Assembly (NCBI RefSeq): GCF_963921235.1 | Contig: NC_086097.1 | Location: forward strand, 10,478,001 to 10,542,000 | DNA length: 64,000 nucleotides | Direction: 5' to 3' | Origin: Mobula hypostoma | Lineage: Eukaryota | Shown here: positions 1 through 64,000 of the stretch, one piece after another | Layout of the letters: each line of letters begins with the position of its first letter | How positions within the stretch are numbered: the stretch's first letter is position 1 | Made by a program: the position numbers and the translations under genes | Notes under the pieces: model-generated | Seen by the model: only the letters and a program-made list of their open reading frames with translations | What the model was told of the DNA's origin: nothing | Databases searched by the model: none

Positions 1-720
1 CATCAAGTGTTTTGTTACATCTTCAAAGAATTCAGTCAGGCCTGTAAGGCAACGATCTGCCCTTGACAAAGCCACACTGACTACCCCTAATCAGACTATA
101 TCTCTCCAAAGGCTCAGCAATCTTCTCCCTTGCTTCCCACAGCAGCCTGTAGTATATCTCATTCGGTCCTGGCGACATCTAAATTAATACCTTTCAAAAG
201 CTCCAGAACATCCTTTTTCTTAATGCCTATATGCTCCAGCTTTTCAGAACACTGTAAGTCATCCCCACAATTGCCAAGCTCCTTTTTACTGGTGAATACT
301 GAAGCAAAGTACTGAAGTACATTCAGCCAGAGACTCATTCCACCGAGATGCAGCACAGAGCGTCATAGGAAGTCATTCTTGCCTGTGGCCATCAAACTTT
401 ACAACTTCTCCCTTGGAGGGTCAGACACCCTGAGCCAATAGGCTGGTCCTGGACTTATTTCATAATTTACTGGCATAATTTACATATTACTATTTAACTA
501 TCTATGGTTCTATTACTATTTATTATTTATGGTGAAACTGTAATGAAAACCAATTTCCCCCAGGATCAATAAAGTGTGACTATGACTAAGTACATCCACT
601 ATCTCCTCCGACTCCGTGCACATGTTTCCAGTATCGCTCCTGATTGATTCTATTCTCGCACAGCTCATCCTCTTACTCTTTTTTCCAGCTCTTTCCACTC
701 CATTTTTCTGAGTACTGATG
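1..720 (-). mobile_element. CR1 LINE ORF2 fragment (degenerate), split by a Rex1-like insertion
   Basis: Minus-strand peptides ...MCTESEEIVDVL / QYFASVFT...EHIGIKKKDVLELLKGI resemble the CR1 EN-RT linker seen in other copies in this window. Confidence 0.7.
323..587 (+). mobile_element. Rex1/Babar-like LINE 3' end
   Basis: Ends in AATAAA plus a (TGACTA)n tail. Flanked by an 8-bp duplication AAGTACAT (315-322 / 588-595). Confidence 0.65.
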
Positions 721-849
721 TGGTTGATTGAAACAATATGGATAGGAGAGACTCGTCTAAAGACGGAGCTGGATAGGTTGAGAGATAAGTTAAGGAGGTA
801 ATGCTCTCTTCCTGCCATTTGCACTGTGCCATCAGTACACAGACTCAAA

Positions 850-2090
850 GATCTCAATACCATTTCAAATGTTCCCTCTGCACCTTGAACAGTTGTGGGC
901 CGGGGACTCCCAAGAGTTAATGAGGCTGTCACACTTTTTCACAAGGCTTCGGGAACACCTTTGAATCTTTTCCTGTGTCTGTCTGCTTGTGATAATAATC
1001 CAAGCAGACGGCCTGCTTCAGAAATCTCATGTCATGAATGTTAATTACATGGCCAGGGAAACAAAGCTGTGGATGCTGGTTTTGTAAAGCACTCATGTTA
1101 GTTTGTTTATTCTTCCATGGATTTAGTGAAATTTACAGAGGAAATTTAGGTAATATCTTTCCAGTGATGACTATAAGTAGCTCAGATCTCAGAAACGTGT
1201 TGGAGTTCAGGGACAGCAGCTGCAGAGCGGACTATGAGTTTTGCTACAGGTCTACAACATTGACCTTCAAATATTCTATCTCTCTTATAATAAAAGTCTG
1301 TGCATGCACATTGATGGTGATGGCAAAATTCATCATTGTTACTTGACATGGTCCACTTATTTATTTATTTGGAGATATAACATGGTAACAGGCCCTTCTG
1401 GCCCACAAGCCCATGCTGCCCCATTGCACACATGTGATCAATGAATCTACTAACCCGCATGTGTTTGGACTATGGGAGGAAACGCACACAGTCGCAGGGA
1501 GAATGTACAAACTCCTTACAAACAGTGCTGGGAACTGAATCCAGGTCACTGTAATAGATTTACATTAATCACTACACTGTCTGCCACCCTTTTCATAGTC
1601 ATACTTGGTGAGACGTTTTCCCAGGATTCATCATGGAACCTCATTGTTGGAAGGCGGTGTCAAGTAACAGTGATAGGTTGGTACTCCTGTGGCACAGAGC
1701 AGGGAGACCTCACTGCAGCTATTACAGTCGTACTGTCTGCTTTCTTACAGATGGTCAGGATGACAGCACCTCTGATTGTCGTCTGCTCTTTCCGATTATG
1801 GCGTGGCGATTGTGCAAATCAGAGAGAACTTGCACTCCTCCTGCTTTTACAGGAGGAAGGTTTTCTTTTAGTTGCTCGAGCTAAGCTTCATTGGTATTCG
1901 AGTGACCCAATATTCAAATCATTTTGGAACTGTCCAAACATGAAAGACTTTCACCTAAGACCCAATCAAGTTACTGTCTGCCTTACCATTCAACAGTATC
2001 ATGGCTGACCTTCAACAGCAACAGCATTTTCCAGCACCATCCCCATTTTTCATGATTCCATTAATGCTCAGTAACCAGCTTTGATGGCCG
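850..2090 (-). mobile_element. Old RTE-clade LINE relic
   Basis: Minus strand near 1700-1790 reads IRGAVILTICKKADS..DCNSCSEVSLL with a frameshift, resembling RTE 'RDAxIxxxYKxKGxRxxCxNYRGISLL'. RTE-like C-terminal remnants at ~900-1070. Confidence 0.45.
1357..1590 (-). mobile_element. tRNA-derived SINE with CR1-type tail (HE1/V-SINE-like)
   Basis: Shares the 'tgtaaggagtttgtacattctccc' core with the SINEs at 18105 and 52449. CR1-like 3' tail ending in (TAAA)n. Confidence 0.6.
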
Positions 2091-2629
2091 AATCCCAAGA
2101 ATAAAGTCAAACTTGCACATTAATATGATGCATAGGAATGCAGGTTATTAATTATGAATGATATTAATTTTTTGCAATTAGACTGGAATGAGAGGGATAA
2201 TATTTCAATGCTATATAGATGTATTAAGCTCATACTGTGTTTTGATGTATTATATTAAGGAAAGATAAATGGGAAGTCCATATTTCTGCTGGGACATATT
2301 AGTGAGAACGTGAGGATAAGGGAAAATTGTGACTGTTGTTGAGTACTTAAATATTAGTCATCTCAAAATCATTAGTATTGGGACCTGTAGATACTGCCTG
2401 GCACCTGATATACTAATAAGCATGTGACATATCTTTAGAGAATCACAACTGGTGAAAGTGCTGGAATCAGAAAGGCATATTGGAAGAAAATTATAGTAAA
2501 ATTGAAATGCTATTTTTTTTAATTTGGAAATTAAATTTTGTTTATAATGAGAAATATATACAAAAGAATAAACAGTGTAAAATTCTTTACATTTTTAGTC
2601 ATTTGGTCAAGATGTTGGTCAATACATGA

Positions 2630-3080
2630 AACACTTTTGTAGGAAAGCAGTATCCATCATCAGAGATCGCCACCACATAGGTCACGCTCTCTTCTCAGTG
2701 CTACCATCAGGTAGAAGATACAAGAGCCTTGGGATTCACATCACCAGGTTCAAAAACGCTTACTAGCCCTCAACCATCAGGCTTTTGAGCAAAAAAGGAT
2801 AACTACACTTGTGCGTTCATTCATTGAGATGTTCCCACAACCAATGAGCTCGTTTTAAGGATGGTTTATCTTGTTATTTCATGTTCTAATTATTTATTTA
2901 TGTTTGGATTTGCACCGTTTGTTGCCATCTGCATTCTGGTTGATCTTTCATTGATTCTGTTAAAGTTACCATTCCATAGATTTGCTGAGTATACCCACAG
3001 GAAAATGAACCTCAGGGCTTTATATGGTTTCATACATGTACTTTGATCATTTACTTTGAATACTTTGAGGACTTTGAATG
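2630..3080 (+). mobile_element. Rex1-like LINE 3' fragment
   Basis: Homologous to 24500-25122 (accaggttca..aac..ttact..ccctcaa.catcaggct). (ACTTTGA)n tail. Confidence 0.6.
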
Positions 3081-3289
3081 CTCAGTAGTGTTAACATTTT
3101 TAGAGCACCATTTTCATCCATGGGGGAGGATACACCACATGGGAGGAGAGTGGACCACAGGAGCAGATCTGGGTGAGAATATGATCAAAGAGTCAGAGGG
3201 CAGCAGCGATTACAAAGGGGGAGCAGCGAGCGAGGGTTTCACTGAACTCCCATCGAAGAGAATATTTGGTCCACTCTCGTTCCCTATCA

Positions 3290-3545
3290 TATTCTTTCTT
3301 TTCCTGTTCTTGATCTTTCCCACCCCACTGGTTCACCTATCACCTTCTAGCCAGCCTCCTTCCTCTCCCCCCACCCTTTTATTCTGGCATCTACCCTTAT
3401 CTTTCTCATCCAGAATAAGGGTCTTGGACTGAAGCATTGATTGTCTATCCATTTCCATAGACGCTGTCTAACCTGCTGAGTTCCTCCAGCATTCTGTGAG
3501 TGTGGCTTTGGATTTCCAGCATCTGCAGATGTTCTTATGCTTATG
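3290..3545 (+). mobile_element. Penelope-like element 3' end, decayed hammerhead motif
   Basis: Pyrimidine-rich tract, then 'agggtcttggactgaagcattgattg', then 'acctgctgagttcctccagca..tttccagcatctgcag'; homologous to the PLE 3' region at 32205-32600. Confidence 0.65.
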
Positions 3546-3669
3546 ATTACAAGGAATAGATGTCATTGTATTCCTCATGCATATTCAAATCTTAGGATCT
3601 ATTTCCATACAAAGAGTCACTTTCAATGTAAATTTTGAGGTGAGAGGATAACAGTACTCTGGAAATATG

Positions 3670-4290
3670 GAACGGTATTGCACAAGAGCAGGATCTAGGG
3701 TGCAATGTACAGCATCTATAGCAACCATAATGCCAATTAAATCGAATCCCATCTGCCTGTGCATGACTTTTATCTTCCTTTCTCTGCCTGTTCATATTCC
3801 TGTCTAAATATCTCTTAACTTTTGCTGTCATCCCTGATCCTAGCACTTCACCCGGTAGTGCGTTCCAAACACCTACCACTCTGTGTAAAATCTTGCCTTT
3901 CAATTCCCCTTTAAAATACCACGCACCAACCACATTCTCCTCTCTTCCTTTCACCTTAAAGCTACACCCTCTAGTATTTCTCATTTTTATCTTCGGAAAA
4001 AGACTCTGACTATCTTCCCAAAGTAACACCCACAAAATGCTGGAGGAACTCAGCAGGTCAGGCATAAATAAGCATTTGATGTTTTGGATCAAGACCCTTC
4101 ATCACTCCTGGATTGACTGTTTATTAATTTCCATAGATGCTGCCTGACCCACTGAGTTCCTCCAGCATTTGTGTGTGTTGCTCTGGATTCCCAGCATCTG
4201 CAGAATCTCTGATGTTGCTGACTATTTATCCTGTCTTTATCCTTCCTCCCATAATTTTATATACTTTTATCAGGTTATCTCTCAGCCTCC
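3670..4290 (-). mobile_element. CR1 3' fragment hosting a PLE mini-insertion
   Basis: ORF 3592-4092 contains TRGCSFKVKG...RVVGVWNALPGEV, a CR1 ORF2 C-terminus. Confidence 0.7.
4020..4217. mobile_element. Palindromic PLE-derived mini-element
   Basis: Inverted arms 'cacaaaatgctggaggaactcagcaggtcaggca' / 'tgcctgacccactgagttcctccagcatttgtg'. Degenerate TSD ctgactatcttccc (4006-4019) / ctgactatttatcc (4218-4231). Confidence 0.75.
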
Positions 4291-4294
4291 AGAT

Positions 4295-4300
<6 letters not shown>

Positions 4301-4344
<44 letters not shown>
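4301..4344. repeat. (AG)n microsatellite
   Basis: About 22 AG units, read directly. Confidence 0.95.
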
Positions 4345-4349
<5 letters not shown>

Positions 4350-4769
4350 AATAAAATAAACACATGGAGAAAATAAATAGAAGCATTCAGCTGTACAAGC
4401 TTACAACCTCATTTATATTGTGCTCACATTGAGATAGCTTAGCCTTCTGTGGTGTTAGATTGTACTGGAGGAACTTACTGCATGCTCTGCTCACATCTAT
4501 TTCTCCCATGATTTTCTTGTATCCCCATCCTGGCACTGGTCCAGGGTGTCTATAAAAGAAGATTTTGTTTAATTCATGGCTTTCACAAATTAATTCACCA
4601 GCTCAAAACACAAACCACTTCCAGATCACTACAAACTCTATCTGGTATAAATTGTTACCTCAAGATTCCAGTAATCATCCTGACATAATCCTATCATATC
4701 AGTGGCAAGGTCCAATGAAGCCAAGAGTAGAATTTCTGTCAATTATTCATCCTGCTTTCACCTAAGATG

Positions 4770-5490
4770 AATTGTGACTCCTGAGAGTGCACATCTTGCA
4801 CATCCTTGCATGGGCTCAGGACACTTCCAACACAATCAAAAACGGTCACCAATACCTCTACTGTCTAAGGAGGCTGATGAGAACTGGACTATGCACATCA
4901 ATACGCATGACTGTCTACAGGTGTGCAGAAGAGAGCATCCTAACATGTTACATCTTTGTATGGTACATAAATTGCACTGCGGCAGACAGGAAGACTTTAC
5001 AACAGGTAATCAAAACTGCCAAACACCCAACCAGCACCAGCCTATCCACCAACAAAGACATATATACAGAAAGGTGGTGAAGAAAGAGCAGAAATACCAC
5101 AAAATATTTCACTTACTCTGTTCATGAGCTGTTTGGGAAGGAAGAAACATAGCATCAATCTCAGGACCACCAGACTCAAAAACAGGTACTTTCCCCAAGC
5201 AGTAAGGCTGATCAACACCTCCACCCACGAACACACCCCTCCACATCCCCAATGTGCACTACTTTATCATTTCCTTTCAGAGTCACCTTTTGAACAGACA
5301 CTGCTCACTAGCACCACTTTATGGACATACAATCAATCTATGTACATAAGCTATCTTATGCATTTATATTTATTGTGTATTTATTATTAGTGTGTTCTTT
5401 TATATTCTCCATTGGGACCCGAGTAACAATTATCTTGGTCTCCATTACACTTGTGTACTGGAAATGACAGTAAAAAATCTTCAATTTTGA
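4770..5490 (+). mobile_element. Rex1/Babar LINE 3' fragment
   Basis: Peptides QYLYCLRRL..YRCAEESILTCYIFVWY.NCT..DRKTLQQVIKTA and RTTRLKNRYFPQAVRLIN are typical of the Rex1 C-terminus. Confidence 0.75.
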
Positions 5491-5714
5491 AACCAAAGCA
5501 CACAGGAAGTTATAATTTTGGTATTCCACACGCAATGTGTGGAATACATATACTGTATACTTATTCCCAAATATTACGAAATATACAAAATAAAAATTGT
5601 TCAAATCAAACGGCTGTGGAAAAGAAGTTACTGTTATCATAGCGTGGAATGGAAGACGAAAGGTTCAATTATTGTGTCTAGAGGGCAAAAGTCTTTGACA
5701 ACCAAATACAAAAA

Positions 5715-6352
5715 ATGCTTGTTCTTTGGAGCATGGACCTTCATAAATCAAAATATTGAGTACTGAAGTCGGGATGTTTTGCTGAAGTTATTTAAATAAG
5801 AGATTGTTGAGGCCTAATTTGGAGTATTGTATGCAGTTTTAATCTCCTACCTACTGGAAAGATGTAAATAAGATTGAAAGAGCGCAGAGAAAATTTACAA
5901 GAATGTTGCTGGGACTTGAGGACCTGAATTATAAGGAAAGGTTAAAACTTGATTCCCCAGAACGTAAAAGATTAAGGATAGATTTGAAAGAGCTATACAA
6001 AATTATAAGAGGTACAGATAGGGTAAATGCAAGCAGTCTTTTTCATCTGAGATTGGGTGAGACTAGAACTAGAGGTTATGGGTTAAGGGTGAAAGGTGAA
6101 ATGTTTAAAGGGAACATCATGGGAAATGTCTTCACTCAGAGGATTGTGAGAGTGTGGAACAAGCCACAAGTGCAAGAAATGCACGCGAACTTGATTTCAA
6201 CATTTAAGAGAAGTTTGGATAGGTAGATGGCTGATCGGGGTATGGAGGGCTATGGGCCCACTGCAGGTTAGTACAGGGAGTAGGAAGTTTAATTGGTTGG
6301 TATGAACTAGATGGGCCAGTTTCTGTGTTGTAATTTTCTATATGACTCTATG
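5715..6352 (+). mobile_element. CR1 3' fragment
   Basis: ORF 5903-6226 (LEDLNYKERL..TRTRGYGLRVKG..FTQRIVRVWN). Short tandem-repeat tail. Confidence 0.8.
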
Positions 6353-6421
6353 ATGACCTGAGTTATCAGGTGAGCCTGCAGGTCGGGCACGTTACGGCCA
6401 TCGAAGGGTCAGGTCATCTCT

Positions 6422-7290
6422 CAATAGACAATAGACGATAGGTGCAGGAGTAGGCCATTTGGCCCTTCAAGTCAGCACCGTCATTCACTGTGATCATGGC
6501 TGATCATCCACAATCAGTATCCAGTTCCTGCCTTATCCCCATAACCTTTGATTCCGCTATCTTTAAGAGCTCTATCCATCCCTTTTTTGAAAGCATCCAG
6601 AGTCTTGGCCTCCACTGCCTTCTGGGGCAGAGCATTCCACATATCCACCACTCTCTGGGTGAAAAAGTTTTTCTTCAACTCCGTTCTAAATGGCTTACCC
6701 CTTATTCTTAAACTGTGGCCTCTGGTTCTGGACTCACCCATCAGCGGGAACATGCTTCCTGCCTCCAGAGTGTCCAATCCCTTAATAATCTTATATGTTT
6801 CAATAAGATCCCCTCTCAGCCTTCTAAATTCCAGAGTATATAAGCCCAGTCGCTCCAATCTTTCAACATATGACAGTCCCGCCATCCTGGGAATTAACCT
6901 TGTGAACCTACGCTGCACTCCCTCATTAGCAAGAATGTCCTTCCTCAAATTTGGAGACCAAAGCTGCACACAGTATTCCAGGTGTGGTCTCACCAGGGCC
7001 CTGTACAGCTACAGAAGGACCTCTTTGCTCCTATACTCAATTCCCCTTGTTATGAAGGCCAGCATGCCATTAGCTTTCTTCACTGCCTGCCGTACCTGCA
7101 TGCTTGCTTTCAGTGACTGATGTACAAGAACACCTAGATCTCCTTGTACTTCCCCTTTTCCTAACTTGACTTCATTTTGATATTAATCTGCCTTCCTGTT
7201 CTTACCACCAAAGTGGATAAGCTCACATTTATCTGCATTATCCACATTAAACTGCATCTGCCATGCACCCGCCCACTCACCCAGCCTGCG
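6422..7290 (-). mobile_element. CR1 5'-truncated copy nested in the RTE 3' end
   Basis: ORF 6514-6993 RPHLEYCVQLWSP...TRGHSLRIRG..FFTQRVVDMWNALP. Tail (ATTGTCT)n. Confidence 0.9.
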
Positions 7291-10170
7291 GACGTCTCCT
7301 TGCGGTCCTGGTGCTTTGATGAAGGTCCTTCAGCTGCTGCCCTTCAAATGTGCTGATGCCTTTGCAGACTGCCGGGAGTCAGACATTGCTGTGTTTGGCC
7401 AAGGCCTCCCAAAAAGTCACAGGTATATTGCATGCCATCAAGGACTCTTCCATGCAGTTTTTATAGTGCTCTGTTGGGCCTCCCTGCTTTCTGGTGCCAT
7501 GTACCAGCTCGGAAAAGAATCCCATCTTTGGAAGGAGGTTGTCTTCCATCCGAACCACATGTCCGACCCATTGAAGTTGGGCCTTCATGATCAGTGTCTC
7601 TGTGCCAAAGCTCTCAACCCTTTGTAGCACTTCTGTGCTGGGGGACTCTGTCTTGCCGCGAGGTCCCATGATCTTGTAAAGGTATTGCAGGTGGAACTGG
7701 TCAAGCATCTTGATCTGCCTGCAGTATGGGGTCTATGTTTCACAGCCATACAGTAGAGAAGTCAGGACGACTGCTCTCTAGACTGCCATCTTGGTCTTCA
7801 GCTTAATGTCACTTTCTCCTCACACACATGTTCATAGCCTGTCAAAGAATGCCTCAGCTTTTGCAAGTCTGTTTGAGATGTCTCAACCTAGTCTGCAGGA
7901 GGAGCTGAGGCAGCTTCCCAGGTAGGTGGAGGCATCAATGTTGTTGAGCTGAGTGCCTTCAATCTCAATTCGTGGTCCCACAGGATTGATATGGCGTGTG
8001 GGCTGAAGTAGAACTTCTGTCTTCTGCATGCTGATGGTTAGGCCGAATTTCCTTGTTGCCAGAGTGAGGCAATTAGCAAGCTCCTGCAGGTCCGTTTCAG
8101 TGTGCGCTGCAAGGGCGCAGTCATCTGCAAAGAGGAAGTCTGGTACTATTGCTTCCAGCACTTTGGTCTTGACCTTGAGGCGTCACAGATCAAAGAAGTG
8201 TATCAGTCCTATAGCGAATTGTTATTCCTGCATCAGATGTGAAAGCAGAGAGCAGCATTGTGACAAACAGCTGCTGAACATACTAGGTCCAAGGACAGAG
8301 CCTTGCTTGACACCATTATTTACTAGGAAGGGGTTAGAGGTCTAGCTGTTTTTGATGACTCTGGCCATTATGCTATTGTGGAATGACCTGATAATGCTAA
8401 CCAACCTTGGGTGGGGGCATCCTAAATTGGTAAGGATGTGCTGAAGGCCTGTGTGACTGATGGTATCAAATGCCTTAGTCAGGTCCACAAAGTGGAGGTA
8501 GAGATTCTGGTTCTGTTCCTGGCATTTCTCCTAGATCTGCCTGACAGCGAAGATCATGTCCATTATCCCTCTGTTAGATATGAAACCACACTGGCTCTCT
8601 GACACAATGTCATGAAGGAGGTGAGAGGTAATCTTGTTCAGTATAATACAGGCTGTGATCTTCCAGGCTATACTCAGGAGAGATATGCCTCTGTAGTTGT
8701 CACAGGATCCCCTGCCCCCCTTGTTCTTGTACAGGTGGATAATTTTTGCATCCCTAAAGCCCTGTGGTACACAGGCTTTCTCCCAGAATTGCTGCATGAG
8801 CTCTGTCAGCCTCTGAAGAAGGGTTTTGCTACCCTCCTTTGAAGACTTCTGGTGGGATCCCATCCCAGCCAGGGGCCTTACTTGGCTGCAGCTGGTTGAC
8901 TGCCTTCCTAGCTTCTACCAGTGTGGGGGAATCATCAAGGGCCTCCAAGTCTGGGTGCTGGGTCATGTCTTCTATGGCCTGGTCATCTGTCTGGGATGGC
9001 TTGTTCAGCAGCTGGACAATGATCTGCCCAGCGTTGGACAATGTCACCTTTGTTAGTGAGGAGCACTCAATCCAAGAAGCGGACTGGTGCCATGATGTTG
9101 GAGGAAGGTCTGTACACTGCCTTTAGACCATCAAAAAACTTCTTTGTGTTGTTCTGGTCAGTGCAGTGCCGAAGCTCTTCTGCTTTGGCCTCCCACCACT
9201 GATCTTTCACCTTCCACAGCTCAGCCTGGACCTTACTATGGAGGTGCTTCAAGTGGCTATGTTTGGAGGTTGACTGCTTGTCACTGAGCCAGCTTGCGGA
9301 GGCTTCCTGCTTCTGCTTGAGAAGGGTGATGATATCAGAGATGTTCTCATTGAACCATTCCTGATGCTTCCTCTTGGAGTGCCCAAGAACAGCACTTGCA
9401 GCACAGTACAGGGCGTCTCTGAAGACAGCCCATGCTGTTTCTGGGTCTGCTTCCTCAGGCAGTTCCTCAAGTTGTTCCTCCAGTTTGCTGATCAGCATTT
9501 CTTCGATGCTGGGGTCAGCAAGCTGTTCCACGTTCAGCTTCCACTTAGTGTCAGCCTGCTGGTGCCTGTGCACCCTGACGATCTGAAAGAGCAGCTTGCT
9601 TCTCAGCAGTCTGCACCCCTCATCACTCTGGTGATGATCACATCGCAGATGTCCCGCCACCTTGTGATCACGTAATCAATCAGGTGCCAGTTCTTGGAGC
9701 GCGGGTGCATCCAGGTTGCCTTGTGGATGCCTGGAAGCTGGAAGAGGGTGTTGGTGATTGTCAGCCCATTTTCTGTGCAGAAGGTGAGTAGAAGCTACCC
9801 ATTTGAATTCTCCTTTCCAAGGCCATGCTTGCCAGTGATTTCCGGCAAATACAGTTGATCACTGCCTACTCAGGCATTAAAGTCGCCAATTAGCAAGATC
9901 TTGTTGTCTTTGGGGACAGAGCATAGTAGCTGGCCGAGTTTCTGTTAAAAAAGTTACTTCTTTTCAGAGGTGTAGGCCATGGTGGGTGCGTAGGCACTAA
10001 TCAGAGTCAGGTGAGTCCTGGCTTCTAGAAGCAGCCTCATTACCATGAGGTGATTGTTGATGTCTCCAGGTCCCTGACGGTAGTGAGCCACGTGGCAAAG
10101 TCAGCTCTGGTTTCTCTAGCCTCATCCTTTTCCTTTCCACTCCAGAAAAAAAAGCCCCCACTTCTGCAAT

Positions 10171-10760
10171 TCTCCGATGTAAAATGATATTATATCTGTT
10201 AAATAGGGGACGTGGACAATCTGATTTGATGGAGAATGGATGTGAAAGCACAGAAGAACATGGGGAAAAAAATTCTGAAATGCTCGTTCGCTGCTGTCGT
10301 TACTGCACGGTCGGGAATCTTTCGGAGGGTAGGCCTCAAAATCCCCGGCTTTGCCTGCTGTTGGCGACCGAGAAGGAGGTCGAATCGTTCGGATAATGAT
10401 GGCACTCAGTACTTGGTGTCAGAGAGCTGATCACAGCTCAAAGTTTTCAGATGACTCAGATTCGGACCGTGGTCGGGTATGGCAGGGAGAGTTTTTCTTC
10501 CTTCTCTCTGTCTGCGTGAGATGTGGGACACTTGAGAGACTTTGAACTTTATTGTGCTCATGGACTTCTTCATCAAGTTATGGTATTGTTGCACTGTTGT
10601 AACTATATGTTATAATTATGTGGTTTTGTTAGTTTTTTTCAGTCTTGGTCTGTCCTGTGTTTTGTGATATCACGTCGGAGGTAATATTGTATCATTTCTT
10701 AATACATGCATTACTAAATGACAATAAAAGAGGACTGTGTGTCTTCATAATCTAATCTAA
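10171..10760 (+). mobile_element. Non-coding, non-autonomous retroposon (family X) inserted in the RTE endonuclease region
   Basis: Collinear with 58700-59363. Ends gacAATAAA...(AATCT)n. The RTE reading frame resumes on both sides. Confidence 0.7.
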
Positions 10761-11819
10761 ATTTCACCAGTCTCAGCCGTGTGTGTCTCACTGAGTGCTG
10801 CAATGTTGATGTTCTACTTCTGAAGCATGTGTCCTACGAGTGCAGTTCACCTCTCTGGTCTGTTACTGGTCTTGCTGTCCATGATTGTCCTGATGTTCCA
10901 GGCTCCAACACAATGTTTTCTCAGCTTTCTGGTGGTTCTTCTTTCTTTTGTGGCTTTTGAGGTAGTTCAACCGCAAAATAGATGTCTAATCCACTGCGGT
11001 ATGCTGAAAGGACAGGATAAGGCTAACTTTCTTTAGGTCACCTTTTCCAGACTCTTTCCCACGAGTGGTGAGCAGTGCCGTCCCTGAAGAGGGCTGCTCC
11101 ATCACTAAGATGGCTGCTGAACACTGCCCTTCCCTCGTGAGAAGTGAGCGATCAACCTGCCTTGGCCACCTGAGTGCAGGTCCGTGACTAGTGGCTCCCA
11201 GCACCAACTTGTGCCTGCAACCATCACCATTTGCCCGTTGCCCGCGGTCTTGGGTTGGTTCTGGAGATTGGTGTCACCAAATCCTGGGCAGGAGGTGTAT
11301 GAAGACAATGAGTTGCCCAAGCATCACGATCCCCCTCTTGGTCCAGATGCTGATGTCAAAAAGAACACCAGGTGTAATGTTTTGTTAACAGCTGAACTGC
11401 AGGAGCTGCTAGAATGACGTTGAATCAATAACAGACTGCCTTAGGGGCTCAGACACTGGATTTCTTCCTCACGGTTTACTCGCAAAGTCTTTCCCATGTG
11501 TGGGTATAGCCACAAGGCATGGAGGTTTTAGATCAGAGTTTTCCTTCTCCTAGGTGTGCTGCCTTCAAGGCTAACGTGCCCTACCTGCCCAAAGCAACTG
11601 ACTTTAAGGCATCAGTGACCGGCATTTGCCCCATCTCCTGTCAGTGTAAACAATTCCAACACGTGAAGGCCAGGAGTTGGACTTGGTTATCAGAGGCTAA
11701 TTTCAGACACGCGCCATTAGGAGCACTTTATAGGTAGTGGGGGTTTATCCCCACTACCACCCTGGCTATCGCAGCCTGAGTCATGGAGAAAGGTTGAATA
11801 GATTAGGGCTTTATTTCTA

Positions 11820-13810
11820 ATGTAGAAGCAAAAAAGAGGGCATACAACAAAGAAAATATTAGTGGGAAGACAGAGGACTGGGAAGCTTTTAAAAACCTAC
11901 AGAGAGCAACTAAAAGAGTCACTATGAGGGAAAAGATGAAATATGAAAGCAAGCTTGCAAACAATATCAAAGTGGATAGTAAAAACTTTTTCAAGAATGT
12001 AAAAAATAAAAGAGAGATGAGAATGGATATAGGACCACTAGAAAATGAGGCTGGAAAAATAATAATGGAGGACAAGGAGATGGCAGATGAACTAAATGAA
12101 TATTTTGCATCAGTGTTCACTGTGGAAGACAATAGCAGTGTGCCAGATGTTGAAGGCTGTGAAGGAAGAGAAGTGAGTGCAGTTACTATTGCAAAGGAGC
12201 AAGTGCTTACAAAGCTGAATGACCTAAGGGTACATGAGTCACCAAGGCCAGATGAACAGCATCCTAAGGTTCTGAAAGAGGTAGCGGTAGAGATTGCAGA
12301 GGCATTAGTAATGATCTTTCAAAAATCATTGAACTTTGGCATGGTGGACTGGAAAATTACAAATGTCACTCCACTCTAAGAAAGGAGAAAGGCAGCAGAA
12401 AGGAAATTATAGACCAGTTAGCCTGAATTCAGTGGTTGGGAAGATGTTGGAGTCAATTGTTAAGCATGAGGTTATGGAGTACTTGGTGACACAGTACAAG
12501 ATAGGACAGAGTCAGCCTGGTTTCCTTGAGGGAAAATCTTGCCTGACGAATCTTTTGGAATTCTTTGAGGAGATTACAAGTGGGATAGATAAAGGGGATG
12601 CCGTGGATATTGTATATTTGGACTTTCAGAAGGCCTTTAACAAAGTGCCACACATGAGACTGTTTACCATTTTAAGAGCCTATGGTATTACAGGGGAGTT
12701 ACTAGCATGGTTAAAGCATTGGCCGATTTGTAGGAGGCAGCATGTGGGAACTAAAGGATTCTTTTCTGGTTGGCAGCCAGTGGCTAGTGGTGTTCCTCAG
12801 GGGTCAGAGTTGGGACCACTTCTTTTATGCTGTATATCAATAATTCAGATGATTGAATAGATAGCTTTGTTGCCAAGTTTGCAGATGATATGAAGATTGG
12901 TGGAGGGGCAGGTAGTGTTAAGGAGGCATGTAGGCTGCAGAAGGACTTAAACGGATTCGGATAATGTGCAAGAAAGTGGTAAATGAAATACGATGTTGGA
13001 AACTGCATGGGCATGCACTATGGTAGTAAAAATTAATGCCCAGACTATTTTCTCAATGGAGAGAAAATTCAAAAATCTGAGATGCAAAGGGACTTGGGAC
13101 TCTGTAGAACAACCTAAAGATTAGCTTGCATGTAGAGTCGGTGATAAGGAAGGCAAATACAATGTCAGCATTCGTTTCAAGAGGTGTAGAATACAAGAGC
13201 AGGGATATGATGCTGAGGCATTATAAGGCACTGGTGAGGCCTCACCTTGAGAATTGTGAACAACTTTGTGTTTCTCATCTAAAAAAAGATGTGCTGGCAT
13301 TGGAGAGTGTTCAGAGGAAGTTCACAAGGATGATTGTGGGAATGAAGGGGTTATCATATGAGGAACTTTTGATAGCTCTGGGTCTGTACTTGCTGGAATT
13401 TAGAAGGATGAGGGGTGATCTCATTGAAATCTTTCAAATGTTCAAAGACTTAGACATGGTAGATGTGGAAAGGATGTTTCCCATGGCGGGCAAGTCTAGG
13501 ACAAGAGGGCACAGCCTCATGACAGAGGGGCATCCAGTTAAAATAGAGATGTGGAAAAAATCTTCAGCCAGCGGGTGGTGAACTTGTGGAACTTACTACC
13601 ACAGACAGCTGTGGAGGTCAAGTCATTGGGTATATTTAAGACAGAGCTTGATAGGTTCTAGTTTGGACATAGCTCCATAGGTTATGGGGAGAAGGCCAGG
13701 GAGAGAGTCTGAGGAGGGGAAAATAAAGATTCAGCCATGGTTAAATAGTGGAGCAGACTCAGTGGGCCAAATGGCCTACTTCTGCTCCTTCGTCTTATGG
13801 TCTTATGGTC
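11820..13810 (+). mobile_element. CR1 LINE, 5'-truncated, RT region degenerate
   Basis: NYRPVSL, SCLTNLLEFFE, YLDFQKAF, GVPQGS and KFADD motifs. (CTTATGGT)n tail. Flanked by ttatttct on both sides. Confidence 0.9.
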
Positions 13811-14180
13811 TTATTTCTTAGAGGCAGAAGAATGAGGGAAGATTTGATAAAGGTATACAAAATTATGAAGGGTATATATAGGATAAGTGAGCAGGCTGAG
13901 TAGAACTAGAGATCATGGTTTAAGGATGAAAGCTGGAAAGTTTAAGGAGATTATGAGGGGGAACCTCTTCACTCATAAGGTAGTGAGAATGTGGAATGAA
14001 CTGCCAGTGGAGCTGGTAGATGAAGATTCAATTTCAACATTTAAGAGATATTTTGATAGGTAAATGAACGGGAGGGATATGGAGGGCAATGGTCTGGGTG
14101 CATGTTGATGGGACTACGCAGAGTAATAGTTTGGCTGAAGGCCTGTTTCTGTGTTGTAGTATTCTATGATTCTATGTCTC
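13811..14180 (+). mobile_element. Older CR1 3' end (continues 11785-11819)
   Basis: CR1 3' terminal sequence with (ATTCTATG)n tail. Confidence 0.7.
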
Positions 14181-15009
14181 TAACACTATTCGAACGTGTG
14201 CATAAATGCAGAATTAAATTTGCTTAATAGAAGAAAAGGCTATCATATTGAGAGAAAAAAAAATTAGGAACTCAGAAAACTTTCTAAATGGAGTGGCACT
14301 TTCTTACCTGAAGGGCAAGGTAAATTATCAGGAGAGTCAACAGCTCTGATGCAGTTTGATTGGAATGCTCTATCTGCCCCCACACATGCTCTCTGATCAG
14401 ATGAATATTTCCTGCATTCTCTCTTTCAGTGTAATTGGGTATGAGTAAACTTGATAGATGAGAGATGGGAAGAAACGGGGGAAAGTTAATTTCAGGCTTA
14501 ATTCAGCCAAAAGAAGTGCAGCCTTTTGTGATCCCAACAGCCCTCCGTCCCCCGTTCATTTCGTATCCTCGCTCATTCCAGTTTCCCTAACCTGTAGTTT
14601 ATTATTTTAAATGTACACCTTATATACTCATCAAGCATTTAGCTCAATTGTGGTTATATTGGCAAAGAGTCAAGATAATATTACTTACCCTTGCTCTGTA
14701 TTTAGACTGGCATGTTGCCTTATGTTTCAGAGACCAATTAGCAGAGATACCCATTAAGCAATGATTTGTATTCACAGAAAATAACATCAATTTTATTTTG
14801 GCAAAGAAATATTATTATCATCTTCATGCAGGGGATAGATATAATATTTACCAGAAACTCTCCTGAAACATAAACCTCAAGTAACTGTAGGAGGTTTATG
14901 TTCATTTTCAGTTCAATATGGATTTCTTTAAATTAACACATATGTTGGTCATGTTTTCAATAGTACAGACCCATTTATACACACCAGAAAAAAATTGTGT
15001 TTTCAATTT

Positions 15010-15540
15010 AGACAGAATCAGATTCAGAATCAGAATTAGGTGTAATATCAATGGAATATGTCATGAAATTTGCTGTCAATGGCAGCAGTACAAGACAATA
15101 AATAATAATAGAAAAATCATGAATTACAGCAAGTATATATACATATTAAATAAGTAGTGCAAAATGGAAATAAAAAAATAGTGAGGTAATGTTCATTCAG
15201 AAATCGGATGGCAGAGGGGAAGAAGCTGTTCCTGAATCATTGAGTGTGTGCCTTCAGGCTCCTGTACCTCCTTCCTGATGGTAGCAATGAGAACAAGGCA
15301 TGACCTGGGTGATGAGGGTCCTTAATGATGGACGCCAGCTTTTTGAGGCATTGTTCCTTGAAGGTGTCCAGGATATTATGGAGGATAGTGCCCATGATGG
15401 AGCTGAATGTTTACAACTTTCTGCAGCTTATTTTGATCCTGTGCAGTACTTCCACCCCTCACTGATGCAGCCAGTTAGAATGCTCTCCATGCTACAACTG
15501 TAGAAGTTTTTGAGTGTTTTTGGTGACATACATACCAAAT
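15010..15540 (-). mobile_element. Rex1-like 3' fragment (continues at ~17245-17370)
   Basis: Reverse strand resembles 24500-25122 (KNFYSCSMESILTGCI). (TCTGAT)n-type tail. Confidence 0.6.
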
Positions 15541-15552
15541 TTAGAAAAAAAA

Positions 15553-17245
15553 GAAACCATAGAAAAAAACTACAGCACAGAAACAGGCCTTTTGGCCCTT
15601 CTTGGCTGTTCCGAACCATTTTCTGCCTAGTCCCACTGACCTGCACACGGACCATATCCCTCCATACACCTTCCATCCATGTATCTGTCCAATTTATTCT
15701 TAAATGTTAAAAAAGAACCCACATTTACCACCTCGTCTGGCAGCTCATTCCATACTCCCACCACTCTGTGTGAAGAAGCCCCCCCCAATGTTCCCATTAA
15801 ACTTTTCCCCCCTCACCCTAAACCCATGTCCTCTGATTTTTTTCTCCCATTGCCTCAGTGGAAAAAGCCTGCTTGCATTCACTCTATCTATACCCATCAT
15901 AATTTTATATACCTCTATCAAATCTCCCCTCGTTCTTCTACGCTCCAGGGAATAAAGTCCTAACCTACTCAACCTTTCCTTGTAACTGAGTTTCTCAAGT
16001 CCCGGTAACATCCTTGTAAACCTTCTCTGCACTCTTTCAACCTTATTTATATCCTTCCTGAATTGGTGACCAAAACTGAACACAATACTCCAGATTCAGC
16101 CTCACCAATGCCTTATACAACCTCATCATAACATTCCAGCTCTTATACTCAATACTTTGATTAATAAAGGCCAATGTACCAAAAGCTCTCTTTACGACCC
16201 TATCTACCTGTGACGCCACTTTTAGGGAATTTTGTATCTGTATTCCCAGATCCATCTGTTCTATTGCACTCCTCAGTGCCTTACCATTAACCCTGTATGT
16301 TCCACCTTGGTTTGTCCTTCCAACGTGCAATACCTCACACTTGTCTGTATTAAACTCCATCTGCCATTTTTCAGCCCATTTTTCCAGCTGGTCCAAGTCC
16401 CTCTGCAGGCTCTGAAAACCTTCCTCACTGTCTACTACACCTCCAATCTTTGTATCATCAGCAAACTTGCTGATCCAATTTACCACATTATCATCCAGAT
16501 CATTGATATAGATGACATTTAACAATGGACCCAGCACTGATCCCTGTGGCACACCACTAGTCACAGGCCTCCACTCGGAGAAGCAATTCTCTACTACCAC
16601 TCTTTGGCTTCTTCCATTGAGCCAATGTCTAATCCAATTTACCACCTCTCCATGTATACCTAGCGACTGAATTTTCCTAACTAACCTCCCATGCGGGACC
16701 TTGTCAAAGGCCTTACTGAAGTCCATGTAGGCAATATCCACTGCCTTCCCTTCATCCACTTTCCTGGTAACCTCCCCGAAAAACTCCAATAGATTGGTCA
16801 AACATGACCTACCACGCACAAAGCCATGTTGACTCTCCCTAATAAGTCCCTGTCTATCCAAATGCTTGTAGATTCTGTCTCTTAGTACTCCCTCCAATAA
16901 CTTACCTACTACCGACGTTAAACTTACTGGCCTATAATTTCCCGGATTACTTTTCGATCCTTTTTTAAACAACGGAACAACATGAGCCACTCTCCAATCC
17001 TCCGGCACCTCACCTGTAGACAGCGACATTTTAAATATTTCTGCCAGGGCCCCTGCAATTTCAACACTAGTCTCCTTCAAGGTCCGAGGGAACACCCTGT
17101 CAGGTCCCGGGGATTTATCCACTTTAATTTTCCTCAAGACAGCAAGCACCTCCTCCTTTTCAATCTGTACGGTTTCCATGATCTCACTACTTGTTTCCCT
17201 TAATTCTATAGACTTCATGCCGGTTTCCTTAGTAAATACAGATGC
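15553..17245 (-). mobile_element. Young CR1 copy, 5'-truncated
   Basis: 391-aa open RT frame plus a frameshifted C-terminus (15745-16083) and a CR1 3' UTR. Confidence 0.95.
16043..17218 (-). pseudogene. CR1 ORF2 reverse transcriptase domain (partial)
   Basis: [48 protein letters not shown]. Confidence 0.9.
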
Positions 17246-18104
17246 TTCAAACTCCTAATGAAATATAGCCACTGTCATGCTTTCTTTGTAGCTGCATTGA
17301 CATGTTGGATCAGGTTAGATCCTCAAAGATGTTGACACCCAGGAATTTGAAATTGCTCACAATCTCACTCTGTGGTTAAAGTTCTTCAGTGTTTGGTTAT
17401 TGATAGTGCATCTGCTCTGCAAGTAGCAAATATGATTATTTTCCAAATACAGAGTTAGTAACTGCAGTACATTTTGTAAATGTGTGCTGCAGCTATTAAG
17501 TGCAGGTGATATCAGTAATAAAGGCTTCTAGGATGCTGACTGGGGAGCCAGTTAGTGGGTTATGTTGCCTTAGATTATATCTGGCTTCTTTAGCAGCACT
17601 GATCCAGGCTATCACACTCCTAACTGTGGCTTGGAATTGCTGGATTGGTTTTAGAGGGTCAGGAGTTATTTACGGAATATCCAGATTCTGATCTGCAGTG
17701 GTAGCCATGGTATTTATAGGTTGGTCCATTTTAATTTCTGGTTAATGGTGACCGCAATTGTTATTGGTGGAGTGCAATGCAGCAATCATGATACCAATTA
17801 ATGTGAAAAGGTGACTAGAATCTCATATTAGTTATTATCTGACTCTTTTGTGATGCAAATGTCACTTGCCTCTTTAAAGAGGTTAAAAAAGATTGGCTTT
17901 CTTTGCCACATGCACATCAGAACATCAAAACATACGCAGAAGGAGTCATTTGCATCAATGACTAACACATTCAGAGGCTGTGCTGAGAGCAGCCTGCAAG
18001 TGCCACCATGCTTCTGGCACCAACATAGCATGCCCAGAGTCCACTAACAATTGAACACTAATTACTGCACTGTAAAGCATTACACCAAACACCATGCTAA
18101 CAGA

Positions 18105-18345
18105 CCGCAGTAGTGTAGCGGTTAGTATAGTGCTTTACAGCAACAGCAGTTCAGGTTTAATTTCTGCTGCCCTCTGTAACGAGTTGGTACGTTCTTCTCG
18201 TGACTGCTTGGGTTTCCTCCAGGTGCTCTGGTTTCCTCCCATATTCCAAAGTTGATAGGTTAATTGGTCATTGTATATTGTCCCATGATTAGGCTAGGGG
18301 TAAATCTGGGGTTGCTGATCAGCGCAGCTCAAAGGCCCAGAAGGA
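18105..18345 (+). mobile_element. tRNA-derived SINE
   Basis: A-box-like 'tagtgtagcggttag', degenerate B box, and core 'gggtttcctccaggtgctctggtttcctcccatattccaaag'. Confidence 0.7.
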
Positions 18346-18818
18346 GAGATTATAACAATGTCCTGGAGGTGGTATGATTGAACTTCAACAAGCACAACAG
18401 CCATCTACCTTTTTACAGTCTACCACTGTAACCATCAGAGTGATGCCTGTTTACATCGGTTTCATCAAAGCTCCTCAGTGCCTGACTCTGGTTGCTGTGT
18501 TAAATGTCAAGGTCAGCCACTTCTCAGCAACACATCTGAAAATTTGGTTATCTTTGGACCAAAGCCATAATAATGATCTAGATCTGGACCTGAGCGTTCC
18601 CATTGAAACCCAAATTGTCATCGGGGATTAGCTTACAAGTGAGTAAATATGGCGATACAACGCCGTTAATGATAGCTTCTATCATTTTGCTAATGGATGA
18701 GAGAGGATTCAGTAGGAGGTATTAGCTGGAGGCAATTTTTTGTAAAGGGACAAAGTTCCATGTTAGTGCTTCAGACTAGAGGAAAGGAAATGAGAAAATT
18801 AATCAAGAAAATTTAATA

Positions 18819-19330
18819 TACAGTACTGTGCAAAAGTTTTATACACATATATTGCTAGGATGCCTAAGAATTTTGCAGTCGTGTAATTGTCAAAGTGGAA
18901 CGGAAAACATGTTTGTAAATTCGGTGGGAGAAAAGGATGTTGGGAATAGTGAGGGTGGAGCACTGTGGGATGGATATAGGGCCAGGAGTGAGGGTTGGTG
19001 TGGTTGCAGAAACACCCAGCCCTGAGACACGAGGAACGGTCATTTGCTTCTGAACAATTGGTTTATTGATCATTACAGAATGTCTCTCTGATCCTTCCCT
19101 CTCCCTTTCCCTTTTCCCAACCATGATTCCCCTCTCCCTGCCCCCTTCCCACTTTTAATCCACAAAAGAGACCCATATCAGAATCAGGTTTATCTTCACT
19201 CACGTATGTCATGAAATTTGTTTTTATTTTGCAGCAATAGTATAGTGCAATATGTAAACTTACTACAGTACTGTGCAAAAGTCTCAGGCACCCTTGCTAT
19301 ATAGACTATATGTGCCTAAGACTTTTGCAA
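18819..19330. mobile_element. Composite Tc1/mariner-type MITE (copy 1)
   Basis: TACAGTACTGTGCAAAAGT-bounded palindromic modules at both ends. Core homologous to 59763-60142. Confidence 0.7.
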
Positions 19331-19412
19331 GGTCTTGTACTTCTGGCATTAATTAGAGCCATGGAATTGAGCAGTACAGAAACAATCTTCTCAGCCCATT
19401 ACATCCACACCA

Positions 19413-19594
19413 GAGCCACACACACAAAATGCTGGAGGAAATCAGCAGATTGGGCAGCATTCATGGAAATGAATAAACAGCTGGCATTTTGCGCCAAGAA
19501 CCTTTATCAGGACTGGAAGGGGCCTGACCTGCTGAGTTCCTCCAGCATTTTGTGTGTATTGCTCTGAATTTCCAGCATTTGCAGAATCTCGTGT
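19413..19594. mobile_element. Palindromic PLE-derived mini-element
   Basis: Inverted arms 'cacacaaaatgctggagga' / 'tcctccagcattttgtgtg'. Degenerate TSD ttacatccacacca (19399-19412) / ttacgtccatatca (19595-19608). Confidence 0.75.
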
Positions 19595-20283
19595 TTACGT
19601 CCATATCAACCTGTTTGCCCCTCTCCACAATTCTCAACTGCCTGTACAGGTCTGTATCCTTCAAAGTTTTGCCCATTCAAGTGTCTGTCTAAATTTCTCT
19701 TTAAAAAAATAAATGATTGTATACAATCAACCACCTCCTCTGGCAATAAGTTGCAGATATTAACCAGTCTCAGAAAATCCCCCTTAAAGTTCCTCTTTTT
19801 TTTGATATTGTGAAAATGGGAAAAAAAATCTTGCTATCTATCTTATTTTTTGCATCTTATTATTTCACATGCACCTATCAATAACAACCATCACACCACT
19901 CATATCTCTTTCACTTCAGGAAAACAAGCCCAGTCCTTACAATTTTTCCCTTTAACTAAAGACTTCCAATCCACACAACATCCATATCAATTTTCTCAAT
20001 ACTGTCTTTGGTGCAGCAAAATCCTTCCCAGGAAGGTGAGACCTGCACAGAGTGGATGGTTTGCACCTGAACTGGAGGGGGACTCATATCCAGCAGGAGG
20101 GCTTGTTAATGCTACATAGTGGGGTTTAAACTAGAGATTCGGGGGGATGGGAACCAGAATACCAGAACAATTAGTGGAGAGGTTGTGGAGGCTGACGCTG
20201 GTAAGACCTCAGACAAAGTTAGAAATCAAAAGGTTGGGCATGGTGTGACAAAACTGAAAAGAGTGAATACAGGACTGAAAGTG

Positions 20284-20320
20284 CAAACACGAGGAAATCT
20301 GCAGATGCTGGAAATTCAAG
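20284..20320 (-). mobile_element. 37-bp PLE terminal-tip insertion
   Basis: caaacacgaggaaatctgcagatgctggaaattcaag, flanked by caggactgaaagtg (20270-20283) / caggactgcaagtg (20321-20334). Confidence 0.75.
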
Positions 20321-22414
20321 CAGGACTGCAAGTGTTGTAAGCTGAATGTGCACAGTATACAGAATAAGGTAGGTGAACTTACAGCACAGTTGCAGATTGG
20401 CAGCTATGATGTTGTAGGCATCACTGAATCATGGCTAAAAGATTATAGCTGGGAGCCTATTGTCCAAGGATAAATATTGTGTCAAAAGGGAGGGCAGGAA
20501 GGCAGAGGGGGTGGCATTGCTTTGTTGGTAAAAAATGAAATCAAATCATTAGAAGGAGGTGACATAAGGTTGGAAGGTGTTGAATCATTGTGCATAGAGC
20601 TAAGGAACTGCAAGGGTAAAAAGACCCTGATGGGAGTTGTGTACAAACTCACAAAGAGTAGTAAGGGTGTGGCCTACAAATTACAATGGGAGATAGAAAA
20701 TGCATTCCAAATGGACAATGTTACAATAGTCATGGGGGACTTCAATATGCAGGTAGGTTGGAAAAATCAGGTTGGTGCTGGATTACAGGAGGAGGAATTT
20801 ATAGAGTGCCTACAAGGTGGGTTTATAGAGCAGCCCATAATTGAGCACACTAGAGGATCAGCTATTCTGGATTAGGTATTGTACAATGTATCAGAATTTG
20901 TTAGAGAGCTTAAAGAAAAAGAACCCTGAGTAGACAGTGATCATAATGACTGAATTCACTCTGCACTTTGAGAAGGAGATGTTAAAGTCGGATACATCAG
21001 TATTACACTGGAGTAAAGAGAATTACAAAAGCATGAGAGAGGAGTAGGTCAGAATTGATCGGAAAAGATCACTGGCAGGGATGACAGCAGAGCAACAACG
21101 CTGAAATCTCTGAAAGCAATTCAGAAGACACAGGATATATACATCCCAAAGAGGAAGAATTATTCTAAAGGAAAGATGACACAACCATGGCTAAGAAGAG
21201 AAGTCAAAGCCAATATAAAAGCCAAAGAGAGGGCATATAATAGACCAAAAATTAGTGGAAAGTTAGAGGATTGAGAAGCTTTTAAAAACCAACAGAAGAC
21301 AACTAAAAAAGTAACTAAGAAGGTAACTATGGAATACAAAAGTAAGGTAGCCAATAATATTAAAGAGGATACCAAAAGTTTCTTCAGATGCATAAAGTGT
21401 AAAAGTGGGGCAAGAGTGGATATTGGAACACTGGAAAACAATGCTGGAGAGATAGTAATAGGGGATCAACTGAATAAGTATTTTGCATCAGTCTTCAATG
21501 TGGAAGACAGTAGCAGTACTTTGGAAGTTCCAGGTATCAGGATGCAGGAAATGTATAAAGTTAGCATAACTAGATAGAAGTTTCTTAGGAAACTGAAAAG
21601 TCTGCAGTAGATAAGTCACCTGGACCAGATGGTGTACACCCCAGAGTTCTGAAAGAGGTGGCTGAAGGGACTGTGGAGGCAGTAGTAATGATCTTCAAAG
21701 AATCACTAGATTCTGGAATGTTTCTGGAAGACAGAGAAAATGCTAATGTCACTCCACTCTTCGAGAAAGGAAGGAGGCAGGAGAAAGGAAGCTATAGGCC
21801 AGTTAGTCTGACTTCTGTGGTTGGGAAGATGTTGGAGTCGATTATTAAGGATGAGTTCTCAGGGTACTTGGAAGCACATGATAAAAGAGTCTATAGTCAG
21901 CATGGTTTCCTTAAGGGAAAATCTTGCCTGACAAATCTTGGAATTCTTTGAAGAAATAACAAGCAGGATAGACTAAAGAGAATCGCTTGATGTTGTGTAC
22001 TGGAATTTTTAGAAAGTCTTTGACAAGGCTACTTAATAAGCTATGAGCCCATGGTATTACAGGAAATATTCTAGCATGGATAAAGCAGTGTCTGATTGGC
22101 AGGAGGCAAGGAGTGGGAATGAAGTGAACTTTTTCTGGCTGACTGCTGGTGACTAGTAGTGTTCCACAGGGGTGTGTGTTGGGACTGATTATTTTTTCAT
22201 TATATGTCAATGATTTGGATGATGGAATTGATGGCTTTGTTGCAAAATTTGCAGATGATATTAAGATAGCTGGAGGGGCAAGTAGTTTAGACGAAGTAGA
22301 GAGGCTACAGAAGGATTTAGACAGATTAGCAGAATGGGCAAAGAAATGGCAGATGGAATACAATGTTGCAAAGCGTTTGGTCATGCACTTTGATAGAAAT
22401 GTTGACTATTTTCT

Positions 22415-23542
22415 TTTTTTCTTTCAATATTTTCATTAAATTTCATATAGAAGAACAAAATTCATGAGGATACATATTATGAATCAAAAAAATAGAATAG
22501 TACAGAATGCACTATATTTAAATCATAATATTGCAATCACAATACCCCATATTCATAATCAAACAAATGAATTAAATTAAATCATAATAGTTTTATTATA
22601 AAAAAAAATCTAAACCCACTACCAAGATTGAAGCCGTTTGGTAAAGAAAAGAAAGACAAAAAAAAAATCCTTGTCACATAGTGATTTATGTTATCAGCCA
22701 ACATCTGTACTTTAATACCAAATCAAAGGTTTTGAAAATAGTTCAGAAAAGGTCCCCACAGTGTTTGAAAGTCTTGTTTAGAATCAGAAATTGAACAACT
22801 GAACTTCTCTAAATTTAAGCATGACATAACATCAGGTAACCATTGAGAGTGAGTAGGCAGAGCAATATCGTTCCATTTAAGCAGCACCGCCCTCCTAGCC
22901 ACGAGAGAAATAAAGGCTAATACATGCAAATCAGATGTCTCCAAAGTTCTGCCTCTTTCTCCAACAATATGAAACATGGCAGTCAAAGGATTAGGCTTAA
23001 AATTTACTGTAAAAAGTACAGAAAAAGTTTGGAATACTTCCTTCCAGTATTTTTCAAGACTCAGACATTTTCAAAACATATAAATTAATGAAGCCTCTCC
23101 ATTGTTACATCTGTCACAACAGGGAGATATATCCGCATAAAAATGAGATAGCTTGTCTTTGGACATGTAAGCCCTGTGGACCACTTTAAATTGTAGGAGG
23201 GAGTGACAAGCACATTGTGATGAGGTATTAACCAATTTAAAAATTACATTCCAGGTCTCTTCAGAAATTGAAATCTGTAAATCCTGTTCCCAGGCTTTTT
23301 AAAATTTTGTCTAAAGGAGCCTCTCTCATTCCCAACAGCATGCCATAAATATTGGATATTGAGCCATTATGAAAAGGTTTCAAAGTGAAAATTACATCAT
23401 CAGGACTCATCGGAAATGTACGTAATTGAGATTGCAGAAAGTCTCTAGTCTGTAGATATCGAAAAAAGTATTTGGTAAGTTATATTTAACTGGCAATTGC
23501 TCAAAGGAAGAGAGACTCCCTCCAACAAATAAATCTTGGAAG
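22415..23542 (-). mobile_element. L1-clade LINE 3' fragment inserted in CR1
   Basis: Minus strand has a decayed zinc-knuckle region (SPCCDRCNNGEASLIYMF*KC) and ARRAVLLKW. A-rich tail. Perfect 12-bp TSD tgactattttct (22403-22414 / 23543-23554). Confidence 0.85.
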
Positions 23543-24499
23543 TGACTATTTTCTAAATGGAGAGAAAATTCAAAAAAACTAAGGTGTTAAGAGACTTTGT
23601 TTCCCTAAAGGTTAATTTCCAGTTTAAGTGTGTCGTGCGGTGTGTGGTGAGGAAGGTGAATGCAATCTTAGCATTCATTTCAAGAGGACTAGAATATTAA
23701 AGCAAGGATGTAATGGTGAGACTTTATAAAGCACTGGAAAGGCCTCATGTGGGCTATTGTGAGCAGTTTTGACTCCTTAGCTTAGAAAGGATGTGCTGAA
23801 ACTGGCGAGGGTTCAGAGAAGGTTCCAGAAAATGTCTAGGATTGAATGGCGTCACATATAGAGCATCGGATGGCTTTGGGCCTGTATTTACTAGAATTCT
23901 GAAGAATGAAGGGTGACCTCATTGGATGGTTAAAGGCCTTGATAGAGTGGATGTGGAAAGGATGTTTCCTATGGTGGGAGAGTCTAAGAACAGAGGACAC
24001 AGCCTCAGAATAGAGGGTCATCCTATTATGATGGAGATGAGGAGGAATTTCTAAAGCCAGAGACTGATGAGTATGTGGAATTCTTTCCCACAGGCAGCTG
24101 TGGAGGCCAAGTCTTTATGTATATTTAAAACAGAAGTTGATAGATTCTTGATTGGTCAAAGCATGAAGGGATATGGGGAAAAATCAGATCAGCCATGATG
24201 AAAGGGCAAAGCAGATGCGATGGTCCACGTGGCTTAATTCTGCTCCTATATATTATGGTTTTATGGTCTTCCAATATTATGATGAACAGAGTTGCACACA
24301 ATAATCCAGATACAGTCTAAGGGGTGTTTTGTAAGACAATTTTCTGAAAATACAACTTTTGATTCTCAATATTATTACAGAGATTAATAATAGAGCATCC
24401 TGCAGGTGTAATGAATCATTGGGCTTTGCTGGTATATATTTTACTAATTGAAGTTCACTTCATCGAAGGAAAGGTTTACATGTGCAAAATGTTTCTGAC

Positions 24500-25122
24500 C
24501 ATCTAAAACTTTGACAAACTTCTATAGATGTGAGGTGGAGAATATATTGACTGGTCATCACGGCCTGGCATGGGAACACCAATGCCCTTGAGTAGAAAAT
24601 CTGACAAAACTAGTGGATAAGGCACAGTCCATCATGGGTAAAGCCCTGCTCTCCACTGAGAACATTTACACAGAGCGCCTTTGCAAGAAAGCAGGATTCA
24701 TTATTCAGGATCCAACTATCTTCTCATTGCTGCCATTAAGAAAAAGGTACAGGAGCCTCAGGACATATACCACCAGGTTCAGGAACAGTTACTACCCCTC
24801 AATCATCAGGCTCCTGAACAAAAGGGAATAACTTCCCTGAACTTCACTTGCCCCATCACTGAACTATTTTAACAACATATGGACTGTGTCAAGGACCCTT
24901 CATCTCATGTTCTCAATATTTACTGATCCTTTTTCTTTTGTATTTGCACAGTTTGATGTCGTTTGCCCATTGGTTGTGTGTGTCTGTCCTGTTGACTGGG
25001 GTTTTTCATTGATTCTATTGTGTTTCTTGGATTTACTCTACATGCCTGCAAGAAAATTAATTTCAGGGCTGTATATGGTGACGTATATGTACTTTGATAA
25101 TAAATTCACTTTGAACTTTGAG
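24500..25122 (+). mobile_element. Rex1-like 3' fragment
   Basis: RYRSLRTYTTRFRNSYYPSIIRLLN. AATAAA plus (ACTTTGA)n tail. Confidence 0.7.
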
Positions 25123-25824
25123 CAACAACACAATTTCAGGTCACTTTCAAATAAAAAGCATGCATTTTAGGAAGAGCTGTTGTTAGGAAGCCTTTACTTA
25201 TACATTTCAGATAGAGGCAGAAACATTATGGACATTGTAGATGGGCACATGGATGATAGAAAATGGGTCACTATGTAGGAGGGAAGGATTACATTGATTT
25301 TAGAGTAGGTTAAGAGATCACCACACATTGTGGGCCAAAGAGATTTTACAGTACTCTAATGCTCCATGTTCTATGTTCTTTGTAGAAGAGAGATTCAGCA
25401 ACAAATAGACACCTTTCCAATTATTAGCACTTTCTGCACAAAAAGACATCAAACTCCAGAGGTGTGATTGATTTGTCATTGGGAAGTTTAAAATTTTATA
25501 GATCACTAGAACTGCCTGTGATTTGTTCTTTCAAATAAATACCTTATAGTGTGAGTAATTGCTGCTATTTAGTGTCTATGAAATCCATCTGGGAAAGAAA
25601 CCTGATAAATAATGTGATTTGAGTATACAAAGTTCCACATTTAAGCATCACGCTCCCTTTATGGCGATATAAACAGCTTTGCTTACTTTATGATTGACTG
25701 GATAAAAAGAAATTGGAGCTATTAACATTATATTGCCAATTCTTTATTGTACTTGAAAGTCAACTAAATGGTAGTTTTATTTTGTAGCTAGAATCATTTT
25801 AGAGCAATGAGTAGGGCAATAACC

Positions 25825-28800
25825 ATGAGATCAAAAGACACAGGAGCAGAATTAGGCCATTCAGACCATCCAGTTTGTTCCACAATTTCATCATGGCTGA
25901 TTTATTATCCTTCCTTCAGCCAATAACTTTTACCACACAGATTAATCAAGAATATACCAACCCCCACCTTAAATATACCCAATGGCTTGGCTTGCACAGC
26001 CATCTGAGACAACATATGCAGATTCACCACTCTCTGGCTAAAGAAATTTTTCGTCGTCTCTGTTCTAAATAGACGTCCCTCTATTATGTGGCTGTGTGCT
26101 CTGTTCCTACATTCCCCTGCTATAGGAATCATCCTTGATGTCTAGGCTTTTCAATATTCATAGGTTTCAATGAGATCCGCCATCATTCTTTTAAACTCCA
26201 ATGAGTACAGGCCCAGAGCCATCAAACACTCCTCATATATTAACCTTTCATTCCCGAAATCATCCTCCTGAACTTCCTCTGGGCGCTTTCCAATGCCAGC
26301 ACATCTTTTCTTAGATAAGGTGCTAAAACTGACCAATGCCTTATAAAGCCTCAGCACTACATCCTTGTTTTTGTATTCTAGTCCTCTCAGATTGCTAACA
26401 TTGTGTTTGGCCTCAAACTGCAAGTTAACCTTCAGGGAATCCTGCCCAAGGGCTTCCAAGTCCCTTTGCACCTCTGAATTTTGAGCTTTCTCCACATTTA
26501 GAAATTAGTTGATGCCTTTAGTCCTTCTACTAAAGTGCATGTGCATTCAATTCCCCACACAATATTCCATTTGCCACTTCTTTGCACATCCCCCTATCTG
26601 TCAACATCCTCCTGCAGACACCTTGCTTCCTCAGCACTTCCTACCCCTCCACCTGTCTTTGCACCATCCACAAACTTGGCCACAAAGCTTTCAATTATTT
26701 CATCCAAATCATTGATATATGAAGTAAAAAGAAGTGGTCCCAGTACAGATCCTGTGTCACACCACTGTCAGCAGCAGCCAACTAGAAAAGGTCCTCTTTA
26801 TTCCCACTCTTTTTCTTCTACCAGTCAGCTAATCTTCTATTCATGCTAGTACCTTTCCTGTAATAACATGGGTTCTTAGCCTGTTAAGCCACCTCATTTG
26901 CAGCACCTTGTCAAAAGCTTTCTGAAAATTCAGTTAAACAACATCCATTGACTCCTTTGTCTATCCTGCCTGCCTTTTCCTCAAGGAATTCAAAAAGATC
27001 TGTCAGGTAAGATTTCCCCTTTTGAAGTCATGCTGATTTACAACGAAATATAGAAAGTCTACAGTACAATACAGGCCTTTCATCCCACAAAGCTGTGCTG
27101 AACATGTCCTTACGATAGAAATTACCTAGGATTACCATAGCCCTCTATCCTTCTAAGCTCCAGGTAGCTATCCAGGAGTCTCGTAAAAGATCCTATTGTA
27201 TCTTCTTCCATCACCGTTGCCGGCAGCCCATTCCATGCACTCACCACTCTCTGCATAAAAAACTTACCCCTGACATCTCCTCTGTATCTACTTCCAAGCA
27301 CCTTAAAGCTGTGCTCTCTTGTGTTAACCATTTCAGCCCTGGGAAAAAGCCTCTGACTATCCACACGACCAATTTCTCTCATCATGTTATACACCTCTAT
27401 CAGGTCACCTCTCATCCTCCGTCACTCCAAGGAGTAAAGGCCAAGTTCACTCAACCTATTCTCATAAGGCATGCTCCCCAATCCAGGCAACATCCTTGTA
27501 AATCTCCTCTATATCCTTTCTATGGTTTCCACATCCTTCCTGTAGTGAGGCGACCAGAACTAGCCTTATAATCTTCTAGATCTCTATCATTACCTAGTTT
27601 TTTGAACCTTTCGTAAGCTTTTCTTTGCTTCTGGACTACATTTACAACAGCCTTTGTACACCACGGTTATTGCATCTTTCCACCCTTTCCTTGTCTCACT
27701 GGAACATACCTATGCAGAACTCCACACAAATATCCTCAGAACATTCGCCACATTTCTGCTGTACATTTCCCTGAGAACATCTGTTCCCAATTTATGCTTC
27801 CAAGTTCCTGCCTGATAGTCTCATATTTTCCCTTACTCCAATTAAACACTTCCCTAAATTGTCTGCTCCTATCCCTCTCCAATGCTATGGTAAAGGAGAC
27901 AGAATTGTGATCACTATCTCCAAATGCTCTCCCACTGTGAGATCTGATATCTGACCATGTTCATTTCCCAATACCAGATCAAGTACAGCCTCTCCTCTTG
28001 TAGACTTATCTATGTATTGTCTCAAGAAACCTTCCTGAACACACCTAAAAAACTTCACGCCATCTAAACCACTTGCTCTAGGGAGATGCCAATCAATATT
28101 TGGGAAATTGAAATCTCCCACCACAACAACCCTGTTATTATTACACCTTTCCAAAATCTGTCTCCTTATCTGCTCCTCGATGTCCCTGTTACTATTGGGT
28201 GATCTATATAAAACACCCAGTAGAGTTATTGACCCCTTCCTGTTCCTAACTTCCACCCACAGAGACTCTGTAGACAATCCCTCCATTACTTCCTCCTTTT
28301 CTGCAGCTGTGACACTATTTCTGATCAGCAGTGCCATGCCCCTACCTCTTTTACCTCCCTCCCTGTCCTTTCTGAAACATCTAAAGTCTGGCACTCGAAG
28401 TAACCATTCCTGCCCTGAGTCATCCTAGTCTCTGTAATGGCCACAACATCACATCTCCAAGTACTGATCCATGCTCTAAGCTTATCCGCTTTTTTCGTAA
28501 TACTCCTTGCGTTAAAATAGACACATCTCAAACCATCACTCTGAGCGCATCCCTTCTCTATGACTTGACTATCCTCCTTCTCGCACCGTCTCCAAGCTTT
28601 CTCTATTTGTGAGCCAACCATCTCTCCAGTTCGGTTCCCACCCCACGGCAATTCTAGTTTAAACTCTCCCCAATGGCTGTAGCAAGCCTCCCCGCCAGGA
28701 TATTGGACCCCTCAGATTCAAGTGCAACCTGTTCATTTTGTACAGGTCACACCTGCCCCAAAAGAGGTCTCAATGATCCAGATATTGGAATCCCTGCCCC

Positions 28801-30690
28801 CTGCTCCAATCACTCAGGCACGCATTTATCCTTCCCCTCATTCTATACCTATACTCACTGTCACGTGGCACAGGCAGTAATCCCGAGATTACTGCCTTTG
28901 AGATCCTGCTTTTCAACTTCCTTCCTAACTTCTTGTAGCCTGTTTTCAGGACCTCCTACCTATGTCGTTGATACCAATATGTACTACGACCTCTGGCTGT
29001 TCTCCATCCTAGTTCAGGATATCGTGGATGCGATCAGAAACATCCCGGACCCTGGCACCTGGAGGCAAATTACCATCCGCTTTTCTTTCCTACATCCACA
29101 GAATCACCTGTCTGACCCCCTAACTATAGAGTCCCCTATCACTGCTGCCATCCTCTTCCTTTCCCTATCCTTCTGAGCCACAGGACCAGACTCTGTGCCA
29201 GAGGCACTGTTGCTTCCCCCAGGTAGGCCTTCCCCCGCAACAGTACTCAAATTGGAGTACCTATGGTTAAGGGGGAGAGCCACAAGGGTACTCTCTAGCA
29301 TCTGACTCTTGCCCTTCCCTTTCCTGACTGTTACTCACTGATCTATCTCCCAAGGCACCGTTGTGACTACTTGCATATAGCTCCTATCTATCACCTCCTC
29401 ACTCTTCCTGACCAGATGAAGGTCATCGAGTTGCATCTCCAGTTCCCTAATGCGGTCCCTAAGGAATTGCAGCTCGAAGCACCTGGCAGAAATGTGACCG
29501 TCCTGAAAGCTGGGAGTCTCCCAGACTTCCCACATCTGACACCGAGCACAGAACACCGGCCTCACATACATGCTTCCGGTCTGTATTCTACACAGGTAAC
29601 CTACCTTGCCTTGACCCGTTATCACCTAAGCCCTGTTGAGCCAAAGCCCTCCTATTCTGTCTACCTCTACTTGGATGTCCACGCGTTTGTGCAGTCGTGC
29701 TTCAATTAAACCACTGAAAAAATAACTGTCTCCTTTTAAACTCTTCTTGCAGTTCTAACTGGCTGACGTCCATGCGCTTGCACAGTCGTGCGTTGATTTA
29801 GGCCTATTTTCTCCTGTATCTCCAAGTATTCTAAAACCTCATTCTTAATAATAGGCTCTTGACATCTTTCCAGTCGCTGCACTGGCCTCTAATCTCCTTT
29901 GTTTTGCCTCCCTCCCTTCCTAGAGAGTGGAGTGATATTTTCAAATTTCCAATCGTCAGGAACCAATATCCTTGAATGATCTTGAAAGATCATTATTAAT
30001 GCCTCCACAATCTCTTCAGAACCATGGTGTATAGTCTATCTGGTTCAGGTGATTTATCTACCTTCAGACTTTTCAGCTTCCCAAGTATCTTCTCCTTAGT
30101 AGTAGCAATGACGCTCATTTCTGCCCCTGTAAACTCTGGTGTTTCTGGCATTCCGCTAGCAATCTTAACAAGGAAGATTGATGCAAGATACTTATTCAGT
30201 TCATCCACCATTTCTTTGTTCCACTTTACTACTTCTCAATCTATAGGTATTCTATAAATTCCCTTTCTTGGGATCCAGTAACAACCTGATTTTCCCACTC
30301 TTACAGCATATTGAAATCTTCCATGATTATCACAATTTTGCACTTTCTATATGTCTTTTCTATCTTCCATTGTAATTTGTAGCCTACATCCTCACTACCG
30401 TTTGAAGGCCTGTATATAACTCCCTTCTGGGTCTTTTTACCATGCAGTTTCTTAACTCTACCCAAAAGGATTCTGCATCTTCAAATTTTATGTCACCTCT
30501 TTCTTAGGATTTGATTTCATTTTTTAATCAACAGAGTCATACCACCTCCTGTGCCTGCCTGACTGTCCTTTCGATACAATATGCATCTTGGGATGTTAAG
30601 CTTTCAACTATAATCTTCAGTCAGCCACGACTCAGAGGTGCCCACAACATCATACCTGCCAATCTCTAACTGCACTACAAGATCATCTCC
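25825..30690 (-). mobile_element. Older CR1 (segments 25825-27040 and 29794-30690)
   Basis: CR1 C-terminal peptides and DELNKYLASIF..KVDKSPEPD. Split by the younger CR1 listed next. Confidence 0.75.
27041..29793 (-). mobile_element. Internally deleted CR1: 5' UTR, ORF1 (Cys-finger + SGNH esterase), APE and 3' end, lacking RT
   Basis: ORF1 motifs CARCQMWE..ARC.ELQFLRDRIRELE and VIGDSIVRG. APE motifs VVAITET and VVGDFNFP. Joins the C-terminus near 27560. Flanked by tgattta (27034-27040 / 29794-29800). Confidence 0.8.
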
Positions 30691-31004
30691 TCATTCCTCA
30701 ATAAACAAGATAGGAATTGAACCAGCATAACAACTTGAGAACTTAAAAAATTAAACTGCTGAAAACCATCTGCAGGTGAAGCAACATCCTTGGAGCCAGA
30801 AGAAGAGTTAAAATTGCAGGTCAAACACAACTAGAATTGATGAAGAGAATACAAATTGGTTTTAAGATGCATGGAAGGTGGGGGAAGGATAGATAGAACA
30901 AATAGAATATCTGTGAAAAGCTGAGGTCAGTTTTTTCCTTTCGATTAGCACAGGATATATCACACATCAAAGAGAACCACCACCTTGTCTTGGTTTGGAA
31001 GTTT

Positions 31005-31370
31005 GTGTGCCTCAATGATCCAGTGAGCTATGCTGGCTTTGTGCTTTGGCTCTTGATAGGTCACCCATGCCAAAGAGGTCAAATGGTAGAGGCCAGACTA
31101 AGAGTGGTCCACTGGTCCTTCTGGTTTGGGGGTTCAGCTCAGAGCTAACGACCATGACTGGTCAAACAAAACTCTTCGGGAAACTGCAATGAAGAATCCT
31201 TCAACATCTGAGTGTGATGGTATTCCTGAGACTTCACTTGGGACTGGCATAGCTGACAGTAGTCTGAAAGGAAGTTACTGGCATGATGAAGGAAGTCCTG
31301 AACGCCACCAGAAAGGTAGGACCTTCATTGCTGCTCTAAACGCCAGCAGCATATCGGGCAGTAACAGAGA
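31005..31370 (+). mobile_element. Short non-autonomous RTE-type retroposon
   Basis: RTE-like 5' motif (ggtcacccatgcc..gggggttcagctc.gagctaac) joined to an RTE-like 3' end (ttcattgctgctctaaacgccagc). Recognised from memory only. Confidence 0.45.
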
Positions 31371-32264
31371 AACTTCATTTCACAATTATTTATTGCATTA
31401 TCTGTGTTTCCATTTCTAATTTTCCTCCATCTGTCCATTAATCAGATGACCTCTACAACTATTTCTGAAACAATCCTGACATCACTCTGTCAGAGATGTT
31501 TCCTTAATTCATCCTTCGCTTCCCATCCTTCTAGAACCTTAAATCCCTTCTACAATGCGGAACAAAAATCTTCAACCCAATACGTTAGTTCAATCTCTCT
31601 TTCCTCAACTGAATCTTTCCAGAATTTCAGCATTGATTTCAGATTTTCAGGCACCTGCAGCTTGTTTGTTTGTTTTTTCCAATACCAGTGTGGGGTTGAG
31701 AGATTGGAGAGAAATAGTTATCAGACTTCAACAGAATTACAGTTCATTTTAGTGCTGTGTCATTATCAATAAAGGGTCGTAATAAGGCTCAAGAGAAAGA
31801 AATTGCAAATCGAATAAGTTTCTGATTTAATGCAGTCACAGCTAACAATGCAACTTCTAAAATCTTCTCCAACCCATTCAATGTTAGATGTACACAAAGA
31901 AATTAGAAAAAAAGAGCCATAAGCATTGTGTAATATTCAATAAAACAATATTATGGAAGATCACTTTGTCAGCGACAACAGTAATGCCTTTCTCTTTTTA
32001 CAACACCAGACATCTAGGAAATCCATCTTTCATAAACACATTCAAAATCCCTTTATTTATTTAACCAGAACAAATAGGTTATTGAATCAACCACCCTGAA
32101 AGTACAGCTGCTAAATGGTAGATTAAAATTGAGAACTATGTTCTCAAATAAACACTGGTGAAGACAGACTACCCAGTAAAATGAAACACAGAGTATAACA
32201 GGCTACATACATCAAAGTTGCTGGTGAACGCAGCAGGCCAAGCAGCATCTATAGGCAGAGGTGC

Positions 32265-32300
32265 AGTCGACGTTTCAGGCCGAGACCCTTCGTCAGGACT
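32265..32300 (-). ncRNA. Minimal type-I hammerhead ribozyme motif
   Basis: Reverse complement AGTC CTGACGA AGGGTCTCGGCCT GAAA CG TC GACT: conserved core, stem I AGTC/GACT, GUC cleavage triplet. Confidence 0.8.
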
Positions 32301-32599
32301 AACTGAAGGAAGAGTGAGTAAGGGATTTGAAAGCTGGAGGGGGAGGGGGAGATGCAAAATGATAGGAGAAGACAGGAGGGGGAGGGATAGAGCCGAGAGC
32401 TGGACAGGTGATAGGCAAAAGGGGATACGAGAGGATCATGGGACAGGAGGTCCGGGAAAAAGACAAGGGGGTGGGGGGGGTGACCCAGAGGATGGGCAAG
32501 AGGTATATTCAGAGGGACAGAGGGAGAAAAAGGAGAGTGAGAGAAAGAATGTGTGCATAAAAATGAGTAACAGATGGGGTACGAGGGGGAGGTGGGGCC

Positions 32600-34252
32600 T
32601 TAGCAGAAGTTAGAGAAGTCAATGTTCATGCCATCAGGTTGGAGGCTACCCAGACGGAATATAAGGTATTGTTCCTCCAACCTGAGTGTGGCTTCATCTT
32701 TACAGTAGAGGAGGCCGTGGATAGACATGTCAGAATGGGAATGGGATGTGGAATTAAAATGTGTGGCCACTGGGAGATCCTGCTTTCTCTGGCAGACAGA
32801 GCGTAGATGTTCAGCAAAGCGGTCTCCCAGTCTGCGTCGGGTCTCACCAATATATAAAAGGCCACATCGGGAGCACCGGACACAGTATATCACCCCAGTC
32901 GACTCACAGGTGAAGTGATGCCTCACCTGGAAGGACTGTTTGGGGCCCTGAATGGTGGTAAGGGAGGAAGTGTAAGGGCATGTGTAGCACTTGTTCCGCT
33001 TACACGGATAAGTGCCAGGAGGGAGATCAGTGGGGAGGGATGGGGGGGACGAATGGACAAGGGAGTTGTGTAGGGAGCGATCCCTGCGGAATGCAGAGAG
33101 AGGGGGGAAGGGAAAGATGTGCTTAGTGGTGGGATCCCGTTGGAGGTGGCGGAAGTTAAGGAGAATAATATGTTGGACCCGGAGGCTGGTGGGGTGGTAG
33201 GTGAGGACCAGGGGAACCCTATTCCTAGTGGGGTGGTGGGAGGATGGAGTGAGAGCAGATGTACGTGAAATGGGGGAGATGCGTTTAAGAGCAGAGTTGA
33301 TAGTGGAGGAAGGGAAGCCCCTTTCTTTAAAAAATGAAGACATCTCCCTCGTCCTAGAATGAAAAGCCTCATCCTGAGAGCAGATGCGGTGGAGACGGAG
33401 GAATTGCGAGAAGGGGATGGCGTTTTTGCAAGAGACAGGGTGAGAAGAGGAATAGTCCAGATAGCTGTGAGAGTCAGTAGGCTTATAGTAGACATCAGTG
33501 GATAAGCTGTCTCCAGAGACAGAGACGGAAAGATCTAGAAAGGGGAGGGAGGTGTCGGAAATGGACCAGGTAAACTTGAGGGCAGGGTGAAAGTTGGAGG
33601 CAAAGTTAATAAAGTCAACGAGTTCTGCATGCGTGCAGGAAGCAGCACCAATGCAGTCGTCGATGTAGCGAAGGAAAAGTGGGGGACAGATACCAGAATA
33701 GGCACGGAACATAGATTGTTCCACAAACCCAACAAAAAGGCAGGCATAGCTAGGACCCATACGGGTGCCCATAGCTACACCTTTAGTTTGGAGGAAATGG
33801 GAGGAGCAAAAGGAGAAATTATTAAGAGTAAGGACTAATTCCGCTAGACGGAGCAGAGTGGTGGTAGAGGGGAACTGATTAGGTCTGGAATCCAAAAAGA
33901 AGCGTAGAGCTTTGAGACCTTCCTGATGGGGGATGGAAGTATATAAGGACTGGACATCCATGGTGAAAATAAAGCGGTGGGGGCCAGGGAACTTAAAATC
34001 ATCGAAAAGTTTAAGAGCGTGAGAAGTGTCACGAACATAGGTCAGAAGGGATTGAACAAGGGGGGATAAAACAGTGTCGAGGTATGCAGAAACGAGTTCG
34101 GTGGGGCAGGAGCAAGCTGAGACAATAGGTCGGCCAGGACAGGCAGGTTTGTGGATCTTGGGTAGGAGGTAGAAACGGGAAGTGCAGGGTGTGGGAACTA
34201 TAAGGTTGGTAGCAGTGGATGGGAGATCCCCTGAGCGGATAAAATCGGTGAT
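32600..34252 (-). CDS. PLE polyprotein (partial): reverse transcriptase, Cys linker, GIY-YIG endonuclease
   Basis: The frame stays open 97 codons upstream of the annotated Met (FYLLPKIHK..GRPIVS). Motifs DVQSLYTSI, GVAMGT, RYIDD, FLDL, CKRNKCYTC and VIYCVRCSRCGLLYIGET..R..EH. Confidence 0.9.
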   Translation of the reverse strand: MTDFIRSGDLPSTATNLIVPTPCTSRFYLLPKIHKPACPGRPIVSACSCPTELVSAYLDTVLSPLVQSLLTYVRDTSHALKLFDDFKFPGPHRFIFTMDVQSLYTSIPHQEGLKALRFFLDSRPNQFPSTTTLLRLAELVLTLNNFSFCSSHFLQTKGVAMGTRMGPSYACLFVGFVEQSMFRAYSGICPPLFLRYIDDCIGAASCTHAELVDFINFASNFHPALKFTWSISDTSLPFLDLSVSVSGDSLSTDVYYKPTDSHSYLDYSSSHPVSCKNAIPFSQFLRLHRICSQDEAFHSRTREMSSFFKERGFPSSTINSALKRISPISRTSALTPSSHHPTRNRVPLVLTYHPTSLRVQHIILLNFRHLQRDPTTKHIFPFPPLSAFRRDRSLHNSLVHSSPPSLPTDLPPGTYPCKRNKCYTCPYTSSLTTIQGPKQSFQVRHHFTCESTGVIYCVRCSRCGLLYIGETRRRLGDRFAEHLRSVCQRKQDLPVATHFNSTSHSHSDMSIHGLLYCKDEATLRLEEQYLIFRLGSLQPDGMNIDFSNFC

Positions 34253-34654
34253 AGGCTCCTATCTTTATTCAATTTCAACTTCCCATCTGCACATTGGGCT
34301 CCCCATGAGAGCTTCCACAAAGATAAAGAGAATGTGGTTAACTTGTCACTGTAATTTGAAAGATTCAGTAGGGCAAGTCCCTTAATTGTTTCAAAAGTAG
34401 AGCTGCCCACACACCAAGTTTATGGATGAGGGGGACACAAAGGAAAACCCCACAAAAAAAGTCAGGATGGAGATCTGAAATGGAATGTGGATTGCACAGG
34501 GAAGGTTAACATAGAACATAGAACAGTACAGCCCTTTGTCCCACAGTATTGTGCCGAACCAATTAAATTAATTATCAAATGGCTGACTAAACTAATCTTT
34601 TCTGCCTATACAATGTCCATATCCTCACATTCATGTGCCTGTCTAAACATCTCT

Positions 34655-34797
34655 TAAAAGACCTGATGAGGGGTCTCTGCCCGAAACATCAGCTGTTTAC
34701 ACGTTTCCATCGATGCTGCCTGGCCTTCTGGGATCCTCCAACGTTTTGTGTGTGTTGCTCAGATTTCCAGCATCTGCAGATTTCCTCTTGTTTATGA
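34655..34797 (+). mobile_element. PLE 3' fragment with hammerhead core
   Basis: CTGATGA (34663-69) GGGGTCTCTGCCC GAAAC ATC, then PLE terminal 'ttccagcatctgcagatttcctc'. Confidence 0.75.
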
Positions 34798-34899
34798 AGT
34801 AATGATTAGTTATTTTTTAATCTTTATATCTGATCACTATTAAGCAATGATTTGGAATAAGTGTAATAAATTGTCTGTAGGTGTTTGTTATCTGTCATA

Positions 34900-35358
34900 T
34901 CCAACAATAACAGGAAACCTGTGTGGGAGTTTTTAAATGTGGAAAAGCCATTGCACTGGGGCAGCTCCACTTTCCTAACCGAGGTCTTCCTTGGTTGCAG
35001 GAGACGACAATGACTTCATGCCCTTCGCTCTCCACAAGGCATTGCAGAACCGCCCTTCTGACGGGTGGATCTCACCCTGGCCACCCAGTCTGCAAGGAGC
35101 TGACTTCACAGGCTAGGACAGGCGTGTGTCTCTATCTCACTGAAGTATGTGGTCTGCCAACCACCCTGACCTGGTTGAGCCTGCCTGCTGAAGCGGTTTA
35201 CTGGGGTACGGCCACCGTTGCGTGCAGACAGGTACTTGGAGCCACAGGTGAGAGCTGAGTGTCCAGTGGGGACCAAAGGTGAGTGAGCTGCCCCAGAATG
35301 GATGCACCAAGCCTGTCACCAGAAGTGCTACCCCTCCCTGGACAACCCATACACCCCA
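34900..35358 (-). mobile_element. Probable RTE-derived non-autonomous retroposon
   Basis: GC-rich island with an RTE-5'UTR-like start (ggggtgtatggg..cagctctcacctgtggctcc) and a (TGT)n-like tail. Recognised from memory only. Confidence 0.4.
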
Positions 35359-35944
35359 AATTGTCTATATCGTGTTAATAAAAATAACATGGGGGGGGGT
35401 AACTATAGAAAGTGGCTTTCCTCCTTATACTGCATGTTCCCTGAATCTGAAATAAGTGAATATAAAAGGCTAATTCTGAACCATTCTCCTACTTTTCCTT
35501 CTATAATTTTGCATGTTATCAGTTATTATTTGTGTATATCCAATTTCAACTGTCGTCACTGATTGCAGAACTTCCTACCAATTACAATCATTTCATGCTC
35601 ATTATAGCAATCATTCTTTGAAAATTAATTATATTGTAGTTTCAGGAATGGAGTAGTTGGCCATAATTTCTCATTACTCTGTCAGACGGTGGCACCCTTG
35701 GATGCTGCAGCTTCTATGGGAATTACAAATAAATGCAAAGGAATCAACAAAAATCCACATACGGAGATGGACAAACGACCAATGGGCAGAGGACAACAAA
35801 CTGCACAAGTACAAAAAAAAGAAACAACGATAATAATAATAATAATAATAAATATTGCGACCATGAGTTATAGAGTCCTTAAAAGTGAGTCCTTAGGTCG
35901 TGGAATAAGTTCAGTGTCAGAGTGAGTGAAGTTAACTCCTCTTG

Positions 35945-37906
35945 TTCAAGAGCCGTCTTTTGTTGAGGTGCAGAACAAAATTCTTACATCACCTCAGGTG
36001 ACAAGGCAGCCCTAACAACAGCGAGGGCCAAACTGTCCCGGGCCATAAGAGAGGCGAAGCGTGCACACTCCCAGCGAATCGACAGCCACTTCCAGGACAG
36101 CTGCGACACGCAGCACATGTGGAAGGACATTCAGGACATCACCATCTACAAGACAACACCCACCTGCCTGTGCTGGTGATGCCTCCCTCCCAGATGCTTT
36201 GCATAACTTGTACACTCGTTTTGAGACAGAAAATGACGTGCCGGCAAGGAAGACCACCCCTCCTCCAAACGACCAGGTGCTGTGTCTTACCGTGGCCGAT
36301 GTGAGGAGAACCCTGTGCAGGGTCAACCCACGGAAGGCTGCTGGACCAGACAATATTCCTGGCAGAGTGCTTAGAGGATGTGCAGACCAGCTAGCTGAAA
36401 TTCTCACTGACATCTTCAAATCTCCCTGAGCAGCGCCGTCGTTCCAACGTGCTTCAAGGCCGCCACCATCGTTCCTGTGCCGAAGAAGTCTTCAGTAGCC
36501 TCAACGACTACCGTCCCATCGCACTCACATCCATCATCATGAAGTGTTTCGAGAGGCTCATCATGAAGCACATCAAGACCCTGCTGCCCCCCTCACTGGA
36601 CCCCCTGCAGTTCGCGTACCGTCCCAACCGTTCAACAGACAATCCCATTGCCATCACCCTCCACCTGGCCCTAACCCACCTGGACAAAAAGACACGTACG
36701 TTCGAATGCTGTTCATAGACTTCATTTCAGCATTCAACACAATCATTCCTCAGAAACTGATTGGTAAGCTGAGCCTACTGGGCCTGAACACCTCCCTCTG
36801 CAACTGGATCTTAGACTTCCCGACTGGGAGACCTCAGTCAGTCCGGAGTGGAAGCAGCATCTCCGACACCATCACACTGAGCACAGGGGCCCCCCAGAGC
36901 TGTGTGCTCAGTCCACTGCTGTTCACTCTGCTGACCCACGACTGTGCTGCAACACACAGCTCGAACCACATCATCAAGTTCGCCGATGACATGACCGTGG
37001 TGGGTCTCATCAGCAAGAACGATGATCAGCATACAGAGAGGAGGTGCAGCGGCTAACGGACTGGTGCAGAGCCAACAACCTGTCTCTGAATATGAACAAA
37101 AAAAAAGAGATGGTTGTTGACTTCAGGAGGACACGGAGCGACCACTCTCCACTGAACATCGACAACTTCTCTGCAGAGATCGTTAAGATCAACAAATTTT
37201 TTGGTGTTCACCTGGCAGAGAATCTCACTTGATCCCTCAACACCAGCTCCATAGCAAAGAAAGCCCAGCAGCATCTCTACTTTCTGCGAAGGCTGAGAAA
37301 AGTCCATCTCCCACCCCCCATCCTCACCACATTCTACAGAGGCTGTAGTGAGAGCATCCTGAGCAGCTGCATCACTGCCTGGTTCAGAAATTGCACCATC
37401 TCAGATCGCAAGACCCTGCAGTGGATAGTGAGGTCAGCTGAGAAGATCATTGGGGTCTCTTTTCCCGCTATTACAGACATTTACACCACACGCTGCATCC
37501 ATAAATCAAACAGCATTATGAAGGACCCTACGCACCCCTCATACAAACTCTTCTCCCTCCTGCCATCTGGCAAAAGGCACCAAAGTATTCGGGCTCTCAC
37601 AACCAGACTAACAGTTTCTTCCCCCAAGCCATCAGACTCCTCAATACCCAGACCCTGGACTGACACCAACCTACTGTGCCTATTGTCTTTTTTTTTATTT
37701 ATTGTAATGCCTGCACTGTTTTGTGCACTTTATGCAGTCCTGGGTAGGTCTGTAGTCTAGTGTAGTTTTGTGTTGTTTTACATAGTTCAGTGTAGTTTTT
37801 GAATTATTCATGTTGCACCATGGTCCTGAAAAATATTGTCTCATTTTAACTGTGTACTATACCAGCAGTTATGGTCGAAATGACAATAAGAAGTGACTTG
37901 ACTTGA
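35945..37906 (+). mobile_element. Rex1/Babar LINE, 5'-truncated, frameshifted RT
   Basis: [74 protein letters not shown] plus (GACTT)n tail. Confidence 0.92.
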
Positions 37907-39887
37907 TATAATTGATATATAAAATTATTGTATGTTCCTAAATTAATATGAAAATGTTTCAAAGTATTTCTTCATTGTTGTAAATGTTGCTGATATTCAT
38001 TAGTAAGAACGTCCTTCATCCCATCTTGCCTATTTTAGAATAGATATACAGGTACATTGTGCTTTAAAGTTACAGTAAATATATTCTGTCAGCAGGCTAT
38101 CCAAGTATCTTCAGGAAGGATAGTAAAGCATTGCAAATCAGGAAGTGGCACCATAAGCTAGGTTTACATCCAACTCTTCTTCCTGTGGCTACTCATATTC
38201 GTAGGGTGCAAGATCATCTGAATGCTGGACAGCAACATTTTAATATTACACCAGCCTCAATGGAATATGGGCTCTATACTGAACCAGTGCTGACTTTGTT
38301 GAAGTACATCCTAATTTCTTCCTTTTGGCTAGTTAGTAAAGCAAATTGTCAACCTGACCAGGGCCAACATAACAGAGATATGCCAGGTTGCAATAATCTA
38401 CATGCCCTACTACTTTTCAGTAAGCTCTCATTTCAATGTCGTAAACACTCAAAATTGTAGCTATATTTGAATTCATCAGGAAGAGGAAATAGTCTAAATT
38501 TGCATCTATGGGAGAATAAACAAATAAGCATTTCAGACTCAGACAACAGCGTCCAGTCAGGAGTTAACTACAACCATCTTCAACATAGCAATATGTCCTA
38601 AGGAAATTGTCATAGTAGTTTCTTTGAACAAAATTTGTTGCCAGCCCACAATACAGAGGTAGTATTAAAGCATACAACCAAATCTTGGTTAAATAGATAG
38701 AGTTTAGTTGAGTATAAATAGCAAACAGAGAGCTGGGATAAAATTACCAAGCCCCTTGCTGAGACCTTGGCACTAGAGTCATTGTAGAAATGGACGGCAT
38801 TAGTGGAAAGCTGTCACGTTAGCACCCTGACAGGGTGAGATCAAGGGAGTTTTTCATCTGAATGTATCTTGTGATCTTCTGAAAAGAAATTTCCATAAAC
38901 AAACATCTTTCATCTGTCACTTTGTAAAATATCATAGCATCTTTAAAAACCAATTAATGGAAATTCTATACAAAGTAATTATAAAACTATATCTTTTTTA
39001 TGAGAATTTTAATTCATTGACACCTGCTTACCAAAGTACACCATTTTATCATTGGGAAGGCTGTATCCTGAATGCCAATAAGATTTTTAATCAGACTTAA
39101 ATGTATTAATATGAAGATAAGTTTGCTTCATTTGTCACATGTACATCAAAACATCGAAATGTACATTGAAATGTGTCATTTGCATCAATATCCAGCACAG
39201 TCTGAGAAATTGCTGGAGGTAGCTATCAGGTGTCACTATGCTTCCAGCACCAAGATAGTCTGCACACAACTTACCAACCCCTATTTCTTTGGAAAGCAGG
39301 GCACGAGGAGAATCTACAAACTCCTTATAGACAGCAGTAGGAATTAAACCCTGATCACTGGAGCTGTACTGCATTATGCCAACTGCTGTGCTGCCATGCT
39401 GTAAAATAAATTAGTCGATCACTGTTTAAATTAGTGGGCCCATTAAAGGATTCACTGTTAATGCTATGTTTAGCTATGTGTTAGAATTAAGCCATACATA
39501 TGTTGTGTGTTAGTGTTCATTGTTATCCTTATTTAATATCATTAACCTTGGAAATAAAAACACAGTTTATTAAAATATATTAGATTAGCAATCAAAGGCA
39601 ATCTTACCAATCAAAGGCAAGGCTGAATTTACTAATAGATCGTTGAAGTGAAATATCATCTCTCTGTTTGCTGATGCTGTCAGACCACTCGTTTCCCAAT
39701 ATATCATATTTTGATCATGGACTACAGTACTATGCAAAATTCTTTGGCACATATATATAGCTAGGGTACCTCAAACCTTTCCACAGTAGGGTATATTATG
39801 TCTTTCCTGTTTCCAAATAACACTTAATAATACTGAGCGAAATCAAAGCTAAGTACTCTTTAACAATTGCATTCTTATTTTAATCAA

Positions 39888-40500
39888 TATACTGTGAAGG
39901 AGTCTTAGGTACATATGGAAAGCTAAGGTGATTCAGGCTTCTGCACAGTATTGTATTTGTCAATGTGGAGCAGAAAGCGAGTTTGTAAATCTGATGGGAG
40001 CAAAGGAATGGCGAGAATGGAATGTTGCAGGAGTTAACACAGTACTATAGTAACTTCATGCATTGCATTGAACTGCCATGCAAAAAAATAAACTAATTTC
40101 ATGACATATGTGAGTGCTGATAAACCTGGTTCTGATACAGGTCTGTATTAAGGGTTGAGATTGGGAAGAGGGGCAGGGAGATGGGAATGATGGTTGGAAA
40201 AAGGGAAGGGGAGGGAGAGAGTGGGAAGCACCAAAAAGGCATTCTGTAATGATTAATAAACCAATTCTTTGGAATCAAGTGACTTTGCCTGGTGTCTCAG
40301 GGCTGGGTGTGTCTGCACCTGTGTCACCATCACCCACCCCGGCACTCTTTTGCCACCTGTCCCACACCCCTCGCCCCTCACACTGCACTCTGCCCTCACC
40401 ATTCCAAACTTCCTTTGCTCCTACCAAATTTACAGACTCACTCTCCACTCCATGCTGACAAAGACCATACTGTGCAAAAGTCTTAGCTGCCCTCACTATA
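39888..40500. mobile_element. Composite MITE (copy 2), internally rearranged
   Basis: Same terminal modules. A short plus-orientation core start is followed by a full minus-orientation core. Solo module at ~39722-39793. Confidence 0.6.
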
Positions 40501-40502
40501 GA

Positions 40503-42927
40503 CAGTGCCTATAAAAAGTATTCATCCCCATAGGAAGTTTCCATGTTTTATTGTTTTACAAAACTGAATCACAGTAGATTTAATTTGGCTGTTTTTGACA
40601 CTGATATAGAACATGGAACATAGAATAGTACAGCACATTACAGGCCCTTCGGCCCACAATGTTGAGCCGACCCTCAAACCCTGCTTCCCATATAACCCCC
40701 CACCTTAAATTCCTCCATATACCTGTCTAGTAGTCTCTTAAACTTCACGAGTGTATTTCCCTCCACCATTGATTCAGGCAGTGCATTCCACGCACTAACC
40801 ACTCACTGAGTCAAAAACCTTCCTCTAATATCCCCCTTGAACTTCCCACCCCTTACCTTAAAGCCACGTCCTCTTGTATTGAGCAGTGGTGCCATGGGGA
40901 AGAGGCGCTGGCTATCCACTCTATCTATTCCTCTTATTATCTTGTACACCTCTATCATGTCTCCTCCCATCCTCCTTCTCTCCAAAGAGTAAAGCCCTAG
41001 CTCCCTTAATCTCTGATCATAATGCATACTCTCTAAACCAGGCAGCATCCTGGTAAATCTCCTCTGTACCTTTTCCAATGCTTCCACATCCTTCCTATAG
41101 TGAGGTGACCAGAACTGGACACAGTACTCCAATTGTGGCCTAACCAGAGTTTTATAGAGCTGCATCATTACATCATGACTCTTAAACTCTATCCCTCGAC
41201 TTATGAAAGCTAAAACCCCATAAACTTTCTTAACTACCCCATCTACCTGTGAGGGATCTATGGACATGTACCCCCAGATCCCTCTGCTCCTCCACACTAC
41301 CAAGTATCCTGCCATTTACCTTGTACTCTGTCTTGGAGTTTGTCCTTCCAAAGTGTACCACCTCACACTTCTCCGGGTTGAACTCTATCTGCCACTTCTC
41401 AGCCCACTTCTGCATCCTATCAATGTCTCTCTGCAATCTTCAACAATCCTCTACACTATCTACAACACCACCAACCTTTGTGTCATCTGCAAACTTGCCA
41501 ACCCACCCTTCTACCCCCACATCCAGGTCATTAATAAAAATCACGAAAAGTAGAGGTCCCAGAACAGATCCTTGTGGGACACCACTAGTCACAATCCTCC
41601 AATCTGAATGTACTCCCTCCACCACCACCCTCTGCCTTCTGCAGGCCAGCCAATTCTGAATCCACCTGGCCAAACTTCCCATGCCTTCTGACTTTCTGAA
41701 TAAGCCTACCATGTGGAACTTTGGCAAATGTCTTACTAAAATCCATATAGATCACACCTACTGCACTATCCTCATCTATATGCCTGGTCACCTCCTCAAA
41801 CCTTCTGATCAACAGAAAAAGACTTATATCAACATGAAAAAGATCTGTACAAAGTGATCTAAATTAATAACAAATATAAAACACAAAATAAATGATTGCA
41901 TAGATATTCACCCCTTTTAATATGACACACCAAATCATCACTGGTGCATCCAATTGGTTTTAGAAGTCACATAGTTAGTTAAATGGAGATCTGTTCTGGG
42001 ACACCTGCATGCAGTCAAGGTGTTTCAATTGATTGTAGTATAAGTACACCTGCATCTGGAAGTTCCAACTGCTGCTGAGTCAGTATCCTGGCAAGAACTG
42101 CACCATGAAGATAAAAGAACACTCCAAGCAATTCTGCGAAAATGTTATTGAAAAGCACAAGTCAGGAGATGGATAGAAGAATATTTCCAAGTCACTGAAT
42201 ATCCATCGGGTACAGTTAAGTTAATTAGCAAGAAATAGAAAGGATATGGCACAGCTGTAAATATGCCGAGAGCAGGCCGTCCTCAAAGACTGAGTGACTG
42301 TGCAAAAGAGACCTATGACAACTCAGGAGGAGCCACAAGCTTCAGTGACTGAGATGGGAGAAATTGCGTTTACAACTTTTGCCTGGGAGCTTCACCATCT
42401 GTAGCTTTATTTGGAGAATGGCAAAGAGAAACCACTGTTGGAAAAAACTCACGTGAAATCTCAGCTAGAATTTACCGAAATGCATATTGGTGACTCTGAA
42501 GCCAGCTGGAAGAAGGTTCTATGGTCTGATGAAACCAAAATTGAGCTTTTTGACCATCAGACTAACTGCTGCGTTCACTCATGATCCCCATGTAATCTGA
42601 CAGAGCTTGAGCAGTTTTGTAAAGAAGAATGGGGGGAAATTGCAGTGTCCAGATGTAGAAAGAGACGTATCCATACAGTCTAAATTGCTGTAATTGCTGC
42701 CAAGGTGCATCTACTAAATACTGACTTGAAGAGGGTGAGTAATTATGCAATCAATTATTTTGTGTTTAATAATTTTGCTATATATTTAGACTAATTTGTA
42801 GAGATTTGTTTTCACTTCGACACAAATTAGTCTTTTCTGCTGATCAGTGTGAAAAAAGCCAAATTAAACCCACTGTGATTCAATGTTGTAAATTCTAAGG
42901 GGGGGTAAATACTTTTTAAAGGCACTG
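40503..42927 (+). mobile_element. Tc1-family DNA transposon (IR/DR type), internally deleted, carrying a CR1 insertion
   Basis: TIR ends CAGTGCCTATAAAAAGTATT / AATACTTTTTAAAGGCACTG followed by TA. Inner repeats at ~41893-41914 and 42733-42753. Transposase remnants MKIKEHSKQ..KHKSGDG*KNISKSL (42105) and VLWSDETKIELF (~42515-42550). Confidence 0.88.
40606..41804 (-). mobile_element. CR1 5'-truncated copy nested in the Tc1 left TIR
   Basis: [30 protein letters not shown]. Flanked by ctgat (40601-05 / 41805-09). Confidence 0.9.
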
Positions 42928-45075
42928 TATAACAGATATGTTTAGAGTCATAAGCAGCTTCAGGTGACAAAGGGCTTTCTTTGAATTAAAGCTAGATATT
43001 TTAGAAGAGATTTTTCATAGCCTTTTACCTCTGATGTTCCGATGTGCTTAAATTATGAGGTAATATGTGTTCGAGTCAGCAATCTAGGGCTCTGTTCTTG
43101 TAGCAGAGAAAAAAATGCACGTGGAAAGCCCAAAGTGCTTTCATCACTGATAGCTGATTATACCTTGAGTACCTCAAGGAAATTATACCTTGAACAGTAG
43201 AGAGCTCTGAGGATAAATTTCTCCTTGGGTACTCGGGCTCCATGGAAAGAGGTTCCATGCAAGAAATGTGAGATGGCCTTTGGAAGTTGGTATCCAGGCC
43301 AGGATAGTGAGAGTCAAATTCCTAGGAAGAACAAAAGCATACAATCTCAAGACCAGCTTATAGGATCTCCAGCACCAGAGGCCGAGCTGACTCTTCTAGA
43401 CTAGGAAACAACAAAATGCAAAAGCAGAGCCTCACCATTGGAGAATGGCATGCTCTTGCAATCGAGATTCACGCTCTTCCCAGTTCAAGAATTTGAGATT
43501 GTAACGGGGTGGGTTGATCAGAATCGAACCAATTTGAGTGTCCAGGAAATGTGGTAATGAGAGCACAAGCACAACAAAGTAACAAGCCTAATTTATTATC
43601 ATAAAACAGAAAGCAAAAATAGACCACACTAAATACCAAGTAGTAAGTTGCAAAGGTTTCTAAGATTCCAGGATTCGTGATTCTCAGCCACCAGTTGGTT
43701 CATTGTGGCGAAACTCCAAATTCTGACTTGTGAAATCACCCTGGGTGCATCCTAGGTAGCTATCAATTGTGATGACTCGTCTGGGCAAAGTCCCAAGAAC
43801 TAAGCAAAAGGTACCTCAATAAATAGGGGTTCAATCCACAAGCATTGAGAGACAGGCAGAGACAGATAAACTCTTTGGTCTTTTGCTCTCATACCACTAG
43901 TGCCTGAGGCGAAAACAGAATCCAAAGCCTATTAACAAATATTTTACAAACCTACAGCGTAAGAATACAGCCACTATTATCAAGCAGTTAACAAACCTAG
44001 TTTTAACTTGTACAGCCACCTTGCATGCTGCAAGTTCATAAAGAACTAAAGTGCCACTTGAAATTGTTCAGACTTTCATCTAAAAGTTTTACAAAATTTA
44101 ATGCACCACACACAGAGATAGAAAAACAAGAATAATTCCCGTTGCACACTGATTCATATCAGTTAAGCATGCTGAGTATGGCTTTATGTGTTAATATAAT
44201 CTAATGAAAACTCAAAACTTAGTTGGAAAAGCACAGAATTTCCAGTCAAGTTTTGTGATTACATTTTATGTAAAAATGCATTGTATGCACATATTAATGT
44301 TTCCCTCTAGAATTTCTAACTCAATCATTCAATATTAAGCCATTAACATTGGACAATTTAAGGTCTAATTCCATAAAAATACTAACTGTAATATGTGTTA
44401 AATTGGATCTCCAAGGCTCTTGTCAAAGGTTTATATCAAGGGCAAAATTTCCTTCCAGAAGTCTATGAAGGTGAGACAGCATGTTGTGAAGGATATTTGG
44501 AATACTCTCTATGGAGTCTCATCTTTATGGTAGAGACACTGACTGACCACTTTATTTAATTAGGTCAGTAAATTGTGCAGTTATTACACAATACTTCACT
44601 TCCGCATTGTAACAGAATTAAGGGAGCATTCATGAACTTGGTGCACTCTTCTTTTACCCTGGTATTCAGAAGTGCCTTCTTAATAGAAAATGCATGTGTT
44701 TCATGGACTAGCCATTTTAAGTGTTGAACTGATGCCCCATAAAGCGTAATAGGCCATAGCATTACATTAAATTCAAATACTGTATGCATAAAACTGTGGA
44801 AGTCATGGGCATTGATAAGTTTCTCTAGTAAGTTCTCACATAATATTTGTTAAATAGAAAAGATCTATAAATGTGTTCAAATGTTTTTAGAAGGCACAAC
44901 AAAAGATATGAACTGTATGCAAGCACGTTCTAGGTTATTTTCTATAGATTTTGTATTGTCCAGATTACGATTTATACTGCTATGCTGTAGGTATTTCATT
45001 TCATCAGTTTTCTACAAAAGCAGTGTGTCCTGCTGGTAGAATGTTTTAGTTTTGGCTAAAGATAAGAGCCTTGCT

Positions 45076-45803
45076 GTTCATATTGGCCTCTTTCAATTCT
45101 ATGCTTTTTTCATGTCCTTGCCCAGTCTTTCTTGTTGCCAATTGGTGGATTGGGGGTTTAGGTGCTCTGTTAGTTTTTGTGTGAGGGAGGGGTTGGGGTT
45201 GGTGAGTTAAGGGATGTTAGGAGTGCATTGGGAGAAAGTTCTAGAGAGAGTTTGGTGACAGCAGTGTGGTTCGCAAGTCTTTTTGTGAGAGCAGACAGGA
45301 GGGAAGATGGCTGAACATGCTTTGGGAGGCATCGTCCCCGTTGCATGATGTGCTTTATACTGATGAATGGCTTCAAGGAGGAAGAGCCAATACTCCCAAG
45401 AGTAACACTCTCAAAAAATGCTGGTGAACGCAGCAGGCCAGGCAGCATCTATAGGAAGAGGTACAGTTGACGTTTCAGGCCGAGACCCTTCGTCAGGACT
45501 AACTGAAAGACTCCCAAGAGTGAGCCTATTTTTTTTGAGATGTATTTCAATTGAAGATCAGTGGGTCCAACATGTGAGTAAAATGACAACTCCAGGATAA
45601 GCTCCAAGTTATGTGTGACATTTTGACATCAATTCTCACTCCCCTTGCACAAAAAGAAAAATAAACTAAAGCTCACCAACCCCAACCCCTCCCTCACACA
45701 AAAACTAACAGAGCACCCAAACCCCCAATCCACCAATTGGCAACAAGAAAGACTGGGCAAGGACATGAAAAAAAGCATTGAATTGAAAGAGGCCAATATG
45801 AAC
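45076..45803. repeat. ~131-bp near-perfect inverted repeat (45076-45206 / 45672-45803)
   Basis: Manual alignment gives 2 substitutions and a 1-base homopolymer indel. Confidence 0.9.
45404..45509 (-). mobile_element. 106-bp PLE fragment containing the hammerhead motif (45465-45500)
   Basis: Nearly identical to 32218-32307. Perfect 12-bp TSD actcccaagagt (45392-45403 / 45510-45521). Confidence 0.88.
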
Positions 45804-46429
45804 TACAGTCCAATCCATAAATCTCAGAATTTCAATAACATTTCCAAGAACATCAGGAGCCAGCAGCTTCTCTGAGGAAAGCGACATGAACCAGTGGCCT
45901 CTCCAGGAACGGTTGCTGTCTTCCACATTTGCTTAGGTGTTTAAATCTTCCTCAATGCTTTAATTGGTGAGAATTGTAGTCGATCATGGCCCCTTGTCTC
46001 ACCCCTGAGCTTCCCCTAATGGTAGCTCATGCTCTCATTTCTCTTCTGCAGTTTTCTCACGGACAGCAGAGTGCTAGCTCACTCAGTCAAACAAACCGTA
46101 GAATTTAAACACCCATTTACCATGGTGTGATTTGAACTTAATTTTCTGGGTTATCAATCTGTCTATTAGCTCTGCAAACCAGTAAAATACTTGCTAAGCC
46201 ATTGAGTCCTCTGAGGACACGAGGAAATGTTTGAGAGTTAATCCACAAAGTGGCTTGCAGAATAAAATTTGGAGAGCAAAATATTTTGAGATTCAATTCT
46301 ATTGTGAGATTTTTTCTGTCCTGCTATGATTCCATTGCAAGCTTTCGGTACTTGAAGAATGATGAACTCTTTTCATCTTAGACTCTCAGCCTGGATCCAA
46401 ATGTGGAATTTTATTGTGACAATTTGATT

Positions 46430-46930
46430 ATACACCCAGTGGCTACTTTATTAGATACATATTAAGAGGCCACTGTCCACACTGGTGGTCTTCCGCTGGT
46501 ATAGCCCAACCATGTGTTTTGCATTCAGAAATGCTGTTCTGCACAACACTGTTTAACACATGGTTATTTGAGTTCTTGTTGCCTGCCTGTCAGCTTGAAA
46601 CAGACTGGACATTCTCCTCTGAGCTCTCTCATTAACTAAGCACTGCAGCTCACTGGATGTTGTTGTTTCTTGCACCAATCTCTGTGAACTCTAGAGACTT
46701 GTGTGAGAAAATCCCAGGACATCAGCAGTTTCTGAGATACTCTAGCCACTCTGTCTCATACCAACAATCATTCCATGATTAAAGTCATTTCTTCCCCATT
46801 CTGATGTTTACTCTGAACAACAATTGAACCTCTTCAACATGTCTGCATGCTTTGAGTTGCTGCCACATGATTGAATATCTAGATATTTATATTAATGAGC
46901 AGGTATACAAGGTGTACGTAATAAAGTGGT
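46430..46930. mobile_element. Tc1-like MITE
   Basis: Ends tacacccagtggctactttattagatac and gtacgtaataaagtgg form an imperfect inverted pair. Non-coding interior. Confidence 0.55.
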
Positions 46931-47359
46931 GTAGGTAGGTGTTACTTGGGGAAAGAAAATTCTGGGAAAATTTATCCATTTTGTTCAACGTGTGTTTTTT
47001 GACTCCAAAAATGGAGACAATAGGCTTAATTATCCATTGAAGAGAATACCAGTGCAGTAGCCATTTTCACTCAATGCTATTCCTCAGCAGCTGAACCTCC
47101 AGCCTATTTCATTCAGTGATTATCTGACCACTGGGATTGATTAATGTTAACACTAGGTTACGAAACTGGAAAATTGCTTCTTTCTGCAGTATTGGCATTT
47201 TTCACTTTGATCAATACAGTACCTTTGCAGGTACAACTTTACACAAATGCAAAAACATTGTACTGTACTCCAGAGCAATATGTCTTTGGTGTCATTGTAC
47301 CCTATTGAGAAAGACCTGTGATGACAACCAAGAGGACAGGTTTCCCTTGAACAGTTAGG

Positions 47360-49600
47360 ATCATAGAGAAGTATAGCATAGAAACTGGCCCTTTGGCCCA
47401 TCTAGTTCATGCCAAAACAATTTAAACTACCTACTCTTATTGACCTCCACTAGGACCATATCGTTCCATACCCATACCATCCATGTATCTCTTCAAACTT
47501 CTCTTAGGTGCTTAAATCAAGCTCGCATGCATCACTTGTGCTGGGAGGTCGTTCCATACTCTCGCAAACCTCTGACTGAAGAAGTTTCCCCTCATATTCC
47601 CATTAAACCTTTTGCCTTTTGCCTTTCACCTTTGTTCCACCCAACCTCAGTGGAAAAAGTCTGCTTGCTTTTATGCTATCTATAGCCCTCACCATTTGTA
47701 TACCTCCATCAAATCTCCTCTCAATCTTCCACATTCCAAGGAATACAGACCTAACCTGTTCAACCTACCCTATAACTCAGGTCATCCAGACCCAGCAATA
47801 TCCTTCTAAATTTTCTCTATCCTTTGAACCTTGTTTACATCTTTCCTGTAGGTAGGTGACCAAAACTGCACCCAATACTCCAAATTAGGCCTCACCAAAA
47901 ACCTGTACAACTTCAGCGTAACATTCTATCTCCTATACTCAATACATTGATTGATGAAGGCCAATGTGTCAAAAGCTTTCTTTACAGCCCCGTCTACCAG
48001 TGACACCACTTACAATGAATTATGGATCTGTACTCCCAGACCCCTTTGTTCGACCACATTCCTCAGTGCCCTGTCATTCACTGTGTAAGACCTACCCTGG
48101 TTAGTCCTACTGAAGTGCAACATCTCGCACTTGACTTTATTAAATTCCATCTGCAATTTTTCAGCCCATTTTTCCAGCTGAGGCAAATCCCTCTGCAAGC
48201 CATGATACCCTTCCTCACTGTCCACTACACCTCCGATCTTGGTGTCATCCACAAATTTGCTGATCCAGTTAACTACCTTGTCATCCAGATCATTGATACA
48301 GATGAGAATCAACAACGCTCCCAGCACTGATCCCTGCGGCACACCACTAGTCACAGGCCTCCAGTCAGACGGGCAATCTTCTATGACCACTCTCTGACTT
48401 GTCCCACAAAGCCAATGTGCAATCCAATTTACTACCTCATCTTCAACGCCAAGTGACTGAACCTTTTTGACCATTGTCCCATGTGGGCGGGGCCTTGTTA
48501 AATGCATTGCTAAAGTCCATGTAGACAACATCCACTGCCTTGCCTTCATTCACTTTCCAGGTAACTTGCTCAAAAAGCTCCATAATGTTAGGTAGACATG
48601 TCCACTCATGCACAAAGCCATGCTGACTATCCTTAATCAGTCCATGTCTATCCAAATACTTGTATATCAAGTTGCTTAGAATACCTTCCAATAACGTTCC
48701 CACATTTGATGTCAGGCTCGCCAACCTATAACTTCTTGAATTCTACTTATAGCATTTTCTAAATGTCAGAACAACGTTGGCTATTCTTCAATTCTCTCAT
48801 ACCTCTCCTGTCACTAATGATGATTTAAAGATCTCTGCTAGGGCCCCAGCAGTTTCTGCACTTGCCTCTCATAGGATCCAAAGGAACACCTTGTCAGGCC
48901 CTGGGGACTAAGCCATCTTGATTTGTTCACAGAATATCAAACACTTTCTCCTCTGTAGTCTGTACAGGGTCCATTAAGTTGATGCTACTTTGCCTCACTT
49001 CTAGAGACTGTGTCCATCTCCTGAGCAAATACCAATACGAAAATACTTTTTAAGATCTCTCTGATCTGTTTTGGCTCCATACATGGATTACCATTCTGGT
49101 CTTCCAGAGGAACAATTTTGTCCCTTGCAATCCTTTTGCTCTTGACATATCTGTAGAACCCCTTAATTAGGTGAATCTCATTCACCTTGTCTGTTAGAGC
49201 AACTTCATGCCTTCTTTTAGCCCTCTTGGTTTCTTTTTTAAGTGTTCTTTCGCATTTCTTAAACTCCATAAGCACCTCATTTGTTCCTACCTGCCCATAC
49301 CTGCTATACACCTCCTTTTTTTCTCTTAACCAGAGGCTCAATATCTCTTGAAAGCCAAGGTTTCCTACACTTGTTATATTTACTTTTTATGCTGATGGGT
49401 GCATACAAGCTTTGTACTCTCAACATTTTGTTTTTGAATGCCTCCCACTTACCAAGTATACCTTTGCCAGAAAACAGCTTGCTCCAATCTATACTTTCCA
49501 GATCATTTTTTGAATCCATCAAAATTGGCCTTACTCCAATTTAGAATCTCAACCTGCTAATCAGGCTTATCTTTTTGCATATTTACTTTGAAATTAATGG
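47360..49600 (-). mobile_element. CR1 LINE, degenerate RT and 3' end
   Basis: [30 protein letters not shown] across frameshifts. Confidence 0.88.
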
Positions 49601-51590
49601 CTCCAATCCTCCGGTACCATTCCCGTGGACGACGAGGACATAAAGATCCTAGCCAGAGGCTCAGCAATCACTTCTCTCGCCTCATGGAGCAGCCTGGAGA
49701 ATATTCCGTCAGGCCCCGGGACTTATCTGTCCTAATGTATTTTAACAACTCCAACATCTCCTCTCCCTTAATATCAGCATGCTCCAGAACATCAACCTCA
49801 CTCATATTGTCCTCACCATCATCAAGTTCCCTCTCATTGGTGAATACCGAAGAGAAGTATTCATTGAGGACCTCGCTCACTTCCACAGCCTCCAGGCACA
49901 TCTTCCCACCTTTATCTCTAATCAGTCCTACCTTCACTCCTGTCATCCTTTTTTTCTTCACATAATTGAAGAATGCCTTGGGGTTTTCCTTTGCCCTACT
50001 CACCAAGGCCTTCTCATGCCCCCTTCTTGCTCCTCTCAGCCCCTTCTTAAGCTCCTTTCTTGCTTCCCTATATTCCTCAATAGACCCATCTGATCCTTGC
50101 TTCCTAAACCTCATGTATGCTGCCTTCTTCGTCCTGACTAGATTTTCCACCTCACTTGTCATCCATGGTTCCTTCACCCTACCATTCTTTATCTTCCTCA
50201 CTGGGACAAATTTATCCCTAACATCCCGCAAGAGACCTCTAATCATCGACCTCATGTCCATAGTATATTTCCCTGCAAAAACATCATCCCAATTCACACC
50301 CGCCAGTTCTAGCCTTATAGCCTCATAATTTGCCTTTCCCCAATTAAAAATTTTCCTGTCCTCTTTGATTCTATCCTTTTCCATGATAATTATAAAGGCC
50401 AGGGAGCGGTGGTCACTGTCCCCCAGATGCTCACCCACTGAGGGATCTGTGACCTGACCCGGTTCATTACCTAGTACTAGATCTAGTATGGCATTCCCCC
50501 TAGTCGGCCTGTCCACATACTGTGACAGGAATCCATCCTGGAGACACTTAACAAATTCTGCCCCATCTAAACCCTTGGAACTAATCAGGTGCCAATCAAT
50601 ATTAGGGAAGTTAAAGTCACCCATGATAACAACCCTGTTATTTTTGCACCTTTCCAAAATCTGCCTCCCAATTCGCTCCTCTGTATCTCTGCTGCTACCA
50701 GGGGGCCTATAGAGTACCCCCAGTAGAGTAACTGCTCCCTTCCTGTTCCTGACTTCCACCCATATTGACTCAAAAGAGGATCCTGCTACATTGCCCACCC
50801 TTTCTGTAGCTGTAATAGTATCCCTGACCAGTAATGCCATCCCTCCTCCCCTTTTTCCGCCCCCTCTATCCCTTTTAAAGCACTGAAATCCAGGAATATT
50901 GAGAATCCATTCCTGCCCTGGTGCCAGCCAAGTCTCTGTAATGGCCACTACATCATAATTCCATGTATGTATCCAAGCTCTCAGTTCATCACCTTTGTTC
51001 CTGATGCTTCTTGCATTGAGGTACACACATTTCAGCCCTTCTACCTTACTGTCTTTACACCGTTTATTCTGCTTCTCTTTCCTCAAAGCCTCTCTGTATG
51101 TTAGATCTGGCTTTACTCCATGCACTTCTTTCACTGCTCTATCGCTCTGGGTCCCATCCCCCTCACAAATTAGTTTAAACCCTCCCGAACCATGCTAGCA
51201 AACCTACCTGCAAGGATATTACTCCTCCTCGAGTTCAGGTGCAACCCATCCAATCTGTACAGGTCCCACCTTCCACAGAAGAGATCCCAATGATCCAAAA
51301 ATCTAAAACCCTGCTCCCTGCACCAACTCCTCAGCCACGCATTCAACTGCCATCTCCTCCAATTCTTACCATCTCTGTCAAGTAGCACTGGCAGCAATCC
51401 TGAGAACGTCACCCTTGAGGTCCTGTTCTTCAGCCTTCTGCCTAATTCCCGAAACTCACACTTCAGGACCTCATCCCTCTTCCTGCCTATGTTGTTGGTC
51501 CCAACATGTATCACGACTTCTGGTTGCTTTCCCTTTCGTACCAGGATGTCGTGCACCCGGTCAGAGACATCCCGGACCCTGGCACCCAGG
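49600..51590 (-). mobile_element. Young CR1 internal segment (ORF1 SGNH esterase + ORF2 APE)
   Basis: ORF 51170-51556 has VIHVGTNNI and DGLHLN. ORF 49668-51134 has YLNARSI, VAITETWL, MGDFNFP and GDSDH, open for 488 aa. Confidence 0.92.
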
Positions 51591-52448
51591 AGAAAGATCT
51601 TTGAAAGATCACTACTAATGCCACTACAATCCTTTCAGAGCCCTGGCATGTTGTCCATCTGGTCCAGGTGACTTATCTACCTTCAGGCCTTTCAGCTTCC
51701 CAATCACCTTCTCCTTAGCAATAGCAACTATACTCACTTCTACTCCCCAAAACTCTTGCATTTGTGACATTCTACTAGTGGCTTCCCTAAATGCAAAATA
51801 CTTATGAATTTCATTAAGTTAAAATGCAGCTCATGATTTTCATGCTCAGAGAGAGAGAAATATATAATTGTCTCCTTAGTTTTCTCAACAAATTGTATAT
51901 CCTGGCGGTGTTCAGCTTTATATTAATAGCAATGTAATTGAAATTGCAGTAGGGTAACTTATCTTTCTACATGCCTCAGTTAAGAATATACTTGAGGTGA
52001 AAAATGTGACTGAAAACTCTTTGATGGCATTGAATTCTAGGTCAGTCATTATTCTGAATAACCCTGATATGAAATCTCCACATTGTCTTTCACTGGCAAA
52101 ATATTTCTGATCTTTTATTTATGAAGTGTATTAAAATGACTGGCAACCCTTTATACTACTAGATCAAATGCATTTTTAAAATCTTCAACTCAACTTGTAG
52201 TTGTCACCCTTTAGTCCTACTTGGCAACTATTAAAATATTTATATGTTATTTGTCTCACAATGAAAAGTTTGTCTTTGATTTGTGAAGTTCATAAAATGT
52301 AGTTGCTTCAGATGTTTTTGTCATGATACTGGGTTATGAATACCAGATGGACTATGCAAGATGAGTTTTCCACTTGCCCTAGCAAGTACAGCTATGTCTA
52401 TTGTTGCCTTCATCAATAGACTTGGCAACACCTTTGTTCTTGGACACA

Positions 52449-52960
52449 GGGCAGCGTGGTAGCGTAGTGGTTAGTGCAATGCTTTACAGTGCCAACTGTA
52501 AGATCGAGGGTCAATTCCTGCCACTGTCTGTAAAGAGTTTGTATATTCTCTCTTGCTTGGTGAGTGTGTGAGTGGGGGGTCAGGGTGGTCAGTGCTTCTG
52601 TGCATGGGAGCGGGGAGAGGGGCTTTGGGATTCTGTTGTTTCTATCATTCATTCTATGGTGTTTCTTGTTTCACAGGTATTTGTGAAGAGTAAAAATTTC
52701 AGGTTGTATACTATATACATTCTCTGATAGTAAATTGGAACATTTGACCATGTTGATTTCCTTCGGCTGCTCCGATTTCCAACCATATTCCAAAGATGTA
52801 CCCGGTTAGAGGTGGTAAGCTGTAGCCATGTGGTAGTGGGAGCATGGTGACACTCGCGAGCTGCCTCCAGCTCATCCTTGGGTTGTGTTGGTCATTGATG
52901 CAAACGATGTATTTTGCTGTATCTTTTGAAGTGTCAATGTACATGTGACAAAATAAAGCA
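52449..52960 (+). mobile_element. tRNA-derived SINE interrupted by a LINE-tail fragment
   Basis: A box tagcgtagtgg, B-box-like ggtcaattcc. The 3' part is homologous (inverted) to 17890-18040 and 39115-39290. Confidence 0.65.
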
Positions 52961-53996
52961 TTTGTTGACTGTCCGCAGGAGATGGTTGTGGACTTTAGGA
53001 AGGTGCAGTTCTGACAAAGGAGCGTTGACCTGAAACATTAGTCCTGTTTATGTTTTCACTAATATTACCTGACATGCTGAGTGCATTGAGCACTTTATTT
53101 TCATCCCTGTGTGAAGCAACCTGTCTCAGGTACACAGGCTGGCTATCTGCTCTCAATAAACAACAGTGGCTTGGTTGAGGAATGAAACAAAAACATTCAA
53201 CCTGATCAATCCCAGGGAGTTGTGTCTTGAATGATTGAAAGCTGTTGGGAGGGGGGGAGGGGGTTGTGGGTAGAGTTGCCAATTTCACCTGTATGTCATT
53301 AGGAAAATTATATTTCAAATTTTGAGATTCAAGTTTGTTTTTTTGTCATTTCCAGATCACAAGTATAAAGGAAAACAAAATAAATGTTACTTCAGATCAA
53401 ATGCAGCACAAAGAAAACTCAGTAAGCCAGAGAACACAATAAATATAATTACATAAGATAACTTATGGTTATGCATAGATTGGTTGTGAAGATAAAGCAT
53501 TTCAGGATGTATATTGCATCCCTTTCTCTGACATTAAATGTACCTTTGAAACCTTTGGAAGTGACACAAGGCACAGATGCGTCTGTACATAGTGTCTCTG
53601 ACAGGAAATGATAAAGCAGTGGTGGTGGGGTGTGTGGAAGGTTAGCTTAGTGGGTGGAGGTGTTCAGCAGCCTTTCTGCTTGGGGAAAGTAACTGTTTTT
53701 GAGTCTTGTGGTTCTGGCATAGACGCTACATAGCCTCCTCCCTGATGGGAGTGGCAAGCACTCCATGAGTAGGATGGGTGGGATCCTTTAAGATGTTACT
53801 GGCCAAAGAGTATTGGAAGAAAACCAAAGAATCTACAGATCCTGGAAATCCAAAACAAAAGCAAAAAGTATTGGAAACACTCAGCCGAACAAGCAGCAGC
53901 CATAAAATGAGAACCAGAGCCAATATTTTCGGCTGAAGGCACTTCAACAGAATTGGGAGAACATGTGTATTGGGAAAAATGGCATACTTCTCCGCT

Positions 53997-54456
53997 AACA
54001 CGAAGAATTCTGCAGATGCCTCCAACCTGATGGCATGAACATTGACTTCTCTAACTTCCGCTAATGCCCCACCTCCCCCTCATACCCCATCCGTTATTTA
54101 TTTATATACACACATTCTTTCTCTCTCTCCTTTTTCTCCCTCTGTCCCTCTGACTATACCCCTTGCCCATCCTCTGGGTTTCCCCCCCTCCCCCTTTTCC
54201 TTCTCCCTGGGCCTCCTGTCCCATGATCCTCTCATATCCCTTTTGCCAATCACCTGTCCAGCTCTTGGCTCCATCCCTCCCCCTCCTGTCTTCTCCCATC
54301 ATTTTGGATCTCCCCCTCCCCCTCCCACTTTCAAATCTCTTACTAGCTCTTCCTTCAGTTAGTCCTGACGAAGGGTCCCGACCCGAAACGTCAACTGTAC
54401 CTCTTCCTAGAGATGCTGCCTGGCCTGCTGCGTTCCCCAGCAACTTTAATGAGTGT
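53997..54456 (+). mobile_element. PLE 3' end with inverted terminal tip at its 5' junction
   Basis: Encodes LQPDGMNIDFSNFR* like the end of the 32600 ORF. Preceded by inverted 'aacacgaagaattctgcagatgc'. TSD atacttctccgct (53984-96) / atacttctctgct (54457-69). Confidence 0.9.
54361..54396 (+). ncRNA. Minimal hammerhead ribozyme motif
   Basis: AGTC CTGACGA AGGGTCCCGACCC GAAA CG TC AACT. Stem II GGGTC/GACCC; one stem-I mismatch. Confidence 0.7.
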
Positions 54457-55291
54457 ATACTTCTCTGCTGATTGCTTGCCTTTTTAACAGGACATGAATG
54501 ATCCGAGTTGAAGTCAATTTGAGACAGGGTAGAAATACTTCCTTAAATGGTGTTATTTAATGACACTGTGAGATGAGAATAGTAATTAGAGGCAACACGG
54601 CAGGAGATTGAAACAAAATCAAACAAGAGAAAGTTGCCCCACTGTGCAGTTGATTAACGTGCCAGTATAAACAAGTCCCACTGAACGACTGAATAGATTG
54701 AAGTAAGTGATTTCTAACCAGCAAAACTGAACTGTGTTCAATATTAATGTGATGGCTCCCCTTTCAAAATTCATACATTTCTTCTGCATTCAGTGATGTT
54801 TTACAACTGTGAAAAACACGACACATTAGGGGCACTGTAAGGGTAATATGCAGATTAGGTTGCTTTCATTACAGAAGAACTAGATTAGATCATAATTTTA
54901 TTATTTGCAAGTTGTGAGATCTAATCAAGCTCTTGGTTGCATCAAGGTACTTTAAATTGGCAAACTGATAAATTGGCTTATTATTCTCACATGTAGCAAG
55001 GTCTAGTAAAAATAAACATTGTGTTGCATGCCATCCATACAGATCATTACACCACATCAAGTAGCCCCAGGCAGCACAAGGAAAGGCAATAAAAGTGCAG
55101 AATAAAGTCTTGCAGTTAAAGAGAAAGTGTGGTGCAGGCAGACAATAAAGAGAAGGAAGATTTAAGGCACATTTGAAACATGGAAAAAGAAAAGAACTGG
55201 GCAATATATTGGTCCTTGAACCTCAACTTGTGCTTGAAGGATCAAATGTCACAGTGCACACTCGCTGCACTGGACCCTTGTGAGGAGGAAC

Positions 55292-55410
55292 GACAGACTC
55301 TCTGTCGTGGTGGTCACTGGCATGAACTGAACCCAGGAGCGGAGGACTGCAGACTCTGTCGTGGTGGTCGCTGGCAATGACTGAACCCAGGAGCAAAGCA
55401 ACGGCAGACT
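55292..55410. repeat. Tandem duplication, ~57-bp unit x2
   Basis: cagactc(tc)tgtcgtggtggtcRctggca..actgaacccaggagc occurs twice, followed by a third cagactc. Confidence 0.8.
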
Positions 55411-55959
55411 CCCCATGAAGAGATGGCAGCACAAGGTTAGACATGGGAATACCAACAGATCATCTGGGGAATGACAACAAAAGTCCTCATCATAAAAAGC
55501 AGGAAATACTTGCCGGTCACAATTAACTAGAGAAGATTAAACTGAAAGCACCTGGGTTAATGGCTCTAACAATTAGTACATACAGGTTCTTGAGAAAGCC
55601 AGAAACCCAATGCTGTAGGGCAGGCTGCGAAGGACCGTATCAGGTGAGGAGAGGTTAGGATGTGCTTTATACCTTGCTCTTCCAATTGACCATGAGCATG
55701 TGTCAAAGGACATTTCTCATTCACTGTAATTTACCACAAGGTCCCTGTTGTTGAAAGGAAATGGTGATAGCTACAAGGTTTCAGCATCTTTATTAGGTGG
55801 CAACCAATGTAACAACAGGATTAAAAGAATGGTTTGGGCAGAGACCAAGGATTTTGGACATCAGGAAGAGGGAAGACTGCTAAAAAAAAATAATCTTCAT
55901 ACAGATGGAAATCGAGAGTAGCAGCTGCTCTGATTACATGGGAAGGTGATCATTTAGAA

Positions 55960-56815
55960 TTCAATATTCAAAGGATTCAAAGTACATTTATTATCAAAGT
56001 ATATATGTAGTATTCAACCCTGAGATTTTCTTCCTACAAACAATCATGCAACAAAGGAGAACCATGGAACCCATTCAAAGTAAAAAAAAAAATCATCAAA
56101 CCCCCAAGTGCAAAAAAAAGTCACCCAAACAGCAAAAAGAAATGAACAAAAATACAGAATATAGCACAAAATCAAAAGGCATATTTCTGTTCAGTTCAGT
56201 ATTCGTTATCTGCAGACTTTTTTGAATTTATCCAATTCAAAAATCTCCCAAAAATAGCAGCAGGAAAAGGAGCCACCAGAAAAACTACAAACCCATGAAT
56301 TAGAGTTCACAATCCACAAAGCACATTGGTTAAACCTTGCTTCAGCACCATCCTCCGACAACATCAAGAAGAGAGAGAGATCGTTCAAATGCAGAAGCAG
56401 TAAGCAAGAGGGAGAGAGAGACTGTCACACACAGACACCTTCCTCCAGCAGCAGCGAGCGAGAGGCTGGTAGACAGTGCAGAATACCCATTCAATCTCCA
56501 TGCCCAGCTCAATGATTTCAATCTTCCTTGGCACTCTATTCAGTGAGATTGGTGAGAACTGGAGTTGATCCGGGCTTCCCAGCCTCCGTACAACACGCTT
56601 TGCCCACAGCCTCGCAGAACCCTCTCGGAAACCGCAGAGATCCAGATTGCCCAATCAGCCCGAAAACACACCACCAGAATGTAGATAACTGGCTCCAACA
56701 GTAGCAGAACCACATCTGAAATAAAAAGAAGACGTGATGGAAGTGAAAAGAGTTGCTTTGTGACCCGTCTTGAGGATGTCGCTTTTAGTAGCATTGTTGA
56801 CCAGCACCACCATCA
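55960..56815 (-). mobile_element. Non-coding LINE-tail-type retroposon
   Basis: Minus-strand end ttgataataaatgtactttgaa..., shared with 62385-62460. GC-richer 5' part. Confidence 0.45.
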
Positions 56816-57569
56816 ATGTAGCAGCAATATTTGAGTGGACATTTGGATAGTTGACAAAAAAGTTTGGTCAAAGAGTAGGTTTTCAGAATCGGCTCAACAC
56901 AAGCAAGAAGGAAGGTTGAAGAATGTAATAGCAGAATTTCATTTCTTGGCAACAGAAATTAGGGTTTCCAAGGTAACGCAAGTTGATGTAGAGTGGTCAA
57001 GACAGCAGAAATAGAGGTGTGTAGAAATGTAAGTCTTGGGGCTGGAGGTGAAAAAAGTTTGCTTTTGCTTACCTGATGCGTTTATGTGGAGTATTGCTCT
57101 ACGTTGTAGGAGTAATTTGAAAAATGCCCTGTTACAAATGAGTATGAGGCCCTTCATTGGTCACCCAGTGCATCCAACCATCCTCACATACACTGAGCGT
57201 GTTTTGGTCCAGACCTTAATTAATCCCAGAGAGCATCAGCTACTATAGAATAAAGGTATTGTGCTCAACCTGGAATATTTCAAGGCTAAGTATGTTGGCT
57301 TTTAATTAACTTTGAAACTACCCTCTGTTGGAGCAACACTGAACACTTGAATTCTCTGTCAAATGTATCCAAAGGGAAGGTAACTGCCCCAAGTCCCATC
57401 ACACTGAGTCTTTGGGATCACGTGACCATTGTACTTCACAGTTACAGACTCTACGGTCATGTCACAGAAAGCTAATAGGCAACCAATGATGTTGTCCGCA
57501 ACCTTGTCCCCCATATTTTAGCACAAAAGCTCTTTGCTGTGATGTAATGTCTTTAACACATATGAAGTC

Positions 57570-57765
57570 CTCTGCTGGTTGGGGTCAACCATAGATATTG
57601 AGTCCTAGCCTGGGCAGTACACTATGGAGAGCAAGCTGTTCATACTGAGACCATACTGTAGGCTCCCGCTTTGAAGGTCAAGAGGGTCAAGAGCTATTTG
57701 AGATGCACACCATTAGGAATATTTAATAGGTAATGGGAGATTACACCCACTACTGCCCCGGCCAT
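57570..57765 (-). mobile_element. Internally deleted copy of the RTE-5'UTR-derived element
   Basis: Matches both ends of 61688-62230 and the 11700-11770 end of the RTE. Confidence 0.6.
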
Positions 57766-58159
57766 AAAATTCTTAAGGAGCATTTGAATTTCCAATCAAG
57801 GTGGTGCTGGCAAGACACAATGATGTTTTGTGGGCAGCTCACAAAATTACCAGCTATTTTACTAAATATACTTTCCCTACAATTACTGCAATCTGCAGCC
57901 TCTAACTTCCCTTTAAGAAATGTATTTTTGAACCATCTAAATGACCTAGTGATTTTACAGTCTCCTGAAGGATTCGATGAACCTGAGGCTTGAGAATACA
58001 TGTACAGTTACATCGCCGGAGCAGGCTTTAAGCGAGATTAGAGTGCCAAGGTCAGAGAACAGAAGGCAAAGCAATAGTCAGCCTCACTGCTCTGCGCCGA
58101 CTGAAAACATCAAACTAGACTAAAGCGGTGTTTAGCTCACTTCTCCATTTCAGCCTGGA

Positions 58160-58455
58160 ATATTTATTTATTTATTGTATTTAGAGATACAGTGTGGAAT
58201 AGGTCCTTCTGGCCCTTGAACAGTGCCCCTCAGCAACCTCTCAATTCAAAACTGGCCTAATCATGGACAATTTACATTGATCAATTAACCTAATAACTGG
58301 TCTGTCTTGAACTGAGAAGAAACTGGGGTCCCCAGCGGAAACCCATGTGTTCACGGGAAGACATTAAAACTCCTTGCAGATAACATTGAAGTTGAACTCT
58401 GAATGCCGACACCTCAAGTTGACATAGCATCATGTTAACTGCTGCGTTACCATGA
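58160..58455 (-). mobile_element. tRNA-SINE with CR1-type tail
   Basis: Same architecture as 1357-1590. Confidence 0.55.
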
Positions 58456-58699
58456 GCTCCCCCCATCCACCTGTGCTTGACCGGTCTCACTCTCTCCTTG
58501 CTGTTACCATTGGGTGGGAGGTGCAGGAAGTTCAGGTCCCACACCACCAGTTGTTGCCCTGGAGCCATCAGGTTCCTGGACTGACTTCACTCGCCTCAAC
58601 ACTGAACTGTCTCTGGAGATGGTGAACTAACTTTCGGGAACTCTGCAGTTCAGGTTCTATGTATTATTTATTTATGTTTTTATTATTTGCACGAAGAGA

Positions 58700-59363
58700 A
58701 GAGAAGATGGCGGAGCAACACAGCGCACAGCAGCCACTCCGGAATGAATATCTGTTATTTGTTAAGTAGGATGTCGTGCACAATCCTGATTTGATGGAGA
58801 TGGACGTGAGAAGCACGGAGGAGCATCTGGAGAAACTTCTGAAATGCCTGTTTCGCTGCCACTGCTACTGTGCAATCCAGAATCTCTGGAGGGGAAGAGC
58901 CCGAATCCTCGGCTTTGCCTGTTGCTCAGCGGCTGGGGCCGGGGTCGAAGACTTCGGCAGAGATGGTGCTCGGTGTTCGGTGTCGGAGGGCTGGTCGGAG
59001 GCTCGAAGTTTTCGGACGGACTCAGACGGCTGTGGTTGAGTGCTGCATTGGCAAGTTTGCGGCGCTGGAGGTTCATGGCAGGGAGAGTCTTTCTTCCTTC
59101 TACCGTCTGCATGAGATGATGGGGCTATCGGGACTTTGAGACTTTTTTTACCGTTTCCATGGTCTGTTCTTTATCAAATTACGGTATTGCTTTGCACTGT
59201 TGTATCTATATGTTATAATTATGTGGTTTTTGTCAGTTTTAGTCTTGGTCTGTCCTGTGTTTCTGTGATATCACACTGGAGAAACATTGTATCATTTCTT
59301 AATGCATGCATTACTAAATGACAATAAACGAGAACTGAGTGTCCTCATAATCTAATCTAATCT
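58700..59363 (+). mobile_element. Family X non-autonomous retroposon, full-length copy
   Basis: Starts AAGATGGCG with a CpG-rich body. Ends gacAATAAA..(AATCT)n. Collinear with 10171-10760. Confidence 0.75.
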
Positions 59364-59689
59364 AAAAAATTGTTCTTTATTCGCACATTAGATATTTGTT
59401 GATCTTTGGGGTGTGGGGTTTTTCATGGATTCTATTCTGGTTCTTTGTTTTGTGGATGCCTACAAGTAGATGAATCTCAAGTTGGCATATATTCAAATTC
59501 GGTTTGTTGTCGTTCAACCATACAAACATATACCGCCAAATGAAACAATGTTCCTCCAGACTAAGGTACACATCAGTGTACATATAACATACACACAATA
59601 CATAAAGTAACATTACCACAAATAATTTAACAAACAGTAAGGTGCATTTATGTTACATGTACAGTACTTTGATAAATATACTTTGTATG

Positions 59690-60213
59690 TACAGTACTGT
59701 TCCAAAGTCTCAGGCACACATATATAGATATAGGGTGCCTCAGACTTATGCACAGTACTGTATTTGTCACTGTGGAGCGGAGAGCAAGTCTGTAAATCTG
59801 GCAGGAGCAAAGGATGCTGGGAATGGCAAGGGTGGAGTGCCGCGAGAGGGGTTATGACAGGTGACAGAGAAGGAGAACCAGAGGCAAGGAGTGGCATACG
59901 TGCAGACACCTGGCAAAGGTCATTTGAATCCAAACAATAGGTGTATTGATCATTACAGAATGTCTCTCAGATGCTTTCCTCTCCCTTCCCTGTTTCCCAA
60001 CCAGGACTCCCCTCTCCTTGCCCCCTTCTCACTCTCAGTTCACAATAGAGACCTGTATGAGAAGCAGGTTTATCATCACTCACATACTTCATGAAATTTG
60101 TTTTCTTTTGTAGTAGTAGTACAGTGCAATATATATATTTGCTACAGTACTGTGCAAAAGTCTCGGGCTCCCTACCTGTAGTTATGTGTCCAAGATATTT
60201 GCACAGTACTGTA
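59690..60213. mobile_element. Composite MITE (copy 3, best preserved)
   Basis: Modules 59690-59762 and 60143-60213, each TACAGTACTGT...ACAGTACTGTA. Confidence 0.8.
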
Positions 60214-61019
60214 TGTACTTTGTACAACTTTTAATATAGATTCACTTAGCACATAGTAAAAAGCTGGAGGAAGAAATATGTTTTTAACCATATGCAGTAT
60301 CTTCATCTTAAAGTCAAATTGCCAAACTATGTCCTGGAATACATACATGACCTAACATAAATGTAGTGCAACTCGAAGGAAGTGATATTCCAAGACACAT
60401 AATCACTTCTGTCTCTGTGCTGACAATGAAGAACTATAAGCGATCACAAATCAGGCAAGGGGAAAATATCCATGGCAGTAATAAAGTAAGAGAATTCCTC
60501 TGTGCAACACTAACTGAACTTAAATAAACACAAACTAAACTTTAATAAACTTTAACGGCAATAAAGTAACAGAATGCCTTTGTGCAACACTAACTAAACT
60601 TCCTATTATCTTGTGCAAAAAAGATGCACATTTCTTTCAATATATTGAATAAATCTGGTAACTTATCCTCCAATTCAGGACCTGAATTCCAAAATAAATT
60701 TAGGTGCAGATGTTTGAGGAACATCTGCTTTCCTCTGTCGTGAGATTCCTGAGAATTCCATGATCCTGTAACACGTACATTATTTGTTGTTTGCACTACT
60801 TATTCACCATTTATTTATTTTTATTTATGTTATAGCTTATCATTTAGTATGTTTTGCACTGTATTGATACCACAAATTAACAAATTTCATGACATACTGT
60901 ATGTCTGTGATAACACGATTGATTCTGGTTCTGATTTGATTTAACTATTTCAACTGTGATATTTATTGAAATTGGTCTCATCCTGTAAGTGGCCATTATA
61001 AAATTCCTTCACAAACAGG

Positions 61020-61550
61020 ATATGGAACATAGAGCACAGACAGTACAACACAGCAACAGGTCCTTTGGCCCACAATCTTATGCAACTGAACTAATTCCTG
61101 CTGTCTGGACAATGTCCTTATCCTTCCGTTTTCCCTCACATTCATGTGCCTACCTAAATATCTCTTAAAAGACTCTAATGTTTCTACATCTACCACCTCT
61201 CTGGGCAGGGCATTCCAGGCACCCACCACTTTCTGTGTAAAAAAAACTTGCCCATTACATCTCCTTTGAAACTACTCCCTCTCACCTTAAATACATGCCT
61301 TCTGGTATTAGACATTTCAACCCTGGGAGAAAGGTACTGTCCATCTCCTCTATCTATGCCTCTCATAATCATATAAACCCCTCACAGGTCTCCCCTCAGC
61401 CTCCGACGCTCCAGAGATAGCAATCCAAGTTTGCCCAGCCTCTCGATATAGCACATGCCTTCTAATCCAGGCAAAATCCTGGTAACCCTCATCTGCACTC
61501 TCTCTAAGTTCTCAATATCTTCCCTATAATGAGGAGGCCAGAACTATTAT
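61020..61550 (-). mobile_element. CR1 3' fragment
   Basis: TRRHVFKVRG..FKGDVMGKFF and VGAWNALPREVV. Confidence 0.8.
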
Positions 61551-61687
61551 GTGTCCATCTGAAATGATGAGTTCAAACAAAGCAATTATTTGAATCAGTC
61601 ATAGAAAATACCTGCTGCAGACATTTCCAGATCTTTCTTCAATAACGTTAATATTATAGGTAATAATTAATGCTTCCTTAAAGTTGT

Positions 61688-62230
61688 CATAGCTGGGGGT
61701 GGGGATGGGGACAAGCTGCCACTACCTATTAAATGGTCCCAATGGCGTGCAACTCAGATAGCCTCTGACAACTAAGTCCAGCTCCTGGCCTTCACATGGG
61801 GCTTAGCTATTAAACCCAGCAGAACTATTTCTACTGACAGGAGAAGGGGCAATAGTGGGTTACGGGTGCCATAAAACTAGTCACTTCAGGCAGATGGGGC
61901 TTATCGGCTGTGATTGGCAGCTTATCAGGGAAAAGGAAAACTCTGATCTCAAACCTCCGCTGCCTTGCATCTATACCCACTTATGGGGAAGGCTTCGGGA
62001 GTAAACCCCGAGGAGCTGGAGTCTCTAAGGCAGTCCTGCATTGATTTCAAAGCTGACTGGTACCAAACTGTATTGGTCTCTGCCGTTCCTTTGGGTTCAT
62101 CAAATGCCAGGAGAGGGGGACTTGCTACATATGCAACAGCTTGCTCTCCATAATGCACTGCCCAGGCTTGCATATCTAGAGAGCTGGGATGCAACATCCA
62201 TTATGTCAACCCTAACCAACGGAGGCCTTA
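61688..62230 (+). mobile_element. Non-autonomous element derived from the RTE 5' UTR
   Basis: Collinear with the reverse complement of 11290-11770. (ACTC)n tail follows. Confidence 0.75.
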
Positions 62231-62279
62231 CTCACTCACTCACTGATTAGCCACAAAAAGGTCTGAGAAAATTTACTAT

Positions 62280-62960
62280 GATAATGCTGGGACATGCAGA
62301 CCTAAGTTATAGGGAAAGGTTGCATAGGTTTACTCCCTGGAGCACAGAAGAATGACAGGTTCAAAAGATTCAGATATCTCAAAGTACATTTACTATCAAA
62401 GTATGTATGCAGTGTACAACCCTGAGATTCATCTTCCCCACAGACAGCCGAGAAACAAAGCGGAAGCCATTCAAAGAAAAATCATCAGCACCCCCTCGTA
62501 GTAAAAGCAAATCATGCAAGTGGCAACAAGAAAGAACAAGTGCAAACACAGAAAATAAAATGCAAAATCGAAAGAGTGCATATTTTTCAGCTCAATGTTC
62601 ATACCTGCAGGCCATCTGGATCTTAGGTAGACAAAACTATGAGGCTTTTTCCCTTAGGTTTGGTGAGACTAAAACTACAGGTGATGGAATAATGGTGAAA
62701 GGTAAAATATTCAAGAAAAATCTAAGGGGGAGGTTCTTCACTCAGAAGGTGGTGCAAGGGTAGAATGAGCTGCCAGTGGAAATGATGGATGTTGCTTCAA
62801 TTTCAAATTCAGGAAAAGTTTCCAGAGGTATATGGATGGCATGGGTTTGGAGGAATATGGTCCATGTGCTAGCAGATGGGCCTAAACAGAATATCAGATC
62901 AGCATAGTCTAGATGGGCCAAAGGGTCTGTTTCTGTGCTGTAGTACTATATGAGTCTATA
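62280..62960 (+). mobile_element. CR1 3' fragment with internal insertion
   Basis: VKGKIFKKNLRGRFFTQKVV and a CR1 3' UTR. Confidence 0.65.
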
Positions 62961-63159
62961 AATAAGAGCCATCTCACGTAAAGTTCTCTTGCATCTTGTG
63001 AGGTGTTTATTTAAGAAAAATATCATGATACAATGTACAGTACTTGTGCAGATTTGTTACCTTAAGCATAAAATCTAAGAACAAAACCTTAGACATCTTA
63101 ATTTAATTACATTCTTCAGCAATTATGTAACATTTCAGTTATTTTTTTTGGGTGGCGGG

Positions 63160-63510
63160 GTGGAGATACGTCTCAAGTGAGGTGCAAGGTACTCCTTCCC
63201 TCCGCTAGCCTGCAGGTCACCATTGGACAAGGTGTAGCACCTGCTTAGCTTCCCCCATCCTCCCCCCAGCTCCCAGCATCCACACTGAAGCCATGGGAGC
63301 AGCTGCTGCATATCACAAGTCCTGGTTACGCAACCGTTGACACCAGACAGACTACCTCTGAAGAGTATTGATAACGGCTGGGGTCACCTGTCTTGTAGAG
63401 TCAATGCCCAGAAGAAGCCAATGGCAAACAACTTCTGTAGAATTTGCCAAGAACAATCATGGTCATAGATAGACCATGATAACCCATGTCATACAACACA
63501 GCATATGAAG
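63160..63510 (+). mobile_element. Short retroposon with BovB/RTE-type terminal motif
   Basis: gaagaagccaatggcaaacaacttctgtagaatttgccaagaacaatcatgg resembles the BovA/Sauria-SINE-type motif GAAGGCAATGGCAAACCACTCCAGTATTCTTGCC (recalled, not searched). Confidence 0.5.
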
Positions 63511-64000
63511 ATGATCAGTCATTTTGAATCCTAACTTACAAGCTACAAGACGACCACGGTAGTTTTTTTTTCATTGAAACGCTGTTGTTTTCAAAAGAAA
63601 ATAAACAACAAAAACCAAGAAGTAGTGAAGCTTTTAGTTTAATAGTCAGTTGAACTATCTTGTGCATATTTGCAAACTGTGTGCAAACTGAAGTCTAAAT
63701 GATAGGGATCTATTGAGCAAAGTTTTTGCAAAAGGAAAAGCAGAATATATTGGACCGCACAGTGTGAACATCAATGTCTTAGTGCTCAGTTTGGTAATAA
63801 ATGTACAATGAAAATGAAAAAGTTACCAAGTTAGAGTTTTAATTTACTTCAAAGGGCTCATTGTTGAAAATGCAAAAGAAATTCCAATGTTTCCTTTTAA
63901 TTTCCTCTGTGCTTTTGTTTTGAAAAAAATGCACCATTGAATTCAATATTACTAGTGAAGAGTCAATCCAACTACGGAAAGCACTGCCAATTTGTCATTT

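Follow-up and report, generated by a model that had tools for sequence, protein, structure and literature searches.

A 64-kb window of the Mobula hypostoma genome (the whole stretch of DNA that was analysed) holds dispersed pieces of a PLE terminal region, some of them with a hammerhead motif. The question raised is whether these pieces form a short, ribozyme-centred family beside an autonomous PLE, reminiscent of retrozymes, as the original prediction held, or are by-products of ordinary PLE insertion.

Loci, boundaries and arms

PLE-terminus sequence was present at all ten places predicted, as matched by an nhmmer profile derived from these same pieces (E values of 1e-142 to 2e-5; top match in the reversed window, used as a control, E 0.28). 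These places comprise 10 loci and 13 arms (Table 1), all in one 64-kb window, and every count given here rests on these 13 arms; positions within the terminus are + or - nt relative to the hammerhead GUC cut site. The 21-nt inverted arm at 53997 matched the profile at an E value of 0.83 only and was linked by blastn to the tail at 20283-20308. A weak profile match at 30763-30824 (E 0.003) was excluded from all counts.

Table 1. PLE-derived features in the window, with extent relative to the cut site and flanking duplications
Feature	Coordinates	Strand	Extent and content	Flanking duplication
5'-truncated PLE copy, subfamily A	32205..34252	-	ORF with RT, CX4CX2C linker and GIY-YIG; 3' UTR; hammerhead; ends at tail site 1, +67	5-bp repeat only
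Minimal type I hammerhead, sole intact one	32265..32301	-	predicted cut after 32269	
Old subfamily-B 3' end	3300..3541	+	about -140 to +102; hammerhead core mutated	no TSD
Fold-back insert inside CR1	4020..4217	n/a	inverted arm 4020-4104 (-26 to +71); direct arm 4112-4217 (-2 to +104)	14 bp, degenerate, 4006-4019 / 4218-4231
Fold-back insert	19413..19594	n/a	inverted arm 19413-19519 (-36 to +70); direct arm 19522-19594 (+28 to +99)	14 bp, degenerate, 19399-19412 / 19595-19608
Tail-only insert, 37 bp, no hammerhead	20284..20320	-	+68 to +104	14 bp, 20270-20283 / 20321-20334
Subfamily-B arm	34663..34794	+	-27 to +104	no TSD
Young subfamily-A single arm	45404..45509	-	-40 to +68	12 bp, exact, 45392-45403 / 45510-45521
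Very old diverged arm	53005..53100	+	about -33 to +61	no TSD
Very old diverged arm	53823..53966	-	-43 to +99	13 bp, 2 mismatches, 53810-53822 / 53967-53979
Two-armed insert	53997..54456	+	inverted distal tail, 21 nt, 53997-54017 (+82 to +102); direct arm 54018-54456 (-374 to +67), starting within ORF end	13 bp, 53984-53996 / 54457-54469

Arm lengths span 21-2049 bp, and no two loci share both ends exactly. Module identity among copies is 51-89%, and on this comparison the several age classes proposed originally are borne out. Two of the original descriptions need correction: the supposedly tiny piece at 32205-32600 belongs to a copy of 2049 bp that still has an open ORF, of which it forms the 3' end, and the pieces are not uniformly hammerhead associated, as the insert at 20284 shows.

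ORF-bearing copy and element class

The ORF at 32600-34258 on the minus strand (552 aa, no start, a single stop at its end) has Pfam matches to RVT_1 (E 1.7e-5) and GIY-YIG (E 5e-4), both under the gathering cut-offs, and its protein is 95% identical to a Mobula protein, with 67% of the query covered. It contains YIDD and, between RT and EN, the CX4CX2C linker; in the accessible text of PMC8557442, a CX2-5CxxC linker marks Neptune/Nematis. The EN+ PLE traits of 5' truncation, an inverted partner, and a 30-40 bp tail are also present in the window. On these features, the lineage is classified as one abundant EN+ PLE of Neptune type, with Neptune preferred over Nematis by host range. Its genomic load, predicted to be very large, is probably large. 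Contrary to the original prediction, the ORF-bearing copy is not autonomous, since its N-terminus is missing (full-length relatives, e.g., P0006, P0013, and P0016, have 803-904 aa) and no module match was found beyond 34253, i.e., the upstream pLTR is absent.

3' ends, two-armed inserts and target site duplications

The 3' ends fall at two sites approximately 35 nt apart, site 1 at +61 to +71 (6 of 13 arms) and site 2 at +99 to +104 (7 of 13 arms), which match the known optional PLE "tail" of 30-40 bp. In an anole PLE, the tail ends are RT start sites, according to the accessible part of PMC11167929. Contigs from four public runs, among the 24 of ~9900 loose-end rows and 15 of ~3200 joints listed, include loose-end piles with mixed sequence at 32205 (two of four runs) and 34793-34797 (all four). 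At each of the three two-armed loci, one arm has a site-1 end and the other a site-2 end. These head-to-head loci are the known inverted pLTR, an inverted partner copy with 5' truncation and the restriction of the tail to one end both being part of the published PLE pattern (PMC8557442, accessible text). The 32205 and 34663 copies were also considered as one inverted unit, which was ruled out by their 68% identity and the absence of a common TSD.

Duplications of 12-14 bp adjoin the boundaries at 6 of the 10 loci, one more than originally predicted. In comparison with 3000 random pseudo-insertions, p was 0.0003 each for 20284 (1 mismatch), 45404 (15 bp if 1 mismatch is allowed), and 53997 (1 mismatch), 0.002 for 53823, and 0.012 for 4020 and 19413 (3 mismatches), values that are optimistic because boundaries were placed by eye after the duplications were known. 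The same test found no duplication abutting the boundaries at 3300, 34663, and 53005, and the repeat at the ORF copy gave a p of 0.08. A looser duplication scan supported 4 of the 10 loci (p ≤ 0.023). Among the sites compared (4020, 19413, and 20284), host CR1 was shown to be collinear across the 4020 insert. The 34663 arm is joined at hammerhead C3 to a CR1 3' fragment, at the point where that fragment is truncated. The duplications support the original view of the pieces as discrete insertions rather than decay remnants.

Origin of the short pieces

The short pieces are very probably ordinary 3'-terminal truncation products of the PLE rather than retrozymes, with the hammerhead as a likely passenger. 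They would have been laid down as abortive products of PLE target-primed reverse transcription. In this process, the cuts made in the two strands by the GIY-YIG nuclease would be staggered by 12-14 bp, and the RT would start from an internal position, tail site 1 or site 2, and mostly stop early. If both nicked strands were primed, one per site, the resulting cDNAs could be joined head to head, which would account for the inverted arm and for a tail confined to one end. Such pieces would be dead on arrival and then decay by transitions. Many of the cDNAs appear to end as the template reaches the pyrimidine tract immediately ahead of the hammerhead, a position that may mark either the RNA 5' end or a stop site. 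Elsewhere, truncated PLEs have been held to explain dispersed single motifs and opposite-strand pairs (PMC4209133), and the hammerhead is dispensable for insertion in vitro (PMC11167929), as far as the accessible text of both papers goes.

The 5' ends span -1984 to +82. Six of the 13 arms start at -43 to -26, an 18-nt window just ahead of the hammerhead, and this clustering gave p values of 0.002, 0.003, 0.008, 0.014, 0.03, and 0.11 against smooth-truncation nulls. With the 10 junction-defined arms only, four start there (p of 0.04, 0.24, and 0.47). The cluster is only suggestive in this window and may represent an RNA 5' end. Boundaries random relative to the ribozyme had been named as the mark of truncated ordinary insertions; on this point the outcome was mixed. 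Placement is non-random, in that every 3' end lies at one of the two tail sites, which any PLE would show, and the 5' ends cluster just upstream of the motif and not at its cut site, where one arm of 13 (4112) starts. A pyrimidine tract and CAG lie immediately ahead of helix I. A spliced template for the cluster was discounted, as the 45404 and 19413 arms retain 5-7 nt of the tract.

An extension compatible with the truncation explanation, possible although doubtful, is that short hammerhead-headed copies are complete cDNAs rather than random truncations. Synthesis would run from the tail sites until the PLE transcript ended at its 5' terminus, 10-15 nt ahead of the hammerhead, and the product would be inserted directly, a process likened to retroviral strong-stop DNA. 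Equally tentative is its combination with priming of both nicked strands, one per site, as the source of two-armed inserts. The arms in the 5' window come from both 3' sites (length-permutation p = 0.014); among the loose ends listed, each of the two DNA runs has a pile of 568-571 contigs that ends at 32300 (-31), agreement being low (0.38-0.40); the Penelope transcription start is inside the pLTR; and in vitro, initiation by a PLE RT is internal, just downstream of the hammerhead, with extension as far as the template 5' end (PMC11167929, accessible part). Nevertheless, the boundaries are spread over 18 nt, the stricter set of arms was non-significant under two of three nulls, and the same appearance would result from a stop, or from joining at microhomology, within the pyrimidine tract. 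Furthermore, a second subfamily, with a UTR that diverges there, makes up at least part of the 32300 pile, because the majority letters of the pile are a purine run, and Penelope has an intron whose end lies at helix I, so that its transcription starts further upstream.

It is improbable that the pieces are leftovers of deletion or recombination (solo pLTRs) or MITE-like elements that a DNA transposase mobilised via their inverted arms. Four of the 10 loci lack a long TSD, TSD-less solo pLTRs have been ascribed to recombination or deletion in Adineta, and two loci have inverted arms of 45-47 bp. However, TSDs are found at both ends of six loci, including the 37-bp one, and the two fold-back loci differ in internal junctions (-26/-2 versus -36/+28) and have asymmetric ends, which indicates independent events rather than copies of one MITE.

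State of the hammerhead

Hammerhead remnants occur in 9 of the 13 arms, and the other four lack the motif. Core boxes are retained in four of the nine, core and palindrome in three, and the whole motif (helix I, CUGACGA, helix II, GAAA, and palindromic ACGU) in one. By sequence, it is the minimal type I hammerhead of PLEs, for which self-cleavage would be predicted as a dimer or with protein help. Rfam at the gathering threshold gave no match in the window, as would be anticipated because the motif lacks helix III. All three variants of helix II in the original prediction occur as quoted, but the pairing implied by them is not accompanied by covariation: both-side changes were found in none of five pairs, and the covariation score was 0.231 versus 0.231 after shuffling (nine sequences, low power). 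Across the stem and loop of helix II, 14 differences were counted in seven of the nine arms, 10 of them transitions, and the variation looks like transition decay rather than compensatory change.

A non-autonomous, ribozyme-centred short family whose transcripts self-cleave and circularise, and whose mobility is supplied in trans by the PLE, is very unlikely. TSDs of >4 bp are noted for retrozymes, which derive from PLE pLTRs, with monomer derivatives, and were seen in the one chondrichthyan examined (bioRxiv 2026.07.22.740005, accessible part). In addition to the arm that starts at the cut site, there is one tandem-type joint: among the joints listed, a contig of run X1 (depth 210; single-copy flank 11-17) joins the tail-site-1 end directly to hammerhead C3, a joint that would correspond to a head-to-tail repeat of roughly 90 nt. 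However, no tandem hammerhead unit was found within the window, the arms share no common length, the motif is mostly absent or mutated and shows no covariation, and it is the minimal PLE form rather than the canonical type typical of retrozymes. The short copies also carry the same subfamily letters as ORF-bearing copies, and the short 45404 copy is 88-89% identical across the module to both of these. A similarly remote chance is that the genome contains, outside the window, such a head-to-tail unit (about 90 nt) as a true retrozyme seed. Summed contig depth in run X1 was 7.6 million for the hammerhead bin, 5.1 million for the ORF end, and 0.66 million for the 5' end (unique flank 11-17), figures that are not copy numbers, cannot rank the parts, and have no evidential use.

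The 5' cluster, the four loci without a long TSD, and the X1 joint count against the truncation explanation.

Comparison with known systems

The following comparisons draw on the accessible parts of the papers cited. The ray lineage resembles EN+ Neptune-type PLEs (PMC8557442, PMC3846280, and PMC8969392) in its RT/linker/GIY-YIG ORF, 5' truncation, inverted partner, tail, TSDs, and hammerhead near the 3' end. It differs in its longer TSDs (12-14 bp versus 8-10 bp in rotifer examples), in its extremely short inserts (37-200 bp), and in the possible pile of 5' ends where the hammerhead begins on its upstream side, a feature that those parts do not describe. The motif shares with minimal PLE hammerheads (PMC4209133) the lack of a monomeric helix III, the palindromic 15.2-16.2, the unpaired base before helix II, G10.1-C11.1, and the occurrence as single motifs or opposite-strand pairs tied to truncated PLEs, whereas helix II has 4-5 bp in the ray and 7-8 bp in Schistosoma. 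The density here (nine remnants in 64 kb) extrapolates to more than the 4,000-9,000 per genome of coelacanth and Xenopus (PMC4209133), although most ray remnants would fail a strict descriptor.

Anole Poseidon in vitro (PMC11167929) is alike in its two RT start sites, both-strand cutting and extension, and a hammerhead that lies upstream of the priming region and is unneeded for insertion. It belongs to a different clade, and its ORF starts in helix II, whereas the ray ORF start lies outside the window. Non-LTR retrozymes (PMC7229834; Li et al. 2026 bioRxiv) are alike in the type I hammerhead, pLTR origin, absence of coding capacity, and longer TSDs. They are tandem, with a defined unit, typically canonical hammerheads, and linear and circular monomers (PMC7229834), whereas the ray pieces are solitary or head to head, variable, and mostly mutated.

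A 21-letter pattern matched no stretch in metagenome and viral contigs and one in prokaryote genomes, a chance match (L001) with agreement only over 20-22 pattern letters. The literature search found no paper joining hammerhead ribozyme, Penelope, and cartilaginous and, judged from listings, none on PLE run-off or twin priming.

The window provides a ray example of a described pattern, in which truncated PLE ends scatter minimal hammerhead relics, and motif counts in such genomes overstate working ribozymes (here one of nine is intact). PLE retrotransposition is poorly understood, and short TSD-bounded inserts let two-site priming and possible 5' run-off be tested via junction counts. If the run-off reading were true, the tiny copies would be a fossil record of the PLE replication cycle, and ~10^5 inserts per gigabase would map the RNA 5' end and the priming geometry in vivo.

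PLE insertions and target-site duplications

The feature is very probably real and of a known kind, namely, short 5′-truncated and inverted insertions of a Neptune-type Penelope-like element (PLE) whose minimal hammerhead is decaying. A profile built from the pieces matched all 10 places originally proposed to hold PLE termini (best match in the reversed window, E 0.28). These loci comprise 13 arms, i.e., contiguous pieces of the PLE 3′ terminus, and three loci are two-armed. The surrounding DNA is repeat-rich vertebrate sequence with numerous LINE fragments.

The proposal that the pieces are discrete insertions is upheld at six of 10 loci, where duplications of 12 to 14 bp adjoin both ends, and a looser duplication scan supported four of 10 loci (P ≤ 0.023). 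Loci 3300, 34663, and 53005 have no duplication at their boundaries, and the ORF-bearing copy at 32205 has one of only 5 bp. With the insert and one duplicate removed at locus 4020, the surrounding LINE, which we take to be CR1, is collinear; the same comparison at 20284 yielded no alignment. The duplication of the very old insert 53823 is separated by 4 bp from a young insert, 53997, bounded by target-site duplications (TSDs) (53810 to 54469). A further old arm lies 700 bp away, and local target reuse is possible.

PLE-related and other repeat features of the window. Loci are named by start position; TSD P values are optimistic because insert boundaries were placed by eye.
Feature	Position	Strand	Observation
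ORF copy	32205–34252	minus	Unbroken 552-aa frame; RT and GIY-YIG matches
PLE loci, strong TSD	20284, 45404, 53997		P = 0.0003
PLE locus, moderate TSD	53823		P = 0.002
PLE loci, degenerate TSD	4020, 19413		P = 0.012
Possible eleventh, very old piece	30763–30824	minus	Weak terminal-module match, E 0.003
Most complete hammerhead	32265–32301		Core boxes, ACGU, GUC, and first helix I pair
Pyrimidine tract, terminal CAG	32303–32330	minus	Directly before helix I; resembles 3′ splice site
PLE arm and 3′ fragment of presumed CR1	34508–34794		Head to head; junction exactly at hammerhead C3 (34662/34663); common TSD absent
Inverted repeat pair	45079–45206, 45672–45800		129 bp, 98% identical, ∼465 bp apart; flanks the 45404 PLE insert on both sides; no further match within window
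Palindrome family resembling a tiny Tc1/mariner-type MITE	18819–18888, 19264–19339, 39721–39788, 39901–39955, 59690–59765		∼70–80 bp; shared end motif

Parent element

The ORF copy contains YIDD and a CX4CX2C linker, the type described as a mark of Neptune/Nematis PLEs (PMC8557442), and its RT and GIY-YIG matches are both under Pfam gathering scores. In protein searches, a Mobula hypostoma protein shared 95% identity with 67% of the PLE protein and a Hypanus protein 78% identity with 82% of it, which points to a ray-like fish as the host. The copy is a young, 5′-truncated PLE and non-autonomous, contrary to the original prediction, because it has no start and is missing ∼250 to 350 N-terminal residues relative to database proteins P0006, P0013, and P0016. 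A 1,199-nt contig of organism B (sequencing run X5, record 24) matches 34253 to 34569, starting exactly at the ORF copy junction; by contrast, the contig there from run X1 extends 30 nt into the copy. This relative may lack the 32205 copy.

Hammerhead motif

Nine of the 13 arms contain the motif, which in predicted structure is the minimal type I hammerhead of PLEs: monomeric helix III is absent and the palindromic ACGU is present, as described for PLEs (PMC4209133). Both core boxes are kept in four of the nine arms, three of which also have ACGU and GUC, and one retains the first helix I pair as well. An Rfam search found nothing.

Stem II had been noted to vary while mostly keeping its pairing. 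No helix II pair is altered on both strands, and whole-structure covariation (0.231) equals the shuffled mean, with 245 of 500 shuffles as high, both at the low power of nine sequences. In the seven arms that could be aligned, 10 of the 14 differences across the stem and loop of the helix II segment are transitions; C-to-T change on the 3′ strand would yield G-U pairs without selection.

Ends of the insertions

Counted from the predicted cut after GUC, 3′ ends fall in two groups, at +61, +67, +67, +68, +70, and +71 (site 1) and at +99, +99, +102, +102, +104, +104, and +104 (site 2). The two sites, ∼35 nt apart, are the ends of an optional PLE tail, and the 20284 insert is tail alone. Among the ends listed for four public runs, loose, mixed contig ends pile at both tail points (32205 in X1 and X10; 34793 to 34797 in all four). 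At all three two-armed loci the 3′ ends face outward, one at site 1 and the other at site 2; if the two sites were used independently and equally often, this pairing would arise in all three cases with a probability of 1 in 8. The structure is the pattern reported for PLEs, an inverted copy with a tail at one end (PMC8557442), and the use of two tail sites resembles the anole PLE, in which tail ends are described as RT start sites (PMC11167929).

On the 5′ side, the arms begin at −1984, −374, about −140 (computed from arm length, as the alignment is gapped), −43, −40, −36, −33, −27, −26, −2, +28, +68, and +82. Copies had been proposed to be centered on the ribozyme; 3′ ends do keep to two sites relative to GUC, but of the 13 arms, only one begins at the cut site. 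Six start between −43 and −26. Six starts in any 18-nt window have P values of 0.002 to 0.11 across five assumed distributions of length, and permuting the observed lengths gives P = 0.014; among junction-defined arms, four of 10 start between −43 and −26 (P = 0.04 to 0.47). Contig ends piled at −31 (568 in X1, 571 in X5, and 69 in X10) are consistent with this cluster and are confounded by a second subfamily, with the UTR diverging there. The cluster may be an RNA 5′ end, or else a hot spot for stopping or joining within the pyrimidine tract. An intron of Drosophila Penelope is described as ending at the same place as this tract, at helix I (PMC4209133).

Test of a retrozyme-like origin

A retrozyme family, as originally suggested, is very improbable. 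Non-LTR retrozymes are described as a defined unit in tandem, expressed as linear and circular monomers (PMC7229834; bioRxiv 2026.07.22.740005), whereas no tandem hammerhead unit occurs within the window, the arms share no common unit length, and four of 13 have no motif. The young short copy 45404 is 88 to 89% identical to ORF-bearing copies. Pointing the other way, one X1 contig, a single row among the joints listed, joins hammerhead C3 to a site-1 end at a depth of 210, versus 11 to 17 in unique flank; this would be a ∼90-nt head-to-tail unit somewhere in that genome.

Genomic load and host genes

Extrapolated from this one window, and thus subject to very wide error, the nine remnants of the motif in 64 kb correspond to ∼1.4 × 10^5 per Gb and the one intact motif to ∼1.6 × 10^4 per Gb. 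Published counts of the minimal motif are about 4,000 in coelacanth and 9,000 in Xenopus tropicalis (PMC4209133), and for the axolotl a figure of up to 120,000 appears in a published section heading. Several ray gene models named for host functions (P0001, P0002, P0004, and P0157, with kinase, chitinase, and NACHT names) contain translated PLE pieces, and thus annotation or exonisation of this PLE family is common.

Follow-up and report, generated by a model that had tools for sequence, protein, structure and literature searches.

The window analysed here, meaning the whole 64,000-nucleotide stretch of the Mobula hypostoma genome (assembly GCF_963921235.1, contig NC_086097.1, positions 10,478,001 to 10,542,000 of the forward strand), carries on its minus strand a fragment of a Penelope-like element (PLE) and, after the open reading frame (ORF) of this fragment, a 36 nt sequence with the layout of a minimal type-I hammerhead ribozyme. 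Three shorter PLE copies are found elsewhere in the window. The features are as follows, with position 1 as the first letter of the window:

32195-34300, minus strand: PLE fragment, first copy, 2.1 kb, bearing the motif at 32265..32300
32600..34258, minus strand: 5′-truncated PLE ORF of 552 amino acids with reverse transcriptase (RT) and GIY-YIG domains (Pfam, homologues, tblastn)
32301..32599, minus strand: 3′ untranslated part of the PLE repeat (pLTR), from the stop codon to the hammerhead (homologous stretch in other copies)
32265..32300, minus strand: minimal type-I hammerhead, 36 nt (direct read, covariance model match and helix covariation)
32205..32264, minus strand: short-type 3′ insertion end, where the element goes on 64 nt beyond the predicted cut and then ends
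34658..34795, plus strand: fourth copy, ~140 bp, old and decayed, of a diverged subfamily (weak model match)
45419..45507, minus strand: second copy, 89 bp, 95.5% identical, 5′-truncated, with its hammerhead at 45465-45500
54018..54451, plus strand: third copy, 438 bp, 90% identical, its start lying within the final 47 nt of the ORF, with its hammerhead at 54361-54396

Pfam analysis of the 552-amino acid frame identified RVT_1 (25.1 bits, E 1.7e-5) followed by GIY-YIG (20.8 bits, E 4.9e-4), both slightly below the curated cut-offs. Of 8,000 candidates that were scored, 1,186 proved to be homologues of the frame at E<=1e-10; the best-matching named homologues come from two ray species (95-78% identity), and unnamed proteins of 800-900 amino acids match at ~50-56% identity. 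With seven full-length relatives as tblastn queries, the window frame aligned to approximately residues 340-887 of ~890, the C-terminal 60% of the protein, and no N-terminal part of a PLE protein was detected anywhere in the window. Judging from these protein matches, the element beside the motif is a 5′-truncated insertion of an endonuclease-bearing PLE. Truncation at the 5′ end is shared by all four copies in the window; the fourth copy is cut short just ahead of its hammerhead, has a long tail, and lies on the opposite strand, 400 nt past the point at which the PLE ORF is truncated on its 5′ side. The stop codon of the ORF is at 32602-32600, and the distance from stop to motif, given as 300 nt in the initial annotation, was measured as 299 nt.

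Direct reading of the minus strand from 32300 to 32265 gave AGTCCTGACGAAGGGTCTCGGCCTGAAACGTCGACT, which is made up of the following parts:

32300-32297, minus strand: 5′ strand of helix I, AGUC
32296-32290, minus strand: C3-A9 box, CUGACGA
32289, minus strand: unpaired A between A9 and G10.1
32288-32285, minus strand: 5′ strand of helix II, GGGU
32284-32281, minus strand: loop, CUCG
32280-32277, minus strand: 3′ strand of helix II, GCCU
32276-32273, minus strand: G12-A13-A14-A15.1, GAAA
32272-32271, minus strand: C15.2-G16.2
32270-32269, minus strand: U16.1-C17
between 32269 and 32268, minus strand: predicted cut (GUC site)
32268-32265, minus strand: 3′ strand of helix I, GACU

The general hammerhead core is complete in the window copy, comprising C3-A9, G12-A13-A14, the A15.1-U16.1 pair and H17, and the CUGANGA, GAAA and GUC boxes and the AGUC/GACU stem I described in the initial annotation were read exactly as claimed. 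Its stem II is also present, as GGGU/GCCU, but the A that follows CUGACGA, which had been taken as the first base of that stem, is unpaired; in an alignment of PLE hammerheads (A2) this A is found in 10/10 rows, with C as the opposite base in 9/10. Helix I consists of 4 bp, and helix II of 4 bp capped by a tetraloop and closed by the wobble pair G10.1-U11.1 rather than by G-C. The description of stem III as ACGU alone, self-complementary and lacking a loop, proved accurate: C15.2 adjoins G16.2 directly, so helix III cannot close within one motif, and A15.1-C15.2-G16.2-U16.1 forms a palindrome. In the second copy, G1.1 of helix I is changed to A, a CpG-type change, and in the third copy helix II is fully Watson-Crick (GGGU/ACCC, with C11.1 and A11.4), both of its changes preserving pairing.

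Hammerhead ribozymes are represented in Rfam by the families Hammerhead_1, Hammerhead_3, Hammerhead_II, HH9 and HH10. No Rfam family matched at gathering score over the whole window, and no hammerhead family matched at E<=10 over positions 31800-32800; a helix III is expected by these models. The initial annotation had proposed a search with a minimal-hammerhead model, and a covariance model (R1) was built from 10 motifs located beside PLE ORFs on metagenome contigs, excluding any sequence of the Mobula hypostoma genome. This model matched the window copy at 32264-32301 on the minus strand with 33.8 bits (E 1.4e-6), the third copy with 36.1 bits (E 3.5e-7) and the second with 28 bits (E 5.1e-5). 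The decayed fourth copy scored 14.8 bits (E 0.17), and the next unrelated match in the window had an E value of 0.77.

The motif is far more frequent than expected by chance, both in the window and in the genome. The pattern CTGANGA-N(4-30)-GAAACGTC occurred 3 times in the window, compared to 0.01 expected from 100 shuffles, and the 36-mer with <=3 mismatches occurred twice, compared to 0.00 expected. In the 3.48-Gb assembly, a 28-nt core with <=2 mismatches was found 110,559 times (55,313 + 55,246 on the two strands), and its reversed control 0 + 0 times. The descriptor CTGANGA-N13-GAAANNTH gave 158,103 core-intact motifs (78,860 + 79,243), a density of ~1 per 22 kb of genome; its reversed control gave 1,588 (780 + 808), ~1% of the genome count. 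In a hand tally of the first 100 genome matches by position, 35 had exactly the sequence of the window copy, with U11.1, and 6 differed from it only in having C11.1; most of the remaining differences were C-to-T or G-to-A at the motif's four CpGs. A CpG is also formed by C11.1-G12, and U11.1 is the product expected from its deamination. Since the U11.1 form is the commonest and has all other CpGs intact, it appears to represent the master that was amplified last. Other hammerhead-like families with a longer helix II are also present in the genome, some with inverted partners, and no recognisable PLE ORF was seen beside them in the fetched loci. One group among them (L056/57) is devoid of the palindrome and looks like a chance match.

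Conservation of the motif was examined both within the family and between PLE lineages. The within-family sample consisted of 51 copies picked by their ORF alone, and the 36 nt motif equalled the majority sequence in 33 of these, whereas 1-2 changes were present in the other 18, and several of these changes fell within the core. Non-CpG singletons amounted to 4/1,427 in the motif versus 94/17,272 in the flanks (p=0.25), and shared-variant columns numbered 1/28 versus 23/339 (p=1.0); the motif is thus not significantly better kept than its flanks among these copies of a young family. A difference in raw cell counts (0.42% versus 1.48-2.63%) was gone after shared variants had been separated from singletons. 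Comparison of five old copies with a young copy showed 78-84% identity in the motif and 77-84% in the tail, and identity in the 3′ untranslated region was lower than in the motif, at 72-75% in the three old copies that reach that far.

The comparison between lineages drew on 80 metagenome contigs whose encoded proteins are related to the ORF at 42-62% amino acid identity. An exact-core minimal hammerhead was located 100-151 nt past the ORF in 11 of the 22 relatives having an ORF end and >=350 nt of downstream sequence, and a stricter descriptor applied to 251 kb of the metagenome contigs found 11 motifs in sense and 3 in antisense orientation, versus 0.0 in 20 shuffles. Core columns (CUGA, GA, GAAA and the U of GUC) are invariant in 10/10 aligned PLE hammerheads, and C15.2-G16.2 is present in 10/10 rows of alignment A2. 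G10.1-C11.1 occurs in all eight foreign rows and in the third copy of the window, with only the main variant of the window differing. The sequences of helices I and II vary between lineages. In alignment A3, the rows of which were chosen by core alone, 89.8% of cells were paired compared to 69.3% after shuffling (0/500 shuffles reached the observed value) and 9-51% with a slid partner strand, and 6/8 pairs had changes on both sides. The corresponding values for A2, in which 3 rows had been pre-filtered for pairing, were 93.8% and 57.7%. Helices I and II clearly covary across PLE lineages, and the evidence for selection on the motif is of this between-lineage kind.

A foreign PLE protein used as query against the genome gave 51 scored matches, 47 of them uninterrupted by an internal stop codon and with open frames of up to 1,043 amino acids, and from these sequences the family still looks young. 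Six copies have the maximal 1,043-amino acid frame: the upstream motif is intact in four of them (L033, L037, L103 and L104) and has U16.1 changed in L102, and L035 begins inside the motif. Motifs in direct orientation lie on both sides of the ORF in L033, L037, L103, L104 and L107, whereas the window copy, being 5′-truncated, has the 3′-side motif only. In L033 and L037, one motif is located 85 nt ahead of the open frame and a second 300 nt after the stop codon, with a spacing of 3,516 nt, and the upstream cut site in full-length copies is ~60 nt ahead of the first ATG. The upstream repeat of L037 is the end of a preceding 5′-truncated unit that starts at about unit position 2,198; in L033 the preceding partial unit starts at ~2,955, and inverted copies lie before it. 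The family has the partial-tandem pLTR-ORF-pLTR structure described for PLEs. The tandem pLTRs invoked in the initial annotation are accordingly present in full-length copies of the family, but not at the locus itself, where the copy is 5′-truncated and no partner motif was found on its strand within 13 kb, the nearest same-strand motif being 13.2 kb off. Assignment to a non-LTR retrozyme, made up of ORF-less tandem units, was rejected on this distance and on the contiguity of the motif with the PLE ORF. At another locus (L060), two same-strand motifs 460 nt apart proved to belong to separate PLE insertions, both truncated and each from a different subfamily. The solitary window copy is most likely inert, with a low chance of doing anything.

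Short copies of the family begin at many different positions, and many of them adjoin, in head-to-head arrangement, a copy of inverted orientation. The 3′ ends of 38 copies were bimodal, with 21 ending at +50 to +76 (mode 65-69) and 17 at +101 to +117 (mode 102-104) after the cut site, and the extra ~40 nt of the long-type ends are the first part of the following unit's ORF. The window copy, which stops at 32205, belongs to the short type; its last stretch, at 32205..32264, is the sequence that in full-length copies forms the 5′ leader running into the ATG. Assembled contigs from four public runs leave the window sequence at 32205, with the repeat present and depth dropping toward the 5′ side; the 22 public runs in which the sequence occurs all consist of assembled contigs, their type unrecorded and their RNA label a guess, from which starts and ends are not readable. 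The RNA fold of the tail was not more stable than that of shuffled sequences (z -0.29). All insertions run past the cut site, and copies longer than one unit retain the internal motif. No insertion ends at the 3′ cut or short of it, so the template RNA would have been still uncut at the 3′ motif, with RT starting internally.

Taken together, the motif can with good confidence be described as a copy of the minimal hammerhead ribozyme of PLE terminal repeats, here in the 3′ repeat of a dead, 5′-truncated insertion. Its homology to the minimal hammerheads of PLEs, considered separately, is very likely. The identity proposed in the initial annotation is in agreement with this, being supported by the RT and GIY-YIG ORF, the flanking motifs in full-length copies and the R1 match. 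Whether members of the family cleave as dimers in vivo is an evenly balanced question, and the initial annotation went too far in speaking of an obligate dimer and of processing of the element RNA, both of which are putative for the ray element. In the proposed mechanism, a master copy would be transcribed as a longer-than-unit RNA with two motifs, and two motifs, in the same RNA or in two RNAs, would pair ACGU with ACGU into a 4-bp helix III. Each half, consisting of CUGACGA, helix II and GAA, would receive from the other motif its U16.1-C17 (GUC) strand and its 3′ strand of helix I; strand topology through the three-way junction implies that in such a dimer helix I would be intermolecular, like helix III. 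A cut after C17 would leave a 2′,3′-cyclic phosphate and a 5′-OH, and at the upstream motif it would trim the RNA to the 60-nt leader. Reverse transcription would start internally on RNA uncut at the 3′ motif, as occurs in vitro for the Poseidon PLE of Anolis carolinensis (PAc), so that cleavage would be a side or late step rather than the maker of the cDNA template.

Predicted folding energies were -9.5 kcal/mol for the double hammerhead, versus -20.0 kcal/mol for two inactive hairpins, in which G5-A6-C7-G8 is paired with C15.2-G16.2-U16.1-C17, and -28.3 kcal/mol for an extended duplex. These nearest-neighbour energies disfavour the active dimer fold, in line with reports that dimer constructs of PLE minimal hammerheads have low activity in vitro (PMC4209133) and with the protein dependence of PAc cleavage. 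The same calculation bears on an alternative that we consider fairly unlikely, namely that the motif is mainly a structured RNA or protein-binding hairpin, for instance one recognised by the PLE protein near the internal RT start, and that self-cleavage is dispensable or vestigial here. The minimum-energy fold is indeed a plain hairpin that buries G5-G8, the most amplified variant in the hand tally carries G10.1-U11.1, insertions pass the cut site and longer-than-unit copies keep internal motifs, and tail blocks are kept as well as the motif in old copies; in addition, PAc hammerhead mutants insert normally in vitro, where PAc cleavage needed protein (PMC11167929). However, the unpaired core bases are invariant across PLE lineages at ~50% protein divergence and the helices covary, and a plain hairpin would not need these bases. 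Published PLE hammerheads, moreover, cleave as dimers or with protein (PMC4209133, PMC6765202, PMC11167929).

A quite unlikely reading keeps the ribozyme active but dispenses with the obligate dimer: the element protein, or a chaperone of the host, would keep a single motif in the active fold, and the role of helix III would fall to stacking and the one A15.1-U16.1 pair. This would fit the PAc result, in which cleavage was seen only when protein was added to RNA with one motif, and the low in vitro activity reported for dimer constructs. The 500 nM RNA of the PAc assay nevertheless leaves room for dimers in trans; C15.2 and G16.2 are joined without a loop, making a helix III in cis sterically impossible; and the 15.2-16.2 palindrome is kept in 10/10 A2 rows and in the published alignments, selection of a kind that a dimer predicts. 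A chance look-alike in a repeat, unrelated to hammerheads by descent, would account for the absence of an Rfam hammerhead match, but is refuted by the chance counts in the window (3 versus 0.01), the genome reversed control at 1% of the count, the same position relative to PLE ORFs on unrelated contigs, and the match of an independent covariance model.

For the preferred reading, a PLE minimal hammerhead, one further proposal can be made, to which we give little credence. The ray lineage would perhaps hold one of the largest vertebrate hammerhead populations, of at least 158,000 core-intact motifs, in which cleavage serves outside the making of cDNA template, for example by trimming read-through transcripts to a 60-nt translation leader, and dispersed motifs might pair within host transcripts. 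Tolerance of G10.1-U11.1, insertions that extend past the cut and the retention of internal motifs would, under this proposal, mean that cleavage is not part of cDNA-template making.

That PLEs carry minimal hammerheads proposed to cleave as dimers, which the initial annotation gives as known, is indeed published (PMC4209133 and PMC6765202), and the association is at most unreported for cartilaginous fishes. No paper pairing a hammerhead ribozyme with an elasmobranch was found, with the qualification that file 1 of the supplement to PMC4209133 and the supplements of a 2026 preprint may list cartilaginous-fish motifs, and a literature search on hammerhead ribozymes and Penelope-like elements in sharks found only one irrelevant review. 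The locus is a clean example of the known association, in a vertebrate group for which no description was found. It leaves knowledge of this kind of element unchanged, and its added value lies in a very large young family and in the evidence for a template uncut at the 3′ motif. An abundant, young-looking family of this kind is a potential system for settling the role of the ribozyme in the PLE life cycle.

The closest known systems are the minimal hammerheads in the pLTRs of metazoan PLEs, for which Cervera and De la Peña (2014) proposed the dimer model (PMC4209133). The ray motif shares with these the core boxes and the unpaired nucleotide between A9 and G10.1, the absence of helix III and loop 3, the palindromic C15.2-G16.2 and a helix I of 4-5 bp. 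It also shares their arrangement, with directly oriented motifs, one in each flanking repeat, numerous solitary copies left by truncated elements, opposite-strand pairs 100-700 bp apart and thousands of copies per genome (PMC4209133). Fish and lamprey rows in the published alignment have the same ...GAAA-C-G-U-C arrangement (PMC4209133). The ray motif differs in its host, as cartilaginous fish are absent from the text and from the one supplement file searched (PMC4209133), and in helix II, which is 4 bp with a tetraloop here and 7-8 bp in the Schistosoma motifs (PMC4209133). G10.1-C11.1 is highly conserved in PLE minimal hammerheads, without being defining, whereas the commonest variant here has G10.1-U11.1 (PMC4209133). 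The 158,103 core-intact copies far exceed the ~4,000 reported in coelacanth and the ~9,000 in Xenopus (PMC4209133).

Two other systems share traits with the ray motif. In the double hammerheads of newt satellite RNAs and viroids (Forster et al. 1988, as cited in PMC6155905 and PMC6765202), helix III is likewise too weak to close in one motif, and cleavage takes place once two motifs have joined in an extended helix III. In those RNAs a small loop caps a short helix III, and there are loop-loop tertiary contacts, whereas the ray motif lacks both a recognisable loop 1 and any helix III residue outside the core. Non-LTR retrozymes are tandem small repeats with type-I hammerheads and circular RNAs (PMC7229834), and tandem retrozymes are reported in one sampled chondrichthyan (10.64898/2026.07.22.740005). 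Their type-I hammerheads are related to those of PLE pLTRs, a likeness shared by the ray motif, but the window copy belongs to an ORF-bearing PLE fragment and not to a short tandem unit.

A biochemically studied counterpart is PAc, described by Frangieh et al. (2024; PMC11167929). Like the ray family, PAc has a repetitive pLTR-ORF-pLTR locus with a hammerhead beside the ORF start. The PAc ORF starts within the hammerhead and the cut falls 26 bp after the start codon, unlike the ray element, in which the cut is ~60 nt before the first ATG. Hammerhead mutants of PAc were without effect on in vitro insertion, RNA-seq revealed no ends at the cut, and cleavage was observed only with protein added to one-motif RNA at 500 nM (PMC11167929). 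PAc has an optional 30-40-bp tail and two internal RT start sites, a two-end pattern that implies internal RT initiation on uncut RNA (PMC11167929). The ray family likewise has two alternative insertion ends and an optional ~40-bp tail, which follows the hammerhead and belongs to the beginning of the next unit; its ends are ~65 and ~103 nt past the cut, the second being ~45 nt into the ORF, compared to 111-118 bp into the ORF in PAc (PMC11167929). Two discrete ends beyond the cut, together with the internal motifs retained in longer copies, independently support the internal-initiation model derived from Anolis, and the same genomic record argues against cleavage defining the 3′ end of the template.

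Head-to-head pairs of the minimal type-I hammerhead motif, with the minus-strand motif first and the plus-strand motif second at a spacing of 46-1,200 bp, were found in large numbers in the sequence of the same genome (G000 C1), with the following examples:

G000 C1 109236/109307, (-)/(+), head-to-head motif pair
G000 C1 3655564/3655612, (-)/(+), head-to-head motif pair
G000 C1 4659454/4659500, (-)/(+), head-to-head motif pair
Fetched loci L001, L002, L018 and L027, head-to-head motif pairs

Each pair is made up of two 5′-truncated Penelope-like element (PLE) copies joined 5′ end to 5′ end, and in one pair the junction falls within the hammerhead itself. Head-to-head joining of truncated copies is a known trait of PLEs, and the frequency of such pairs in this genome is high. 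Long perfect hairpins are expected in RNA reading through them. A different arrangement was seen at L060 (G000 C1:5927000-5929500), where two motifs lie on one strand, 460 nt apart, in a head-to-tail pair of 5′-truncated copies from different subfamilies (98.7% and 90.5% identity to the full-length copy L033). The second L060 copy begins exactly at the end of the first copy's short tail, which suggests insertion at or beside the end of a pre-existing PLE copy.

Two blocks of the element tail, 3′ of the predicted cut site, are nearly invariant, even in PLE copies that are ~75-80% diverged elsewhere, and their conservation equals or exceeds that of the hammerhead. The first is centred around ATAGATGCTGCCTGGCCTGCTG and the second around TTTCCAGCATCTGCAGA, and they lie in the following regions:

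Window 32205-32255, (-), element tail
L037:4026-4130 (full-length copy), long-tail part

The predicted RNA fold of the tail region is no more stable than that of shuffled sequences, and the blocks may be sites of protein recognition or of reverse-transcription start.

For a single motif (window 32265-32300, minus strand), the fold predicted to have the lowest energy is a simple hairpin with base pairing between G5-A6-C7-G8 and C15.2-G16.2-U16.1-C17. This complementarity is almost inherent to any minimal hammerhead, due to the presence of C15.2-G16.2, and the modelled pairing may represent an off-state. Further hammerhead-like families on G000 C1 share the layout but have a longer helix II (6-7 bp) and an additional U or A following A9, with GAAA-CG-UY later in the motif, for example:

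G000 C1 4663980(+), 7365445(-) and 5005163(+), loci L045-L049
G000 C1 605054(-) and 5252021(-), loci L050-L053

These families are old and decayed, some with inverted partners, and no adjoining PLE ORF was found in the fetched loci.

Just past the truncated 5′ end of the window PLE copy, the ORF list contains a series of overlapping open frames (window 36049-37760, plus strand) resembling a disrupted reverse transcriptase from a different retroelement, one that is not a PLE. The PLE protein itself (window 32600-34258, minus strand) shares 50-62% identity with relatives on contigs of many host-associated metagenomes and with named coral, sea urchin and mollusc proteins. This is unusually close for hosts so distant, and the PLE clade that includes the ray protein may have spread horizontally.
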